Assembly: GCA_029554865.1 (NCBI GenBank)
Contig: JAKPUX010000092.1
Coordinates: forward strand, 19,915-83,914
DNA: 64,000 nt
From: a bacterium
GTDB lineage: Bacteria > Zhuqueibacterota > Zhuqueibacteria > Residuimicrobiales > Residuimicrobiaceae
Direction of reading: 5' to 3'
Positions 1 through 64,000 of the stretch are shown here, piece by piece; the stretch's first letter is position 1; every line of letters starts with the position of its first letter. Position numbers and translations under genes: made by a program. A model generated the notes under the pieces. That model had not been told where the DNA came from. It saw only the letters and a list, made by a program, of their open reading frames with translations, and did no database searches.

Positions 1-280
1 AGAGGGTGCTCATCACCAGCTCCGCCCCGCAGGCGCGCATCAGTCTGGCCAGCCGCAGGGGCAGCCGGGGATCGAAGCCGAAGGCCTTGGGCAGCACATG
101 GACGGGGCAGCCGAGGGCGCGGAATTTTTCCTCGAGGGCTCCCCCCTGCCCGACGCTGGCGATGGTGAGAGCGTACTTGTCCCGGTCGATCAGGGCGGCC
201 AGCTCGAGCAGCTTGAGCTCGCCGCCGCCGACCCCGAAACCGTTAACCACCAGAAGCAGGGAGTGTTTGCTCTCAGTCAC
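1..280 (-). CDS. Glycosyltransferase family 4, N-terminal part (3' end lies beyond the window start)
   Basis: Reverse-strand translation from a GTG at 278-280 gives MTESKHSLLLVVNGFGVGGGELKLLELAALIDRDKYALTIASVGQGG..., typical of a GT4 N-terminal Rossmann domain. An AAGAGG RBS sits 3-8 nt upstream. It is absent from the ORF track because it is edge-partial. Confidence 0.6.
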   Translation of the reverse strand, partial: MTESKHSLLLVVNGFGVGGGELKLLELAALIDRDKYALTIASVGQGGALEEKFRALGCPVHVLPKAFGFDPRLPLRLARLMRACGAELVMSTL

Positions 281-384
281 CTCTTCAATCCTCTTTTATC
301 TAAGCATACCAAAAAAGTGCCGGAGTGCGGAGCGGAATCCTCCGCCGGCGACGCGCCGTTCCGCGGCGGCCGGCCGCACGGGGT

Positions 385-1620
385 TCAACGCGAGAGGAAG
401 CGCTGGTAGATCTCTTCCATGCGCTGCAGATGGGCCTCCGGCGCAAAGAGGCGCTCGGCCTTGGCCCGCCCCGCCCTGCCCATCTCCGGCCACTGCGGTG
501 CGCATTCGAGCATGCGCCTGAGGGCCTGCACCAGGCTCTCCTCATCCCCGGCGGTGAAGAGAAAGCCGTCGCGTCCTTCGTCGATCAGCTCCGGGATCCC
601 GCCGATGGCCGCGCCGACCACCGGCTTGCCATGCGCCAGGGCCTCGTATATGGCGAGAGGCGAATTGTCATAGACCACCGAGGGCACGGCGACGAACATC
701 GCGCGGCGCACAATCTCCCGCAGCTCCCCTCCGCTCTTGTAGCCGAGAAACTCGACATTGGTCATCCCCTGCTCGCGGACGAACTTTTGCAAAGGCTCGT
801 CCAGCCGGCCGGTGCCGATCACCTTGAGATGCGCTCCGGGCACTCTCTTCATGGCGTGGACCAGCTCGGCCACTCCCTTCTCGTGCGATAGCCGCCCCAC
901 ATAGACGAAATAGCCGTCGTTCTCGTAGCAGGGCTCATACTCTGCCATAGGGATGGTATAGGGCAGCCACTCGACCATCTGCTCCGGATAGCCGTACTGA
1001 ATCATTTTGCCCTGTAAAAAGCGGCTCGGCGAGAGATAGAGGTCGACCTGGCGGCGATAGGTCCCGAGCAGACGGTGCAGATAGGATTCGGCGGTGACCA
1101 GTCCCGAGGCAGGCAGGGAATTGCGAAAGCAGCGCCCGGCCGTGGCGTGCCAGAAGTACCTGCCGGCGCAGCGTTCGCAGACCCGGCCGGCGCGGTCGAG
1201 GAAAAGATAGTCCGGGCAGAGGATCTTGTACTCGTGCAGGGTAAAGATCACCGGCAGCCGCTTTTTCTTCAGGGAGAAGAGCACCGACGGCGAAAGGTGG
1301 TGATAGACCCCGTGGACGTGGGCGATATCCGGCTTGACCTCATCGATCAGGGCCTCGATCCTGCTCCGGGCCTGCCGGTTGTAGACCACGCGCGCGGCCG
1401 ACTTGAGGCCGTTGACGAGACCGAGCCGGGCCAGCTCCTTGTCCGGTTCGAAATAATCGACAAAGTGGCTGCTGTAGGGAGTGGCCAGATTGCGTGGATG
1501 GTGCATGGCGAAGGGGATGACCTCGTGCCCCCTGTGCTCGAGCAGTCCGGAGAGGTTGAAATAATAGCGCTCCGCGCCCCCCTCGATGTAATAGAACTTG
1601 TGGACCATCAGGATCTTCAT
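385..1620 (-). CDS. Glycosyltransferase family 4 (GT-B fold)
   Basis: 411-aa ORF. N-terminus MKILMVHKFYYIEGGAERY and the C-terminal E-x7-E-like region are typical of GT4. It overlaps the next gene by 4 nt. Confidence 0.85.
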   Translation of the reverse strand: MKILMVHKFYYIEGGAERYYFNLSGLLEHRGHEVIPFAMHHPRNLATPYSSHFVDYFEPDKELARLGLVNGLKSAARVVYNRQARSRIEALIDEVKPDIAHVHGVYHHLSPSVLFSLKKKRLPVIFTLHEYKILCPDYLFLDRAGRVCERCAGRYFWHATAGRCFRNSLPASGLVTAESYLHRLLGTYRRQVDLYLSPSRFLQGKMIQYGYPEQMVEWLPYTIPMAEYEPCYENDGYFVYVGRLSHEKGVAELVHAMKRVPGAHLKVIGTGRLDEPLQKFVREQGMTNVEFLGYKSGGELREIVRRAMFVAVPSVVYDNSPLAIYEALAHGKPVVGAAIGGIPELIDEGRDGFLFTAGDEESLVQALRRMLECAPQWPEMGRAGRAKAERLFAPEAHLQRMEEIYQRFLSR

Positions 1621-2852
1621 CGCGCACTCCCCCCTTCCTGAGCGCGCAGGCGGTGCTCAGTGATCACCTGCTGGCAGATCTTTTCGTAGGCCAGGGCCTT
1701 GTGTTTCCAGGTGTGCTGCTGGATGATGGTCTCACGGGCATTAATGCCCATCTGGCGGGCGATTTCGGGATCCTCGAGCAGGCCCGAAATGGCCGAGATG
1801 AAGGCGTCGAAATCCCCGGGAGGGCAGAGCACCCCGTCCCAGCCGTCGCGGATGATGCGCGCCAGCTGGCCGATGCGGGTGGTCACCACCGCCTTGCCGG
1901 CGGCCATGTACTCAAAGACCTTGACCGGACTGTAATAGAAAAAGGGGAGATTGGGATAGGGCGCCAGAACCACATCCATGAGCTGGAGATAGTGCGGGAT
2001 CTCGACGTGCGCCACATAGCCGGTCTGGATGACATGGCGGGTGAGGTCGTGTTTTTCCAGATAGCGGCGGATCAGCTTCTCCTGCCCCCCGCCGGAGCCC
2101 ACCAGCAGGAAGCGGGTTGCGGGATACCTGGCCACCACCGCCTTGACGATGCGCAGGAGATTGTCGATGCCGTGCCAGGCGCTCATCGAGCCGATGAAGC
2201 CGAGCACCGGTCCGCCGGTCAGCCCGAAGCGATGGGCGAGGCCGCGGTCGGGCTCCCGCGGCGAGAATTTGTCGATATCCGCGCCGTTGCAGACCACAGC
2301 GGTGCGGGCGGGATCGAGGTCGTGGGCATCGGTGAAATAGCGCTGCAGTTCGCGCGACTGCATCACCGCGAAATCACAGCTGCGCAGGAGATGGCGCTCG
2401 ATCCGGCGCGGTATGGCCGCTATGCGCCAGTACTGCTTCTGAAAATGGACCGCTTCATACAGGGGAGGGCTGTCCGCCTCGATGATGAGCGGGAGGCCGA
2501 ATCTGCGCGCGGTCTTGATCGCCGAAAAGAGATAGAGGTCGAGGCGGGCGATGATGATGTCGGGTCTGAAGGCGGCCACTTTTTCCGCCTCGATGCGGGC
2601 AAATTTACGGTTCTCCAGCAGTAAACGCAGGTCGTGCACCAGAAAGGCGAAATGGCGCTTGAAGAAATCCCGCGCCGAACGCTTGAGGGTGCCCGCCGGC
2701 GGCCCGCCGGGCTGGTCCTTGAACCAGACCATTTCCACCTCGTGGCCCAGCTTGCGCATGGCGGCGAAGAGCTCCATGGGCTTGATCGCCGAGCCCAGGG
2801 AGGCCCCGTAGATATCGTAGAGATAGTTGAAATAGAGTATTTTCATGGTCAT
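1617..2852 (-). CDS. Glycosyltransferase family 4
   Basis: 411-aa ORF with a GT4-like N-terminal and C-terminal Rossmann pair. It overlaps both neighbours by 4 nt. Confidence 0.8.
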   Translation of the reverse strand: MTMKILYFNYLYDIYGASLGSAIKPMELFAAMRKLGHEVEMVWFKDQPGGPPAGTLKRSARDFFKRHFAFLVHDLRLLLENRKFARIEAEKVAAFRPDIIIARLDLYLFSAIKTARRFGLPLIIEADSPPLYEAVHFQKQYWRIAAIPRRIERHLLRSCDFAVMQSRELQRYFTDAHDLDPARTAVVCNGADIDKFSPREPDRGLAHRFGLTGGPVLGFIGSMSAWHGIDNLLRIVKAVVARYPATRFLLVGSGGGQEKLIRRYLEKHDLTRHVIQTGYVAHVEIPHYLQLMDVVLAPYPNLPFFYYSPVKVFEYMAAGKAVVTTRIGQLARIIRDGWDGVLCPPGDFDAFISAISGLLEDPEIARQMGINARETIIQQHTWKHKALAYEKICQQVITEHRLRAQEGGSAR

Positions 2853-4258
2853 TTTGCTCTCTTGAACTGCCAGATTTCCTGCCAGGTGATCGTCTTAAGG
2901 GCGAAGAGGATGGCAAAGTAAAGGGCTGCGCCAATCCCCGCCAGCGGGAGGGGCGGCAGGCTGCGCAGGAGAAGGAGGCCGAGGCTCATCACTGCGGCGG
3001 CGATGACGCCGTCGCGGATGAAGACGAGCCCGGTCAACCGCACGATCCGCCTGAAGGCGAGGATCAGGGTCGCCGTCAGCACCGCCGATTCGGTCACCAG
3101 CGAAGCGATGCTCGACCCGACATGGGCGTAGCGCGGGATGAGCAGCCAGTTCAGGCTGGCGCTGACAACCAGTCCGCCGATCTGGATGATCACCAGCCGG
3201 CCCTGATGGTTGGTCGCCCCGAAGGCCCCGGCGGTGAAGATGTTGAGAAAGAGCACCGCCGCCGTACAGCCGAGAATCTGCAGGGCCGGAATTGAGGGGG
3301 CATAGGCGGCGCCGTAAAAACCGAGCACGACCGGACGGGCGAGGAGCAGCACCCCGGGGACGATGGGGATCGCCAGCAGCAGCAGCCATTTAAAACCCCG
3401 GGTGAAGACCTGATTGAGATGGTCGGCGAAGGGGGTGGCGGCGCGCGCCATCGCCGGGAAGGTGGCGATCATCAGCACCGTCGGCACGACATTGCTCAGA
3501 TCGATGAGTTTGTGGGCGGCTGCGTAATATCCCCAATAATCCGGCCCCTTCATCAGGGAGAGCATCACCATATCGATGCGCGAATAGATGGTGGTGAGAA
3601 AGACCGAGATGCCAAAGACCACTGCACCGCGCAGCATGGGCAGGAATTCCCTGAAGCTGAAGGCCATGGCCGGGCGGACGAATCTGCGAAACAGGGGGCG
3701 GAGGGAATAAAGCGTACTCGCGGCGGCCGAGGCGACAAAGACCCAGGCCAACCCCTTCAGCCCCCCTCCCGTCAGCAGGACGGCGATGCCCAGGGCCGTG
3801 GTCAGCACCTTCTCTATGCTCTGCGCCAGCGACTCCCACTCCATCTCCTCGAAGGCCCGGAAGAGGGCGACCGCCAGATCCCGGAAGGAGGTGAGCAAAG
3901 CGTAAAGGGAAAAGATCCACACCGCCTCCACGGTCTCGCGGTCGTAGGAACCGAGCTCGAGATAGAGGGCCACAAAGAGCAGACTGAGGGGGATCAGCAC
4001 CACCTTGAGGCCGACGGCGTAGGCGAAATAGCGCTGGGCGCGCTCCTTGTGCTTGGCGATCTCCCGCGTCACCCACATGTTGAGGCCGAGGTCATCCGCC
4101 AGCATCGTAAAGAACATGATGGTGGTGGCGAGATTGTAACGGCCGAACGAGGCGGGCCCGAGGATGCGTGAAGCAACAGGCAGGAGCAGCATCGCCATGG
4201 CGATGCGCAGCCCCTGCCCGATGGAGACAAAGAGCGTATTGAGACGAATGCTCGACAC
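2849..4258 (-). CDS. wzx: Oligosaccharide/polysaccharide flippase, Wzx-like (PST family)
   Basis: 469 aa and polytopic (about 12-14 hydrophobic helices). The N-terminus is typical of the Polysacc_synt flippase family. Confidence 0.75.
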   Translation of the reverse strand: MSSIRLNTLFVSIGQGLRIAMAMLLLPVASRILGPASFGRYNLATTIMFFTMLADDLGLNMWVTREIAKHKERAQRYFAYAVGLKVVLIPLSLLFVALYLELGSYDRETVEAVWIFSLYALLTSFRDLAVALFRAFEEMEWESLAQSIEKVLTTALGIAVLLTGGGLKGLAWVFVASAAASTLYSLRPLFRRFVRPAMAFSFREFLPMLRGAVVFGISVFLTTIYSRIDMVMLSLMKGPDYWGYYAAAHKLIDLSNVVPTVLMIATFPAMARAATPFADHLNQVFTRGFKWLLLLAIPIVPGVLLLARPVVLGFYGAAYAPSIPALQILGCTAAVLFLNIFTAGAFGATNHQGRLVIIQIGGLVVSASLNWLLIPRYAHVGSSIASLVTESAVLTATLILAFRRIVRLTGLVFIRDGVIAAAVMSLGLLLLRSLPPLPLAGIGAALYFAILFALKTITWQEIWQFKRAK

Positions 4259-4264
4259 TGTGTC

Positions 4265-6034
4265 CTACTCGCGCGACCGGGCTTTTTCGGGCGTTGGCGA
4301 GGGCACGAGAAAGTTGGAGATGGCCAGATACTCGAGATGGCCCTGGGTGAAGGCGCGGATGGCATCCCCCGGGCTGCAGACGATCGGCTCCTCGTGCATA
4401 TTAAAGCTGGTATTGATGACCGAGCTCAGACCGGTGAGCTTTTTGTACTCCTTGACGATGTTGTAATAGACCGGATTGGCTTTTTCCTCGATCAGCTGCG
4501 GCCGCGCGGTGCTGTCGACGTGCACAACCGCCGGGCAGCCCTTCTGCATCGACTCGGAGCAGTTGAAGGTGATCGTCATGAAACGCGCCGGATACTCGTT
4601 GTGGGCGATGTGGTGATAATTCTCCTCCATATCCTCGAACAGGGTGACCGGGGCGAAGGGCATGAACTCGGTGCGGTGCAGCTTGTGGTTGAGCCAGTCG
4701 TTGACGCTCTTGTCGGTGGACTGGTAGAGGATGGTGCGATTGCCGAGGGCGCGGGGGCCGTACTCCATGCGGCCGTCGAAGCGGGCGACGACATGCCCCT
4801 TGTTTAGCAGGTCGGCGATGACCGGGGCGATATGGTCATGCCAGGTGTACTGCAAGCCCGCCTTTTTCAGCTCGGCCTCGATCTCGGCGTCAGTGTAGGA
4901 GGGCCCGAGATAGACATCATCCAGCCGCGGCATGTTCTTGATCTCCGGCCAGCCCATGCTCTTGTAAAAAGTGTGCAGGGCCGCACCGGCGGGTATGCCG
5001 TTGTCGCCCATAGCCGGGAAAATAAAGACCGAACGGGTATTGGGCAGTTCGGCGACTGCCTGGTTGACGCGGACATTGGCGAAGACTCCGCCCGCCATCA
5101 CCACGTCGATGGGGCCGGTCTTTTGCAGATACTGGTCAACGTGGCGGGCGACCACACGCTCGGTCAGGACCTGCACACCAGCGGCGACATCGGCCGGGCT
5201 GAACGATTCGAACTCCCTGGGCAAGGCGGCGCGGAACTTGTCATAGTTGGTGCGATGGGGATAGGCATGCTGATACTGCTTCTCGGCCATGTAATAGCGG
5301 AATTCGCCGTTTTCGAAGCCGAACATCTTTTCAAACTGTTCAGCGACATGATCGTAATTTCCGTGGGCGGCGAGGCCGGTGATCTTGCCCTCATGCCGCA
5401 TCGGCTTGTAGCCCAGATACCAGGTGATAAAATTGTAAAAGAGGCCGGGGCTGTGGTAGCTGCTGATGCTCTTGAGATGGGTCAGCTTGCCCTCCTCGCC
5501 CAGCCAGATCTGTCCGCACTGGCCGTCACCCTGACCGTCGAGGGTGACGATGAGGGCACGGCTGCGGCCGGAGGTGAAGTAGGCGGCCGCCGCGTGCGAA
5601 CGATGGTGGTCGACGAATTCGACCGGCTTGTCTCCCAGACCCACCTTGGCCAGGAGCTTCTTGACCCGGTTGATGCGGAACTGGTTGTAGAAATAGGGAT
5701 ACCAGAGCCAGTATTTGTCCCAGGTGATGCTCTTGCTGAAGAGGCTGGCCAGGATCCACTTGTGATTCTTCTGCACCTTGAAAAGGTCGTGATGAATATA
5801 GGACTGCATCTCGGCCGCCGGCATGATGCCGATCGCGACCTTGTCGATATTCTCCGGCCGGGAGTTGGTCATCTTCAGAACCATCTCCAGGCTGAGGATC
5901 GGCTCCCCGTCCTCGTTGCCGTTATGCAGCTTGATCCGCGACAGCCGCTCCTCCTCCACGGCGGCCAGAATCTTGCCGTCCTCGATGACAGCGCTGCCTG
6001 CATTGTGATCATCATAGAAACCCAGAATACGCAT
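4265..6034 (-). CDS. Carbamoyltransferase (NodU/CmcH family)
   Basis: 589 aa. MRILGFYDDHNAGSAVIEDGKILAAVEEERLSRIK is the Kae1/YgjD-like N-terminus characteristic of NodU-type O-carbamoyltransferases. Confidence 0.8.
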   Translation of the reverse strand: MRILGFYDDHNAGSAVIEDGKILAAVEEERLSRIKLHNGNEDGEPILSLEMVLKMTNSRPENIDKVAIGIMPAAEMQSYIHHDLFKVQKNHKWILASLFSKSITWDKYWLWYPYFYNQFRINRVKKLLAKVGLGDKPVEFVDHHRSHAAAAYFTSGRSRALIVTLDGQGDGQCGQIWLGEEGKLTHLKSISSYHSPGLFYNFITWYLGYKPMRHEGKITGLAAHGNYDHVAEQFEKMFGFENGEFRYYMAEKQYQHAYPHRTNYDKFRAALPREFESFSPADVAAGVQVLTERVVARHVDQYLQKTGPIDVVMAGGVFANVRVNQAVAELPNTRSVFIFPAMGDNGIPAGAALHTFYKSMGWPEIKNMPRLDDVYLGPSYTDAEIEAELKKAGLQYTWHDHIAPVIADLLNKGHVVARFDGRMEYGPRALGNRTILYQSTDKSVNDWLNHKLHRTEFMPFAPVTLFEDMEENYHHIAHNEYPARFMTITFNCSESMQKGCPAVVHVDSTARPQLIEEKANPVYYNIVKEYKKLTGLSSVINTSFNMHEEPIVCSPGDAIRAFTQGHLEYLAISNFLVPSPTPEKARSRE

Positions 6035-6081
6035 TACTCTCTCCTTGTTACGCTGTTGATATGAACTCCATTTCGATTCGC

Positions 6082-7422
6082 CTAAAACGAGCCCTGCATG
6101 CCCGGCAACCGCCGCGCCGCCAGTGCTTCCTGCTGTTCCTGAAGGGCTTTCCTGCGCGCGGCCAGCTGGGCCCGCACGCGCGGATCAGCCAGCATCCGCC
6201 GGCGGTAATGCTCCATTTTGGCCACCACCAGGGTGATTCCGTAAACCATCCAGATATGATTTTTAACATAGAGATTGCGATAGTCCGGCGAGGGCAGCAT
6301 CCCGATCGCAAAGGCGATGACGCCCGTGACCGCGGCGGAGGAGATATGGTAGAGAAAGGGATCCGTGCTCCGCCTGGTTTTGAAACCGATGAAAAGAAAG
6401 GTGATGATAAGGGCGATAAAGAGCAGGCCGCCCGGATAGCCCAGTTCCGCCGCGACCAGCAGATAGCTGCAGTGAACGACCTGCAGGCCGGCGGTCTCCT
6501 TGTTGACAAACTCTTTATAATTGTTCAGCCCCACCCCCGTGAGCGGGTGTTCATTGATGATGCGCCACGCATCGAGGGCCAGGCTCTTGCGGCTCGATGA
6601 ATGGTCGCCCATCATCGATTTTTCCGAGTCACTGAAGCGCTCGACGATGATCGTGCCATAACGCGCTGCCCCGATCAGGGCGACCACGGCGATCACCGCC
6701 AGCAGTCCGCGCGCCTTTTTGGTCAGGGCCTTGCCCCGGACAAAGTCGAGCCCGAACATGATGATCATCGATCCGGCGAAACCGAGCCAGTTGGCGCGGT
6801 TCATGGTGGCGTAGAGGGCGGTCACGCCGAAGAAAAAGGCGACCACATAGAGGGGATGAAACCTGGGCCGCAGATAGACCGCCATGCGAAAGATCAGAAC
6901 CGACATCAGGGAAAAATAGAAACCCGCCACACTCGGATGGACGAAGGTCCCGCGCGCCTGCCAGTCGCCCGGCTGTTCGCCGAGAAAGTAGAGCCCCACC
7001 GGACCGCGCAGCCACTGGTGGATGGCCACAGAACCCTGAAAAAAGAGGCCGAGAGCGAAGCCCAGGAAAAGATACTGCAGATCCTCTTTGGTATTGACGA
7101 AATTGATGATCGCCAGGAAGATGAGCAGGGTGCGCAAATTGGCCGCCAGCTCCTGGTTGACAAAGGGAATATTCGGCGCAAAAAAGAGCCCGACCGCCGA
7201 CCAGGCGAAAAAGGCATAGGTGAGCACCATCGAAATCCTGGCCAGCGGCGCCGGAGCGATCCGCTTGCGGCCCAGAATGTACAGCATCAACAGCGGAATG
7301 TCCATGACCAGTAGCAGATCCGGCCCGAAGATAACCTCCTGGATGCTCTCGAAGGTGATCCCCTGCGCCACCGTCGCACAAAAAGTGAAGAGGATCAGGA
7401 CATATTTAAAGCTGTTCTGCAT
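6082..7422 (-). CDS. O-antigen ligase / Wzy-like polymerase family membrane protein
   Basis: Polytopic protein with a Wzy_C-like region. The start is placed at the internal MQNSFKYV with a GAGAGG RBS. The 12-codon upstream extension in the track overlaps the neighbour and has no RBS. Confidence 0.65.
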   Translation of the reverse strand: MQNSFKYVLILFTFCATVAQGITFESIQEVIFGPDLLLVMDIPLLMLYILGRKRIAPAPLARISMVLTYAFFAWSAVGLFFAPNIPFVNQELAANLRTLLIFLAIINFVNTKEDLQYLFLGFALGLFFQGSVAIHQWLRGPVGLYFLGEQPGDWQARGTFVHPSVAGFYFSLMSVLIFRMAVYLRPRFHPLYVVAFFFGVTALYATMNRANWLGFAGSMIIMFGLDFVRGKALTKKARGLLAVIAVVALIGAARYGTIIVERFSDSEKSMMGDHSSSRKSLALDAWRIINEHPLTGVGLNNYKEFVNKETAGLQVVHCSYLLVAAELGYPGGLLFIALIITFLFIGFKTRRSTDPFLYHISSAAVTGVIAFAIGMLPSPDYRNLYVKNHIWMVYGITLVVAKMEHYRRRMLADPRVRAQLAARRKALQEQQEALAARRLPGMQGSF

Positions 7423-8665
7423 CACGCCTCTCGCGCAGGGAACGGCCGCCGGCCTCATAAAGGGCGAAGGCGGCGAAAAATATCAGCAAGGGAAGAACCG
7501 GAATGCGGTAGCGCGGCACCACCAGCATCGCGACATGCAGCGCCATATAATAACCCAGCAGCAGATGAATGAAGGCGAGCTCGCGCCACCTCCTCCGACT
7601 CAGCCAGACCCCGGCGCAGAAGAGAAGCAGGATGGGGTAGTAACTGAGGGCGAGGAGGAGCTGTACCAGACCTCCACCCTGCCGTTTCATCCCGCTCGGT
7701 GCCCCCTCGTAAACCCAGAACCAGAAGCGGAAAAATTTTTTAACCATGAGCCCCGCGGCCGCCAGAGGCTGCTCCTTGATATGTTTCAGCGCCTCTCCGG
7801 TCAGGAGTGCGTCGCGGTCGACCTGGTTGAGCCCGGCCGTCATGCTGTCCATCACAGCCATGGTCTTTGCATAGCTGTAACGGCCGTCATGGGGCCGGTA
7901 ATTGCCGGTCCAGAGCACATCCCCCGATCCCACTGCGACCGGCACCGCGGCTCCGAAGGTCTGGTAGTTGCGCAGGGTCCAGGGCAGGATCGGCAGCGCA
8001 AAAAAGAGACCATAAACCAGGGTACGACCCAGCGACGGCCAGATTCCCCGGCGCCGCAGCAGCAGAGCGAACAACAGGAGCAGGGGCAGCAGCATGGTCA
8101 CGCCCCGCGTCAGGGTGGCCAGCCCCCCGGCCAGGCCGGCCGCGGCCAGGAGAGGCCACGTGGGCCGCTCCAGGGCGCGCATCGCCAGCCAGATCGCCAG
8201 CAGAAAAAGAAAGATGAAGAGGCTCTCGGTGTAGAAATAGGTATTGATGACCATCAGTTCCGGCAAAAAGAGAACCAGAACAAAGGCGATCAGTCCGGGC
8301 ACGCGGCCGAAGAGGGCGCGGGTGATGAGCCAGGCCAGCCAGGCGGAGGCGGTACCGAAAAGCACCTGCAGCAGCTCGATCAACAGGGGATGGACACCCG
8401 CCAGCGCATAAGTCCCCGCCAGCAGGAAGGGATAGAGCGGCGCCACGAACAGGGTCGGATTGACCCCGTCCTGGCTGAAGCCCCGGCCGGCGAGAAGATT
8501 CATCGCAATGCTGTGATAGGTGCTGCCGTCCAGCGAGGCCGTGCCGCCGATGTTCTGGGTCAGAACGACCAGGACCACCCGCAGCAGGAGCCCGGCGGCA
8601 CCGACGATCCAAAGCAGACGCCGGGTCATCTCCGGGCTCTCCATCTCTTCCAGCCAGCGCTTCAA
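7406..8665 (-). CDS. GT-C fold membrane glycosyltransferase (ArnT/PMT_2, family 39/83-like)
   Basis: 419 aa with about 11 TM helices and an N-terminal pattern like dolichyl-phosphate-mannose protein mannosyltransferase / ArnT. Confidence 0.65.
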   Translation of the reverse strand: MKRWLEEMESPEMTRRLLWIVGAAGLLLRVVLVVLTQNIGGTASLDGSTYHSIAMNLLAGRGFSQDGVNPTLFVAPLYPFLLAGTYALAGVHPLLIELLQVLFGTASAWLAWLITRALFGRVPGLIAFVLVLFLPELMVINTYFYTESLFIFLFLLAIWLAMRALERPTWPLLAAAGLAGGLATLTRGVTMLLPLLLLFALLLRRRGIWPSLGRTLVYGLFFALPILPWTLRNYQTFGAAVPVAVGSGDVLWTGNYRPHDGRYSYAKTMAVMDSMTAGLNQVDRDALLTGEALKHIKEQPLAAAGLMVKKFFRFWFWVYEGAPSGMKRQGGGLVQLLLALSYYPILLLFCAGVWLSRRRWRELAFIHLLLGYYMALHVAMLVVPRYRIPVLPLLIFFAAFALYEAGGRSLRERRDAEQL

Positions 8666-10434
8666 GGCAGCGGTTTCTCCTTTTTAACCCGGTAGAGCTC
8701 GACCACAGGACTGATCTGCAGCTTGTTCCGGGGCTCCATACGCACAATCAGCTCGCAGTTCTCCCGAACCCATTTATAAAAAAGCTCGCGCTGCTCCACC
8801 CGATCCGGATAGCGCTGGCGCGAAAGCGGCCACTCGTAGCGGGCCCTGGTGAAGCTGTCGAGCACGAGGTAGTCCAGCCCCTGCTCCTGAACGTAGGCGC
8901 GGGCGTCGTGATCGCCAGTGCGCTGCCGGCCATGGGCGAACATCTTGGGGACCACGCCGAAGAGGTTATAGACGCGGCGGTAGTCCGGCGAACGGCGGAT
9001 GATCTCCAGATTCAGGTCCAGGCTGCTGAGGAGCGGAGGGGCGAACTCTTCGGTGCCGATGCGGCTCTGTTCCGGGAGGTTCTGCTCGATCCACTCCTTC
9101 ATGCGGGTGCGTGTATCAACTTGATACAGGGCCAGGTCATAACGCAGGCTCTTGCAGAGCTGGGGCGCGATGGCAGCGGCAATGACGATCACATTAAATA
9201 TCAAAAGATTACGCTTGCTCTTCATTCTCTCCGCCGCGGCGGAGAGGAGTTCAGCGGCTATCAGTAGCAAAAATGGCACCAAAGGCAGCAGATGGCGCAT
9301 CGCCTTGTAGTTCATCTGGCCGATTACGGCATAGAGGAGCAGCGGAAAGATGAGGATAAGAATATCCTCGCGGCGGCGGCGCCAGAGCAGATAGAGGATG
9401 CCGAGCATGAAGAGCAGGGTCACGCCCCAGCCCAGGCTGGCCGGGAAGGTGTTGTCATAGAAAAAGCCGTAGCCGGGGGAATGGTCGCCGGTGAAATAGG
9501 AGAAGAAGCTCCCCCCCGAGCCGAGTTTGCCGGTCTGCTCGAACTCGGCAGTGCCGGCGACGCTCTCCCAGAAGCGGCCAGGGTCGAGGAGGGGCAGAGG
9601 GCAGGCGATGAGAAAGGCGGCGATGGTGGCCAGGCCGGTCAGCCAGATGCGGCGGTCGATCAGGGCGGCGAGGAAGCGGCTGCGGCGCGGCTCCTCTGCC
9701 CCTGCAGCGTCATGCGCGGGGGCAAGAAAGTGGGCGGCCACGATGGGCAGAATGATGAGGCCGGCGTTATACTTGGTCGCCACCGCCAGGCCGGCGAAGA
9801 GGGCGGCTCCGACATAGTCGCGCATCCTTCCATCGCGGAAGATGCGGATGCTGAAGTAGAAGGAGAGCGTGGTCAGCAGGGTGAGCACAATATCGACGGT
9901 GCCGAAGTGGGAATTCTTGACCGGCAGAAAGGTTACCGCCCAGAAGGCAGCGGCCCAGAGCCCGGTGCGGCGGCTGTAAAGACGCCGGCCGGCCGCATAG
10001 ATGACCCAGATGGTCATCACCCCGGCCAGCAGGGAGAGCCAGCGCCCAACCAGGTGAAAATGGAAGGGGTGGAGATAGTAATAGACCTTGACGGCGGCCA
10101 GCGAGGTGGCCGTCCCGCTCACCATCAGCCAGAGGATGTAGGGGATAAAGGCGGCCGCCAGGATGAAGGCATAGAGGGGGGGATAGCCCCGAAGCAGGAA
10201 GAAGGTCTCCCTGGACCAGGAGGCATAGTCGAGTAAATTGCCGGCATGATAAACCAGCTTCATCTCGTCCGGATGGTAGCGGAAGGGGTCGCCGAAGCCG
10301 AGCCCGAGCAGGCGCAGGAGGAATCCCACCCCGGCCAGAAGCAGCAGGGTGCGGTGTTCTGTCCACCACTTGCGCCGTTCCGTGTTGATCAATGTTCCCA
10401 AATCATCCTGCCACTTTTTTAAAGAGTGCTTCAT
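8662..10434 (-). CDS. GT-C fold membrane glycosyltransferase (ArnT/PMT_2-like) with C-terminal soluble domain
   Basis: 590 aa. A YHPDE motif sits in the first periplasmic loop. The polytopic N-terminal half is followed by a roughly 200-aa hydrophilic C-terminal domain. Confidence 0.7.
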   Translation of the reverse strand: MKHSLKKWQDDLGTLINTERRKWWTEHRTLLLLAGVGFLLRLLGLGFGDPFRYHPDEMKLVYHAGNLLDYASWSRETFFLLRGYPPLYAFILAAAFIPYILWLMVSGTATSLAAVKVYYYLHPFHFHLVGRWLSLLAGVMTIWVIYAAGRRLYSRRTGLWAAAFWAVTFLPVKNSHFGTVDIVLTLLTTLSFYFSIRIFRDGRMRDYVGAALFAGLAVATKYNAGLIILPIVAAHFLAPAHDAAGAEEPRRSRFLAALIDRRIWLTGLATIAAFLIACPLPLLDPGRFWESVAGTAEFEQTGKLGSGGSFFSYFTGDHSPGYGFFYDNTFPASLGWGVTLLFMLGILYLLWRRRREDILILIFPLLLYAVIGQMNYKAMRHLLPLVPFLLLIAAELLSAAAERMKSKRNLLIFNVIVIAAAIAPQLCKSLRYDLALYQVDTRTRMKEWIEQNLPEQSRIGTEEFAPPLLSSLDLNLEIIRRSPDYRRVYNLFGVVPKMFAHGRQRTGDHDARAYVQEQGLDYLVLDSFTRARYEWPLSRQRYPDRVEQRELFYKWVRENCELIVRMEPRNKLQISPVVELYRVKKEKPLP

Positions 10435-11497
10435 AATCGGAGGTCACCTTGTCCCAGGAGTAGCGGGCGTGGACGCGTTCGCGGACGACCTGACGGTAGC
10501 GGGCCACGTCGAGGGGATGGTCGAGCAGATGCTGCAGCCGGGCGCGCAGCGAATCTCTTTCCCGGGTGGAGAAATAGCAGCCGGCTTGTCCCAGCACCTC
10601 GTGGTGTTCGGGCACGTCGTTGGCCAGCACGCAGTTGCCGTAGCCCATCCCCTCCAGCAGGGCGGGATGGGTGCCGCCCACCTCGGTGGCCTGCACGTAG
10701 CAGTAGGCGTGGGACTGCAGTTCACGATAGCCCTGCCCGAATATGTAGCCGGTGAAGATGATGCGCGGGTCGCGGGTGGCGCGCAGCCCGGCGATATAGT
10801 CGCTGGCGTAGGGGGCATCGCCGACCATGACCAGTTTTTTGTCGGTCTTGACCTTCTCAAAGGCCTCGACCACGCGGTGGGCGTTGTTCTCCGGCTCCAT
10901 GCGGCTGACGTAGAGCACATACTCGCGCTCTTCCAGCCCGAAGCGGTCGAGGGTCTCGCGGCTCCTGACCGGCGTCTCCGGGGCCCCGTAGGGGATATAG
11001 GTCGACTCTTTCTGGAACTTTTCCTGGTAATAGCTCTGCACCTCGCGGGCATCCGAGACCACGGCGGTGGGGGTGAAGGTGGCGAGAAACTCGGAGATGC
11101 GGTAAAAGGCCTTGCCCGCCCAATTCCATTTCTGCCGCTTCCACTCCAGGCCGTCGACGTTCAATATCACCGGCTTACCCGCCAGACGGGGCAGGATGCA
11201 AAAAGCCGCATTGGCGCTGTTGCAGATAAAGACGACATCATAGGGTATGAAAAAGCTGCAGAGGGTGCAGACCAGGGTGTGGACCACAGTATCGAGATAT
11301 TTGTGGCTGATGGTCGGCAGAATCCTGATGCGCACCCCCTTGTAAAAGGGTTCGCGATAATCGATGATGTTGCTGCGGCCGTAGACCGTGACCTCGTGGC
11401 CGCGCTCAGCCAGCCGGGGCGCCATCTGTTCGATGAAGGTTTCGAAGCCGCCGTAATTGGCCGGTATGCCGCGGATGCCCATGATGGCGATTTTCAC
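10403..11497 (-). CDS. Glycosyltransferase family 4 with DUF1972-type N-terminus
   Basis: MKIAIMGIRGIPANYGGFETF is the hallmark N-terminus of DUF1972-GT4 enzymes (rhamnosyl/glucosyl transferases of cell-wall polysaccharide loci). Confidence 0.8.
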   Translation of the reverse strand: MKIAIMGIRGIPANYGGFETFIEQMAPRLAERGHEVTVYGRSNIIDYREPFYKGVRIRILPTISHKYLDTVVHTLVCTLCSFFIPYDVVFICNSANAAFCILPRLAGKPVILNVDGLEWKRQKWNWAGKAFYRISEFLATFTPTAVVSDAREVQSYYQEKFQKESTYIPYGAPETPVRSRETLDRFGLEEREYVLYVSRMEPENNAHRVVEAFEKVKTDKKLVMVGDAPYASDYIAGLRATRDPRIIFTGYIFGQGYRELQSHAYCYVQATEVGGTHPALLEGMGYGNCVLANDVPEHHEVLGQAGCYFSTRERDSLRARLQHLLDHPLDVARYRQVVRERVHARYSWDKVTSDYEALFKKVAG

Positions 11498-13299
11498 AGC
11501 CGCACCTCCCGGCCCACCGTCGCCGCAGCGTCCGGCATCAAGCCGGGCCGGCTCCCGCCGTTCAGGACCAGATCAGGATTGGGGAGCGCCGGGGGCTCCT
11601 GCAGCCGCCAGATCTCGACCGTCGTGCGCGAGCCGCAGACCATCTCCACCCGGTAATAACGTTCCTTCAGCAGCGCCTCGATGAAGGGCCAGTAACGGCT
11701 GAATTTCTTTGCAGTGTAGCCATCCAGGATGATAAAGGCGGGGGGATCGGCGCTGAGACGCTCCTCCAGGCCGGGGTCGTATTTCATGAAAAAGAGGGTG
11801 GGATGGGAGACCCCGTCGAAGGGCTGCATTCCCGCAGCGTAAGTCCAGATCATCGCCCCGCTCAGCACGGCATCCTGCGGCTTGCCCTCGCGGAGGAGGA
11901 TGCTCTCCACCTTCGCCAGGGTGGCTGGCGACCAGACGCACTCGTAGCGCGGGGTGAGGAGGCGGCCGGACCAGGCGGCGCTGATGAAGAGGGCTGCGGC
12001 TGCAAGCATGGCGGCCGGCTGCATTCGTCCGCCCCTGCGCCGGGCCTTCCAGCCTGTCACCGCGGCGGCGAAGAGAAAGCCCATGCAAACGACCACGAGC
12101 CAGTGGAACGGAAGCGTCCAGGTGACGCGGAAGAGGGCGAATACCACCCCGTAGAGCCTGGCCCAAAGGAGCATGCGCCCGCAGCGGGGAACGGCCGCAT
12201 TCCCGGCCGGCAGCCAGGCGGCGCCGAGCAGAAGCAGGGCCGGCAGGGCTTCGAGGAAATACTGGGTGTAAAAACCGCGCGAAGCCGATTGAAAAGCGTA
12301 AGCCAAAACCAGGATCACCAGCCAGAGCCCAAGGAATACCCGGAACTTTTCCCTTCTCCCCGCCCCCTCCTCTTCCCGGCCGCGGCGCCTCAGGCTCAAC
12401 AGGGCCGCGGCGATGGCCGGCAGGGCGAAGAGGAGAGCATCCCGCCAGGCCCCCAGGGTGTAGCCCGGATCCTGGTCGAGAATGCGAAATCCCGTTGTGT
12501 CGACCACCCGCTGCTGAGCGGGCAGGATGCCGATTGTATGGGCGAGGCGGTTCCAGACCAGATTGAGGGGATTGATCTGGGAAAAGAGGAGTTCGCGGCC
12601 GCCGAGGGGCCCCCAGTAGTAGAATGCCGCCAGCAGGCAGAGACCCAGATAGCCGGCTGCGTAAAGGGCCAGGCTCCGCCAGCGCGAACCGGCCGCGGGC
12701 TCCCGCTGCAGGAGCAGAAAAAGTCCGGTGGCGAGGGGCATGTATAGGGTCGATTGGCGCACATAATAGGCCAGCGCCGCCATGATGCCGCTGAGAATGA
12801 AATAGCTCCACATCCCGCGCTCCTGGAGGGCGCGCAGCAGGAACCAGGCGCTGAGCAGGCTCAACAGCACCGCCGGCATCTCGGTCTTGACCACCGTCGA
12901 CCAGATCAGGGTGAAGGGCAGGAAAAGATAGATCGCGGCGGCCAGCCAGCCGCGCAGGGGATCGTAGAGCCGCGCCCCGATCCGGTAGATGAGCCAGCCG
13001 ATGGCGAGGGAGGCCAGGAGCGGCATGAGCCGGCCCGCCGTGAGCGAGACCCCGAAGAGCTTGATGAAAAGGGCGAGCAGGTAGGCGTAGAAGGGCTGAC
13101 GGGAGCCGTAATCGATGACCGGATGCAGCCCCTGCCAGATCAGCCGCCCATCGAGCAGGTGGGCCCCCTCGTCCGGGTTGATCCAGCGCACTGACATCAG
13201 AACAAGGCGCACTGCGGCCGCGGCAGCGAGGGTGAGCAGCATGAGCAGGGCGGGGCGTTCCGCCAGCCATCTGCACACGTTATGGAATATACGTGCCAT
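11494..13299 (-). CDS. GT-C fold membrane glycosyltransferase (ArnT/PMT_2-like)
   Basis: 601 aa. WINPDEGAHLLDG (a DE motif) lies in the first loop after TM1, with many TM helices. Confidence 0.75.
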   Translation of the reverse strand: MARIFHNVCRWLAERPALLMLLTLAAAAAVRLVLMSVRWINPDEGAHLLDGRLIWQGLHPVIDYGSRQPFYAYLLALFIKLFGVSLTAGRLMPLLASLAIGWLIYRIGARLYDPLRGWLAAAIYLFLPFTLIWSTVVKTEMPAVLLSLLSAWFLLRALQERGMWSYFILSGIMAALAYYVRQSTLYMPLATGLFLLLQREPAAGSRWRSLALYAAGYLGLCLLAAFYYWGPLGGRELLFSQINPLNLVWNRLAHTIGILPAQQRVVDTTGFRILDQDPGYTLGAWRDALLFALPAIAAALLSLRRRGREEEGAGRREKFRVFLGLWLVILVLAYAFQSASRGFYTQYFLEALPALLLLGAAWLPAGNAAVPRCGRMLLWARLYGVVFALFRVTWTLPFHWLVVVCMGFLFAAAVTGWKARRRGGRMQPAAMLAAAALFISAAWSGRLLTPRYECVWSPATLAKVESILLREGKPQDAVLSGAMIWTYAAGMQPFDGVSHPTLFFMKYDPGLEERLSADPPAFIILDGYTAKKFSRYWPFIEALLKERYYRVEMVCGSRTTVEIWRLQEPPALPNPDLVLNGGSRPGLMPDAAATVGREVRL

Positions 13300-13318
13300 C
13301 CTGTCAGCCTCCGCCCTT

Positions 13319-14431
13319 CTAGCCCTCGAAATGGTTGATGGTTTCCGCGACGTAGAGCACCTCCTCGTCGCTCAGCTCCGGATAGATCGGCAGCGAGAGC
13401 ACCTCGGCGGCGCAGCGCTCGGCCACCGGATGGCTCCCGGCGGGCACGCCCAGATCCCTGTAGGCGTTCTGGAGATGGCAGGGGACGGGGTAATGAATCT
13501 GGGTTCCGATGCCGTGGTCAGCCAGATGGCGGCGGAGTGCATTGCGCGCCTGGCAGCGCACCACATAAAGGTGAAAAACGTGCCTGCTCTCCTCCTGCTG
13601 CCGGGGCAGGATGACCGCGGGATGGCTGATGGCTTTAGAGTAGAGCGCGGCAATCTCGCGGCGGCGGCGGTTCCAGCTTTCGAGATGGGGCAGCTGGGCC
13701 GAGAGAATGGCGGCCTGCATCTCGTCGAGGCGGCTGTTGAAGCCCTTGATTTCGTGATAATAGCGCTCGAGCTGACCATAGTTGCGCAGCAGGACGATCT
13801 GCCGGGCCCGCTCGTCGTCATCGGTGACCACCATACCGCCGTCGCCGAAGGCGCCGAGATTTTTGCTGGGGTAAAAACTGAAGCAGCCATAGGCGCCGAA
13901 GGTGCCCGCCTTGCCGCCCTGATACTCCGCGCCGTGGGCCTGGCAGGCATCCTCGATCACCGCCAGGTGGTGGCGCCCGGCGATGGCCATCACCTCGTCC
14001 ATGCGGCAGCAGTTGCCGTAGAGATGGACCGGGATGATCGCCCGCGTGCGCGCGCTGATCTTTTCCTCGATGAGATCGGGATTGATGCAGAAGGAGAGGG
14101 GATCGACGTCGACCAGCACCGGCGTGGCCCCGGCGAAGGAGATCGCCGAGAGGGTCGGAATGGCGGTGTTGGGAACGGTGATCACTTCATCGCCCGGCTT
14201 CACTCCGCAGGCGACCAGGGCGAGGTGGAGGGCTTCGGTGCCCGAGCCCACACCGATGGCATGGCGCACCCCGAGATGAGCGGCAAAGGCCTCCTCGAAG
14301 GTGCTCAACTCCCTGCCCAGAACGAACCAGCCGCTGGCCAGGACCCGGCTGACAGCAGCGTCGATCTCCTCTTTCATCCCCAGATAGTGTCTGGTCAAAT
14401 CGCCAAATGGTACCTGCATCCTGATTTCCAT
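13319..14431 (-). CDS. DegT/DnrJ/EryC1/StrS-family PLP-dependent sugar aminotransferase
   Basis: 370 aa. The VPFGDL...GWFVLG...GVGSGTEALHLAL pattern and SGWxxLG match ArnB/WecE-type nucleotide-sugar aminotransferases. The start may instead be the internal MQVPFGDL. Confidence 0.85.
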   Translation of the reverse strand: MEIRMQVPFGDLTRHYLGMKEEIDAAVSRVLASGWFVLGRELSTFEEAFAAHLGVRHAIGVGSGTEALHLALVACGVKPGDEVITVPNTAIPTLSAISFAGATPVLVDVDPLSFCINPDLIEEKISARTRAIIPVHLYGNCCRMDEVMAIAGRHHLAVIEDACQAHGAEYQGGKAGTFGAYGCFSFYPSKNLGAFGDGGMVVTDDDERARQIVLLRNYGQLERYYHEIKGFNSRLDEMQAAILSAQLPHLESWNRRRREIAALYSKAISHPAVILPRQQEESRHVFHLYVVRCQARNALRRHLADHGIGTQIHYPVPCHLQNAYRDLGVPAGSHPVAERCAAEVLSLPIYPELSDEEVLYVAETINHFEG

Positions 14432-14432
14432 C

Positions 14433-16139
14433 TCATTTGTAGTCGTTGAGAACCCCGTAAATGGTGGCGCGGCGCGGCCCCGCCTCCAGTTTTTTAATCA
14501 GCACAAAGCCGGGCGCACTGCCCGCCTCGCCGAGAAAGTCGAGGGCGGTCAGGCTCCGGTTTTTCACCGCCCACTGATGCCATGCCCCCTTCTTTTCCGC
14601 CTTGAGGCTGTAGCTCATCCAGGCGGCGTGGGTGATGCCCTGGCTGCGCATCCAGGCGTGCAGTTCCTGCGGCCCGAGATCGGGGAGGTCGGAGAGGCGT
14701 ACAAAATCCCGCCGGGCGTCGAGGCGGGTATAGTAGGCGACGATGTTGGGCTGGGAGACCAGGAGGCGGTCGCCCTTTTGATAGCTCTTGTCGAACCACT
14801 CACCGATGAGTCTGAATTCGGCCTTGGTATAATAGACATCGAAGAGGCCGGCTCCCGAGGCCGAGAAGAGCCGGAAACTGAAAAAGAGGGCCACGGTCAT
14901 CAAGGCGATGAATCCGCCTGTCCCCGCTGCCGACCAGCGCTTCGGCCAATAATAGAGCGCGAGGGGGACGAGGGAGAGGGCTACCCAACCCATTTTGGGC
15001 TGGTACTGCGGATAGGGAAAGCGCGTGGTCAGCACCAGGACCAGGGTCGCCACGGCCGCGGCCGCTGGCAGCAGGGCGGTGAACAGGGGACGCCGGGCGA
15101 ACCAGCCGGTAATAGCGTGCTCCCCGAGCCGGCGCCCTGCGGCCTTGAGCAGGGCGAAGAGCCCGGCGAAGATGAAGAGCAGTGCCGCCCACGAGGCCAT
15201 GACCAGATAGTCCGCACCGGGGAAGGGCCAGACCACATGCAGGGCGGCGAAACCGGCCAGATAGGCGGCGAGCGCCAGGGCTGCGCGCCGGTCGCTCCGC
15301 CACAGATCGACCGCCCCGGCGATGAACAAGAGGGCGGCGGCGGCCGCCCCGATCCTGTACCAGGCCAGGGGCAGAAATTCGAGCAGCTCGGACCAGAAGC
15401 CGGTGAAAAAGGTCAGGTTCGGCTGCCAGTGGGCGAAATAATCGGCATAGCTGCCGCCCCCGTCGCCGCCGGAAGAGAGCAGGCTCCAGATCACCAGAAA
15501 GGAGGCGGAGAGCAGGGTGAGCATCACGGTCTTGAGGCGCTGGCGGCCGCAGACCAGATCGGCCAGGCCGAAAGCACCGATCGCCATCGCCCCCTCATAG
15601 CGCACTGCCGAGGAGAGAAAACCAACCCCGTAGGCCCGCCAGTCCCGGCGGATAAAGCGGTCAAAGGCCCAGAGCAGCAGGCAGGTGAAGAGAAACTCGC
15701 CCTTGGGCTTGATCGCCAGCTTGAGGGTGGAGGCGTGCAGCGCCCAGAACCAGACCACCCACGGAGCTGAGGCGGGATGCAGCCAGCGCGCGATGTGCCA
15801 CAGGAACCAGAGGGAAAAAAGCGCGCTCGCCGCCGAGATGATCTCCGCGGCATAGAGCTCGGCGAATTTGCCCGGGATCAGGGGCGAGATGAAAGCGATG
15901 AGCAAAGAGGTAAGGGGCGGACGCTTGAAATTGTCCGGCCACTCCAGATGACGCAGCTTGACCGCTTTTTCGGCGTAATCGAAGAAATCACTCTCAGGGA
16001 CGAGAAAATGGTTGACATGATTGAGCAGGAAAAGGGCAAAAAACAGCAGCAGGGCAGCGGAGAACCACCAGGCGCGTCTGCGCGACTCGATCCTGATCAA
16101 GCCATTTTCTTTATGTCTATGGGTCACCTTATTCATCAC
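14433..16139 (-). CDS. GT-C-like polytopic membrane glycosyltransferase (ArnT/YfhO-like)
   Basis: 568 aa, highly hydrophobic with more than 12 TM helices and a soluble C-terminal domain. Family assignment is weaker than for the other three GT-C genes. Confidence 0.55.
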   Translation of the reverse strand: MMNKVTHRHKENGLIRIESRRRAWWFSAALLLFFALFLLNHVNHFLVPESDFFDYAEKAVKLRHLEWPDNFKRPPLTSLLIAFISPLIPGKFAELYAAEIISAASALFSLWFLWHIARWLHPASAPWVVWFWALHASTLKLAIKPKGEFLFTCLLLWAFDRFIRRDWRAYGVGFLSSAVRYEGAMAIGAFGLADLVCGRQRLKTVMLTLLSASFLVIWSLLSSGGDGGGSYADYFAHWQPNLTFFTGFWSELLEFLPLAWYRIGAAAAALLFIAGAVDLWRSDRRAALALAAYLAGFAALHVVWPFPGADYLVMASWAALLFIFAGLFALLKAAGRRLGEHAITGWFARRPLFTALLPAAAAVATLVLVLTTRFPYPQYQPKMGWVALSLVPLALYYWPKRWSAAGTGGFIALMTVALFFSFRLFSASGAGLFDVYYTKAEFRLIGEWFDKSYQKGDRLLVSQPNIVAYYTRLDARRDFVRLSDLPDLGPQELHAWMRSQGITHAAWMSYSLKAEKKGAWHQWAVKNRSLTALDFLGEAGSAPGFVLIKKLEAGPRRATIYGVLNDYK

Positions 16140-16163
16140 TACCTCTCCCGCCCCCTCCCCCGC

Positions 16164-17183
16164 TCAGTTCATCGGCTGCTCCCAGTAGTGGTTCTGGTGC
16201 TCGCGGTAATAGGCGATTGTCCGCGCCAACCCCTCCTTCATACCTGTACGGTAATGCCAGCCCAGAACGGCGCGGATCTTGCGGTAATCGGCATAGAAAT
16301 CGCCGATATCGATACGCTTCTTCTCCTCGGGAAAGGGCACCATCTCGTACTCACCCCCGCCCGCGGTCTCCAGCAGCAGCTTGACGAGGTCTTCGAGCAT
16401 CATTGGCTCATCCCCGCCAAGATTGTAAATATTGCCGTTGCAGTCATCAAAGGCCGCCGCCAGGCAAAAGGCGTCGACCACATCATCGACATAGTTGAAA
16501 TCGCGGATCTGCTTGCCGCTGCCGAAGATGCGGATCTTTTTGCCCTCGATCGCCTGGCGGAGAAAGACGCTGATGAAGCCCTGGCGCCCGTGCTTCATGA
16601 GCTGGCGCGGCCCATAGGTGTTGGTCAGGCGCAGGGAGGTGGCACGAATCCCGTAGACATTGTTGTAGAGGATATGATACCACTCCCCGGCCATCTTGTT
16701 GATGCCGTTGACATCGGTCGGATGGAGGGGGTGCTTCTCGTCGACAGGCAGATAGTCCGGTTTGCCATACTGCTGCCGGGTGCCGGCGAATACGATCTTG
16801 ACCTCGGGATTGTTATGCCGGCAGGCCTCAAGTATGGAGAGCTGGGAGCGGCAGTTGATGTCCAGGTCGGTGAAGGGATCCTCCATGCTGTCGATATGGC
16901 TGACCTGCCCGGCGAGATTGAAGATAAAGTCCTGGCCCTTGACCAGATAATTCATGCTGTACTGATCGCGGATATCGGCGATATTGACCTGAACCTTTTT
17001 CTCCAGCCCCTTGATGTTAAAGAGATTCCCGCCGTACTGCGGGATGAGCGAATCGACGATGAGCACATTCGCGTCGTATTCCACCAGACGGTGGGCAAGG
17101 GTGCTGCCAATGAAGCCGAGGCCACCGGTGATCAGGCAGTTGGCGCCCCTGAACTTGGGCGGCAGTTGTTCACGCTTGGGCAT
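16164..17183 (-). CDS. NAD-dependent epimerase/dehydratase, UDP-glucuronate decarboxylase (UXS/ArnA-C)-like
   Basis: GxxGxxG (ITGGLGFIGS), a YxxxK region and the NTYGPRQ motif. The start is placed at MPKREQ with a GGAGGGG RBS. The 45-codon upstream extension in the track overlaps the neighbour and is Arg/Ser-rich noise. Confidence 0.8.
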   Translation of the reverse strand: MPKREQLPPKFRGANCLITGGLGFIGSTLAHRLVEYDANVLIVDSLIPQYGGNLFNIKGLEKKVQVNIADIRDQYSMNYLVKGQDFIFNLAGQVSHIDSMEDPFTDLDINCRSQLSILEACRHNNPEVKIVFAGTRQQYGKPDYLPVDEKHPLHPTDVNGINKMAGEWYHILYNNVYGIRATSLRLTNTYGPRQLMKHGRQGFISVFLRQAIEGKKIRIFGSGKQIRDFNYVDDVVDAFCLAAAFDDCNGNIYNLGGDEPMMLEDLVKLLLETAGGGEYEMVPFPEEKKRIDIGDFYADYRKIRAVLGWHYRTGMKEGLARTIAYYREHQNHYWEQPMN

Positions 17184-17913
17184 GCAGCCCCTCCTTGCGC
17201 ACGACCAGCCGGAACCAGAGCCTGGAGTAATCGCGCGCAACATGGAAAAGCCGGACAAAATTGAAATACTGCGACTTGCCGCTCGAACGGAAGAAATGGT
17301 TGACCCCCACCTCCGCAAAGCGGCAGCCGGTTCGGCTCATCTTGTGGATCATCTCCACGCAGATGGTGCCGCTGTTGGAGCTCAGCTCGAAACGATCAAA
17401 GATACTCCGGCGCATCAGCCGGAAATCGCAGTCCACGTCCTCGATCGGCAGGGAGAAGAGGAACCTGGAGGTGTACTGATAGATTTTGCCGAGCACGACC
17501 CGGTAGTAGGGATCGTGGCGCTTGATCTTGAAGCCGTTGACCACATCCACCTGCTCGTTCATCGCATCGGCCAGAAGGAGGAGCTGGCGCACGTCGTACT
17601 GGGCATCGCCGTCCGTATAAAAGATAAACTCCTTGCGGGATTCCCTAAAACCGGTGCGCAAGGCGCCGCCGTAGCCGCGGTTGTGCTCATGATGGATAAC
17701 GCGGATCTGCGAGAAGCGGCTCTCAAGAAAATCGAGGATCTCCTGGGTCTTTTCCTCACTGCCATCATCGACGAGAATCACCTCATAGTCGTCGGTGATC
17801 TTTTCGGCGGCGGTGATGGCTTGCGCGGCCATGGTCGTAATCGTGCCCCAGTCGTTGTAGACGGGGAAAAAGATCGAGAGTGAGGAGAGTTTTTTTTGCC
17901 GTTCTTCAGTCAT
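17170..17913 (-). CDS. Glycosyltransferase family 2 (GT-A), polyprenyl-phosphate sugar synthase-like but no C-terminal TM segment
   Basis: 247 aa. LSIFFPVYND...VILVDDGSEEKT...DGDAQY (the DXD region) is typical of GT2 DPM1/ArnC-like enzymes. Confidence 0.75.
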   Translation of the reverse strand: MTEERQKKLSSLSIFFPVYNDWGTITTMAAQAITAAEKITDDYEVILVDDGSEEKTQEILDFLESRFSQIRVIHHEHNRGYGGALRTGFRESRKEFIFYTDGDAQYDVRQLLLLADAMNEQVDVVNGFKIKRHDPYYRVVLGKIYQYTSRFLFSLPIEDVDCDFRLMRRSIFDRFELSSNSGTICVEMIHKMSRTGCRFAEVGVNHFFRSSGKSQYFNFVRLFHVARDYSRLWFRLVVRKEGLHAQA

Positions 17914-17933
17914 AACTCCGGTTTCCGCTTTTT

Positions 17934-18797
17934 CTATTCAAGGGTCATTAATTCAATGCCGGCCTGCTCGAGGATTCGCCGCGTCTCCGGCGCACAGAGG
18001 AGTTCGCACTCGCGCTGCCGCCGTTTCTCCGCGGCCGTCGCCGGCGCGCCGGGGGCATAATCGGCCGGATGGCACATCCATTCGCTGCGGCCTCTCTCCA
18101 GGCCTGATGCCCATCCAGCCAGGAAGGAGCCGGGGTCCGGGTGGAGAAACCAGCTGAATCCGTAAAAATCGTCGGCGCCGGCCATTTCCCGATAATACTT
18201 TTCACAGCGCCGGCCGGTAAGGGCGACGCTGCGTTGCTGCAGCCGGCCGAGCAGGGCGGCAGCGCCCGAGCCCGCGGGCTCGCCTTTGCCGCGCACCCGC
18301 CGCACCCATCGGATCCCCCTCTCCTTCATCAGCGGAGCGGCCGCTGCGGCCACCGCTGGAAGCAGGTGGACGTGGTGATGGCTGTCGAGATGACCCACCC
18401 GCACCCCCAGTCCATCGAGACGGTCAAACTGGGCGTTGATTTCGTCGGTCAGCTCCACAGCGGAGAGGCGCCCGCACAGGGCGCGCCGCCAGAAATCCCA
18501 TTTGCCGGGCAAATTACCCTGCCCGTCGGTCAGGCTCGGCAGTCGCTCCGCCGGCAGGAGCGGCCTTCCGCAAGTCAGGTTGAGGTGAAGTCCCAGCACG
18601 AGTCCGCTGCCCGCCGCCAGGGCGCAGGCCTCGTCCAGGGCGGAGCCGTTGGCCACCAGCGAAGCGGCGGTCAGGATCCCATCACGCCAGGCACGCCAGA
18701 TGCCGCGGTTGACCGCCGCAGAGAGGCCGAAATCGTCGCCATGGACAACCAATCCCTTCACGGCGGCGAGGCCGCCATGACCGTCCGCCATGATCAT
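17934..18797 (-). CDS. ChbG/YdjC/HpnK-family carbohydrate deacetylase
   Basis: 287 aa. VHGDDFGLSAAVNRGI...HLDSHHHVH is the YdjC family signature. Confidence 0.75.
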   Translation of the reverse strand: MIMADGHGGLAAVKGLVVHGDDFGLSAAVNRGIWRAWRDGILTAASLVANGSALDEACALAAGSGLVLGLHLNLTCGRPLLPAERLPSLTDGQGNLPGKWDFWRRALCGRLSAVELTDEINAQFDRLDGLGVRVGHLDSHHHVHLLPAVAAAAAPLMKERGIRWVRRVRGKGEPAGSGAAALLGRLQQRSVALTGRRCEKYYREMAGADDFYGFSWFLHPDPGSFLAGWASGLERGRSEWMCHPADYAPGAPATAAEKRRQRECELLCAPETRRILEQAGIELMTLE

Positions 18798-18801
18798 CCC
18801 G

Positions 18802-20145
18802 CTACGCTTCCCGCTCCCCGGCAGCTATTTCATGCAGCCGGAGCTGGAAAAAATTATAGAGCTCGTCCAGATTGCGCCGGGAATCAAAGATCGCGGCCAC
18901 CCGCGCGCGCCCGGCCCGGCCGAGGCGCCGCTGCATCTGGGGCGAGTCCAGCACCTCGAGCATCGTCTGCGCCAGCAGCTTGGGCTCGGCCTCGTCGAGC
19001 AGCAGCCCGCTCTCCCCTTTCTCGACCAGCTCGGGAATGCCGGAGATGGTGGTCGAGATAACCGGGAGCTCCATAGCCATGGCCTCGGCGATGACGTTGG
19101 GGATGCCGTCGCGATTGCCATCCTCCTCCACCACGCAGGGAAGGACGAAGAGGCTGGCTCCACCATAGGCCTCGATCACGGCGCTCGGCGCCATGTAGCC
19201 GGTGATCTCGATCTGCTCCATGAGATGGTTGAGGCGGATGAACATCTCCAGCCGCGGCCGCTCCGGTCCGTCGCCGACGATGAGACACTTGAAGGCCACT
19301 CCCTGGTCATGGAGGATCTTGCAGGCGTGCAAAAGCACCCCCAGCCCCTTCTTCGGCACCAGGCGGCCGACCGAGAGAATGACGGGGGGCTCCTGCTTTG
19401 TCCGGGCGACCGGCTGCAGACGGGTCAGGTCGAGTCCGTGATAATTGACCAGAATCTTGTCGCCCACCAGCTCGCCAAAATTCTGCAGCAGATAGTCCCG
19501 GTTGTAGCGGGTGCAGGTGACGATGAAGCGGGCCCGCTTGAGCTTCTCCTCAAAGATGACCTGCGGGGTGAAGATGTCGTAGGCGTGGGCCGTGAAGGAG
19601 AAGGGGATCTCCAGGAGCATCGAGGCGAGCAGGGCCAGGCTCGAGGCGGAGTCCGCATACTGGGCGTGGATGAGGCTAAAGCCCTCCTCCTCCATCTGCC
19701 GGGCCACCGGCACGATGAGGAAAAAATTGAGCAGCACATTCTGCCGCTGCGCCTTGGTCAGCTCCTGCTTGTGCGCCGCCCGCCAGAGGCTGCCGAGCAG
19801 CGACTCGCTGCGGGTGCGGCGGCGCCGGGCGAAGGACCAGCACCTGAGATAGCGCACCGGATGGCGGAAGAGCCAGGCGAAATGGGCGCCGATCACCTTG
19901 CCGGCCTGCAGTGAGGGCAAAATATAAAAGGTCCGCTGCGCCAGCTCGGGCACCTCGCTGTTCTCCCGCCCCGCCGGCGGGCGGCTCAGGGCGTAGGGCC
20001 GCAGATCCAGTCCCCGCTCCAGCAGTCCGGCCACCTCATTGACGATGAAGCGTTCGGAGAGAGCGGGAAAATAGTTGAGAAAGAGCGCGACCCTGGCGCC
20101 GGGCTGCAGTGTCTGCAGCCGTTCAGTAGATGAATCGGTCTTCAC
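18802..20145 (-). CDS. Glycosyltransferase family 4
   Basis: 447 aa. The C-terminal EGFGIP-like region (DGIPNVIAEAMAMELPVISTTISGIPE) is the GT4 motif. Confidence 0.8.
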   Translation of the reverse strand: MKTDSSTERLQTLQPGARVALFLNYFPALSERFIVNEVAGLLERGLDLRPYALSRPPAGRENSEVPELAQRTFYILPSLQAGKVIGAHFAWLFRHPVRYLRCWSFARRRRTRSESLLGSLWRAAHKQELTKAQRQNVLLNFFLIVPVARQMEEEGFSLIHAQYADSASSLALLASMLLEIPFSFTAHAYDIFTPQVIFEEKLKRARFIVTCTRYNRDYLLQNFGELVGDKILVNYHGLDLTRLQPVARTKQEPPVILSVGRLVPKKGLGVLLHACKILHDQGVAFKCLIVGDGPERPRLEMFIRLNHLMEQIEITGYMAPSAVIEAYGGASLFVLPCVVEEDGNRDGIPNVIAEAMAMELPVISTTISGIPELVEKGESGLLLDEAEPKLLAQTMLEVLDSPQMQRRLGRAGRARVAAIFDSRRNLDELYNFFQLRLHEIAAGEREA

Positions 20146-20150
20146 TGCCT

Positions 20151-21158
20151 TTACTCCCCCTCTTTGATATACTCGTCATACCTGTCGTGGTAAAAAGCAA
20201 CGGTCCTGGCTACGCCTGCGGCCAGATCCACCACCGGCCTCCAGCCGGTCGCCGCGGTCATCTTGTCGCAGGAAACGACGAACTTGCGGATATCAATGCT
20301 CTCGCGCTCCGGCGGAAAAGGGATGTGCACATACTCCCCCTTGCCGACCGCGGCGATGACGCTCTTGACCATGTCCAGAAAAAGGGTCTCCACTCCCGAA
20401 CCGATCATGTAGATCTGGCGGTCGGTCTCGGGCACCAGCGCAGCGCGGACAAAGGCGTCGACCACATCCCCGACATAGACATAATCCCGGGTCTGCAGGC
20501 CGTCCCCGTAGACCGTGATCGGACGCCCCTGCATGGCATTGCGGATGAACCAGTTGAGGATGCCGTAATAGCCGTGCTGCATCTGGCAGCGGGGGCCGTA
20601 GACATTGTTGAGGCGCAGGGAGACGGCTGCAAAGCCGTAAATCTTGCCGTAGAGAAAGAGATACTTCTCCGCGGCCAGCTTGTTGATGCCGTAAACGTCA
20701 GTCGGATGGTCCGGATGGTTTTCATCCACCGGCAGATAGACGGGCTCGCCGATCTGGCCCCGGCTGCCGGCGTAGACGACCTTGGCGGCCGGATTGGCCT
20801 CCGCCACCGCGCGGCAGAGCGCGATGGTGCCGTTGCAGTTGATATCGACATCGAGGCCGGGATCGGCCATCGAGATCTCGCGGCCGACCTGCGCGGCGAG
20901 ATGAAAGATGTAATCCTTCCCCTCCACCATCTTCTCAAGCAGCTCCCGGTCGCGGACGTCGCCCTTGACGAAGAGAAGCTCTTCATGGATCTCCGTGATG
21001 TTGGCGGGATTCCAGCCATAGGGTTCGAGGCAGGCATCGAGCAGGGTTACCTCAACCCCCTCGTGCACCAGGCGCTGGGCCAGGTTGCTGCCGATAAAGC
21101 CGAGGCCGCCGGTGATCAGGGCTTTTTTGCCGGCCAGTTGTGAAAAATCAACCTTCAT
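20151..21158 (-). CDS. NAD-dependent epimerase/dehydratase (UXS-like SDR), paralog of 16164..17183
   Basis: 335 aa. ITGGLGFIGSNLAQRL ... NNVYGPR. It shares clear similarity over its full length with the other UXS-like gene. Confidence 0.8.
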   Translation of the reverse strand: MKVDFSQLAGKKALITGGLGFIGSNLAQRLVHEGVEVTLLDACLEPYGWNPANITEIHEELLFVKGDVRDRELLEKMVEGKDYIFHLAAQVGREISMADPGLDVDINCNGTIALCRAVAEANPAAKVVYAGSRGQIGEPVYLPVDENHPDHPTDVYGINKLAAEKYLFLYGKIYGFAAVSLRLNNVYGPRCQMQHGYYGILNWFIRNAMQGRPITVYGDGLQTRDYVYVGDVVDAFVRAALVPETDRQIYMIGSGVETLFLDMVKSVIAAVGKGEYVHIPFPPERESIDIRKFVVSCDKMTAATGWRPVVDLAAGVARTVAFYHDRYDEYIKEGE

Positions 21159-22218
21159 GTGCAGTCATTTCCTCGATGATCGCCGCAAACTCTTCACCGA
21201 GCCGCGGCATGGTGCAGTGATTCTGAAAAACCCGGTGCCCCTCCATGCCGAGGCGTTCTCTCAGCGCCGGATCGGCCCGGAGGGTGAGAATGGCTTCAGC
21301 CAGGGCGTGGGGATCCGCTCGCTCGATCAGCCAGGCGCTCTCCCCGTGCGTGAGCAGCTCCTGCACCGGTTCGTTCCGCGCCGTCACCAGGGGCCGGCCC
21401 ATGGCGATCGCCTCGACCACCTTGTTGGTCGTCACCCGCAGCACCCGATCGTTGTCGCCGAAGATGCCGAGATAGAGGTCCGCGCGGGCCATCATCTGCG
21501 CCAGTTCGGCGTAGGGGACGGTATCATAAAATCGCACATTATCCAGGCCAAGCTCCCTGGCCAGAGCCCGGTCCTGATCGTAAGTGATGCCTTTGCCGAC
21601 GATCTGGAAAATAATATCGCGCTCCTCCCGCAGCAGATGTGCAGCCCGGAGAATGTATTTGATGCCGTGAAAAGGAGCGTACTCGCCATGAAAATGGACG
21701 AGAAAGCGCCCCTCCTCCCTCTGCGCCGGCAGCGGAAAAATCTGGGTCTCATCCACCGCCAGGAAGATGCGCCGCATCTTGCCGGCAGGGACCTTGAATA
21801 CCTCGCAAAACCAGTCGATGTGCGCCCGGGTCTCCAGCACAGTCAGGTCCGCCAGCTTGTAGGTGAACCAGTCGCTGAAGCCGTAGAGCCGCGCCATCAG
21901 CGACCCCGGTTTGGCCTTGCCCCGGTCGTAGACCATGGTATCCAGGGTGGTGATATACATGTCGAAGAGCAGCGGCTTGCGCGTGAAGAGCCGGATGAAG
22001 GGCAGAATGATCTGGCCGTAAAAGCCGACCAGGACCAGGTCGCAGCTGCGCGCGGCGCGGACCGCCCGCCAGATCAGCCCAGGATAGTGTTTGAAAGAAC
22101 GGTCCGGCGGGAAGCAGCCGACCACCTCATAGCCCTGCGCCAGGAGGGCATGATAAACAATATGGGTGCGGGAATAGGAGAGCTCCCGTCCTGCCACAAA
22201 AAGGATACGCTTCTTCAC
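21148..22218 (-). CDS. Glycosyltransferase (GT4/GT1-like, GT-B fold)
   Basis: 356 aa. C-terminal GT-B motifs are present. The N-terminal domain is divergent. Confidence 0.65.
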
Positions 22219-23189
22219 TCGGCCTTGTCCTGCTCCCTGGCCGTCTCTCCCTGCCGGAGCTCGAGCCGGCGCACCCGGTAAAGGGCGCTTTCGATGAGGC
22301 GGCGATTGAAGCCGATGAGGTCCGCCACCAGGCCGATGATGAAGACTTGAAAGCCGATCATCAGCAGGACTGCGGCCAGGATCAGGGACTGGATATGGCC
22401 GGCCCCGCCGGTGGTGATGTAAAAATAGAGAAAACGCAGACCGATGAGAAAGCCCGCCCCGAAGATCGTGCCGCCAATGTAGGAGAACATCTTGAGCGGT
22501 TCGTACATGGTATAGATGCGCGTAATGGTGGCAATCGAACGCTTGATATAGTTCCAGTTGCCCTTGAAGAGGCGCGATTCGCGCAGTTTGCTGTTGGTGC
22601 GCACCGGCACATGGCTGACCGCCAGGTTTTTCTTGCCGGCCTGGATAATGGTCTCGAGGGTATAGGTGAAACGCGAGAGCACATTCATCTGCAGGGCGGC
22701 CTCGCGCGAGAGGGCGCGGAAGCCGCTGGTGGCGTCAGGGATCTCCGTAGCCGAGACCTGGCGCACCACCCAGCTGCCGAGGTTCTGCAGCCGCTTTTTC
22801 ATCCACGAAAAATGGTGGATCTCGTCGGTCTGGCGGTCGCCGATCACCAGCTCGGCCTGGCCGTCGATGATGGGGCGCACCAGGCTCGGAATGTCCGCGC
22901 CATTGTACTGGTTGTCGGCGTCGGTGTTGACGATGATGTCGGCGCCGAGACGCAGCGAAGCGTCGAGCCCGGCCATGAAACCGTTGGCCAGCCCCTTGTT
23001 CTTGGTCATGCGCACGATATGGTGGACGCCCGATCTCCGCGCCACCTCCGTGGTCTCGTCGCTGCTGCCATCGTCGATGATCAGCACCTCGATCTCATCG
23101 ACGCCGGCGATATGGCGCGGCAGATCGGCAAGGGTCAGGGGCAGGGTCTCCGCCTCATTGAAGCAGGGTATTTGAATGATCAGTTTCAC
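22215..23189 (-). CDS. Polyprenyl-phosphate glycosyltransferase, GT2 (DPM1/ArnC/GtrB-like) with two C-terminal TM helices
   Basis: 324 aa. [12 protein letters not shown]...[10 protein letters not shown]...DADNQY (DXD), followed by about 80 aa containing two hydrophobic helices. Confidence 0.85.
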
Positions 23190-23192
23190 GGT

Positions 23193-24170
23193 CTAGTTGA
23201 TGATCTCCTCGATATTGTAATCCTTGATCTCCTTGGCGTGGGTGAAGATGATCATCTCCGCCAGCAGGCCGATGGAGACCATCTGGATGCCGATGATGAA
23301 GAGGATCGACCCGAGCAGCAGCATCGGCTTGCCGGCGATGCCGCCGAAGCCGAGGATCCGGTAGATAAACAGATAGATGTTGATGCCTGCACCGATGAGG
23401 GCGAAAAGCGCGCCGATGAAGCCGAGGAAGTGGAGGGGCTTTTTCGAGTATTTGCTCAGAAAAATGACGCTGACCAGATCGAGGCTGCGGCGGATGTAGT
23501 TTTTCGGATAGACCGACTGGTTGAAACGGCCCGGCAGCTGTTCGACCTTGCCCTCGGCGATGCGGTAGCCCTGGCGCTGCGCCAGCACGGGCAAAAAGGC
23601 ATTGAGGGTGCCGTAGTAGGGGACGTGGTCGAGCACCTCGCGCCGCAGGGCCAGGACCCCGCTGTTGACGTCGTGGAGGTGGAGGCCGGTCATGCGGTTG
23701 GTCAGACCGTTAAAAGTGCGCGAGACGATCCGGTTCAGCCCCGAGTCACGGCGGGGGTAGCGCACCCCGATAACGACATCCTCCCCGGCATCGATCTGCT
23801 TCAGCAGGGCGAGGGCATCGGCGGGTTTGATGCGCACCCGGCAGGTGAAGTAGAGCAGGACCTCTCCTGTGGCGATCTGCACCCCGGCGTCGAGCGCCGA
23901 GGCCTCGCCAAAGGTCGAGCGCAGCCGTGCCGCCTTGACCCCGGTCTCGCTGCGGCTGATGCGGAGCAGCTCCTTCCAGGTGGCGTCGGTGCTGCCGTCA
24001 TCCACATAGATGAGTTCATGAGGCTGCCGCCACTCCGCCAACGCAGCCATGATCTCACGGTGCATGCCGGCGATCTCCCCGGCATTGTTGTAGGTCAGGA
24101 CGATGACCGAAAAGGAGGCCGCTGCCCGTACAGGGGTGAGGGGCTGTTGCAAGTTTTGGGATTCTGTCAT
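23193..24170 (-). CDS. Polyprenyl-phosphate glycosyltransferase, GT2 (GtrB/ArnC-like) with C-terminal TM helices
   Basis: 325 aa with a GT-A domain and two C-terminal TM helices (FLGFIGALFALIGAGINIYLFIY...LLLGSILFIIGIQMVSIGLLAEMI). Confidence 0.8.
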   Translation of the reverse strand: MTESQNLQQPLTPVRAAASFSVIVLTYNNAGEIAGMHREIMAALAEWRQPHELIYVDDGSTDATWKELLRISRSETGVKAARLRSTFGEASALDAGVQIATGEVLLYFTCRVRIKPADALALLKQIDAGEDVVIGVRYPRRDSGLNRIVSRTFNGLTNRMTGLHLHDVNSGVLALRREVLDHVPYYGTLNAFLPVLAQRQGYRIAEGKVEQLPGRFNQSVYPKNYIRRSLDLVSVIFLSKYSKKPLHFLGFIGALFALIGAGINIYLFIYRILGFGGIAGKPMLLLGSILFIIGIQMVSIGLLAEMIIFTHAKEIKDYNIEEIIN

Positions 24171-24229
24171 ATCAGGCCGCTGATAGAATAACGGTTAAAA
24201 ATCTTCACGCCTGCCCGCAGGGGGCCGGT

Positions 24230-25189
24230 TTACTGTTCCGTCTGCAGAAAGGTCTTGCGTGTGCCGGTCTGGACGATCAATTTGCCGATCAGACCGAAGA
24301 AAAAAAGCTGTGCCGCCGCCGCCCAGAAAACCACGGTCAGGGTGACCAGGATATTCATTTCCGCCAGCTCGGCGCCCCTCGCCGCTGCCGCATGCAGGAT
24401 GGCGGCGAGGCTGAGAGAACCGAGCAGGGCGAAAAAGAGGGCGACCGCCGAAAAAAAGACCAGGGGATTGACCAGGTGCTTCATCAGCAGCCGGATGCTG
24501 GTCAGATCCATCACCACCCGGAAGGTGCGGCTGAGATTGTATTTCGAGGTGCCGAAACGGCGCGGGTGGTGGCGCACCGCCAGTTCGGTGATCTCGGCGC
24601 CCTCGATGCGCATCAGGGCCGGGATGAAACGGTGCAGTTCCCCATAAAGAGAGATGCGGCGGAGCATCTCGCCGCGAAAGGCCTTGAGCGAACAGCCGGT
24701 ATCGTGCAGCCGGACGTCGGTGAGAGAGCAGATCAGCTTGTTGGCGATTTTTGACGGCACCTTGCGCAGCACCAGCTTGTCCTTGCGGTTCTTGCGCCAG
24801 CCGCTCACCACATCATAGCCCTCATGCATTTTTTCGAGCAGCTGCGGGATGTCGAGGGGGTCGTTCTGGAGATCGCCGTCCATGGCCACGACGATCTCGC
24901 CGCGTGTGGCGGCAAAGCCGGCGGCCATGGCCGCGGACTGGCCGAAATTGGCGCGGAAGAGGATCACCCGCAGCCGGGGATTGGCCGATGCCAGCCGGCG
25001 CAGTATCTCGCGGGTGCCGTCGCGGCTGCCGTCATCGACCAGGATCACCTCATATGGACGCCCCAGCCCCTCCATCACCGGATGGATAGCCGCCCAGAGC
25101 CGCTCGACGCTCTCCACCTCGTTGTAGATGGGGACGACGACGGAGAGAAAGGGCGTTTCGCTCCCCTCAGCTCGAAGCTTTTCGTTCAT
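24230..25189 (-). CDS. Polyprenyl-phosphate glycosyltransferase, GT2 (ArnC-like) with C-terminal TM helices
   Basis: Start is placed at MNEKLRAEG, which removes the Cys/Arg-rich 47-aa extension in the track. LSVVVPIYNE...ILVDDGSRDGT...DGDLQND, then two C-terminal TM helices. Confidence 0.8.
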   Translation of the reverse strand: MNEKLRAEGSETPFLSVVVPIYNEVESVERLWAAIHPVMEGLGRPYEVILVDDGSRDGTREILRRLASANPRLRVILFRANFGQSAAMAAGFAATRGEIVVAMDGDLQNDPLDIPQLLEKMHEGYDVVSGWRKNRKDKLVLRKVPSKIANKLICSLTDVRLHDTGCSLKAFRGEMLRRISLYGELHRFIPALMRIEGAEITELAVRHHPRRFGTSKYNLSRTFRVVMDLTSIRLLMKHLVNPLVFFSAVALFFALLGSLSLAAILHAAAARGAELAEMNILVTLTVVFWAAAAQLFFFGLIGKLIVQTGTRKTFLQTEQ

Positions 25190-25721
25190 ATCCCCTTCTT
25201 GAATAACTCCAGGCGGACCACAGGCCCCAAAGGAGCCCGAAAACCGCCATCTCAATGCCGATCGTCTGCAGATTGTGCCTGTTGAACAGGCTCGGTAAAA
25301 AGGAGGCCGCATCGCCGCTGCGTTGCACATCGGAGAAGACCCGAACCGGAGCGATGATGTAGCCGTTCCAGAAAGGCCACAGCACCGGGGCGCCGTACGG
25401 GGCGCTGGTATCCTTGGCGAGGAGGTCCAGGGCCAGATGGATCAGGCCGGCGGTGATCAGGAGCGGTGCATGGCGCCCTTTTTGCCCCAACAGCTGGCCG
25501 CCGATCCAGCCGGCGGCCACGACGAAAAAAATGGAATGGGTGGCCTGATGGTGAAAGGCGTTGGCGTTGCCGGCCAGAAGCAGGCCGAAGGCCAGGTCGA
25601 TGTCGGGCAGCAGGGCGAAAAAGAACAGGGCCAGGAGCACGCCGGCCTGCTTCCGCCAGGACCGACTGCCGGCAGCGAAGAGCAGGAGGCCGCTGGCTAT
25701 ATGACCTATTGGTGTCGGCAT
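25167..25721 (-). CDS. Membrane-bound metal-dependent hydrolase (YdjM/DUF457-like)
   Basis: Start is placed at MPTPIGHIASGLLLFAAG. The 100-aa upstream extension in the track is low-complexity noise. Multi-TM with conserved His residues. This is the first gene of the long minus-strand operon. Confidence 0.55.
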   Translation of the reverse strand: MPTPIGHIASGLLLFAAGSRSWRKQAGVLLALFFFALLPDIDLAFGLLLAGNANAFHHQATHSIFFVVAAGWIGGQLLGQKGRHAPLLITAGLIHLALDLLAKDTSAPYGAPVLWPFWNGYIIAPVRVFSDVQRSGDAASFLPSLFNRHNLQTIGIEMAVFGLLWGLWSAWSYSRRGYERKASS

Positions 25722-26042
25722 CTCGTTTTCCGTCGTCCCATCCAACCCGCCCGATCCGTTCCCTTGTTGAAAGCCGTTTGCTGCGGGCATTTTCCTGATC
25801 CCGGCCGTGCACCTTGCCGCGCACAGCCGGCAGCGATGTGTCTTTCTCCAGCTCGGCTGCGCGCCTTTCCGCGCACTATTAGGTAGCAACAAGAGGGCGC
25901 TTTTGCCGAAAGATTTCAGGGTGTGCCGGCGCTCTTCAGGCCGGGATATAAAAAGGCCCTGGCAAGACCCGAGAGAGAGAAAAACCAGGGCAAAGGAGTG
26001 CCATTCCGCGGGCCGCATCCCGGTGCATCCCGAGGAAATATA

Positions 26043-26062
26043 GTAAATAATAAATTATTTAC
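26043..26062. promoter_or_regulatory. 20-bp AT-rich palindrome GTAAATAAT-AA-ATTATTTAC inside an AT-rich island
   Basis: A perfect 9-bp inverted repeat with a 2-bp spacer, read directly. On the minus strand it is embedded in TTTG-N19-TATATTTC, which resembles the Bacteroidota-type sigma-A -33/-7 promoter, about 330 nt upstream of the 22-gene operon. Confidence 0.35.
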
Positions 26063-26198
26063 AAACCTGTTTTTTGCGTTTTTGGCCCGGGGAGGTCCGA
26101 ACAGCCGCCTGTAACCGGCTCTGCATGGTCATGCACCGGCGGCTGTCAAATGAGCAGCCGCCGGCGGCAAATGCGAGAATGCCCCGTTGACTGCGTGC

Positions 26199-26417
26199 TC
26201 AGAGCACAGACATAGCGAACAGAATAAAGGCAATAGTCAGCGCTGCGATGGCGATAACCAGGGATCTGGTCTCGACCGACCGCAGCTCCCTGCGGCTGCG
26301 CTCCTCGAGGATCTGCTCCGCGAGAAGGAAATTATGATGGTTGGGGGGAAACTGGAGCTGAAAGTCAAAGAGCTCCTGATCCTCCTTGCCGGCTAATTGG
26401 TCATAGGTATAGTCCAT
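26199..26417 (-). CDS. Hypothetical small tail-anchored membrane protein (about 72 aa)
   Basis: Begins at the internal Met MDYTYDQLAG... and has a single C-terminal TM helix (LVIAIAALTIAFILFAMSVL). It lies immediately downstream of the large hydrolase gene on the same strand. It may not be coding. Confidence 0.3.
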   Translation of the reverse strand: MDYTYDQLAGKEDQELFDFQLQFPPNHHNFLLAEQILEERSRRELRSVETRSLVIAIAALTIAFILFAMSVL

Positions 26418-26457
26418 CTTCCTGCCTGTTTCTTTCTGCGAGCGGCGCCCCCGGCGC

Positions 26458-29400
26458 CTACCCCGCAAAATCCAATCCTTTGGGTACAGCGGGCGGCGTG
26501 GTATCCGCGACCGTGCCATCCGCCTTTTTCACCAGAACCAGATACATTGAGGTCTTGCTGGTCCCTTCGTTGCCGCCCAGCACCACCTCCCCCGCCGGGA
26601 AATCGCGGCGATAGAGATGCAGCGGCGAATCATCACTGGTGCCGATCTCCGCGCCGGTGTCGCTCCAGCCGTCCAGCCAGGTCGGCCGGGTGCTGGCGCC
26701 GTTGTCGTAGGCGATCATCACTGTCACCGCCATATTGGCCTTGAAGGAGAGCCAGTGGGCGTCGCTGCGCTCCTTGTCGTCGTTTTCGGTCATGATCCAG
26801 GTGAAACCCTGACAGACGGCCGGGATGGTAGTGAGCTTGAAATCGCGGTCGGCATAATAGGCGCTGCCGGCGGCGAGCTGGGCCAGCCGGTAGGTCGCCG
26901 GACTGAGTTCGCTGATCTGCAGGGTCGCCTCGAACTTGTAGTTGAGCGTCTGCGCCGCCATGGTATTGGCGACGCGGGCGCGGTCCTTGATCCCGGCGAC
27001 CTTGATGGTGTAGCTCTGGCCGGGATTGTGGGCCGCCGTGGTCAGGGTCGCCTGCGTCCCCTCGGCCGAGAGCAGCGCCGCGGTGACGGCCACAGCCGGT
27101 GTGATGACATAGTTGCCCGGGGTCTGGGCGGATGCGGCCTCCACCTTTTCGTCAAAGGTGACGCGGAGCTCCGTGCCCGAGACGGTAATCACCTGCGTGA
27201 CTTGAGGCGCCTGGGTGTCCCCGGTCGTGGAAACCGTGAGTTGGGCCGCCGAGCTGCTCTTGTTGCCGGCGTCATCCAGGGCATGGATCGCATAGGTGTG
27301 GGAGGAGGACTCTTCCAGCCCCTGGTCGGTCCAGGTCGTCGCTGTGACGGTGGTTATCGCCGTACCGTCGCGGGTGATGATATAGCTGGCGGCGACATCC
27401 CCGTCGGCGGCCGCTGCCGGAGCACTCCAGGAGAGGGTGATGCTGTACATGGTCCGCGCGGTGCTTTGCAGGGCTTGCGGAGGATTCGGCGCGACCTCAT
27501 CGGAGCTCAGGCCGGCGCCGATGTGGAGAGCCCAATCCCCGCTGAAGGGGGGTGTAAAAGTCTGTTTCGCTCCCCCGCTCACCTTGCCGACGGGCTGGCT
27601 CACCCCGGCGCGGGGATCGAGCCATTCGACCGGCAGCGAGCCGCTGACCTTGCTCAGGTCGATCGTCACCGGACCGCCGCTGCGGTTGTAGGCCAGATAC
27701 TCGGCACCCGGCTTGGCCAGCAGCTGACCGGCGCTGGTCCACTCGGGATGGGGCTCCATCTCGGAGATCGGCAGACGGTCCATCAGCTTGTTGAGGAAGG
27801 TGACCCAGCGCTGCTCCTCCGGCATGGCGGCGGGATCGTAGCCCCCCTTGTCCGGAGCATAGGTGGTGAAAAAACCGCCGGTGTAGTAGCCGCCCGAGGT
27901 GACGATTTCCCAGAGGCCGTGGCGGCTCTCGGCGTTGTCCTCGTCCGGATACATGTAGCGCGGTTCGCCGTTGACCACCGGCTTTTTGTGCACCCGGTCG
28001 CGCTGAATGTCGCGCGAAAAATAGGGGGTCTGCTGCATCACCACATCCATCCAGGCCGACGAGCCAAACTCAGCGCTGCTGGTGCGGCCGGTCGGATGCA
28101 GGGTGATGGGATGATCATAGGGATCATACCTTTTGACCATCTGTCCCCAATCCGCAAACTCGCTGGTCGGGCGGTTATAGTCGTTGGGAATTTCGTTGTA
28201 CTCGCCGCAGAGCACCCAGATCACATTCCGCGAGGAGAGGCGGGCGACCAGGTAGCGAACATATCTCTCCCACTGCTCCGGGCTGAAATTGACATATTCC
28301 TGGGCCCAGCTGAAGAGGATGACCGGAACGATCCCCTTGCTCAGGGCATAATCGATGCGCTTGTCGATCCAGCGGAAATAGCCGGGATTGAGCTGATCGT
28401 AGTCCTTGGCGTCAGTCCCCTCGACGAAACAGGTGCCCCCTTCATTCTTCCAGAAACCGAGGCCGTTGATATAGCTGACCACAATCGACTGCATGGCGGT
28501 GTAGCCCTGCTCGGCGCGCAGGTCGACGATCTCTTTCCAGCGTCCGTCGTAGGGCAGCAGGCTGGTGAAGCCGCGCCAGTTGGTATCGCCCTTCCAGAGC
28601 CAGGGGGTGCCGTCGTCGTGCATGAAAGAGTAGGGCCGCGCCGGATTGGGGCGGATAAAACCGTGCGAGCTACTGGCGGTGCAGGTAAAACTGCCGCTGC
28701 GGTTGAAGGCGGCATTCGAACCGCTGATCTGATAGCTCCACTGCCCGGTTTCGGTGGGGGCCATGCGCACCTTCCAGATATCGTCACCGTCCCAAAAACC
28801 CTCGATCTCGATGGTTTTGGTCGGCCCCTTGAATACCCCCTTGAGGCTGGCGTCGCGGTAGGGGCGGCTGCCGCCGGCACCGGGGGCCTTGATGGTCACC
28901 TCGAAGGGCTCGTAACGGCCGACCGAGACCGGCTGTTCGCCGCGGGTGGTGAAGGAGGCGGTGTAGGGGGCGGTCAGGTTCAGGCCGGATTTATCCCTGG
29001 CCGTGGCCTCGACCCGCACAGTGTAGGTGGTGTTGGGCTGGAGCAGGGCGCTGTGTTCCAGGGCCAGGGCCGAACCGATCCAGCGGAAGGAGCCCGCCAG
29101 GGCCGGAGTGATGCTGAAGGCCGCCTGGGCCGAACCCTCATCCATCGGCTCGCTGAAATGGACCAGGATATCGGCGTCCGGAGCGACTGCGCTGCTGCCG
29201 GCGGCCGGATCCAGCCGCATCACCTGCGGCCTGGTCTCGTCCTTGTGGCGGTAGAACTTGAGATCCGTGAAGGTCAGGTCGTTTGGGGAGGCGTACCCCC
29301 CGCTGCGGCTGTTGAGGCCGGAGCCGAGCCGAAGAGTGTGGTCGGGCGGGGCGTATTCGACCCCGAAACTGGAATAGTCCCAATCCTTGATGAGCACACC

Positions 29401-30018
29401 ATCCAGATACCAGAGCATGTGGCCGCTGCCCCAGACCAGGCGGTGGTGATAGGTGTGCTCCTTCTGCCACTCAAAGGGACCGACCATGGGATCCTCGAAG
29501 GCGTGCGGATCATCCTCATATCCGCCGTTGAAGGCGGCGACATTGAGACGCAGCTTCATCCGCTTCCATTTATAGAGGTCACCCTCGGTATAACCGTAGA
29601 TATGAACCACGGTCTTGTAGGGATTGTGCCACTGCACCGAGCCGTACCAGCTGTTATCCTCGTCACGATCGTACATCCCGAAAAGGGTATAATGCACGTT
29701 ATCGGAACCGGGGACAGGCTTGCCATCGCGGTCATAGCCGACATTGGGAAAGACCTCCCTGGAGGCGTGGATGCCCTTCACCTTGAACTCCACCTCGCCG
29801 GCGGAGCAGCTCGGGATTTTATATTCAATAAAGTCGAAGGCGGTCTGGGTGACCCAGCCCTCGGCGGTGAGTTTACCGCCCTTCTGCGCCCCCTTGGTCG
29901 CTCCCTTGAGCGAGTCTTCGAGTTCCAGAACCTTGTTGACCGTCTGCGCGCCGGCTGCGAGCGCCCAGGTCAGGCTGACCGTAACCAGGATGCCGATCCA
30001 TTTGCTGCGTAACGCCAT
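26458..30018 (-). CDS. Large secreted multidomain glycoside hydrolase, GH140-like: ConA-like lectin domain, Ig-like, DUF5060, DUF4038 TIM barrel, FN3, Ig-like and a C-terminal beta domain
   Basis: Start at MALRSKWIGILVTVSLTWALAAGAQT (signal peptide). The 76-aa upstream extension in the track is noise. The DUF4038 signature HDDGTPWLWKGDTNW is present and is preceded by a DUF5060-like Ig domain. FN3 and SbsA/Big_5-like Ig domains follow. Confidence 0.8.
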   Translation of the reverse strand: MALRSKWIGILVTVSLTWALAAGAQTVNKVLELEDSLKGATKGAQKGGKLTAEGWVTQTAFDFIEYKIPSCSAGEVEFKVKGIHASREVFPNVGYDRDGKPVPGSDNVHYTLFGMYDRDEDNSWYGSVQWHNPYKTVVHIYGYTEGDLYKWKRMKLRLNVAAFNGGYEDDPHAFEDPMVGPFEWQKEHTYHHRLVWGSGHMLWYLDGVLIKDWDYSSFGVEYAPPDHTLRLGSGLNSRSGGYASPNDLTFTDLKFYRHKDETRPQVMRLDPAAGSSAVAPDADILVHFSEPMDEGSAQAAFSITPALAGSFRWIGSALALEHSALLQPNTTYTVRVEATARDKSGLNLTAPYTASFTTRGEQPVSVGRYEPFEVTIKAPGAGGSRPYRDASLKGVFKGPTKTIEIEGFWDGDDIWKVRMAPTETGQWSYQISGSNAAFNRSGSFTCTASSSHGFIRPNPARPYSFMHDDGTPWLWKGDTNWRGFTSLLPYDGRWKEIVDLRAEQGYTAMQSIVVSYINGLGFWKNEGGTCFVEGTDAKDYDQLNPGYFRWIDKRIDYALSKGIVPVILFSWAQEYVNFSPEQWERYVRYLVARLSSRNVIWVLCGEYNEIPNDYNRPTSEFADWGQMVKRYDPYDHPITLHPTGRTSSAEFGSSAWMDVVMQQTPYFSRDIQRDRVHKKPVVNGEPRYMYPDEDNAESRHGLWEIVTSGGYYTGGFFTTYAPDKGGYDPAAMPEEQRWVTFLNKLMDRLPISEMEPHPEWTSAGQLLAKPGAEYLAYNRSGGPVTIDLSKVSGSLPVEWLDPRAGVSQPVGKVSGGAKQTFTPPFSGDWALHIGAGLSSDEVAPNPPQALQSTARTMYSITLSWSAPAAAADGDVAASYIITRDGTAITTVTATTWTDQGLEESSSHTYAIHALDDAGNKSSSAAQLTVSTTGDTQAPQVTQVITVSGTELRVTFDEKVEAASAQTPGNYVITPAVAVTAALLSAEGTQATLTTAAHNPGQSYTIKVAGIKDRARVANTMAAQTLNYKFEATLQISELSPATYRLAQLAAGSAYYADRDFKLTTIPAVCQGFTWIMTENDDKERSDAHWLSFKANMAVTVMIAYDNGASTRPTWLDGWSDTGAEIGTSDDSPLHLYRRDFPAGEVVLGGNEGTSKTSMYLVLVKKADGTVADTTPPAVPKGLDFAG

Positions 30019-30318
30019 GTTGCTTCCTCCCATTCCACACCGGGGTGAGTGTTCAGGATGACCCATTATTAATATCCGGGCAGGGCCATGCAAAGAGCGG
30101 GCCAGAATATCGCGTCTGTTTTTACTTGAGTTACAAACAGGCCTCGGTCTCCTTGTTACAATCCTGTAAATGAAATTCCCTTTTTGAGGCAGAGAAAGAC
30201 GCGAAATCGCCGTTTTCCGCGAACCAGCGAGCCTGCCCGTATTCATAATATCAGCCTGTCATCCTTGGGAACCGCATCTCCTTTCTAAAAACCTTCCCCA
30301 TCTCTGCCGGAGAATTTA

Positions 30319-33300
30319 ATGCGCATCCGATTGTTAGCCCTCTTCTGTCTGGCGGCGGTAGTGGCGGCCGCCCAGACTGTTCCGGAGCACAAGCGGCTCC
30401 TTTACTCGGACAGCCTCACCAACGCCTCCTCAACCCGGATGGGGACCCTGGAGAACCGGGGCGGCGAATTCATCCCCGGGCGGGGCTGGAAGATCAGCGG
30501 GCAATACAGTCAGCTGACCATCGCCCTGCCGGCCGACCTGCCGCCGGAGGGCACCTTCAAGATCAATGTCACCAATTTCGATCCCGCCTCCCAGAGTGTC
30601 GATGAGAAGCAGAACCTCCTCACCATGGCTTCAGATGACAGCATTTACTGGCTGCCGCAATACGAGACCGGGTCCTGGTGGCTCTACCGCACCGGCAAGG
30701 GCTACACCGACGGACCGGGGATGGCCGGCTTCCGCATCGATTACGCCCCCAATGGCGTCGACACCCGCAGTGACGGCCGGGCGATGCAGAGCACCAAATG
30801 GAGTCTCAACAAAACCTATGAATTCAAGGTGGTCTGGCAGGCCAACTGGATCAGCTTTTACGTCGACAATGTCCTGATCATGGATCCCAAGATAAGTAAA
30901 ACGCCCTGGACTGGACAGAAGGAACTCTTCCGCTACATCCTGATCGGCCGCAACAGTAAAAATTATCCCGCCCAGCCGGGACCGATCTGGTCCAATGCGC
31001 GCATCTACGTCCCGGGTTCAGATCTCTCGCTCACCAAGGTTTCCGGGGACAATCAGAACGGCGCTGCCGGCAGCCTGCTCGCCTCCAGCGTGGTTGTCAA
31101 GGTTGTGGATGCAGATGGCCAGCCCGTCCCCAATGAGCCCATTCAGTTGCAGGTAATCAGCGGCGGCAGTATTGATAATCTGCCGGCCGTGATCAAAACC
31201 ACCAACGACAAGGGGATGGTCAGCGCAGACTGGATCCTGGGTCCGGCCGTGGGGTTACAGCATCTGCGCGCGACTCATGGGGACTCGGTCATCGAATTCA
31301 GCGCCACCGCAACACCCTCCCATAACCGGAGGCTGCTGCTTGTCAGCGGCGGAGGGCAGAATGGCACACCCGGCCAGCCTCTCCCCGAGCCCATAGTTGT
31401 TCAGGTGCGCGATGAATATGACAATCCGGTTTCCGGTCAAAGCCTCATCTTCACGATTGCAGCCGGAGGCGGCTCTCTGGCGGGCCAGGCCGGCATCAGT
31501 GCGTTCACCGACAGCAGCGGAAGGGCCGCGATTATGTGGACTATGGGGCTCCTGCGCGGCAGTGTGCAAAGGCTGGAAATCTCCGGCAGCAGCGGCGAGC
31601 CCCTGACGGGCTCACCGCTCACTGTGGAGGCAGGCCTCGGGGCGATTCCGGACCAGGCGCTCTCGACCATCACGGCGACCTCGCCGGTCACTGCCAACGG
31701 CAGGGATCACTCCGCCGTCACCGTCACACTCCGCGACGGCAGCGGCATGCCGCTCAGCGGCTACGTTGTCCGCCTCACCGTCAGTGAAGCCGGCGCCATC
31801 CTGACGGCAGCCGACTCGCTCACGAATGCGTCCGGGCAGATTTTCGCCACCCTGGCGAGCACTACCCCGGGCTCCGCAACCGTCTCCGCGCATGTGATCG
31901 GGGCCGATCTCCACCTCAACTCAACAGCTGTTGTCCGATTCGATCCAGTACCCCAAAGTGCCGGCCGCATCGTCATGCTCTCGGGGGACGGCCAAACCGG
32001 CATCGTCGCCACGGTGCTGCCCGGGCTTCTGAAAGTCCAGGTCCTGGACGATAAAGAGCAGGCGTTGGCGCATTATGCGGTCGAATTCTTTGTCATTTCC
32101 GGTGATGCCTCCTTCGACGGACAAGCCCGGCTCACCACGACGACCAACGAGGAGGGAGTCGCAAGCGCCAGACTCTCCCTCGGCGAAACTTATGGCACCA
32201 TTACTGCAGGCGCCACTACCGCCCCTCTGACAACGGTCATCACTTTCAAGGCCAGAGCTGTGAGCGGAGCAGCCTATCAGATGGTTGCAGAGAGCGGTTT
32301 CAACCAGAACGGTCCTCCCGGCCAACCCCTCCCCCGACCTGTCACGGTCAGCGTCAGGGATCACTTTGGTAATCCAGCACCGGATCACCCCCTGCTTTTC
32401 AAGATCATATCGGGTGGCGGCAGCATTGCAGGATCGAACCAGGCGGTGATACGGACCGATGCAGAAGGAAGCGCCTCTGTCTCGTGGACCCTGGGAAGAT
32501 ATCTGGGCGCGGCGAACCGGCTGGAGATCAGCAACGCCAGTGAAATCATCGTTTCCCTCAGGGGATCACCCCTTATCATGCAAGTCCCGCAGCCGGCGCT
32601 GCCGGATATCACCATATCCACGGTTACGGCTTCCAGCCCGGTCATCGCCGACGGCGCTGCCTATTCCGAGGTCACCGTCACCCTGGCCGATAATCTATCC
32701 CGACCGCTCGCGGGCTTTACGGTCGACCTCTTCGCCTCAGGAGAGAACAACCTGATCACCCTGGCTGACTCCCTGAGCGACCGCGACGGGCAGGTCACCG
32801 CCCGGCTGCGCAGCACCACCCCTGAAACCAAGATCATCGGCGCCTCCGTCAGGGGTGCGGGGCTCTTTCTCAACGACACAGCCCGGGTCGATTTCATCGC
32901 TCCATCAAAGATGGACCAGCTGCTCTATATCTCCGGCGATGGACAGGCAGGGCGCATCGGCGCCCTCCTGCCCGAAGCGCTGGTGGTGCGGGCCCTTGAT
33001 CACACGAACACCCCGAAGGGCGGTGTCGCCGTCGAATTCACGGTCGACGCCGGCGGGGGGCTGGTGAACAGACGGACGAAGAGCACGGTGTTTTCGGACA
33101 CTGCCGGTTACGCGCGCATGCTCTGGAGCCTAGGCTCCGACGCCGGGGAACGGAACAACCATGTCACCGCCCGCATCCGCGGGGCGTTCTCCGCGCCGAT
33201 CACCTTCACTGCCACCGCCCTGGCCGCCGATCCGGCGCAGTGGTTCATCCTCAGCGGCAACCACCAGACCGGAGTGGCCGGCCGGGCCCTGGCGGAGCCC

Positions 33301-34449
33301 TTCCGCATCGGGGTCCGCGACCAGAACGGCAATGACGTCAGCGATTTTCCGATCCTCTTCAGGACCATCCGCGGCGGGGGGCGCTTTGTTGATGCGCAGG
33401 AATACGGTACGCGCACCGGTCCCACAGGGCAGGCGTCAGCCCAGTTCACCCTGGGCGAACGGGCGGAGCTCCAGCAGGTTCAGGTCTTTTCCGTCACAGC
33501 CCCGCTCGAATCCCTGCTCTTCGAAGCGACGGCGACGCCGGAAGCCCCGGACCGCCTGGTCAGGGTGGGCGCAGAGAGCCTGACTGTCTCTCTGGCCGAT
33601 CCGGAGGCAGTGGAGCTGGCTGTGCGGCTGGTGGACCGCTACGCCAATCCTGTGCCGGGCGTGGAAGTGGACATTTCGGCCCCGGATGGGGGACACGTGC
33701 TCTCACAGCCCGGCGCTCTCACCGATACGAAAGGCGAGGCGTACTTTCAGGTCTCGCCGGGTGAACTCCCAGGCGCCTATCACTTTGCCTGCCGGAGCGT
33801 CGGCGATATTACTTCTCTCTTTTATTTGACCGCCTTCCTCCCGCAAGTTAATCAGGCGCCGCTCATCACCGCTTTCTCCCCGGCCGATACCACCCTTATC
33901 GACATCACACCCGGCATGAGTCTGGAATTCCGGTTCGATGAGGTCGCGGATCCGGATGGCGACACGCTCTTCTTTCAGTGGATGGTCAATGGCGTGCCCG
34001 CCACCACCCGGAATGCACTCTCCCTGGTCGTCAATCCTACCCTCATTCCCCAGGACGGCGCCGCCCTGCGTGTTACTGGCAGCGTGAGCGACGGCGAGGA
34101 GACCGTGACGATCGGGTGGCGCTTCAGGATAATCATGACCGGGGTGAAAGACGGCGGGCAGGAGATGCCGCGGGTGGTGCAGATGGAACAGAACTATCCG
34201 AATCCCTTCAACAGCTCGACTACGCTGGCGGTGGCCCTCCCCGGCCGCAGCACAGCCTCGCTGCGCATCTACAGCCTTTCCGGTCAGATGGTCACTGTAT
34301 TGTTCGAGGGGATCCTGGCGGAGGGGAACCACCGCTTTGTCTGGCAGGGGATGAATCAGAGAGGTGAGCCAATGCCTTCAGGAGTCTATTACGGCATCCT
34401 GCAGGCCGGAGAGGTGCGGCAGACCAGAAAAATCGTACTTATGAGGTAG
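30319..34449 (+). CDS. T9SS-secreted surface protein/adhesin: signal peptide, ConA-like lectin domain, about 12 tandem bacterial Ig-like (Big_1/invasin-like) domains and a Por/T9SS C-terminal sorting domain
   Basis: 1376 aa. Signal peptide MRIRLLALFCLAAVVAAAQT. Alternating repeats of xSGdGQxGxxGxxLPxPlxVxVxDxxGNPV and TAxSPxxADGxxxSxVTVTLxD. The C-terminus NYPNPFNSSTTLAVALP...LRIYSLSGQMV...SGVYYGIL is a T9SS type-A sorting-domain signature. Confidence 0.85.
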   Translation: MRIRLLALFCLAAVVAAAQTVPEHKRLLYSDSLTNASSTRMGTLENRGGEFIPGRGWKISGQYSQLTIALPADLPPEGTFKINVTNFDPASQSVDEKQNLLTMASDDSIYWLPQYETGSWWLYRTGKGYTDGPGMAGFRIDYAPNGVDTRSDGRAMQSTKWSLNKTYEFKVVWQANWISFYVDNVLIMDPKISKTPWTGQKELFRYILIGRNSKNYPAQPGPIWSNARIYVPGSDLSLTKVSGDNQNGAAGSLLASSVVVKVVDADGQPVPNEPIQLQVISGGSIDNLPAVIKTTNDKGMVSADWILGPAVGLQHLRATHGDSVIEFSATATPSHNRRLLLVSGGGQNGTPGQPLPEPIVVQVRDEYDNPVSGQSLIFTIAAGGGSLAGQAGISAFTDSSGRAAIMWTMGLLRGSVQRLEISGSSGEPLTGSPLTVEAGLGAIPDQALSTITATSPVTANGRDHSAVTVTLRDGSGMPLSGYVVRLTVSEAGAILTAADSLTNASGQIFATLASTTPGSATVSAHVIGADLHLNSTAVVRFDPVPQSAGRIVMLSGDGQTGIVATVLPGLLKVQVLDDKEQALAHYAVEFFVISGDASFDGQARLTTTTNEEGVASARLSLGETYGTITAGATTAPLTTVITFKARAVSGAAYQMVAESGFNQNGPPGQPLPRPVTVSVRDHFGNPAPDHPLLFKIISGGGSIAGSNQAVIRTDAEGSASVSWTLGRYLGAANRLEISNASEIIVSLRGSPLIMQVPQPALPDITISTVTASSPVIADGAAYSEVTVTLADNLSRPLAGFTVDLFASGENNLITLADSLSDRDGQVTARLRSTTPETKIIGASVRGAGLFLNDTARVDFIAPSKMDQLLYISGDGQAGRIGALLPEALVVRALDHTNTPKGGVAVEFTVDAGGGLVNRRTKSTVFSDTAGYARMLWSLGSDAGERNNHVTARIRGAFSAPITFTATALAADPAQWFILSGNHQTGVAGRALAEPFRIGVRDQNGNDVSDFPILFRTIRGGGRFVDAQEYGTRTGPTGQASAQFTLGERAELQQVQVFSVTAPLESLLFEATATPEAPDRLVRVGAESLTVSLADPEAVELAVRLVDRYANPVPGVEVDISAPDGGHVLSQPGALTDTKGEAYFQVSPGELPGAYHFACRSVGDITSLFYLTAFLPQVNQAPLITAFSPADTTLIDITPGMSLEFRFDEVADPDGDTLFFQWMVNGVPATTRNALSLVVNPTLIPQDGAALRVTGSVSDGEETVTIGWRFRIIMTGVKDGGQEMPRVVQMEQNYPNPFNSSTTLAVALPGRSTASLRIYSLSGQMVTVLFEGILAEGNHRFVWQGMNQRGEPMPSGVYYGILQAGEVRQTRKIVLMR

Positions 34450-36208
34450 GATTGGGGGTGTCGGAGGAGGATCGGCTTCCCACCACCCTGGCGGGGATGC
34501 CCAGAGCGATCGAATAGGGCGGGATATCTTTGGTCACCACTGCCGCCGCCCCGATCACCGAGCCGGTGCCGATGGTGACTCCGTCAAGGACCATCACCCC
34601 GGCTCCGAGCCAGCAGTCATCCTCGATCACCACCCCCCCCTTGCTCTCGTAGCCCTGGCGCATGATCGGCACATCGAGGCGGTCGAACTTGTGCTGGGCC
34701 CCGCCGATGTAGCAGTTGGCCGCCAGCAGCACATGCCGGCCGAAGCGGATCCGCGTCGTCGTCCCCAGGCGGCAGTTGGCGCCGATGTTGCTGTAATCCC
34801 CGATCTCAATCGTTCCGTTGCGCGTGCCCAGCACCGTGCCCCGCCCGAGCAGCACCTCCTCGCCGAGGGTGATGCCGCTCTGCTCGTCCCCCTGCGCCGA
34901 AAGCGAGCAGTACTCCTCGATGACGCAGCGCTTGCCGACAGCGATCTTGTGGGGGTGGCGCAGGGTGACGTTGCGGCTCCAGACCGCCCCCTTGCCCTGC
35001 TTGCGCAGCACCGCCGGCAGGAAGATCTGGCGCAGCCCGTAGCCGATCATCCCCGGCAGAGGCATGCAGAAGAGGGTGATGAATTCGTATTTGAAGAGGC
35101 GCCACAGCCTGAGCGGGCCGATGACGATGTCGGCGTACTTGTGCAGGGGCGACTTGCGGCGCCGCATGACATCCTCAAAGCCGCTGTAATACCTGACCTC
35201 GCCGGCCACATCCCCGGCGCCGATCTCGCGCTCCGGCTCCCGCCCCATCTTGACCTCCTGATCGATGCGAATCCCCAGGGTTGAATAGTAGATGCCGCCC
35301 AGAATCCCGGTCGCCAGGGCCTTGACGCGCATGAGCAGGGCCACCGAGAGGCCCACCGCACCGGTCAAACCCATGCGGTCAAAGGTGAAGAAGTAGGCCC
35401 ACTCCGCCAGGCCGATCCCTCCGATCGAGATGGGCAGCATCATGATCACCATCACAATCGGGGTGATGATCAGGGCATCGATGAAGGAGAGGGGAGAACG
35501 GAAGGCGAGGGCGCTCACCCAGACGTTGACCACAGCCGCCAGATAAAAGAGGAAAGAGTTGGCCATTGCGAAGAGGAGGGCGCCGCGCTCGCTGCGGATG
35601 GAGAGGATCGCCTCCTGGAACTTTTTCAGCTTGAGGATGATTTTGTGCAGAATGCCGGCCGGGGCCTTGCGTTCCAGCCAGGCGAGATAACGCTCGTTGA
35701 GGACGACCACCAGCAGGGCGAGATAGCCGGCCACCGCCACCCCCATGGCCAGGGCAAGCCAGGGATCCCAGAGCTTGCCCAGAGCGGCGAGAAAAGCAGC
35801 CACCGCCAGGAGAATGAGTGCGGTCAAACCGGTGAAACGTTCAATAAAGACCGAAGCATAAGCCTTGGCGTTCTCCCCCGTCGATTTGCCCAGGGCCCAG
35901 GCGCGCACCACGTCGCCTCCGACATTGGTCGGCAGCACGGTATTGAAAAAATAACCCACCATGTAAAGCCAGAAGAGGCGCCAGCCCGAGGCGGTGATGC
36001 CCTGGGCGCGCAGGATGACCTGCCACTTCCAGGAGCTGAGCCAGATCAGCACCGGGGTGAGGGCGATCGAGAGGCTGAAATAAAACCAGTCCACCTGTTT
36101 GAGCGTCTGCCACAGCTTGCCGGGATCAACCTTGTACAGAACCCAGGCGATCAGGGCGATGCTGATCAGCCAGCGCAGGAGAACGGAGAGTGGTTTCTTG
36201 GCGGACAT
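34439..36208 (-). CDS. Fusion protein: flippase-like TM domain (LPG-synthase TM / UPF0104 family) plus C-terminal hexapeptide-repeat (LbH) acetyltransferase
   Basis: 589 aa. The N-terminal roughly 330 aa is polytopic with the pattern of the lysyl-PG synthase TM region. The C-terminal roughly 200 aa has hexapeptide repeats typical of sugar O-acetyltransferases. It overlaps the adhesin gene convergently by 11 nt. Confidence 0.7.
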   Translation of the reverse strand: MSAKKPLSVLLRWLISIALIAWVLYKVDPGKLWQTLKQVDWFYFSLSIALTPVLIWLSSWKWQVILRAQGITASGWRLFWLYMVGYFFNTVLPTNVGGDVVRAWALGKSTGENAKAYASVFIERFTGLTALILLAVAAFLAALGKLWDPWLALAMGVAVAGYLALLVVVLNERYLAWLERKAPAGILHKIILKLKKFQEAILSIRSERGALLFAMANSFLFYLAAVVNVWVSALAFRSPLSFIDALIITPIVMVIMMLPISIGGIGLAEWAYFFTFDRMGLTGAVGLSVALLMRVKALATGILGGIYYSTLGIRIDQEVKMGREPEREIGAGDVAGEVRYYSGFEDVMRRRKSPLHKYADIVIGPLRLWRLFKYEFITLFCMPLPGMIGYGLRQIFLPAVLRKQGKGAVWSRNVTLRHPHKIAVGKRCVIEEYCSLSAQGDEQSGITLGEEVLLGRGTVLGTRNGTIEIGDYSNIGANCRLGTTTRIRFGRHVLLAANCYIGGAQHKFDRLDVPIMRQGYESKGGVVIEDDCWLGAGVMVLDGVTIGTGSVIGAAAVVTKDIPPYSIALGIPARVVGSRSSSDTPNPTS

Positions 36209-36263
36209 GATCGATGGACTCTCTCAAGAGAGCGCCCGGTCTCGCCGGGCGCCATGCAAGGGG

Positions 36264-37463
36264 TTATCCCAGGTACTCCCTGAGCACCTCGGCGGAGCGG
36301 CGCGCCTTTTCCTTTTCACGGGCGACCTGTGGCAGCATCGCCTCGCGGATGCGCTCGCGTTCGTGCCAGGCCGCGCTGATGCGGGCGTAAAAGCTCTCCA
36401 CCGCCAGCTCCTTGAAATCGACCAGATGGGCCTCCATGCCGATGGTGCGCATGTAGCCCCGGTTCTTGGGATAGGTGACGATGCCCACCGGCGGAACTCC
36501 CATCGCCGAGGAGAGGATCAGGGAGTGGGTGCGCATCCCCGCAAAGAGCTGCAGCTTTTGCAGCACCGCGCAGATCTCCCGATAACTGTAGACCTTGTTG
36601 GAAATGAGACGGACGCGCTCGCGCTGATGGATCTTGCCGAGCACTGCGGAGGCGATGCCCATATCCATATGCTGGGTCTCGACGAAGAGGACATCCACAT
36701 CCAGTTCCGTGATCACCTTGTCGACGGTGGCGGCATAGAGTTCGACCAGGTTTTCGCGGCCGAAGGTGCCGCCCTGGCGGACAAAGGCATCGACATAGCT
36801 GTTGACATTAAAGCCGATCACCGGACGGCCGCTGCTGAAGAGATCAGCTTCACGGCAGATCTCATCCAGCCGCGCCTCATCGACCGGCCTGGCGTTGAGG
36901 GCGCAGTCGGCCCCCTCGATCACCCGCGGATGATGAAATCCCTGGCGGTCGAGCAGCTCCACCGACTCCCGGTCGCGCAGGATGAGGGCGCTGGTGCTGT
37001 CGAGGATGGCCTGCAGGGCCGCATGGCCCGCCTGGGTCCGGATCGGCCCGAGGCTGCAGTTGTACAGCACCACCGGCACTCCCTTCCTGGAGGCGCGGGG
37101 AAGGAACCTGGAAAGGGTCCAGAGATAGTTGAAGAGAGGATTGTAGAGCTTGCGATCGAAAAGAATGGCATCGGTCACCAGGATCACATCCGCCGAGAGG
37201 GCGGCGCGCAGGACCGGCACCCCGAGAATCTTCATCGAGCCGTTCCAGGGCAGCATCGAGACCGTCTGCACCCGGTATTCGGCGAACTGGCGCTGCACGA
37301 ATCCGGGATTGATGGTCGGGATCGTGAAAAGGGCGTCCGGATAGATCCTGGAGACATCCTCAAGCACCCCGCCGAGGATGGCGGCGTCGCCCGCATTGCG
37401 GCCGGAAAAATTGCCAATGACATTGATGGTTTTCATAACACCCGCTTGATTTTGATTCAGCAT
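36264..37463 (-). CDS. Polysaccharide pyruvyl transferase (CsaB/WcaK family)
   Basis: MKTINVIGNFSGRNAGDAAILGG is the typical N-terminus. The start ATG overlaps the upstream stop as TAATG. The alternative start is M10 at 37436. Confidence 0.75.
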   Translation of the reverse strand: MLNQNQAGVMKTINVIGNFSGRNAGDAAILGGVLEDVSRIYPDALFTIPTINPGFVQRQFAEYRVQTVSMLPWNGSMKILGVPVLRAALSADVILVTDAILFDRKLYNPLFNYLWTLSRFLPRASRKGVPVVLYNCSLGPIRTQAGHAALQAILDSTSALILRDRESVELLDRQGFHHPRVIEGADCALNARPVDEARLDEICREADLFSSGRPVIGFNVNSYVDAFVRQGGTFGRENLVELYAATVDKVITELDVDVLFVETQHMDMGIASAVLGKIHQRERVRLISNKVYSYREICAVLQKLQLFAGMRTHSLILSSAMGVPPVGIVTYPKNRGYMRTIGMEAHLVDFKELAVESFYARISAAWHERERIREAMLPQVAREKEKARRSAEVLREYLG

Positions 37464-38446
37464 TAATCCAAGAGTCCGTTTTCCTTGTACCAGTAGGCCG
37501 TGCGGCGGATGCCGTGCTCCAGCTCCACTCGGGGCTGGAAGCCGAGCTCCCGCTTCGCCTTGCTGATATCAAAGGCCCGGTCCTTGACAAAGATGTCGAC
37601 GCGCCGCCTGAAGATCGGCGGCTGCACCCGCAGGGGGATGCAGATCTTTTCGCAGAGCCAGCCGGCCGCATAGACCGGCCAGACCGGGGGATGCAATCGC
37701 GGCGGCCTGACCTCGAGGGCTTGAGCGACCATCCGGGCGAAGTCATTAAGGGTGAAATACTTCTCCCCGGCGATGATGTAGGTCTCTCCTGCCGCAGCGG
37801 GAGTCTCGCCGGCGAGGCGGAAGCCCTCGACCACGTCGGTGACGTAGCTGAGATGGTAGAGTACATTGCCCCCGCCGAACATGATGAACTTGCCCCGGTA
37901 GATCATCCGGTACATCTTGAGCATGCGTTCGTCGCCGGGTCCGTAGATGCCCACCGGCCTGACGATGGTGACCGGCAGCCCCTTCTCCCGGTTGTAAAAG
38001 AGCGCCACCTTTTCGCCCTCGGCCTTGGTCTCCTGATAGATATCCCCGGGCTTGATCGGGGCCTTTTCATCGGCCGGGGGCTTTTCGATGTGTCCGTGCA
38101 CGCCGCAGGTGCTGCAGTGCACCACCCGGCGCACCCCCATCTCGAGGGCCGCGGCCATGACGTTCTCCGTGCCGGTGACATTGACGTCCCAGTAGGCCTG
38201 GTCGGGCTGATTGGCCTCCCGGTAGAGTGCAGCGATGTGATAGACCACATCGATGTTGCGCATCGCCTGGGCCAGATCCGCCTTGTACTTCAGATCCCCG
38301 GTGATGATGTCCACCCCTTTCGCCTTGAGGCGCGCGGTGTCGCTGGTGGGCCGCACAAAGGCGCGCACCGTATATCCCCGCTCTACAAGATGATCGACCA
38401 TATAGCCGCCGGTGAATCCGGAGGCGCCGGTGACCAGAGCCCTCAT
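37463..38446 (-). CDS. NAD-dependent epimerase/dehydratase (SDR family)
   Basis: 327 aa. VTGASGFTGGYMVDHL (GxxGxxG) and a YxxxK catalytic region. Confidence 0.8.
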   Translation of the reverse strand: MRALVTGASGFTGGYMVDHLVERGYTVRAFVRPTSDTARLKAKGVDIITGDLKYKADLAQAMRNIDVVYHIAALYREANQPDQAYWDVNVTGTENVMAAALEMGVRRVVHCSTCGVHGHIEKPPADEKAPIKPGDIYQETKAEGEKVALFYNREKGLPVTIVRPVGIYGPGDERMLKMYRMIYRGKFIMFGGGNVLYHLSYVTDVVEGFRLAGETPAAAGETYIIAGEKYFTLNDFARMVAQALEVRPPRLHPPVWPVYAAGWLCEKICIPLRVQPPIFRRRVDIFVKDRAFDISKAKRELGFQPRVELEHGIRRTAYWYKENGLLD

Positions 38447-38464
38447 CGTCTTTCTCCCTTTGGC

Positions 38465-39286
38465 TTATTTTTTCGCCAGCACGACCGCGGCATGGCCGAA
38501 CTTGTTGCGGATACAGCCGGGCAGCAGATTGTAAACCGGCACGAAAAGATGGTTGAAGAACCACGCCAGTCCCCCCTTGCGCGGAGAAGGGGTGGCCCGG
38601 GTGTAGTCGAGAAAAACCTCCACCGAGCTGTACTCCTTGAAGAGCTCGCGCAGCTGTTTTTTGTCGTAGAGGCGGGTGATCGGGGCATCCTCGTGGGCGA
38701 ACTCGAAATTGACCCGCCCGAGCTGGGTCAGCAGGATCTTCCACGAGTACTTGTAGTAGAGGGTGATGGCCGCCTCGCCGCCGGGCTTGAGCACCCGCTT
38801 GACCTCGGCGACCGCGTTCTCGGTGCTCTGGGTCTGGTGAAGCACGCCGAAGGATGCGACGATGTCGAAGGTGTTGTCCTCGAAGGGGAGCTGCTCCGCA
38901 TTGCCGAGTTTGAGCTCGGCCTCGAGCTTGTTGTGCTCGAAATTGCCCCTGGCCAGCTCGAGCGCCCCCGAGGAGAGATCGATGCCGGAGACCTGCATCC
39001 CCGCCTGGGCCCAGGCGACCAGCTCCCAGCCCGCGCCGCAGCCGATCTCGAGCATCCTGCCCCCGGGATATTTGGCCGCCTCGCTGGCGATCAACCGGTA
39101 GCGATGCTCATAGTTCTTGCGGATGAAAGCCCCCACCGTGTCGTAGAATTCAGGGGAGCCGATCTGGCGGGGATCCCCCGTCCAGAACTGGGTGGTATTG
39201 ACGTTGTCCGTCCAGTAGCGGCGCACCTCGTCGATGGTCTTTTCGTCGCTGCCCTTCCACAGATAAGAGCCGATGGTATCTGCCAT
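38465..39286 (-). CDS. Class I SAM-dependent methyltransferase
   Basis: 273 aa. MLEIGCGAGWEL is the SAM-binding motif I (Methyltransf_11-like). Confidence 0.8.
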   Translation of the reverse strand: MADTIGSYLWKGSDEKTIDEVRRYWTDNVNTTQFWTGDPRQIGSPEFYDTVGAFIRKNYEHRYRLIASEAAKYPGGRMLEIGCGAGWELVAWAQAGMQVSGIDLSSGALELARGNFEHNKLEAELKLGNAEQLPFEDNTFDIVASFGVLHQTQSTENAVAEVKRVLKPGGEAAITLYYKYSWKILLTQLGRVNFEFAHEDAPITRLYDKKQLRELFKEYSSVEVFLDYTRATPSPRKGGLAWFFNHLFVPVYNLLPGCIRNKFGHAAVVLAKK

Positions 39287-39311
39287 AAAAACCTCAAGTT
39301 CCTGATCATTG

Positions 39312-39331
39312 GTGAATAATTAATTATTTAC
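39312..39331. promoter_or_regulatory. Second copy of the AT-rich palindrome: GTGAATAAT-TA-ATTATTTAC
   Basis: Matches the 26043 element at 19 of 20 positions. It sits in the 96-bp gap between the glpD-like and methyltransferase genes, about 25 nt upstream of the methyltransferase ATG on the minus strand. Confidence 0.35.
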
Positions 39332-39382
39332 TGGCTTTCCCTACACGGTACACAATTTTGCGCAATTTTCAAAGCAGGAAAT

Positions 39383-41056
39383 CTACGCCGGTTGATAGAG
39401 GCGTTTGAGATCGGCCAGCTCGCGCTGTATCCGCTGCGCATCCCAGCCCAGTTCAGCCGCCATGATCGCGGCCGCATCGGCCGCCGCCTCATCGCCCGGA
39501 TACTCGCCCGAGCCCAACTCCGTGCGGCGCAGCACCACATCGGCCAGGGTCAGGGCCATTTCGTGACGGACGGCGTGAAGCACCTCGGCGCACAGCACCC
39601 GCTCCTGCCCGGCCACCGGCCGCAGCCACTCCCGCTCCCCCCCGCCGGCCTTGAAAACCTCGCCGACGCCGGTGCCGTAGTTGCGGGCCAGCTGCTCCAT
39701 CTGCACCTCGCTGACCGGCTCGGGCCGCTCCGCCTGCTGGACCGCGAGAAAGCCGGCGAAATCCCCGACATCCCCTCCCCACACATGCCGCTTGCGGCCC
39801 GCTTTGCCATCGATCTTTTTACCAAGCTTGCGGCCCACCGCCCGCACCGCGGCTTCGGCCACACCCCTGGCGGTCGTATATTTTACGCTCAAAATGCTGA
39901 GCAGTCCGGACACCCCCTGCTCCTGCTCATGGTCGTGGATCCGGAAGTGCTTGGTGATGCTGACATCCCCGCTGCCGGGATTGACTCCCGCCATCGGGAG
40001 CAGTCCACCGTAGAAAAAGGTCACCTCCTCGCGGCGGATATCCGCCCCCGGCATCGCCTCGTTGACCTCGCGGAGAAAACTAACAATATCGGCCTCGCTC
40101 ACCCGGTACTCCCCGGCCGTGCCCTGCCAGGGGCGATGGTCCGTGCCAATCATGGTATAGTCCCGCCAGGGCACCACGAAGAGCAGGCGCGAGCCCTTTT
40201 TGATCAGGGCATCCTTGTCCTTGAACTCCCTCTTGCTGTTGACGCCGAAGGCGTAGGCCTCGCTCAACCGGCGCTTGACGACCAGATTGAGGGCGGTCGA
40301 GAAGGGCTGCTCGGACGGGCGCCTTTCGCCAAGCCGGGCAAAGAGGTCGTTGATCCAGGGGCCGGCACAGGTAAGGGTCATACGGGCGCGGATCTCCACG
40401 GTCCCGCCGCCGATCCCGTCCCGGGCGCGCACCCCCATCACCCGCCCCTCCTGGAGGAGAAACTCCTCCGCGGCGAGATGGTTGGCCGCCACCGCCCCCT
40501 GCTCCACCGCCGAGCGCACAAAGGCCAGGGCCAGCCGCTCCGAATTGTACATGGTCGCATCGTACCAGACCGCCCCGCCGTTGAGACGCTGCTTCTCGAC
40601 GTGCGGGACGAGGTCAAGGAAACGCTGCCGCGAAATCACCCGGCCCATCGGCAGGGTGTGCCCCGGATCGGCGCCCAGATTGCGGTCGGCGCTGAGCACA
40701 TCATTCATCAGCATGGCGATACGCATCACCTCCGGCCCCTTGATGGCATGCCCGTAGGTCGGCATGACGCAGGGCAGGGGATGGACCAGATGGGGGGCGA
40801 TGCGCAGCAGAACCCTGCGCTCGGCGATCGATTCGCGCATGCGTTTGAGGTCGGCGTGCTGCAGGTAGCGCAGTCCGCCGTGCACAATCTTGAGGCTGTT
40901 GCCCGAAGTGCCCGAGGCAAAATCATTCTTTTCGATCAGGGCCACCGAAAGGCCGGCCAGGGCCGCCTCGCGCGCCGCAGTGGCTCCATAGATCCCCCCG
41001 CCAACGATGAGAAGGTCGAATTCTTTTTGGCCAAGCTGGTTGAGGTCGCGTTGCAT
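39383..41056 (-). CDS. FAD-dependent glycerol-3-phosphate dehydrogenase/oxidase-like oxidoreductase (GlpD/GlpA family)
   Basis: 557 aa. DLLIVGGGIYGATAAREAALAGLSVALIEKNDFASGTSGNSLKIVHGGLRYL is the classic GlpD N-terminal FAD signature. A GlpD-type C-terminal domain is present. Confidence 0.8.
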   Translation of the reverse strand: MQRDLNQLGQKEFDLLIVGGGIYGATAAREAALAGLSVALIEKNDFASGTSGNSLKIVHGGLRYLQHADLKRMRESIAERRVLLRIAPHLVHPLPCVMPTYGHAIKGPEVMRIAMLMNDVLSADRNLGADPGHTLPMGRVISRQRFLDLVPHVEKQRLNGGAVWYDATMYNSERLALAFVRSAVEQGAVAANHLAAEEFLLQEGRVMGVRARDGIGGGTVEIRARMTLTCAGPWINDLFARLGERRPSEQPFSTALNLVVKRRLSEAYAFGVNSKREFKDKDALIKKGSRLLFVVPWRDYTMIGTDHRPWQGTAGEYRVSEADIVSFLREVNEAMPGADIRREEVTFFYGGLLPMAGVNPGSGDVSITKHFRIHDHEQEQGVSGLLSILSVKYTTARGVAEAAVRAVGRKLGKKIDGKAGRKRHVWGGDVGDFAGFLAVQQAERPEPVSEVQMEQLARNYGTGVGEVFKAGGGEREWLRPVAGQERVLCAEVLHAVRHEMALTLADVVLRRTELGSGEYPGDEAAADAAAIMAAELGWDAQRIQRELADLKRLYQPA

Positions 41057-41158
41057 GATCTCTCCTGTTAAACAGCCCCCTCCTCCCCGGCGCGGGACTG
41101 TGGTGAAATAAAGACTCCATGCGGCGGATTCATGCTCCGCCGCCCCTTTGCACTGGCA

Positions 41159-43039
41159 TCAGCGCATGTATTGGTGATGCCACATCTGAAACATCAGCAG
41201 CGCCCAGAGACGATGGCTGTGATTCTCGCGCCCGTCCAGGTGCTCCCCGATCAGCCGCTGCACATGGGCGGGCTCGAACCAGCCTGTCGCCGCCAGGGCC
41301 GACGGTGATAGAAAATCGAGCAGCATCGGCTTGAGCTCCCCCTTCATCCAGCTCTTGATCGGGATGCTGAATCCCTCCTTGCGCCGGTCGAGGATCTCGT
41401 CCGGCAGGATGCCCCGGAAGGCCCGCTTGAGGATGTACTTGCTGCGCTTGCCGTTGAGGCGCAGGTGCGGGGGCAGCGAGGCGCAGAACTCGACCAGGCG
41501 GTAGTCCAGGAACGGGGCGCGCGCCTCCAGCGAAACCGCCATCGACATGCGGTCGACCTTGACCATGATATCGTCGGCCAGATAGGTGACGATGTCGACA
41601 TACTCCTGCTGGTCGAGGGGTTCCGGCGAATCGCAGGCGGCGAAAGCCTGACGGATGAATCCATAGGGATCCTGGTCCGCAAGCGCCTCGCCCAGGGCCG
41701 GGCTGTAGAGCAGCCCCTTTTCAGCCTCCTGGAGAAAGATCATCCAGCGCACGTGCTGGAGATCGGCGGGCAGGCGGCAGCCCTCGATGAAACGCCGCGA
41801 CTTGTTGATAAACCCCTTTTTCTTCTCGGTCGGGGGCAGCAGGGCGACCAGGGGCTCGATCGCCCCCTTGCGCAGCCAGCCCGGCAGCCGGGCGTAGCGG
41901 CGCGCCATGCGTTCGGCGATGTAGGTTTCGTAGCCCCCCAGCAGCTCGTCGCCGCCGTCGCCCGAGAGGACCACCGTGACGTGCTTGCGCGCCATCTCCG
42001 AGACCATCCAGGTCGGGAAGACGCTGAAATCCCCGAGCGGCTCGTCGAGCTGGCGGACAATGCGTTCGGTCAGCCCCACGGCGTCCGGGGTGATGATCTC
42101 CTCGTGGTGCTCGGTGCCGAAGTGGCGCGCCACCATGCGGGCCCAGGGCAGCTCGTTGTAGGTGGCATTGTCAAAGCCGATCGAATAGCTTTTCACCCCC
42201 TTCTCGGCGGTCTGGCTCATCATCGCCACCACCGCGCTCGAATCGAGACCGCCGCTGAGAAAAGCCCCGAGGGGCACCTCGCTCATCAGCCGGATGCGGA
42301 CGGCGTCGCGCAGTAGATCGAGAAACTCGGCCGCCAGATCGGCCTCGGAGGCGGCGCTGGCGCGATAGTGCAGCTGCCAGTAGCGCCGGATGCGCAGCCC
42401 CTCCCGGTCCAGGCTGAGCCAGTGGCCCTGGGGCAGCTTGCGGATCCCCTTGAAGATGCTGAGGGGCGCGGGGATGTATTCATAGGTCAGATAAGCGTCG
42501 AGCGCGCGGGGATCGACCTCGCGCGGGATCTCCCGCAAACGCAGAATCGCCTTGATCTCGGAGGCGAAGACCAGCCGCCTGCCGTCGAAATGGTAGTAGA
42601 GGGGCTTTTTGCCGATGCGGTCGCGGGCGATGAAGAGGCGCTGACGCCTGGCATCCCAGATGGCGAAGGCGAACATGCCGTTGAGGTGCGAAGGACAGTT
42701 CTCGCCGTACTCCTCATAGGCGTGGAGGATGGCCTCGGTGTCGCTGCGGGTGCGGAAACGGTGGCCGCGCTTTTCGAGATCACGCTTGAGTTCAAGGTGG
42801 TTATAGATCTCGCCATTGAGGACGATGACGGCATCGCCCTCCTCATTGAAGATCGGCTGGCGGCCGGTGGCGAGATCGATGATGGCGAGGCGGCGCATGC
42901 CCAGGCCGACGGGGCCGTGGATGTACTGCCCCTCATCATCGGGGCCGCGGTGGATGATGGCGTCGCACATGGCCTTTATATCGGCCCCGGCCACCGCTGC
43001 TCCGCTCTCCCGGTTGTAGATGCCGCAGATTCCGCACAT
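41159..43039 (-). CDS. asnB: Asparagine synthase (glutamine-hydrolysing), AsnB / WbpS-like amidotransferase
   Basis: 626 aa. MCGICGIY is the class-II glutamine amidotransferase N-terminal Cys. The SGGLDSS PP-loop is present. Confidence 0.9.
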   Translation of the reverse strand: MCGICGIYNRESGAAVAGADIKAMCDAIIHRGPDDEGQYIHGPVGLGMRRLAIIDLATGRQPIFNEEGDAVIVLNGEIYNHLELKRDLEKRGHRFRTRSDTEAILHAYEEYGENCPSHLNGMFAFAIWDARRQRLFIARDRIGKKPLYYHFDGRRLVFASEIKAILRLREIPREVDPRALDAYLTYEYIPAPLSIFKGIRKLPQGHWLSLDREGLRIRRYWQLHYRASAASEADLAAEFLDLLRDAVRIRLMSEVPLGAFLSGGLDSSAVVAMMSQTAEKGVKSYSIGFDNATYNELPWARMVARHFGTEHHEEIITPDAVGLTERIVRQLDEPLGDFSVFPTWMVSEMARKHVTVVLSGDGGDELLGGYETYIAERMARRYARLPGWLRKGAIEPLVALLPPTEKKKGFINKSRRFIEGCRLPADLQHVRWMIFLQEAEKGLLYSPALGEALADQDPYGFIRQAFAACDSPEPLDQQEYVDIVTYLADDIMVKVDRMSMAVSLEARAPFLDYRLVEFCASLPPHLRLNGKRSKYILKRAFRGILPDEILDRRKEGFSIPIKSWMKGELKPMLLDFLSPSALAATGWFEPAHVQRLIGEHLDGRENHSHRLWALLMFQMWHHQYMR

Positions 43040-43125
43040 ACCCGTCTACCCCCGCCCCGTCCGCTGCCCGGGCAGCCGGTTACAGCACCGGCGCCGTACG
43101 CTCTGCACCCGCTCCCTGAGGCCGC

Positions 43126-44346
43126 TCAATTGGGCTGCCCCGCCGCATGGGCCACGATCCACTGCACGCGGCGCAGATACTCCGTATAGCTGTACGCCCT
43201 CTCGGCCAGGGCCGCCGCCGCAGCGATCCGGGCCGCCGACTCTGGCCGCTCCACCAGCGCCCGGCGCATCCCGTCGGCAAAACCCTCGGCAGTGACATCA
43301 GCCAGAATGGCGACCTCATCATTGAGGATCTGGGTGTGGGTGATGTGGCGCGTGGCGACGATCACCCGACCTGATCGCAGGTAGGAGTAGATCTTGAGGG
43401 GAGAATTGGTGCCGCTCAGCCGCGGCGAGACCAGCACTTCCGCCAGATCGATAAAGGCGGGGATGAGCTGGGGCTGGACAAAGCCGGTGAAACGGAAGCG
43501 CTCCGCCACCCCGTGCTGCCGCGTCAGGGCCTTGCAGGCCTCCACCTGTTCCGGGCTGCCGCCCACAAGCAGAAAGCGGACATCGTCCATCCCCCCGCCA
43601 GCGAACAGCTGCGCGGCGCTCTCAATGAGCAGGGGGATGCCCTGATAGGCCTCGAGGGTGCCATAGTAGAGGATGATGCGGCTGGAGCCCAACTCGTACT
43701 GCTGCCGCAGCCGGGCGGCATTGGCCTCATCGGGGGGGAAGAGCAAAGCATTGTCAGCCACGTTCTCGATGAGCAGGCTGGTTTTGCCCGGAAATTTTTC
43801 TTCCACGTAGTTCTGCAGCTCGGGGCAGATGGTGATCACCGCCGCGGCCTGGTGGATGGTCCGCGCCTCGAGGCGCTCGAAGGCCCCGACCAGAAGGCGC
43901 GAGCGGGAAAAGCGGAAATTGTGCAGCTGCTGGGGCAGCGATGAGTGCATATCATAGAGATGCGGCATCCCGTAACGGCGCGCCAGATTGACCCCGAAAA
44001 AGCCCGCCTCCTCGTGGGTGTGAAGCAGGTCATAGCCGCCTCGGGCAGCCTGCTGCCGGGCCCGTCGGTACAGCACCGCATCGAGGGCGATCTTGGCCCC
44101 GCTGGGGCCGATCTTGACCTTTTTGATGCCTGGCACAGAGGCGGCGCGGAGGATGCGCAGACCGGGCATCGGCACATCCTGGCCGATGGGATAGGTGACC
44201 AGATCGACACTGTGGCCGAGCAGGCTCAGGGCCTTGATCCGGTGCAGGACACTGAAAGGAGTGCCGCGAGGCTGAAACCAGGGTTGGGGCGCCACCATCA
44301 GAATGCGCAGCTTCTTGCCCACCTCCGGCAGGGTATAGTTGATCAT
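43126..44346 (-). CDS. Glycosyltransferase family 4
   Basis: 406 aa with GT-B fold motifs. Confidence 0.75.
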   Translation of the reverse strand: MINYTLPEVGKKLRILMVAPQPWFQPRGTPFSVLHRIKALSLLGHSVDLVTYPIGQDVPMPGLRILRAASVPGIKKVKIGPSGAKIALDAVLYRRARQQAARGGYDLLHTHEEAGFFGVNLARRYGMPHLYDMHSSLPQQLHNFRFSRSRLLVGAFERLEARTIHQAAAVITICPELQNYVEEKFPGKTSLLIENVADNALLFPPDEANAARLRQQYELGSSRIILYYGTLEAYQGIPLLIESAAQLFAGGGMDDVRFLLVGGSPEQVEACKALTRQHGVAERFRFTGFVQPQLIPAFIDLAEVLVSPRLSGTNSPLKIYSYLRSGRVIVATRHITHTQILNDEVAILADVTAEGFADGMRRALVERPESAARIAAAAALAERAYSYTEYLRRVQWIVAHAAGQPN

Positions 44347-44359
44347 CTCCTCACTCTCC

Positions 44360-45841
44360 TCACTCAGCCCCGTACCCGGTCACGACGACGAACATCGTCT
44401 TGAACAGAATCTTGATATCCAGCCAGAGCGACCAGTTATCGATATATTCCAGATCCATCTTCATCCATTTGTCGAATCCAATCTTGTTGCGGCCGCTCAC
44501 CTGCCAGATGCAGGTGATGCCCGGCTTGAGGCTCAGGCGGCGCCGCTGCCAGACCTTGTAGGCCTCGACCTCACCGACCAGAGGCGGCCGCGGACCGACC
44601 ACGCTCATGTCGCCCATCAGGACATTGATAAACTGGGGCAGCTCGTCGATGCTGGTCTTGCGGATGATATATCCGATCGAGGTGATGCGCGGATCACGCT
44701 TGATCTTGAAGACCGGGCCGTCCATCTCGTTGCGGTGCATGAGCTCCATTTTCCGCGCCTCGGCATCGACCACCATCGAACGGAACTTATAAAGGGTGAA
44801 TTTGCGCCCGTTGAGGCCGATGCGAGTCTGCTTGAAGAGCACCGGACCCCGCGAGGTGGCCTTGATGAGCACGGCGACCAGCAACAGCAACGGCGAGAAG
44901 ATGATCAGGGTCGAAGCCGAAATGGTCAGGTCCATGATCCGCTTGATGAAAAGCTGCCACTCCTTGGCATGAAAGGTCTCGAACTCGAGCAGGGGAAAAC
45001 CGTTGAAATCGGTCTGCCGGGTGCGGGCGATGTGCAGGTTGAAGAGATCGAGGGCGATCGAGGTGGAGATGCCCAGCTCCTCGCAGGAGAGGATCGCCTC
45101 TTCGATGCGGTGGAGCCAGAGCCGCGGCACGACAAAGATCACCCGGTCGATCACCAGCCGCTTGACAATGAATGGGATGTCCTGGATGCGGCCGATCACC
45201 CGGTAGCCGTCGACCTCCTTGCCGTACATGCCGTGCTCGTCGTCGATGAGGCCGACGATGTGCAGCCCCCAGTTGGAATGCAGCTTGATAGCGCGGATGA
45301 AATCGCGCGCCCGCTTGCCGGTGCCGACAATGAGCAGGTTCTCCCGGTTGTAGCCGCGGCTGTGGATGCGGTCGAGGAAAAGCAGCAGGAGCTTGCGCTC
45401 TAGCAGCAGGAGGGCAAAGGCGAGAATGACAAAGACTGAAAAATAGAGGCGGCTGGCCAGTTCGAGCTTGAGGATGAAGATCAGGCTTCCGGACGCGATG
45501 GTCGCCCAGACCGTCGAGACGAAGAGAAGCCAGGTATACTTGCGGAAGGAGCGGGTGCGATAATTGCGGTAAATGCCGTAAAGGGAGAAAATCCCCGCCC
45601 AGATGATGGGGAAGCCGATGATCATCATCCAGTAGTTGGAGGCGAAATAGAGGAATCCCGAAAAGGTCGGGGAGACCGCGTAGGCCTTGACGTTGAGTTC
45701 GGCGACCGTCCGGATGAACTCGTCGACGAAATAGGCGAGGGGAAAGGTCAAGAGCAGGGTCAGGACATCCGCCACCCGCATCACATTCCCCAGGAATCTT
45801 TCCTTCTCAGAGACCATACCACTCACTTCATCAAAATTCAC
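44360..45841 (-). CDS. Undecaprenyl-phosphate sugar phosphotransferase (WbaP/EpsB-like priming glycosyltransferase)
   Basis: 493 aa. The N-terminal TM region and the C-terminal bacterial sugar-transferase domain (FKFRSM...DELPQFINVLMGDMSVVGPRP) are present. Confidence 0.9.
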   Translation of the reverse strand: MNFDEVSGMVSEKERFLGNVMRVADVLTLLLTFPLAYFVDEFIRTVAELNVKAYAVSPTFSGFLYFASNYWMMIIGFPIIWAGIFSLYGIYRNYRTRSFRKYTWLLFVSTVWATIASGSLIFILKLELASRLYFSVFVILAFALLLLERKLLLLFLDRIHSRGYNRENLLIVGTGKRARDFIRAIKLHSNWGLHIVGLIDDEHGMYGKEVDGYRVIGRIQDIPFIVKRLVIDRVIFVVPRLWLHRIEEAILSCEELGISTSIALDLFNLHIARTRQTDFNGFPLLEFETFHAKEWQLFIKRIMDLTISASTLIIFSPLLLLVAVLIKATSRGPVLFKQTRIGLNGRKFTLYKFRSMVVDAEARKMELMHRNEMDGPVFKIKRDPRITSIGYIIRKTSIDELPQFINVLMGDMSVVGPRPPLVGEVEAYKVWQRRRLSLKPGITCIWQVSGRNKIGFDKWMKMDLEYIDNWSLWLDIKILFKTMFVVVTGYGAE

Positions 45842-45891
45842 AGGTCAGCGCCTGCAGGGCAGTCTGACCGCACAACCGGGCAATGGATGCA

Positions 45892-46842
45892 CTATTTATG
45901 TCGGCTCTTGTACCATTCAGCAAACAGGCCGATGCCGCGCTCAATCGGGGTCGAGGGGCGGTAATCGAGCTCCCTGCGCGCCAGGCTGATGTCGGCATAG
46001 GTGATGGGCACATCCCCGGGCTGGTCGGGATGGAACTCGAGCACGGCCTTGCGCCCGAGCCCCTCTTCGAGCAGATGGATGAGCTCGAGCAGCTCGATGG
46101 TGTTGGATTCGCCCAGGTTATAGATATGATAGCCCTCGCAGCGGAGCAGGGCGGCGTACAGTCCCTCAATGATGTCGTCGATATAGGTATAGTCGCGGCG
46201 CGAACGGCCGTCACCGAAAACCGGCACCGGCTGCCCCGAGCAGATGAGCCGGGCGAATTTGTGGATCGCCATGTCGGGCCGCTGGCGCGGGCCGTAGACC
46301 GTGAAAAAACGCATGCAGCTGATCGAAAGGCCGTAGAGATGGTGCCAGGTGTAGGCCATCAGCTCCCCCGCCTTTTTGGTCGCTGCATAGGGCGAGATCG
46401 GATGATCGACCGGATCGCTCTCGGAAAAGGGGACCTTGCTGTTGCTGCCGTAGACCGACGAGGAGGAGGCGGAGACGATCCTGCCCACTCCATGCCGGCG
46501 GGCGGCCTCAAGGATGTGCATCGTCCCGAGCACATTCACCTGCTCGTAGAGCAGGGGCTCCCGGATCGAAGGCCGCACCCCGGCGCGCGCGGCGAGATGG
46601 ACCACGCTGTCATAGCTCCGCTCGGCGAAGAGATTCTCCACCGCCGGCCAGTCGACGATGTCGCCCTCGATGAGCCGGTAGCGGGGATGATCGAGAAAGG
46701 GCTGAACGTTCTCGCGTTTGAGGGCGGGGTCGTAATAGGTGTTGAAATTGTCCAGACAGTCGACCTCATGCCCCTCATCGAGCAGCTTGCGGGAAAAATG
46801 GGAACCGATGAAACCGGCACCGCCGGTCAGGAGAAGATGCAT
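45892..46842 (-). CDS. NAD-dependent epimerase, UDP-glucuronate 4-epimerase (Cap1J/LpsL)-like
   Basis: 316 aa. LLTGGAGFIGSH ... YAATKKAGE ... FFTVYGPRQRPDMA is the typical UDP-GlcA/GlcNAcA 4-epimerase pattern. Confidence 0.8.
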   Translation of the reverse strand: MHLLLTGGAGFIGSHFSRKLLDEGHEVDCLDNFNTYYDPALKRENVQPFLDHPRYRLIEGDIVDWPAVENLFAERSYDSVVHLAARAGVRPSIREPLLYEQVNVLGTMHILEAARRHGVGRIVSASSSSVYGSNSKVPFSESDPVDHPISPYAATKKAGELMAYTWHHLYGLSISCMRFFTVYGPRQRPDMAIHKFARLICSGQPVPVFGDGRSRRDYTYIDDIIEGLYAALLRCEGYHIYNLGESNTIELLELIHLLEEGLGRKAVLEFHPDQPGDVPITYADISLARRELDYRPSTPIERGIGLFAEWYKSRHK

Positions 46843-46862
46843 GGTCGCGTCCGGCCTTTCGC

Positions 46863-49172
46863 TTAATAATGGTAATAGCTGTAGTTCTGCACCAGCTGGG
46901 TGTCGGAGCTGTTGAGGACCGCACCGACCAGTTTGACAGGGACGGTATGAAAGATTTCCATCTTCTCCTTGGCCTTGCCGATTTTGGTCTTGCCCGCGCG
47001 CACAACCAGCACGACGGCGTTGACCTGGGTGCCCAACACGACAGCATCGGTCGCCGCATCCAGAGGGGGCGTATCGAAGAGGACGATATCGAACTTGCGG
47101 CTCGCCTCGTCAAGGAAGCGGCGCATCAGGGGCGAACCCAGCAGCTCAGAGGGGTTGGGCAGCAGCACCCCGCAGCTGATGAAGGAGAGATTGGGCACGT
47201 GGGTCTGCTGTACGATCGAGGAGAGGGTGACGCTGGAACTGAGATAGTTGGCCAGCCCCGGCTCGCGGTGCATCTGAAAGGTGTTGTGCAGCACCCCGCG
47301 GCGGAGATCGGCGTCGACCAGCAGGGTGTTGGTGCGCTGCTGGGCGAAGATGATCGCCAGATTCGAAGCGGTGAAGGACTTGCCCTCCTCCGGGGCGACG
47401 CTGGTGATGGCGATGGAGTGGGGCCGCTCGTGGGTCCGCGAAAAAATGATCTGGGTGCGCAGGGAGCGGTAGGCCTCACCGATCGGGGTGGGCGAATAAT
47501 CATGGGTCACCAGCTGCCGGTCGATCTGCTTGGCCTTTTCATGATCGTGATACTCGGGGATGTCCTTGAAATCCACATTGGGGATCGCCCCAAGCACCTT
47601 GAGATTGAGGTGGCGCTCCACATCCCCGGGGGTGCGGATGTGGCGGTCGGCAAGATCGATCCCGAGCGACAGCGCCAGCCCCGCCACCAGGCCGAGCGCG
47701 GCCCCGATAAAGATCTTGGTCGACTGGCTCGGGTTGATCGGCACGGTCGGCTTGATCGCCCGGTCCAGAACCGCAATGTCCTCGCCCTCGCCACCGTCGG
47801 CGATCTCCAGCTTTTGCAGCTTGGTGTAAAGGGCAGTGTAATGGTCCTCGCTGACCTTCTTGTTGCGTTCCAGCTCCATCAGACGATACTCGTCCTCAGG
47901 CAGCATGCGCTGCTGGGACTGGATATCCGCCATCTTGATCCGGGTCTCGCTCTCCTTTTGCGCCAGGGTGTTGCGGTAATTGGAGGCGAAGGCGATGATG
48001 TTGTCCTGGGTCTCGCGGATGCTCGTGCGCAGGCTGACCAGGGGGGCATAATCGTTCGAATAGTCGCGCATCAGATCCTGGAGCTGCTTCTCCTGGCTGT
48101 CGAGCTGATCGCGCAGCAGGGCCAGGGCGGGCTCATCGCGCATGGCGGAAAAATTGGCGAGCTGGCGGACGATCAGCCGCCGGTACTGCTCCGGGTCCGA
48201 ACCGACCACCGGCTCGCCCAGCTTCTCGAGGAGCTGGGTCAGCTGCTGGCGCTGCTGGGGGATCTCGCGCAGGGTATAGCTGTTGCGCTGCATCTCGTCG
48301 AGGATGGTCTTCTTGGCGGCATCGAGGGAGAGGGGATACTTGGAATAGAAATTGCGCAGATCGGCATCGGCCGCACGCACTTTCTCGGCGGCGACCTCGA
48401 GGCTGCCCTCGAGCCGCTTGCGATAAGAGTTGGCATCCCGGTCCCTGAGCATCAGGGTCTCCTGGACGTAGATGTCGGCGATCTGGTTGAGCTGGTCGGC
48501 GAGATGATCGCGGTCCTCCCCCTTGATGGTCAGCTTCATCAGGTTTCCGTTCTTGCTCACCTCGGCGGTGACCATGGTGTTCAGTTCGGCGACCGCCCGC
48601 TCGAAGGGACGGATCTTGAAGGTGACGAACTGGGAGTGCTCAACCCACTTGGGATTGAGACGGAAAGTGAAACCTTCGTAGGTGTACTCGCGGGAGATGA
48701 CATCCCAGACGCTCATGCTGTCCAGCAGGGTCTCCTCGGGATAGTCGACCGAAAAAATGGAGAAGGTACCGTTGTCATCGACCTGGATCTTGTACTTGCC
48801 CGGGGTCGGACTGGTGGTGGTATGAAACTCGCTGAAAACATCGCCGAGGGGGCCGGCCTTGGTCCCCATCTGCAGGGCCAGGCCCATACGCGCAGCGACG
48901 CGCTCGGCAAAGCTGCGGCTGCGCAGCTCGGCCTGACGATCACGGCTGAGAATGCTCTCGGCATCGGAGTCGAAACTGCGGGTTTTGATGGTGGCAAAGG
49001 TGCTGTAGACCGGCTTTTCGTTCTTGGAGTCCCAGAAAAACCAGGCCGCGCCGATGAGGGTCAGAAGCAAGATGATCCACTTGCGCTTCCAGAACCCGTT
49101 GAAAAACTTGCCGAAATCCATGGGAGTGGACTGCTGCTCGCCGGCGGGCATTAAAAGATCGAGATCATCCAT
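46863..49172 (-). CDS. wzc: Polysaccharide co-polymerase / BY-kinase (Wzc/GumC/EpsB-like)
   Basis: 769 aa. N-terminal TM helix, a long coiled-coil periplasmic region, a second TM helix, a Walker-A P-loop (SVAPEEGKS) and a Tyr-rich C-terminal tail (NYSYYHY). Confidence 0.9.
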   Translation of the reverse strand: MDDLDLLMPAGEQQSTPMDFGKFFNGFWKRKWIILLLTLIGAAWFFWDSKNEKPVYSTFATIKTRSFDSDAESILSRDRQAELRSRSFAERVAARMGLALQMGTKAGPLGDVFSEFHTTTSPTPGKYKIQVDDNGTFSIFSVDYPEETLLDSMSVWDVISREYTYEGFTFRLNPKWVEHSQFVTFKIRPFERAVAELNTMVTAEVSKNGNLMKLTIKGEDRDHLADQLNQIADIYVQETLMLRDRDANSYRKRLEGSLEVAAEKVRAADADLRNFYSKYPLSLDAAKKTILDEMQRNSYTLREIPQQRQQLTQLLEKLGEPVVGSDPEQYRRLIVRQLANFSAMRDEPALALLRDQLDSQEKQLQDLMRDYSNDYAPLVSLRTSIRETQDNIIAFASNYRNTLAQKESETRIKMADIQSQQRMLPEDEYRLMELERNKKVSEDHYTALYTKLQKLEIADGGEGEDIAVLDRAIKPTVPINPSQSTKIFIGAALGLVAGLALSLGIDLADRHIRTPGDVERHLNLKVLGAIPNVDFKDIPEYHDHEKAKQIDRQLVTHDYSPTPIGEAYRSLRTQIIFSRTHERPHSIAITSVAPEEGKSFTASNLAIIFAQQRTNTLLVDADLRRGVLHNTFQMHREPGLANYLSSSVTLSSIVQQTHVPNLSFISCGVLLPNPSELLGSPLMRRFLDEASRKFDIVLFDTPPLDAATDAVVLGTQVNAVVLVVRAGKTKIGKAKEKMEIFHTVPVKLVGAVLNSSDTQLVQNYSYYHY

Positions 49173-49187
49173 GTCAGCAAAAAACCG

Positions 49188-49895
49188 TTAGAGGGAATTT
49201 GAATTGTCATTCCTGTTATAATTGATCAGGACAAAATAAAAGGTGAACAGGGACATGGCGAACTGGATGTAGCGGATGATGGTATCGAACGAAAGCCGGT
49301 TCACCCGCGGGGCGACGATTTCATCGCCCGACTGCAGCCCGAGTTCGTAAAGCGACTGGCCGCGATAAAAGGCATCCCCGAATCCGCGATAGAGCGCCTG
49401 GCCGTTGCGCAGAATGAACATATCCTCATAGGAAGAGAGCGAGTGCAGCCCCCCCACCTCCTTGATCACCTCCCAGAAGGAGATGTTGGGATTGAAGCGG
49501 TAGAGTCCGGGCTGGCTAAAGCCCCCCTTGAGTTCGAGGCGGATGAGGGGGACGACGATGATGAAGGGGTCCTTGGCGAAGGGCTTGAACTTTTCCTGCA
49601 GGACCTGGGCGATCTCCTCTGCCTTGAGCCCCGCGATCTGCACGCGGCCGAGGGGGCCCAGGGTGATCTGGCCCAGGCCGTCGACGACGAACTCCTTGTC
49701 GTGATAATTGCTGACGAACTTACCCTTCTCCGAGGGGAAGAGATTCTCGTAGATGTAGAGATGAATCGCATCGCCCGGGGTCACCCGCAGCGCCTCGGGA
49801 GAGAACTCGGGCGATGCGGTTTGGGCATTTCCCTGAACGGCGCCGAGCAGCAGGGCCGCCATATACCCGTAAACAAAGAACAACGGGCGTTTCAT
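49188..49895 (-). CDS. wza: Polysaccharide export protein (Wza/Poly_export + SLBB-like)
   Basis: 235 aa. The signal peptide and LRVTPGDAIHLYIYEN...VVDGLGQITLGPLGRVQIAGLKAEEIAQVL match the Poly_export domain consensus. Confidence 0.8.
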   Translation of the reverse strand: MKRPLFFVYGYMAALLLGAVQGNAQTASPEFSPEALRVTPGDAIHLYIYENLFPSEKGKFVSNYHDKEFVVDGLGQITLGPLGRVQIAGLKAEEIAQVLQEKFKPFAKDPFIIVVPLIRLELKGGFSQPGLYRFNPNISFWEVIKEVGGLHSLSSYEDMFILRNGQALYRGFGDAFYRGQSLYELGLQSGDEIVAPRVNRLSFDTIIRYIQFAMSLFTFYFVLINYNRNDNSNSL

Positions 49896-49986
49896 TTCAA
49901 TCTCCTCTTCTGTATGCCGCCAGGAAACCCGGCGAGTGGAGGAACGGGAACAAGGGATCCAAGGCCTTCCGGCCGGAGGAGCCGGA

Positions 49987-50715
49987 TCAGCGGGAGCGGT
50001 AAAAGCGGTAGCGCTTCGCCCTGGTCTCCAGTCCGAGCCGCTTCAGGATGCCGCGCAGCTTGAAAAACCCGATTCGTGTATAGCCGAACCTGGGCGAGTT
50101 GAGCTGCCGCTTGATGCCCCAGGGCGTCATGAGCGGGTTCTCGGTCACCAGCTTTTTGATTTTTTCGTTGAGAGGCAGATCGACATCGTCGATGCCTCGG
50201 CCTCGGGCGATGGTGATATTGCGGTTGGTGCGGCTTTCCTTGTTCGCCGGGGGGATGTAATCAGCGGGATTTTCGACAACACGATCCGTCTCCCAGGCCG
50301 GCACCGCCTTGCCGGCGGCGGCCCCTTCTGCCAGGGAGGCCCGCAAATCCACGCCCTGACAAAAGTCGTAATCGTCAATGGCCTCTTCGAGCGAGTCGTA
50401 GCAGGTCAGGATCCGATTGAACTCGAGCATTTCGAACACTTCATTCACTTCCGGGATCATCTGAATAATTTTGAGATCACCGCCCTGCTCGCGCAGGCCG
50501 CGAATCTCCCCAACAAATACCCCCCACCCCGCGCTGCTGACATAGTTAACCGCCCCCAGATCGATGATGATCTGGGTGACCCCGTCGTGAATGATCTCGG
50601 TCAGCATGCGCTGCAATTCAGGAGAGGTCGTCGTATCCACATAGCCCCGGACCCGGAACAAGCCGATATCGCGCAGGGCGCCGACACGGTCTACTGTTAT
50701 TTCTATACCATCCAT
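49987..50715 (-). CDS. STAS-domain protein (anti-sigma-factor-antagonist-like) with a basic, putatively DNA-binding C-terminal extension
   Basis: The N-terminal roughly 110 aa match the SpoIIAA/STAS fold (GYVDTTTSPELQRML...IIIDLGAVNYVSSAGWGV). The C-terminal roughly 70 aa are Lys/Arg-rich with a helix-turn-helix-like stretch. This is the first gene of the wza–wzc operon. Confidence 0.6.
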   Translation of the reverse strand: MDGIEITVDRVGALRDIGLFRVRGYVDTTTSPELQRMLTEIIHDGVTQIIIDLGAVNYVSSAGWGVFVGEIRGLREQGGDLKIIQMIPEVNEVFEMLEFNRILTCYDSLEEAIDDYDFCQGVDLRASLAEGAAAGKAVPAWETDRVVENPADYIPPANKESRTNRNITIARGRGIDDVDLPLNEKIKKLVTENPLMTPWGIKRQLNSPRFGYTRIGFFKLRGILKRLGLETRAKRYRFYRSR

Positions 50716-51017
50716 CCAATGCCTGTTTGCTTGAAGACGCCATGACCGGACGCGCAGCCGGGCATTCCTCTCCCCGTAACCCGGCGCGGCCGTTAGCCCT
50801 CTTTATGCAAAGTTAATGCCAGCAAATCTGCGGCCAGGCCATCGTTCCCGCGGTTCGCGCCGCAGGATGCTGAAGGTCTATCTACTTGTAACTTTTTATA
50901 TTAAAAGATGGTGCCGCCGCAAGCCCCCGCGTTCGCTGCCGCCGGTTTTGCCCCGCCGTCGCCCTTTTTTGTCGTTCTGCAAGACATATTTGTATCAGAT
51001 TGAAACACAATCTCAAG

Positions 51018-51042
51018 CCGGGGGCAAAACAAAAACCCCCGG
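51018..51042 (-). terminator. Putative intrinsic terminator downstream of glgA
   Basis: A 7-bp GC stem (CCGGGGG...CCCCCGG) with an 11-nt loop lies about 85 nt after the glgA stop. The following sequence on the minus strand is only moderately T-rich. Confidence 0.35.
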
Positions 51043-51127
51043 GATCCAGGGGTATTTGCCCGGGCATGCCGGATGTCTGAGGGGAGGATAGCGAGTCGCA
51101 GGAGGCGGGCCGGGAATTTTATCCGGC

Positions 51128-52621
51128 CTATTTTTTCTTCTTGGCCGTTTCCAGTTTGAGATAGAGCCTGATATATTTGTCGGCGGCGAGCTGCCATGAG
51201 AAATCCTGCTTCATGCAGCGTTTGATCAGCTTCTGCCAGCCCTTCTCGTCGCGGAAAGCCTCGACCGCGCGGCGCACTGCATCGACCATCGCCTTGGCTT
51301 TATATTCAGCGAAAACAAAGCCATTGCCGTTAGTGGGATCCGCATCGGCGTCGATGATGGTGTCGGCCAGGCCTCCGGTCTTGCGCACGATCGGGATGGT
51401 GCCGTATTTGAGGCTGTACATCTGATTGAGGCCGCAGGGCTCGTAGAGCGAGGGCATCAGGAACATATCGCTGCCCGCCTCAATCAGGTGGGCGAGGGTA
51501 TCATCAAATTTGAGAAAGAGGGCCACCTGCTTGGGATGGGCCTTGGCCAGTTTTTCGAGCTGCTTGTGATAGACGGGATCGCCGGTGCCGAGGATGACCA
51601 GCTGGATCTTGAGCTTGAGCAGGTCGTCGATCGCCGCGGCGACGAGGTCGAACCCCTTCTGACTGGTCAGCCTGGAGATCATGCCGACGACGGGCACCGT
51701 CGGATCGAAGGGAAAGCCGGCCTCCTTGGCGAGGGCCTTTTTATTCTTCTCCTTGTCCTTGAGGGTCGCAGCACTGTATTTGACCGGAATAAGAGCATCC
51801 TTCTCGGGATTCCAGATGCCGTAATCGACTCCATTAAGGATGCCGCACAGGTCCTCCTTGCGCTCCAGCAGCACACCCTGCAGGCCGCAGCCCAGTTCGG
51901 GATCGCTCTGAATCTCCGCGGAGTAGGTCGGGCTGACCGTGGTGATCAGATCGGCGCTCCTGATCCCGGCCTTGAGAAAGCTGACCTTGCCATAAAACTC
52001 GAGATCGGTGCCCGCCTGGCCGAGCTCCGCCGCCAGCCCCAGCTCGGGAAGCACGCTCTGCGGAAAAATCCCCTGAAAGGCGAGATTGTGGATGGAGAGC
52101 ACCGTGATCGCCTTGGCGAAAAAGGGATCATCCTGGTAGTGGTTCTTCAACAGCCAGGGGATGAGGGCGGTCTGCCAGTCATTGCAGTGGATGATGTGGG
52201 GTTCCCAGTGCAGCAGCTTGATCGTTTCCAGAACCGCCTTGCAAAAGAGGAAAAAGCGCTGGGCGTTGTCGGGAAAGTCCTTGCCGGTGGCGGAGTCGAC
52301 GTAGTAATCGCTGCGTTCGAAGAAGGGCTTGTAATCGAGGAAATAGACCTGGACCTTGGTCTCGGGAAGAAAAGCCGATTTGGCGCTGACGACATGTTCC
52401 TGACCGCCGACGCCGATGGGGATGTCCTTGAGACGGATGACCTCACGCAGGGTATAGCGCCTTTCGCTGATGTTGCCATATTTGGGCATCATCACCCGGA
52501 CATCATGCCCCTGCTCAAAGAGAGCCTTGGGAAGAGCGCTGGCGACATCGGCCAGCCCCCCGGTCTTGGCAAATGGTGCTACTTCAGTCGATAGATAGAG
52601 AACCCTCAGCCGGTTTTTCAT
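51128..52621 (-). CDS. glgA: Glycogen synthase (ADP-glucose type, GT5)
   Basis: 497 aa. VLYLSTEVAPFAKTGGLADV is the GlgA N-terminal signature. Confidence 0.92.
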   Translation of the reverse strand: MKNRLRVLYLSTEVAPFAKTGGLADVASALPKALFEQGHDVRVMMPKYGNISERRYTLREVIRLKDIPIGVGGQEHVVSAKSAFLPETKVQVYFLDYKPFFERSDYYVDSATGKDFPDNAQRFFLFCKAVLETIKLLHWEPHIIHCNDWQTALIPWLLKNHYQDDPFFAKAITVLSIHNLAFQGIFPQSVLPELGLAAELGQAGTDLEFYGKVSFLKAGIRSADLITTVSPTYSAEIQSDPELGCGLQGVLLERKEDLCGILNGVDYGIWNPEKDALIPVKYSAATLKDKEKNKKALAKEAGFPFDPTVPVVGMISRLTSQKGFDLVAAAIDDLLKLKIQLVILGTGDPVYHKQLEKLAKAHPKQVALFLKFDDTLAHLIEAGSDMFLMPSLYEPCGLNQMYSLKYGTIPIVRKTGGLADTIIDADADPTNGNGFVFAEYKAKAMVDAVRRAVEAFRDEKGWQKLIKRCMKQDFSWQLAADKYIRLYLKLETAKKKK

Positions 52622-52725
52622 CCTTGTTCAGTCCGATTTTTTGCACGAGGTGACGGAATTGACGAGATGTAAGGTCAAGAAAGTTCTGGTCTTAATAAAT
52701 TATTAAAAATTCATGACAAATGCAA

Positions 52726-52754
52726 TAAAAAAAAGGGTGGCGCCAGCGCCACCC
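52726..52754 (-). terminator. Rho-independent terminator of the TPR-lipoprotein gene
   Basis: On the minus strand, GGGTGGCGC-TG-GCGCCACCC (a 9-bp perfect stem) is followed by a run of 9 T, about 50 nt after the stop codon. Confidence 0.65.
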
Positions 52755-52805
52755 TGATGGAAAACTCCTGCCCCCGGACGGGACGAGCCTGCCGGTCCCC
52801 CCGCC

Positions 52806-53597
52806 TCACAGGGTCTGCAGATAGTACTGCGCCCGGGAGATGAACTCACTCTCGGGATAGGTATCGACCAGCTTCTGAAACTCGGCTTTGGCCTTTTCGA
52901 CATTGCCGATGCGGGTGTAGCAGAGCCCAAGCTTGAGCTGGGCGTCGTCATTCTTGTCGGAATCGTTGAAGGTGAAGATCTTTTCGAATTCAACGATCGC
53001 CTGGTTGTAGGCGCGCATGCCGTAGTAGCACTCCCCGATCCAGTACTGGCAGTTGTCGGCGAGCTTGTGGCTCGAATCGGTCGAGAGCAGGGCGGCGAAT
53101 TCCTGAATGGCCTCCTTGTAGCGGCGGGATTCATAGAGGGCGCGCGCCCGGTCATAGCGCTCCTGAAAGGTGCCGCTGCCGGAGACGGGGGTCCGGACCG
53201 GCTTGATCTCCATCGGCGGTTCGGCGCTCTCCGCCGCGTTGAGCTGGCGGTCGCGCTCGGCCAGCTCCGCCTTGAGATTGGCGATCTCGATGTCCCTCTC
53301 CTTGAGGGCCTCCTCGAGCCGCTTGCGATCCTCTTCGAGACCCGCTGCAGTGGGCTGAGGGGCCGCCTCGACGGCGCTCTCACTCTTGTTGAGGCCGAGC
53401 AGTCGCATCACCTCGTCCTCGTCGCTGCTCTTGTTCGCCGTCTGGGTGTCTGTGGTGGCCTTCTCTTCAGCACCGGAGAGGGCAGCCTGTTCTGTAGCCA
53501 ACGAGACCTGCCGGGAGCTGCTGCAGCCGCTCCACACCACAACCATCGCCGCTAACGCCATCCCGCCGAGAATCCTGACAATAGGCTCTCTTTTCAT
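52806..53597 (-). CDS. Tetratricopeptide-repeat lipoprotein, YbgF/CpoB-like (coiled coil + C-terminal TPR)
   Basis: 263 aa. The lipobox is ...VVVWSGC. A central coiled coil (LEEALKERDIEIANLKAELAERDRQL) and a C-terminal TPR region resembling YbgF are present. Confidence 0.6.
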   Translation of the reverse strand: MKREPIVRILGGMALAAMVVVWSGCSSSRQVSLATEQAALSGAEEKATTDTQTANKSSDEDEVMRLLGLNKSESAVEAAPQPTAAGLEEDRKRLEEALKERDIEIANLKAELAERDRQLNAAESAEPPMEIKPVRTPVSGSGTFQERYDRARALYESRRYKEAIQEFAALLSTDSSHKLADNCQYWIGECYYGMRAYNQAIVEFEKIFTFNDSDKNDDAQLKLGLCYTRIGNVEKAKAEFQKLVDTYPESEFISRAQYYLQTL

Positions 53598-53752
53598 ACA
53601 TCTCTCCTACAGATCTTGAGTGGCAGTTGATACCCGTGTGCCAGATGCAAAGATGCAGGGCCGGATCCATACGGCCTCAAAAGGGCAAAAAAGTACTATT
53701 TTTACCTAACTTAAAATATCATTGTCGCCCTTTAAAGTCAAGAAATATTTTA

Positions 53753-54574
53753 TTATTTACCTGGCGCCGCCCCCACCCGCTCCCGGCGCTCCTGCCGGAC
53801 CAGCAAAAAGATGCCGATGACGATAAAGGCCAGGCTGATCCCCTGGTTCATGCTCAACCCCTTGGCCCCGAGCGGAAGCAGGATCATCGAACTCTCATAG
53901 TAGCGGAAGAGGTCGATGATAAAGCGGCCGACTCCGTAAAAGATGAAAAAGAGATAGAGCAGAAAGCCGTCGTATTTGGGCTTGCGGTCGATGACCAGCA
54001 TGATGATGAAGACGAGCAGGGCATAGGCCGAGGAGTAGAGCTGGGCGGGATGGATGTGGATGCCCTGGTACATCGCCCCGGCCGGACTGTCGGGAGGAAA
54101 GACCACGCACAGGGGGCCGTCACAGGGGATGCCGTAACAGCAGCCGTTCAGGTAGCAGCCGATGCGCGTGATGGCCTCACCGAGAAAGAAGAGGGGGATG
54201 ATGGTGTCGGCAATCCGGAGAATGGGCTGCTTTTTGGCGCGCAGATAGAGCAGGGAGCAGACGACGGCAAGGACCACCCCGCCGAGCATGGTCAGGCCGG
54301 CGATGCCGATCTGGCCGTTGCTCTGAAAGGGATTGAAGGTGTCGGTCCAGTGGCCGGCGAACTCGTCGAGGTGAAAGATGACATACATAAAGCGCGCCCC
54401 GATGATCGAGGCGAGGATGATCACCACCGAAAGATCCATGATCTTCTCGGGATCGATCCCGCGCTTGCGGCCGCGCCGCACCGCCAGATAGATGCCGAGG
54501 AGAAAGGAGATGGCGAGGGCGAATCCGTAGGAACGCATCTCGAAGGCGCCGATTTTAAAGAGCACGGGGTGCAT
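53753..54574 (-). CDS. lgt: Prolipoprotein diacylglyceryl transferase
   Basis: 273 aa. The Lgt signature region (GLTMLGGVVLAVVCSLLYLR...GEAITRIGCYLNGCCYG) is present. Confidence 0.9.
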   Translation of the reverse strand: MHPVLFKIGAFEMRSYGFALAISFLLGIYLAVRRGRKRGIDPEKIMDLSVVIILASIIGARFMYVIFHLDEFAGHWTDTFNPFQSNGQIGIAGLTMLGGVVLAVVCSLLYLRAKKQPILRIADTIIPLFFLGEAITRIGCYLNGCCYGIPCDGPLCVVFPPDSPAGAMYQGIHIHPAQLYSSAYALLVFIIMLVIDRKPKYDGFLLYLFFIFYGVGRFIIDLFRYYESSMILLPLGAKGLSMNQGISLAFIVIGIFLLVRQERRERVGAAPGK

Positions 54575-54667
54575 GAAAATTCCTCCGCAAGAGAGTGATC
54601 AGCAGTGGTTCCGAGGGAGAACGCCGGAGTGCAGGCTACAGTCCCGCCGCCGATGTTTCAGCCGGAA

Positions 54668-55891
54668 TCAGAAATAACGCTGGGTGATGGCGTTCGAAAG
54701 CAGGGCCGCCATGGTCATATTGGTCAACATCGCCGACCCCCCGTAGCTGATAAAGGGGAGTGGGACCCCCGTCACCGGCATGATTCCCATGGTCATGCCG
54801 AGATTGACGATCGCCTGAAAAGCGAAAATGGTCGCCATACCCATCGCGGCCAGGCTGGCGAAACGGTAGCTGCTGGAAGCGGCGATCTTGATGGCGCGCA
54901 TGATGAAAACAAAAAAGAGGGCGAGGACGGCCAGCGAACCGATAAAGCCCCACTCCTCAGCGAGCACGGAAAAGATGAAATCGGTATGCTGCGCCGGCAG
55001 AAAACGCAGCTGGGTCTGGGTGCCGTGCAGCAGCCCCTTGCCGAAAATACCCCCGGAGCCGATCGCCACCATCGACTGGATGATCTGATAGCCCACTCCG
55101 CGCGGATCCTCGACCAGCCCGAGAAAGGTGAGGATGCGCTGCTGCTGATAGCCATGCAGGCCGCTCCACACCAGGGGGGAGAGGGTGCCGACGAAGACAT
55201 TCATCACAAAAACCGTCCAGGCCACCCGCTTGCCGCGCCGGGAGAGATAGAGGACCACGCTGATGAGCAGAATGACGGCGCTGAAGGCGTAATAATTGAA
55301 CGAGGCCAGAAAGGCAAAGAGGGGCGCAACCACGACAAAGATGGTGAAGGGACTGAGGCCGCGCCAGTAGAGCACCGGGATGACCATCGAAAGATAGACC
55401 AGACTGGTGCCGAGATCGGGCTGTTTGAGCACCAGCACAAAGGGGGCGAGGACGATGGCGAAGGCAATGAGCAGGTTCTTCAGCCGGTTGGGATTGGCAT
55501 GCTCAGGCGAAAGAAAGCGGGCCAGGGTCAGCACCACTATCGGCTTCATGAACTCTGAGGGCTGAACCTTGATCCCTCCCACCTCGAACCAGCGCTGCGC
55601 CCCGCCGCTGATCGAACCCACCAGATCGATGCCCAGAATCATCACCAGCAGGATGCCGTAAAGGGGATAGGCGAGCGAGAAGATGATATGCAGCGGCACA
55701 TAGGTGAGGGCGAAGAAGAGCAGCAAACCGGCCACAACCCAGATGATCTGCTTGTAAAAATTGTCATGGATCGCCGCCACCCTGCTGCCATGGGTCGCGC
55801 TGTAAACCGCCAGCAGACTGAAGAGGGAAAAAAGCAGGACGCAGATCAGGATGACCTTGTCCACCCGGGTATTGCGGATCTCATCGAGCAT
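54668..55891 (-). CDS. rodA: SEDS-family peptidoglycan glycosyltransferase RodA
   Basis: Start at MLDEIRNTRVDKVIL. The 65-aa extension in the track overlaps mrdA and looks like noise. It lies 10 nt downstream of mrdA, and SEDS motifs are present. Confidence 0.85.
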   Translation of the reverse strand: MLDEIRNTRVDKVILICVLLFSLFSLLAVYSATHGSRVAAIHDNFYKQIIWVVAGLLLFFALTYVPLHIIFSLAYPLYGILLVMILGIDLVGSISGGAQRWFEVGGIKVQPSEFMKPIVVLTLARFLSPEHANPNRLKNLLIAFAIVLAPFVLVLKQPDLGTSLVYLSMVIPVLYWRGLSPFTIFVVVAPLFAFLASFNYYAFSAVILLISVVLYLSRRGKRVAWTVFVMNVFVGTLSPLVWSGLHGYQQQRILTFLGLVEDPRGVGYQIIQSMVAIGSGGIFGKGLLHGTQTQLRFLPAQHTDFIFSVLAEEWGFIGSLAVLALFFVFIMRAIKIAASSSYRFASLAAMGMATIFAFQAIVNLGMTMGIMPVTGVPLPFISYGGSAMLTNMTMAALLSNAITQRYF

Positions 55892-55901
55892 GGTGCACTC
55901 T

Positions 55902-57692
55902 CTAGGGTTTGGGCGCCGCAGCCAGCGCTGGCGACTTTTTTTGCAGATCGAAATAGCGGCGCAGCAGCCGCCCGGCGATCGGCCCGGAGGTCGCCCCGCC
56001 GCCGCCGCCGTTCTCGACCAGAACGCAGATCGCCACCTCGGGATGGTCAAAGGGAGCGAAGCCGACATACCAGGCGTGCGGCTCACCGTGGGGATTCTGC
56101 GCAGTGCCGGTCTTGCCGGCTACCACGACATCGTCCAGATAACTGTTATGCCCGGTCCCGCCCGGACTGTTGACCACCCGGTACATTCCTTCCCGGATGA
56201 TATCATAGGTGGCGTCCGAAATCCCCTCGACTGTGCGTTGAGCGAGCTTTTGCCTGAAAAAGCTCTGGGTGCGTGGATCGTAGATCTTGTGGACCAGATG
56301 AAGGGGGTAGTAGCGCCCCTTGTTGGCGATGATGGTCGTGTACTGAACCATCTGCACGGGGGTGACGAGCAGATCGCCCTGGCCAATGCCGAGGTTGAGC
56401 ATCATGCCGTTGGTCCAGCCGTTTTTGCCGAAGGCGCGGTCGAGATAGGCGCGGTCGGGCAGGGTTCCTTTCTCCTCGGCCGGCAGATCGATCCCGGTCC
56501 GTTTGCCCAGGCCGTAACGGCTGGCATAGAGCGCCCATTCATCGACGGTGAGGCGCATGCTCAGCCGGTAAAAATAGACATTGCACGAAACCTTGAGGGC
56601 GTCGATCAGGTTGAGAGAGCCGTGGCCCCCCTTGTTCCAGCAGGAGAAGACGCGGTCGCCGAAGCTGACGCCCCCTCCGCAGGAAAAATAGGTCTCCTGG
56701 TTGGCCTTGCGCTCCTCCAGTGCAGCGGTCGCGGCGACCATCTTGAGGGTTGAGCCCGGGGGATATGAACTCTGAATCATCCGGTCATAGAGGGGTTTGG
56801 CCGGATCGTTGACCAGCCGCTGCCACTCCTCGTTGGTGAGGGTGCCGGTGAAAATCTCGGGGTCGAAATCGGGCTTGCTGCAGAGCGCCAGCACCCCCCC
56901 GTCGCGGGTGTCGACCATCACCAGCCCGCCCCGCTTGTCAGCGAAGAGCGAGTCGGCCAGGGCCTGCAAATTCGCATCCAGGGCGAGATAGAAATCCCTG
57001 CCCCGCTTGGCGGCCTGTTCGCTCGAACCGGTCTGATCGCTGGCCATGCGCCCGACTGCATCGACGATGACCACCTTGTAGCCGACCTGGCCGCGCAGCT
57101 CCCGGTCATAGTAGGCCTCAAAACCCTTCTTGCCCACCAGATCCCCCGGCAGCATGTCCTCCTCCTGCCGCCGCTGCAGCTCACTTTTGGAGATCTCCCC
57201 GATATAACCGAAGAGATGGGGCGACTTTAGTCCGGCCGGATAGGTGCGCCGCGATTCGATCTCGTAGGTGACACCCGGATACTCGAGCTTGTGCTCCTCG
57301 AGCTGCACCAGTATGCCATAGTCAATGTCCCGGCGGAGTTTGAAGGGGAGAAAGGGATTGTCCGCACGCGCCAACCGACGTTTGATTTCATCGGGTGTTT
57401 CCTGCATCAGCCCGGCGAGAAAGGCAAGCGACTTGTCGTTGTTGCGCACCTCGATGGGGATGACGCTGAGAACATAACTGGGCCGGTTCTCCACCAGCGG
57501 GGTGCCGCTGCGGTCGTAAATGATACCGCGCGGCGGCTCGAGGCGCAGCCGGCGGGAACGGTTTTTCTCCGACTGGACCGCATACTTTTCCCGCTGCAGG
57601 ATCTGCAGATTGAAAAGCTGCCCCGCCAGGGCGATAAAGGCCCCGGTGATGATGAGCTGGATGATGCGGGTGGTGCGGTCAGGGGAGAGCAT
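55902..57692 (-). CDS. mrdA: Penicillin-binding protein 2 (elongasome transpeptidase)
   Basis: 596 aa. N-terminal TM helix, a PBP dimerisation domain and a transpeptidase domain. It is followed by rodA. Confidence 0.9.
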   Translation of the reverse strand: MLSPDRTTRIIQLIITGAFIALAGQLFNLQILQREKYAVQSEKNRSRRLRLEPPRGIIYDRSGTPLVENRPSYVLSVIPIEVRNNDKSLAFLAGLMQETPDEIKRRLARADNPFLPFKLRRDIDYGILVQLEEHKLEYPGVTYEIESRRTYPAGLKSPHLFGYIGEISKSELQRRQEEDMLPGDLVGKKGFEAYYDRELRGQVGYKVVIVDAVGRMASDQTGSSEQAAKRGRDFYLALDANLQALADSLFADKRGGLVMVDTRDGGVLALCSKPDFDPEIFTGTLTNEEWQRLVNDPAKPLYDRMIQSSYPPGSTLKMVAATAALEERKANQETYFSCGGGVSFGDRVFSCWNKGGHGSLNLIDALKVSCNVYFYRLSMRLTVDEWALYASRYGLGKRTGIDLPAEEKGTLPDRAYLDRAFGKNGWTNGMMLNLGIGQGDLLVTPVQMVQYTTIIANKGRYYPLHLVHKIYDPRTQSFFRQKLAQRTVEGISDATYDIIREGMYRVVNSPGGTGHNSYLDDVVVAGKTGTAQNPHGEPHAWYVGFAPFDHPEVAICVLVENGGGGGATSGPIAGRLLRRYFDLQKKSPALAAAPKP

Positions 57693-57710
57693 GGCTTGAC
57701 ATCGGACCGG

Positions 57711-58220
57711 TTAAAACAAGGTTGAAGGCTCGGTTTTGTAGATCTTTTCCCAGATGGATTCTGGCACGACTGCGAAGATGATCAAGGCCCAGAACAGGGT
57801 ATAGACCGCAGGCAGAAACACGGCCATGAGCAGACCGGTCAGCCAGCCCGCCGCGCCGTGCACATTGAGCAGGTAGAGAAAAAGATTGTGGACGAGGGCG
57901 AGCAAGCCGACGATGAGTCCGGCGGTGAGGCTGTAGGCGCTCTGGAGTGAGCGGTAGCTCATCATCGAGCCGGCGATAAAGGCGACCAGGCTGAGGACAA
58001 AGGCATGGCTGCCGATGAGGCCGCCGGTCAGCGAATCCTCGATGAAACCGACCGCCGCCCCCCAGATCGTCCCCTGCCCGCGCCCGGCGTAGAGCGCGAT
58101 CGCGCAGACGGCGATGAGGAGGAAATCGGGATTCACCCCCGCGATCGCGACCAGGTCGCTGACGCCATGCTGCAGGCCAAGCGCCACCGCCACCATGATC
58201 AGGTAGTAGATAAAATTCAT
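57711..58220 (-). CDS. mreD: Rod shape-determining protein MreD
   Basis: 169 aa, a small polytopic protein immediately downstream of mreC (4-nt overlap). Confidence 0.8.
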   Translation of the reverse strand: MNFIYYLIMVAVALGLQHGVSDLVAIAGVNPDFLLIAVCAIALYAGRGQGTIWGAAVGFIEDSLTGGLIGSHAFVLSLVAFIAGSMMSYRSLQSAYSLTAGLIVGLLALVHNLFLYLLNVHGAAGWLTGLLMAVFLPAVYTLFWALIIFAVVPESIWEKIYKTEPSTLF

Positions 58221-59023
58221 CTCGGCCTCTCCCCGGCGGAACCCTGAATGATATAGACCTCCCGCAGCCGGGTGATGTCCACCTTGGTTTCGATGTAAAT
58301 CCTGCGGTACATCCCCGCTTCGGCATCGTCAATCGAGGAGACCACCCCCAGCTTCAGCCCCGGCACGTAGATGGAGTTGGTGCCCGAGGTGACAATGACA
58401 TCTCCCTTGCGCACATCCCCGCTCAGATAGATCCCGGTCAAAAGGCCGCGGTTGTAACCCTCCCACTTGAACATCCCCTCGAGGCGGTTGCGCTGGATCA
58501 CCGCCGCACAGCTGAAGGCGCGGTCATCGTAGGACTGCACCAGCGAGTAGGTGGGTGAGACCTCGATGACGCGGCCGACCAGGCCGTCGGCGGCGACCAC
58601 GGTCATGTTGACGCGCACCCCCTCCCCGGCCCCTGCGTCGACGATGAGCGGCGCCATGCCCGGCTGCTGCTGGCGGCCGATAACCGTGGCCGCGATCAGA
58701 TTGTAGGGGGCGGTCATTTTAAAGCCGAGAAGCTGGCGCAGGCGGCCGTTCTCGTACCAGGCCTCCGCCATCTGGGCGTTCTTGAGCTGCAGGACCGCGT
58801 TGAGCTCGCGCAGCTTGCGATTCTCTCCGCCGAGGCCGAAATAACCCCGCAGTTTGGCTAAGGGGGCGGTCATGCGGCCGACGATCTCGAGATTGAGGGT
58901 ATGCAGTCCGCCCAGGGTGCGCGCATCATTGGCGAAAAAGAGGGCGCCAAGGGAGAGGGTCAGGGCCGCAAGCAGAATCAGCCAGTCCCACCAGTAAGAG
59001 GCTCTTTTCTTGGTCTTTTCCAC
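58217..59023 (-). CDS. mreC: Rod shape-determining protein MreC
   Basis: 268 aa. N-terminal TM helix, a coiled coil and C-terminal beta domains typical of MreC. Confidence 0.85.
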   Translation of the reverse strand: MEKTKKRASYWWDWLILLAALTLSLGALFFANDARTLGGLHTLNLEIVGRMTAPLAKLRGYFGLGGENRKLRELNAVLQLKNAQMAEAWYENGRLRQLLGFKMTAPYNLIAATVIGRQQQPGMAPLIVDAGAGEGVRVNMTVVAADGLVGRVIEVSPTYSLVQSYDDRAFSCAAVIQRNRLEGMFKWEGYNRGLLTGIYLSGDVRKGDVIVTSGTNSIYVPGLKLGVVSSIDDAEAGMYRRIYIETKVDITRLREVYIIQGSAGERPR

Positions 59024-59033
59024 TACTCATCCA

Positions 59034-59837
59034 TCAGGCTTGATCGTTCGGGGCCGGCGGCGGCTCATAGGGACGCCCCTCCCGCCCATCCCACTGGCGG
59101 AGGGAGGGCACCCCCGCCTCGATCATCGCATAGGTAAAACCCTCCATCCAGGCGCCGGCATTGACATACCATCCCCCGCCGTGGGGGAGCAGGGCCGGCA
59201 CATGGGAATGGCCAAGCACGACCAGATCGTGGCCGGCATCAATCTGGCGGCAGGCCCAGGCGCGGTAATCGGTGTCATCATGGTGCTTGTCCCGCGCCGA
59301 TTCGCGGCTGAGATGCGAACAGAAGAGGGCGAAGGGGATGCCCAGATCGGGGTGGAGCAGCCGGTAGCCGGCGATGGCGGCGGGATGGCGCAGCACCCGC
59401 TTCATCAGACGGTAGAGATGGTCCCCGGCCATGAGGCCGTCGCCATGGCAGAGAAAGATCCTCCGGCCGGCCTGGAGCAGGAGGAGCCCCTCCTCATGCA
59501 GGGCGACCCCCGCCTCCTCGCGAAGAAAAGAGCCCATCCAAAAGTCGTGGTTGCCGGCGAGGTAATCGACCGGAACCCCGGAATCGACCAGATCAGCGAG
59601 CTGGACGAGGATGCGGAAATGGCGGCGGGGGATGACGTGGCGGTATTCGAACCAGAAATCGAACAGATCGCCGCAGAGAACCAGCTGGCAGTCGCTCCGG
59701 CCGTGCAGCGAGCGCCAGAACGAGATCAGCCGATCGTGTTTTTCCTCCTCGCGCGCCGGTTGCTGGGCGCCGAGATGGGCATCGCCGAGCAGATAGATCG
59801 TGGGGCGCGCCTCGCGCGCCGGGCCTTGCGTCTCCAG
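59034..59837 (-). CDS. LpxH-like calcineurin-type metallophosphoesterase (UDP-2,3-diacylglucosamine hydrolase-like); start codon uncertain
   Basis: Minus-strand translation upstream of the ORF-track start (MGSFL, 59537) continues in frame, with no stop, through IYLLGDAHLG...LVLCGDLFDFW...DSGVPVDYLAGNHDFW, the metallophosphoesterase motifs I-III. There is an in-frame TAG at 59850-52, and no ATG/GTG/TTG lies between it and the DAHLG motif. Only CTG (59835-37, 5 nt after GGAGAGGG) or ATC are candidate starts. Confidence 0.6.
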   Translation of the reverse strand: METQGPAREARPTIYLLGDAHLGAQQPAREEEKHDRLISFWRSLHGRSDCQLVLCGDLFDFWFEYRHVIPRRHFRILVQLADLVDSGVPVDYLAGNHDFWMGSFLREEAGVALHEEGLLLLQAGRRIFLCHGDGLMAGDHLYRLMKRVLRHPAAIAGYRLLHPDLGIPFALFCSHLSRESARDKHHDDTDYRAWACRQIDAGHDLVVLGHSHVPALLPHGGGWYVNAGAWMEGFTYAMIEAGVPSLRQWDGREGRPYEPPPAPNDQA

Positions 59838-60072
59838 GGGAACCCTCTCCTATAATAGATCGAAATTTAAGGATATAGACGCTGAAAAGCAAGCATGAAC
59901 TTCCGCCCTGCGCGGCCCCGGCGAAAAACAAGCTACCCCCCAAAATCTCGGTCCCACCCAAAGATAATTAAATAAAAAATTGTATTTTACCTGCCAGAAA
60001 CACCTTGTAAAATAGATGGCCTCATGACGAGGGCACAGGCCGAGAGCATGCTGAAAATCGTACGGAGGGATT

Positions 60073-60170
60073 GGGGTACGCGGCACTATGTGGCAGGTGG
60101 GAACCAGATTCCGGGGGGTACGCGGCGCAAGGCAGCAGGTGGGAACCAGATTTCGGGGGTACCCTGGGCG
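60073..60170. repeat. 42-bp tandem direct repeat, two full copies plus a degenerate partial third
   Basis: Copy A is 60073-60114: GGGGTACGCGGCACTATGTGGCAGGTGGGAACCAGATTCCGG. Copy B is 60115-60156: GGGGTACGCGGCGCAAGGCAGCAGGTGGGAACCAGATTTCGG (about 85% identity). A partial third copy, GGGTACCCTGGGCG, follows. The repeat is non-coding and lies between an AT-rich island and ispE. Confidence 0.7.
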
Positions 60171-60228
60171 AAAAAAAGTTGACAAAGATGAAAAAGTTGC
60201 CTAAGTTTAACGTTCCAAAAAAGAGGAG

Positions 60229-61131
60229 TTGTGCGATTTGTCGCTTGAAGCCAATACCCCCATCTATTCACCCCTGCGCCACTATTCGGCCTACGCCAAG
60301 GTCAATCTCGGGCTGCGCGTCCTCGGCCACCGCGAGGATGGATACCACGAGCTGGAGACCATCTTCCAGGAGATAAGCGTCCGCGATGTCCTCACCATCG
60401 CCGTGCTGCCGGAGGGCATCACCATCGGCTGCTCCGATCCGGTCATCCCGGTGGATGAGGGCAATCTCGCCTGGCGGGCTGCCGACCTGCTGCGCAGGAG
60501 CGCCGGGATCGGGCTGGGCTGCAATATTCAGATCAAGAAGAATATTCCCACCGGCGCGGGCCTGGGCGGGGGCAGCAGCGACGCCGCCGCGACTCTCAAG
60601 GCCCTCAACCGGGAGTGGGGGCTCCACTGGCCCCTCGAACGCCTGCTGCCCCTGGCGGCTGAGCTGGGCTCGGATGTCCCCTTTTTCCTGCGTGGCGGCT
60701 GCGCCCTCGGCCGCGGCCGCGGTGAAATCCTCCAGCCCCTGGCCATCCCCCAGGGCTGGTGGGGGGTGCTGGTCTACCCCAATCTGACGATTTCCACCCG
60801 CTGGGTCTATGAAAACGCGAATTTTGACTTGACAAAATCGTTAAAAAACAGTAAATTTTACAGCTTGACCGGTTTTGCCGATAAACTTTCCGACTGGGAT
60901 ATCCACCTGGTTAACGATCTCGAACCTGTTGTTTTCAATAAATATCCGTATTTGAAAAAACTGGTGGACGGGTTCAAGCGGGCCGGGGCATTCTACGCTC
61001 GCATGTCCGGCAGCGGTTCGGCTATTTTCGGCCTGTTCCTGGACAAAAGCGACGCCTTGAGCGCCCTGGCGAAGACGGAGAGCTCCTACACCACGTTTCT
61101 TTTTCATCCGGTGGCGGGCCCCGCCCTCTGA
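60229..61131 (+). CDS. ispE: 4-diphosphocytidyl-2-C-methyl-D-erythritol kinase
   Basis: 300 aa (non-ATG start per track, TTG in my reading). AYAKVNLGLRVLGHREDGYHEL...PTGAGLGGGSSDAAA is the GHMP kinase / IspE signature. An AAGAGGAG RBS is present. Confidence 0.9.
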   Translation: MCDLSLEANTPIYSPLRHYSAYAKVNLGLRVLGHREDGYHELETIFQEISVRDVLTIAVLPEGITIGCSDPVIPVDEGNLAWRAADLLRRSAGIGLGCNIQIKKNIPTGAGLGGGSSDAAATLKALNREWGLHWPLERLLPLAAELGSDVPFFLRGGCALGRGRGEILQPLAIPQGWWGVLVYPNLTISTRWVYENANFDLTKSLKNSKFYSLTGFADKLSDWDIHLVNDLEPVVFNKYPYLKKLVDGFKRAGAFYARMSGSGSAIFGLFLDKSDALSALAKTESSYTTFLFHPVAGPAL

Positions 61132-61157
61132 GGCGCATCCCCACCCGCATCACTCTC

Positions 61158-61232
61158 TGGGGCGTCGTCAAGCGGTAAGACACGGGATTTTGGATCCCGC
61201 ATTCGGAGGTTCGAATCCTCCCGCCCCAGCCC
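61158..61232 (+). tRNA. tRNA-Gln (anticodon UUG)
   Basis: TGGGGCGTCGTCAAGCGGTAAGACACGGGATTTTGGATCCCGCATTCGGAGGTTCGAATCCTCCCGCCCCAG folds as a cloverleaf. It has a 7-bp acceptor stem, an anticodon stem CGGGA/TCCCG with loop TTTTGGA, and a T-arm GGAGG-TTCGAAT-CCTCC. It is near-identical in architecture to E. coli tRNA-Gln(UUG). CCA is not fully encoded. Confidence 0.85.
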
Positions 61233-61251
61233 TGTGAAAAGGGAAGGAATG

Positions 61252-61287
61252 GCGAAAGTCTGCCTGGATTTTCGTCCTTTTTTTATT
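61252..61287 (+). terminator. Putative intrinsic terminator after tRNA-Gln
   Basis: A GGCGAAA ... TTTCG(T)CC stem with a 12-nt loop is followed by TTTTTTTATTT. Confidence 0.45.
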
Positions 61288-61325
61288 TCCTCCCTTCTGA
61301 CGAAACAAGATCGATACAGGTCCCA

Positions 61326-62285
61326 ATGGCGCAAGATCGCGAGATGAAGATTTTCTCCGGCCGGGCGAACCAGCCCCTCGCCCAAAAGATAGCCGGAGCC
61401 CTGAAAAAGAACCTCGGGCAGATTTCACTGAAAAATTTCTCCGACGGCGAGATCTGGGCAAAATATGAGGAGAACATCCGCGGCACCGATCTCTTCCTCA
61501 TCCAGCCCACCCACGCCCCGGCGGAGAATCTGCTCGAACTGCTGATCATGATCGATGCCGCACGCCGCGCCTCGGCCAAACGCATCACCGCGGTCATCCC
61601 CTATTTCGGCTATGCCCGCCAGGACCGCAAGGATCAGCCGCGCGTGGCCATCTCCGCCAAACTGGTCGCCAATCTCATCACCACCGCCGGCGCGGACCGC
61701 ATCCTGACCATGGACCTGCATGCGCCCCAGATCCAGGGCTTTTTCGACATCCCGCTGGATCATCTTTACGCCGCCGCCGTCTTCATCGAGCACTTCCGCA
61801 AGATGAAATCGCCCGAGCTGGTGGTCGCATCACCCGATATCGGCGGTATCTATCTCGCCCGCGCCTATGCCCGCCGCCTGGGCACCGAGATGGTGCTGCT
61901 CGAAAAACGGCGCCCGAAACACAACATCGCCGAGGTCAGCCGCCTCATCGGCGACGTCAAGGACAAGGATGTCCTCCTCGTCGACGACCTGGTCGACACC
62001 GCCGGCACCCTCATCGCCGGGGTCCAGGTGCTCAAAGAGAAGGGCGCCCGCAACATCTACGTCGCCTGCACCCACGGTATCCTCTCCGGCGAGGCGGTGC
62101 AGAGGATCGCCAACTCAGAGATCAAGAATTTCTTCATCTCCGACTCGGTCGTTGTCAGCAAGGAGAAACTGATCGACAAAATCATCACCCTCAGCGTCGC
62201 CGAATTGCTCGCCGACGCCATCCGCCGCATCCATGAAGATCGTTCCATTTCCGACCTCTTTCCGGAAAAGGGACCGAAACAGTAA
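61326..62285 (+). CDS. prs: Ribose-phosphate pyrophosphokinase
   Basis: 319 aa. MKIFSGRANQPLAQKIA...DLHAPQIQGFFDIP...VDDLVDTAGT is the Prs signature. The start may be the internal MKIFSG at 61344. Confidence 0.92.
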   Translation: MAQDREMKIFSGRANQPLAQKIAGALKKNLGQISLKNFSDGEIWAKYEENIRGTDLFLIQPTHAPAENLLELLIMIDAARRASAKRITAVIPYFGYARQDRKDQPRVAISAKLVANLITTAGADRILTMDLHAPQIQGFFDIPLDHLYAAAVFIEHFRKMKSPELVVASPDIGGIYLARAYARRLGTEMVLLEKRRPKHNIAEVSRLIGDVKDKDVLLVDDLVDTAGTLIAGVQVLKEKGARNIYVACTHGILSGEAVQRIANSEIKNFFISDSVVVSKEKLIDKIITLSVAELLADAIRRIHEDRSISDLFPEKGPKQ

Positions 62286-62330
62286 GCAAATCGTTAGCCC
62301 TGGCATTGAGCCAAAGACTGGAGAACCATA

Positions 62331-62969
62331 ATGTCTGCACATGTTCTTGAACTGACCCTGCGCGAGAAGCACGGCACCCTGCAAGCGAAAAAATTCCGCC
62401 GCAACGGCGAGGTGCCCGGCATATTCTACTATCACGGCAAGGAGTCCATCCCCTTCACGGTGAGCGGCAAGGCCCTGCAGAGCACCCTCGCCACCGAGGC
62501 TACCCTGCTCGACGTCCATTTCAGCAATGGCGACAACCGCAAATGCATCGTCCGCGACATCCAGTACCATCCTATCAACCATGCCATTATCCATATCGAT
62601 TTCATGGGCATCAAACTGGATGAAAAAATCACCGTCTCCGTGCCCGTCCACCTCACCGGCATCTCGACCGGGGTCAAGAACGACGGCGGCATCCTCCAGC
62701 AGGTGCTGCGCGAGATCGAAATCGAATGTCTGCCCGGCGATATCCCCGAATCGATCGACCTGGATATCACCGCGCTCGCCATCGGCGACGCTCTCACCGT
62801 CAGCAATATCCAGACCGACAAATACGTCATCCTCGGCGAATCCGACCGCACCATCGTCACCATCACCGCCCCGCGCGCGGCTGAGGAAGAGGCCGTCGTC
62901 GAGGAAGCGGCTGCTGCCGAACCCGAACTGGTCGGACGCAAGGCTGAAGGTGCGGAAGAAGAGAAGTAA
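62331..62969 (+). CDS. rplY: 50S ribosomal protein L25 / general stress protein Ctc
   Basis: 212 aa with an L25/Ctc N-terminal domain and an acidic C-terminal tail. The prs–rplY–pth order is conserved. Confidence 0.88.
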   Translation: MSAHVLELTLREKHGTLQAKKFRRNGEVPGIFYYHGKESIPFTVSGKALQSTLATEATLLDVHFSNGDNRKCIVRDIQYHPINHAIIHIDFMGIKLDEKITVSVPVHLTGISTGVKNDGGILQQVLREIEIECLPGDIPESIDLDITALAIGDALTVSNIQTDKYVILGESDRTIVTITAPRAAEEEAVVEEAAAAEPELVGRKAEGAEEEK

Positions 62970-62998
62970 TCCTCTTCTGCCACGGACAGCCACCGGCC

Positions 62999-63571
62999 AT
63001 GCAACAAAAATATCTGATTGCCGGATTGGGCAACCCGGGCCCCCGCTACGCCAATACGCGGCATAACCTGGGCTTTCTGGCCGCCGATGCCCTCGCCGAC
63101 TCCCTCGGCGCCGCCTTTAGAAAAAAAAACGGCTTCTCCCTGCTCGCCGAAGCCACTTGCGCAGGGAACGAGCTCGTCATTGCCAAACCCCAGCTCTTTA
63201 TGAACCGCAGCGGCGAAGCCATCGGTCAGCTCGTTCGCTATCTCAACATCGAGCCGGAAAGGCTCCTCGTCGTCGTCGATGACGCCGATCTGCCCCTGGG
63301 CCGGATCCGCCTGCGCAAGCAGGGCAGCGCCGGCGGTCATAACGGGCTCAAATCGGTCATCGACCATCTCGGCTCCCGCGAGTTCCCCCGCCTGCGCCTG
63401 GGCATGGGCCGGCCCGCGGATGCCGAGGGGATGATCAACCACGTGCTCTCCGATTTCAGCCGCGAAGAGCGCGTTATCGTCAAGGAAATTGTGCAGCGCG
63501 CGGTCGAGACCATCCACTGCTTCCTGCAGTACGGCATCGATCAGGCCATGAACAGCTGCAATACCCTGTGA
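62999..63571 (+). CDS. pth: Peptidyl-tRNA hydrolase
   Basis: 190 aa. LIAGLGNPGPRYANTRHNLGF...VVVDDADLPLGRIRLRKQGSAGGHNGLKS is the Pth signature. Confidence 0.92.
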   Translation: MQQKYLIAGLGNPGPRYANTRHNLGFLAADALADSLGAAFRKKNGFSLLAEATCAGNELVIAKPQLFMNRSGEAIGQLVRYLNIEPERLLVVVDDADLPLGRIRLRKQGSAGGHNGLKSVIDHLGSREFPRLRLGMGRPADAEGMINHVLSDFSREERVIVKEIVQRAVETIHCFLQYGIDQAMNSCNTL

Positions 63572-63621
63572 TCAGTCAACCGATATCACCAACGCAGTGC
63601 ACTACCTGAAGGAGGACTAGT

Positions 63622-64000
63622 TTGCGTAAATATGAGACCATCATTGTCATCGACTCCCTGCTCAAGCTCGAGGAGATCGAAGGCATCATCAATAAATACG
63701 AACGCTTCATCTCCGCCAACGGCGGCCAGATTGAGACGGTCGACCGCTGGGGCAAGCGCCGCCTGGCCTACGAGATCAAAAAACGCCAGTACGGCTTTTA
63801 TGTCCTGATCCGCTTCGATGCCCCCCCGGGGATGATCAAGCAGCTCGACCGCGAATATCGTCTCAATGAGTATCTGCTCCGCACCATGACGACCCTGCTC
63901 AACAAGCGCGCCCTCAAGGCCCTTGCCAAGCAGTATGCCGCCGCCCCGGCTCCCGAACCGGCCGCAGCTCCGGCCCCGGCCCCAGCCGCCGAAACCCCTG
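63622..64000 (+). CDS. rpsF: 30S ribosomal protein S6 (3' end beyond the window)
   Basis: A TTG start sits 5 nt after a GGAGGA RBS. The translation MRKYETIIVIDSLLKLEEIEGIINKYERFISANGGQIETVDRWGKRRLAYEIKK matches the S6 family, followed by an Ala/Pro-rich tail. It is edge-partial and so absent from the track. Confidence 0.8.
   Translation, partial: MRKYETIIVIDSLLKLEEIEGIINKYERFISANGGQIETVDRWGKRRLAYEIKKRQYGFYVLIRFDAPPGMIKQLDREYRLNEYLLRTMTTLLNKRALKALAKQYAAAPAPEPAAAPAPAPAAETP

Follow-up and report, generated by a model that had tools for sequence, protein, structure and literature searches.

We think it somewhat probable that the minus-strand gene string described here, from an uncultured KSB1-like bacterium, encodes a glycosylation module of the multi-component transmembrane (extracytoplasmic) type that forms part of a Wzx/Wzy-type polysaccharide locus. 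It is an unusually large form of known surface-polysaccharide decoration and not a new kind of pathway, and its fourfold multiplicity and conservation are real and unusual. Gene identities backed the proposal that GT2 enzymes of the polyprenyl-phosphate glycosyltransferase type are paired with GT-C transferases, which therefore points to lipid-linked monosaccharide transfer on the periplasmic face; the acceptor, sugars and lipid carrier are those that we infer below.

Organization of the locus

The string comprises 21 genes (385-25718) whose junctions overlap or leave gaps of no more than 60 nt, an operon-like packing. Every open reading frame that a preliminary description had assigned to one co-directional string was present at its position on the minus strand. 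The genes are listed below by position in the window, the whole 64,000-nucleotide stretch analysed.

385-1620, minus: GT4 glycosyltransferase, same direction as the module
1617-2852, minus: GT4 glycosyltransferase, same direction as the module
2849-4258, minus: Wzx-type (MOP) flippase
4265-6034, minus: NodU/CmcH-type carbamoyltransferase
6082-7458, minus: Wzy_C-domain membrane protein (PF04932, 57 bits)
7406-8665, minus: GTC1, short PMT_2 GT-C transferase, 419 aa (59 bits)
8662-10434, minus: GTC2, PMT_2 GT-C transferase, H-P-D-E loop-1 motif (68 bits)
10403-11497, minus: GT4a, DUF1972-type GT4, Cps2T rhamnosyltransferase-like
11494-13299, minus: GTC3, PMT_2 GT-C transferase, N-P-D-E loop-1 motif (83.5 bits)
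13319-14431, minus: DegT-family PLP sugar aminotransferase (PF01041, 419 bits)
14433-16139, minus: GTC4, GT-C transferase by fold and profile comparison
16164-17180, minus: SDR1, extended SDR overlapping GT2a, NGINK
17170-17913, minus: GT2a, polyprenyl-phosphate-GT-like catalytic domain (PF00535; aligns with ArnC residues 8-223)
17934-18797, minus: YdjC-family carbohydrate deacetylase, HpnK/ChbG/NaxD superfamily (PF04794, 192 bits)
18802-20145, minus: GT4b, cytoplasmic GT4, EpsE/WcaL-like
20151-21158, minus: SDR2, extended SDR with canonical YGINK, nearest to UDP-hexose 4-epimerases
21148-22218, minus: GT4c, cytoplasmic GT4, WcaI/EpsE-like
22215-23189, minus: GT2b, canonical DPM-synthase/AglJ-like polyprenyl-phosphate glycosyltransferase (PF00535)
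23193-24170, minus: GT2c, ArnC-architecture paralog with TM hairpin, no DXD (PF00535)
24230-25189, minus: GT2d, canonical ArnC/GtrB-type polyprenyl-phosphate glycosyltransferase (PF00535, 114 bits)
25167-25718, minus: YdjM-family membrane protein (PF04307, 63 bits), opening the conserved core
34439-36208, minus: flippase-like (LPG_synthase_TM/TIGR00374) and hexapeptide acetyltransferase fusion (108 bits, cut-off 43)
44360-45841, minus: WbaP-type initiating phosphoglycosyltransferase (PF02397, 235 bits)
46863-49172, minus: Wzc-like chain-length/tyrosine-kinase protein
49188-49895, minus: Wza-like exporter

The YdjM start was placed at ~25718 because its orthologs are 179-183 aa long; the ORF itself reaches 26018. 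Wza, Wzc and WbaP lie ~20 kb from the module with two inserted genes between, and the locus also holds pyruvyl-, methyl-, acetyl- and carbamoyl-transferases, the last being the NodU-type enzyme noted earlier. The module GT4s were most similar to EPS/colanic-acid enzymes that use Und-PP acceptors. NCBIfam and PDB searches gave no match for the Wzy_C protein, which may act as polymerase, ligase or PglL-type O-oligosaccharyltransferase. The fusion protein is a candidate lipid-linked-sugar flippase; a search of the locus for small multi-TM ORFs or a dedicated small flippase (GtrA, SMR, ArnE/F) found none, in line with the reported lack of such a flippase. The reported lack of a formyltransferase also held.

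Transferases and sugar-modifying enzymes

The four proteins described as ArnT/PMT-like GT-Cs held up as such. Three pass the Pfam PMT_2 cut-off of 26.1 bits. GTC4, for which Pfam and NCBIfam searches gave no match, is also a GT-C, as judged by profile and model: it aligned with the GTC2 family at an hhalign probability of 95.9%, and the top Foldseek match of its AF2 model (pLDDT 85.6) was ArnT (5ezm, E 5.8e-7), at the level of fold only (TM ~0.5, identity 14%), followed by ALG12, STT3 and PglB, with ALG9 matched as well. The loop-1 [P]DE motif previously noted in at least two GT-Cs was found in GTC2 (HPD56E57) and GTC3 (N[PA]D43E44), and the Asp of the first periplasmic loop is invariant in all four families (D46 in GTC1, ESD51 in GTC4), as is E44 of GTC3. 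GTC1 has no C-terminal soluble domain, GTC2 gave additional weak PMT and Alg9-like (GT22) Pfam matches, and one distant member of the GTC4 family showed weak, mostly sub-threshold C-terminal carbohydrate-binding-like matches. In Pfam searches the GT-Cs had no MIR domains and matched PF02366 only partially and weakly.

All four GT2 proteins matched PF00535, with ArnC, DPM synthase and GtrB as nearest solved homologs, and three carry a C-terminal two-helix hairpin, as had been claimed. They did not hold up as four equivalent donor synthases: GT2d (MDGDLQ) and GT2b (TDADNQ) are canonical, with DXD and hairpin, whereas GT2a and GT2c are not. GT2d matched ArnC in the PDB across its full length (173 bits; GtrB, 110 bits) and scored 184 bits against the ArnC NCBIfam model, under the cut-off of 529; GT2b was closest to DPM synthase (5mlz), then ArnC, and scored 121 bits across its full length against the AglJ model, again under the cut-off. 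GT2a retains DXD (TDGDAQ) and has juxtamembrane helices in place of the hairpin, a DPM1/PpgS/GacI-like architecture; a GT-A enzyme without TM segments is known to work with a membrane-protein partner (PMC8035078). In GT2c, F-T-C-R-V-R with an invariant Arg aligns with L-D-A-D-L-Q of ArnC, and all 120 closest homologs have T-x-R-V and have likewise lost DXD; roles of D94, D96 and Q98 have been reported for GtrB (PMC12698845). Because canonical catalytic residues are missing from GT2c and SDR1, the donors may number two or three instead of four.

Both SDRs had been taken for UXS/ArnA-C-like decarboxylases, an assignment that the comparisons contradicted: their top PDB matches were UDP-Glc 4-epimerases (146-170 bits, versus ~100-105 bits for UXS), and the decarboxylase Glu signature is absent from both. 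SDR1, the most conserved protein within the module, carries Asn at the position of the catalytic Tyr in every ortholog. The aminotransferase belongs to the DegT family as described, but its ArnB likeness did not stand, since C3-aminotransferases scored far higher (350-418 versus 185-212 bits; top PDB matches 7b0d, QdtB, 2oga and WbpE). The YdjC/HpnK assignment was upheld as a family (HpnK, 136 bits; ChbG, 121 bits; neither reaching its cut-off). An ArnA-like decarboxylase, a formyltransferase, ArnD and ArnE/F were all absent from the locus, and no protein reached an NCBIfam equivalog cut-off for Arn enzymes. With the Ara4N pathway (ArnA, B, C, D, T, E, F) the module shares three elements: an ArnC-like GT2 (GT2d), a GT-C of ArnT fold and a DegT-family aminotransferase, the last nearer to C3-aminotransferases than to ArnB; the analogy is weak and the pathway is not mirrored as proposed.

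Conservation among relatives

The module is syntenic in ~10 KSB1/Calditrichota metagenomic genomes and contigs, across orthologs of 35-95% identity (L001-L015). The colinear core YdjM-GT2d-GT2c-GT2b-GT4-SDR-GT4-YdjC is kept throughout the lineage, with the YdjM gene heading the module in L001, L003, L006, L011, L012 and L015. In relatives with altered gene order YdjC, GT2a-SDR1 and GTC4 stay neighbours, and DegT and GTC3 are always adjacent. Wzx sits within the module in L001 and L015, the last GT-C is followed by Wzy_C in L001, L003 and L005-L007, and two LPG_synthase_TM genes lie upstream of the module in L015. L014 has the core with no adjoining GT-C, Wzx or Wzy, in a copy that seems degraded (GT2d partial and uncalled, GT4b split). 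Within the available flanks, Wza, Wzc and WbaP were not seen beside the module in relatives. A suggested link to the adjacent T9SS-cargo gene was not sustained, as that gene lies on the opposite strand and the upstream neighbour differs in relatives; a T9SS is present in the lineage (Por_Secre_tail in 30319-34449; PorV in L014).

Proposed route and competing readings

Good descriptions exist of three- and multi-component transmembrane glycosylation (PMC11127046, PMC8035078), so that the module cannot be called an undescribed pathway: GtrB and a GT-C glycosylate Wzx/Wzy O-antigens in the periplasm (PMC11127046), and multiple GT-A/GT-C pairs are known, two per cluster in S. mutans, with the flippase not identified (PMC11754754), and three in L. 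lactis (PMC8035078). In GtrA/GtrB/Gtr*, CsbB/GtcA/YfhO, SccN/SccM with SccP/SccQ, and CsdAB/CD/EF, a GT2-made polyprenyl-P-monosaccharide likewise passes through a GT-C to an extracytoplasmic glycan; such systems can be attached to Wzx/Wzy pathways and may comprise several pairs side by side, and many have a flippase that is unlinked or still to be found (PMC11127046, PMC8035078, PMC11754754). The module differs in gathering four GT-Cs and four GT2 paralogs into one conserved operon, in carrying its own DegT, two SDRs and YdjC with no GtrA/SMR flippase, and in the departures of GT2c (DXD), GT2a (hairpin) and GTC4 (no Pfam model). Its conserved YdjC/GT2/SDR/GT-C subset resembles the Francisella FlmF2/NaxD/FlmK route, in which a GT2 forms lipid-P-HexNAc, a YdjC-family deacetylase (NaxD, acting on Und-P-GalNAc; PMC11279074) yields lipid-P-HexN and a GT-C transfers it. 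YdjC, GT2a, SDR1 and GTC4 are kept together here, with YdjC matching at family level only; the NaxD acceptor is lipid A, whereas the module sits in a Wzx/Wzy locus. Bordetella LgmA/C/B and mycobacterial PpgS/Rv3779 are comparable routes, the mycobacterial acceptor being arabinogalactan.

We propose that in the cytoplasm the WbaP-type enzyme and GT4s would build an undecaprenyl-diphosphate-linked repeat unit, while GT2b, GT2d and GT2a (GT2c is uncertain) would move single sugars from nucleotide sugars to undecaprenyl phosphate. YdjC, GT2a, SDR1 and GTC4 may produce lipid-P-HexNAc, convert it by deacetylation to lipid-P-HexN and transfer the latter in NaxD-like fashion, and the DegT/GTC3 pair may handle an amino sugar. 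Donors might be flipped by Wzx, the TIGR00374-like protein or the product of a gene elsewhere. The four GT-Cs would then act on the periplasmic face, where the flipped repeat unit or the polymer would receive side-branch sugars from them, either ahead of the Wzy_C step and export or afterwards. Eukaryotic N-glycan/GPI lumenal steps (DPM1/ALG5; ALG3/9/12/6/8/10, PIG-M/V/B) also combine GT4 steps, a MOP flippase and serial GT-Cs fed by GT2-made polyprenyl-P-sugars, and GTC2 and the GTC4 model matched Alg9-like and ALG12/ALG9 proteins, respectively; this is an analogy only and does not imply that the four GT-Cs work in sequence on one oligosaccharide.

Modification of lipid A or the LPS core (ArnT/FlmK/LgmB type), in which the phosphates of lipid A or the sugars of the core would receive cationic sugars (HexN via YdjC or an amino sugar via DegT) that GT-Cs transfer from undecaprenyl-P donors, is unlikely. 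The ArnT match of GTC4, the kinship of GT2d with ArnC and the use of YdjC, GT2 and GT-C in the Francisella/Acinetobacter NaxD route (PMC11279074) speak for it, but GTC4 resembles ArnT only in fold, four distinct GT-Cs exceed the needs of known lipid A modifications, GT4s, Wzx and Wzy_C are interleaved among the module genes, and the Arn-specific enzymes and equivalog scores are missing. PIM/LAM and GPI synthesis follow a logic of GT4 and deacetylase, then GT-C steps. The module shares this logic, and an LM/LAM- or GPI-like lipoglycan or glycolipid, with a GlcN-containing lipid core made in the cytoplasm by GT4s and YdjC and extended after flipping by GT-Cs using polyprenyl-P-sugars, would suit the lineage-wide colinear core, its occurrence in L014 apart from GT-C, Wzx and Wzy, and a YdjC nearest to HpnK, whose substrate is lipid-linked GlcNAc. 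We nonetheless give it low probability: the L014 copy is apparently degraded, the GT4s are most like enzymes acting on Und-PP acceptors, and Wzx and Wzy_C are interleaved in the module.

Protein glycosylation appears similarly improbable, whether as PMT-like O-glycosylation of secreted/T9SS proteins by the GT-Cs or as en-bloc transfer, by the PglL-like Wzy_C protein, of a lipid-linked oligosaccharide extended in the periplasm. PglL-type O-oligosaccharyltransferases carry a Wzy_C domain, as here. The PMT_2 and weak PMT matches among the GT-Cs, the lineage T9SS, whose Bacteroidota counterparts anchor cargo to a glycan through a Wbp/Vim-pathway sugar (PMC7468200), and the high conservation of the module, which would fit a general glycan, favour this reading; against it, cargo adjacency is not conserved and the cargo gene is on the opposite strand, MIR domains are lacking, the PF02366 match is partial and weak, and most bacterial PMT_2 proteins are glycan or lipid transferases (PMC8035078). 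Decoration of a Wzx/Wzy polysaccharide is supported by the co-encoded Wzx, Wzy_C, WbaP, Wzc and Wza and by Wzx lying inside the module (L001, L015). Counterpoints to it are the missing small flippase, the distance of Wza, Wzc and WbaP, and a Wzy_C protein that is perhaps a ligase or PglL-type enzyme. The module is also far more conserved than typical O-antigen/EPS loci, which could instead reflect a conserved glycolipid or protein glycan.

Organization of the gene string and its surroundings

The module comprised 21 consecutive minus-strand ORFs, running from 25718 down to 385, whose junctions were either overlaps of 4-32 nt or gaps of at most 60 nt, and its packing is operon-like. Families were assigned by Pfam and the genes are listed in the direction of transcription.

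Genes of the module, in transcription order, with the names used in the text
25167-25718 (-): YdjM family membrane protein (PF04307)
24230-25189 (-): GT2d, GT2 enzyme (PF00535)
23193-24170 (-): GT2c, GT2 enzyme (PF00535)
22215-23189 (-): GT2b, GT2 enzyme (PF00535)
21148-22218 (-): GT4c, GT4 glycosyltransferase
20151-21158 (-): SDR2, extended SDR
18802-20145 (-): GT4b, GT4 glycosyltransferase
17934-18797 (-): YdjC carbohydrate deacetylase (PF04794, 192 bits)
17170-17913 (-): GT2a, GT2 enzyme (PF00535)
16164-17180 (-): SDR1, extended SDR
14433-16139 (-): GTC4, polytopic protein, 568 aa, no Pfam family
13319-14431 (-): DegT sugar aminotransferase
11494-13299 (-): GTC3, GT-C transferase (PMT_2)
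10403-11497 (-): GT4a, DUF1972-type GT4
8662-10434 (-): GTC2, GT-C transferase (PMT_2)
7406-8665 (-): GTC1, GT-C transferase (PMT_2)
6082-7458 (-): Wzy_C protein
4265-6034 (-): carbamoyltransferase
2849-4258 (-): Wzx
1617-2852 (-): GT4 glycosyltransferase
385-1620 (-): GT4 glycosyltransferase

The YdjM ORF extends to 26018, which would add an N-terminal extension of ~100 aa; orthologs are 179-183 aa long and lack it, which puts the probable true start near 25718. At the other end, a GT4-like gene on the minus strand with its N-terminus at 280 runs off the window start (1-280); it is truncated there and the gene string therefore continues past the window.

Further upstream on the same strand, Pfam searches identified a flippase-like/acetyltransferase fusion, pyruvyl- and methyl-transferases, an epimerase, AsnB, a GT4, a WbaP-type initiating transferase, a second epimerase, Wzc and Wza. 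Acceptor-glycan pathway genes in the window thus include Wzx, Wzy_C, WbaP, Wzc and Wza together with nine GT4s. The upstream polysaccharide genes are set apart from the module by two large genes.

26458-30246 (-): apiosidase-like/Big_5/fn3 surface or secreted protein, 1262 aa
30319-34449 (+): Big_1/invasin-repeat protein, 1376 aa, with a T9SS type A sorting domain (Por_Secre_tail, 31.5 bits, cut-off 23)

Neither protein was encoded at this position in the related loci (L001-L015, from KSB1/Calditrichota metagenomic genomes and contigs), where the upstream neighbour of the module varied: L001 has a STELLO-type GT there, L003 a fucosidase and L015 an amine oxidase. Because this neighbour differs between genomes, the adjacency of T9SS cargo in the window is incidental. 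We therefore discarded a functional link to the neighbouring cargo and apiosidase-like genes, and with it the earlier suggestion that the adjacent T9SS cargo could be a glycosylation target. Scanning the 25.1-26.6 kb gap for promoters and terminators gave little information: one weak sigma-70-like site was returned, and FCB-group promoters depart from that consensus.

The upstream polysaccharide genes also include a glycerol-3-phosphate-oxidase-like FAD enzyme (39383-41056, minus strand), the AsnB-type amidotransferase (41159-43039, minus strand) and a STAS-domain protein (49987-50715, minus strand). A housekeeping flank follows at 51128-58220 (minus strand), encoding a GlgA-type glycogen synthase, a TPR lipoprotein, Lgt, RodA/FtsW, PBP2 and a small 5-TM ORF (57711-58220) that is probably MreD.

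The GT-C and GT2 proteins

The preliminary description had recognized four ArnT/PMT-like GT-C proteins, and this was borne out. GTC1, GTC2 and GTC3 matched PMT_2 with 59, 68 and 83.5 bits, all above the gathering score. GTC4 gave no match in Pfam or NCBIfam searches and was placed by profile and structure comparison. A profile of its orthologs aligned with the GTC2 family over 289 columns (hhalign, 95.9% probability), and its AlphaFold (AF2) model (pLDDT 85.6, pTM 0.86) retrieved only GT-C enzymes as best Foldseek matches in the PDB, with ArnT first (E 5.8e-7) followed by ALG12, STT3, PglB and ALG9. Judged from the profile alignment and the predicted fold, GTC4 belongs to GT-C. A GTC4 profile search of 1.84 billion representatives found 581 related clusters, and none of ten distant family members scanned against Pfam reached a GT-C model. 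Since neither GTC4 nor these ten members is captured, GTC4 represents a GT-C family unmodelled by Pfam.

The catalytic acidic residue of GT-C enzymes sits in the first periplasmic loop. In all four GT-C alignments an Asp in this loop, after TM1, was invariant across orthologs, within the motifs L-D46 (GTC1), H-P-D56-E57 (GTC2), N-[PA]-D43-E44 (GTC3) and E-S-D51 (GTC4); the PDE motif reported earlier for at least two of the proteins is that of GTC2 and GTC3. The GT-C enzymes would be expected to use polyprenyl-phosphate-linked donors on the periplasmic face. Membership of the GT39 protein O-mannosyltransferases was not supported: the PMT core (PF02366) was matched only partially and only in GTC2 (28.5 bits, residues 131-233), and Pfam detected no MIR domain among the GT-C proteins.

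PF00535 was present in all four GT2 proteins, and a PDB search gave polyprenyl-phosphate glycosyltransferases as the closest solved homologs of each: ArnC (173 bits, full length) and GtrB (110 bits) for GT2d, ArnC (105 bits) for GT2c, DPM synthase (59.5 bits) and ArnC (57 bits) for GT2b, and ArnC (67.5 bits, spanning ArnC residues 8-223) for GT2a. No NCBIfam equivalog cut-off was reached by any of the four (against the ArnC model the best was GT2d, 184 bits, cut-off 529), which makes them members of the class without being orthologs of the named enzymes. The C-terminal two-helix TM hairpin was present in GT2b, GT2c and GT2d, and GT2a ends after its juxtamembrane helices. The DXD motif reads DGD in GT2a, DAD in GT2b and DGD in GT2d; in GT2c its place is taken by T-C-R, the ArnC segment L-D-A-D-L-Q aligning with F-T-C-R-V-R.

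The equivalents of the DXD residues in GtrB, D94 and D96, together with Q98, are candidates for the catalytic base and Mg2+ ligands (PMC12698845). All 120 of the closest GT2c homologs (P0018-P0137, at least 52% identity) carried T-x-R-V with an invariant Arg and without DXD. The TM hairpin is retained in this subfamily, as is a C-terminal tail of very high conservation (...YNIEEII[NE]). Homologs with a named source were mostly labelled candidate division KSB1, and GT2c orthologs occurred in L001, L003, L006, L007, L011, L012, L014 and L015. From its motif, GT2c may be either metal-independent or non-catalytic. As for the missing hairpin of GT2a, a TM-less GT-A acting with a separate membrane protein is exemplified by GacI/GacJ (PMC8035078). 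The proposal of four polyprenyl-phosphate-sugar synthases thus stands as to class, and as to the hairpin in three; since GT2c lacks DXD and GT2a the hairpin, the set is better described as two canonical enzymes, one hairpin-less enzyme and GT2c.

Sugar-modifying enzymes and their closest precedents

Both SDRs were closest to UDP-glucose 4-epimerases (4zrm, 7ys8; 146-170 bits), compared with ~100-105 bits for UXS, and the ArnA NCBIfam model gave 37 bits (cut-off 777). SDR decarboxylases carry T-S-E and 4,6-dehydratases T-D-E, the latter seen in the alignment in 2hun. The corresponding active-site strand reads A-G-T-R-Q-Q in SDR1 and A-G-S-R-G-Q in SDR2. In addition, SDR1 has Asn at the Tyr position of YxxxK in 10 of 10 orthologs, and in alignments with three solved enzymes this Asn falls on their catalytic Tyr. 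We therefore rejected the assignment of the pair as UXS/ArnA-C-like decarboxylases. Despite loss of the Tyr, SDR1 is the best-conserved protein of the module (75-95% identity); orthologs were found in L001, L003, L005-L009, L011 and L013, and its gene always overlaps that of the hairpin-less GT2a.

DegT belongs to the DegT family as previously stated. The ArnB reading was not retained: ArnB scored 185-212 bits, against 349-418 bits for 7b0d, QdtB and 2oga and ~268 bits for WbpE, and the ArnB NCBIfam model gave 250 bits (cut-off 631). We take QdtB, 2oga (DesV) and WbpE to be C3-aminotransferases. The YdjC/HpnK-type deacetylase (PF04794) and the NodU-type carbamoyltransferase (4265-6034) were both confirmed by Pfam. 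Among the Pfam-assigned main ORFs of 385-57692 there was no formyltransferase, in agreement with the reported absence of an ArnA-N-like domain, and no ArnD deformylase or ArnE/F. The proposed parallel with the Ara4N pathway consequently breaks down at ArnA-C, ArnA-N, ArnB, ArnD and ArnE/F, and GT2d is homologous to ArnC without being its equivalog. Of the Arn analogy, the general scheme of a GT2 working with a GT-C survives.

NaxD is a closer precedent than Arn. This YdjC-superfamily enzyme deacetylates undecaprenyl-P-GalNAc, after which a GT-C transfers GalN (PMC11279074). Here, likewise, a YdjC-family deacetylase is encoded beside a polyprenyl-P-GT-type GT2 and a GT-C, the YdjC gene being adjacent to GT2a and GTC4 in 10 loci, although the protein is placed only at family level (its closest NCBIfam models, HpnK and ChbG, both scored under cut-off). 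In the NaxD route undecaprenyl-P-HexNAc is the substrate and lipid A the acceptor. Conserved gene neighbourhoods suggest two sub-sets: YdjC/GT2a/SDR1/GTC4, which may add a deacetylated hexosamine, and DegT/GTC3, which may add an amino sugar, perhaps with the ArnC-like GT2d.

Conservation and interpretation of the module

The 15 related loci were gathered from GTC4 and GT2c homologs and are labelled candidate division KSB1, Calditrichota or, in a few cases, with bin names that are possibly unreliable. An exact-sequence look-up of GTC4 gave no match, but for GT2c a 95-kb JGI metagenome contig (3300021603) proved essentially identical to the window. The full string from YdjM through the carbamoyltransferase was colinear in L003, and in L006 and L007 with one or two genes under the detection filter. 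L001 and L005 were colinear over the portions covered, with a methyltransferase and Wzx inserted into the string in L001. Among more distant genomes, the first eight genes were in order in L011 and L012, and also in L015 except that other genes occupy the GT4c and SDR2 positions; Wzx lies inside the L015 module. YdjM heads the conserved core in almost all related loci. In these more distant genomes GTC4 moves yet stays beside YdjC and GT2a-SDR1, and DegT remains beside GTC3. L014 (GCA_034521575.1, 2.6-Mb contig, 8500-16000) has the eight-gene core without nearby GT-C, Wzx or Wzy. We did not accept it as a stand-alone core, as this copy appears degraded, with a partial, uncalled GT2d, a GT4b broken into two ORFs and no more than a fragment of YdjM.

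On balance, we lean towards reading the module as a multi-component transmembrane glycosylation module within a Wzx/Wzy-type polysaccharide locus, for which we infer the substrate, carrier and acceptor alike. In such systems Wzx/Wzy-made glycans are glycosylated in the periplasm using Und-P-sugars and GT-C enzymes (PMC11127046), a cluster may hold several GT-A/GT-C pairs with flippases not identified (PMC11754754), and variants employ a TM-less GT-A or Wzx-type flippases (PMC8035078). With the mechanism class known, the earlier statement that this is not a described pathway was too strong. As in those systems, acceptor-glycan genes (Wzx, Wzy_C, WbaP, Wzc and Wza) are encoded here, and in relatives the Wzx and Wzy_C genes lie among those of the module.

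Set against this are modification of lipid A or core, which seems improbable, and two readings that seem more doubtful still, protein glycosylation (including a PglL-like role of the Wzy_C protein) and assembly of a conserved lipoglycan. All three keep some weight for three main reasons. The module far exceeds typical O-antigen loci in conservation; WbaP, Wzc and Wza were not seen beside it in relatives within the flanks available; and the Wzy_C protein gave no NCBIfam match and no PDB sequence match that would tell polymerase, ligase and OTase apart. A further, rather unlikely reading likens the module to the lumenal 'ALG' assembly line of eukaryotes. GT4s would build a conserved oligosaccharide on undecaprenyl diphosphate and a MOP flippase would flip it. 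On the periplasmic face the four GT-Cs would then extend it step by step from three or four different polyprenyl-P-sugar donors, one of them a deacetylated HexN and another an amino sugar, before the Wzy_C-family protein receives it as polymerase, ligase or oligosaccharyltransferase. GT2c, with Arg for a metal ligand, would in this case act as a donor synthase that needs no metal or else as a non-catalytic partner in a hetero-oligomeric synthase; SDR1, lacking its Tyr, would have a non-redox role. The product would be a lineage-wide conserved KSB1 envelope glycan and not a variable O-antigen.

Most known cases of extracytoplasmic glycosylation by GT2/GT-C pairs come from O-antigen seroconversion in enterobacteria, lipid A modification, the wall polymers of Gram-positives, and mycobacteria. 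The present module, conserved in an uncultured FCB-group phylum, would rank with the most elaborate of them. A literature search on KSB1 glycan clusters gave no relevant result. Conceptually the advance is moderate, since the mechanism itself was established before. What is new is the scale (four GT-Cs and four polyprenyl-P-GT-type GT2s sharing one operon with sugar-tailoring enzymes of their own), the conservation across an uncultured phylum, and three atypical parts that are directly testable as enzyme variants: the Pfam-unmodelled GTC4 family, the ArnC-like GT2c subfamily with Arg for DXD, and the highly conserved Tyr-less SDR1. The module also offers matched donor/transferase sets for glycoengineering.

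Our ORF search of the locus for small multi-TM proteins of the GtrA, SMR or ArnE/F type found none, as first noted, the only small 5-TM ORF being that at 57711-58220 with the PBP2/RodA genes. In several characterised systems the flippase is unlinked or not identified (PMC11754754). Flippase-like proteins are nonetheless encoded here: Wzx (2849-4258) and a possible lipid-linked-sugar flippase at 34439-36208 (minus strand), in which an MprF-type flippase-like domain (TIGR00374, 108 bits) is fused to a hexapeptide acetyltransferase. These two, or an unlinked gene, are the candidates for moving the lipid-linked sugars. Just upstream of the L015 module lie stand-alone LPG_synthase_TM genes (1-308 and 5954-6991).
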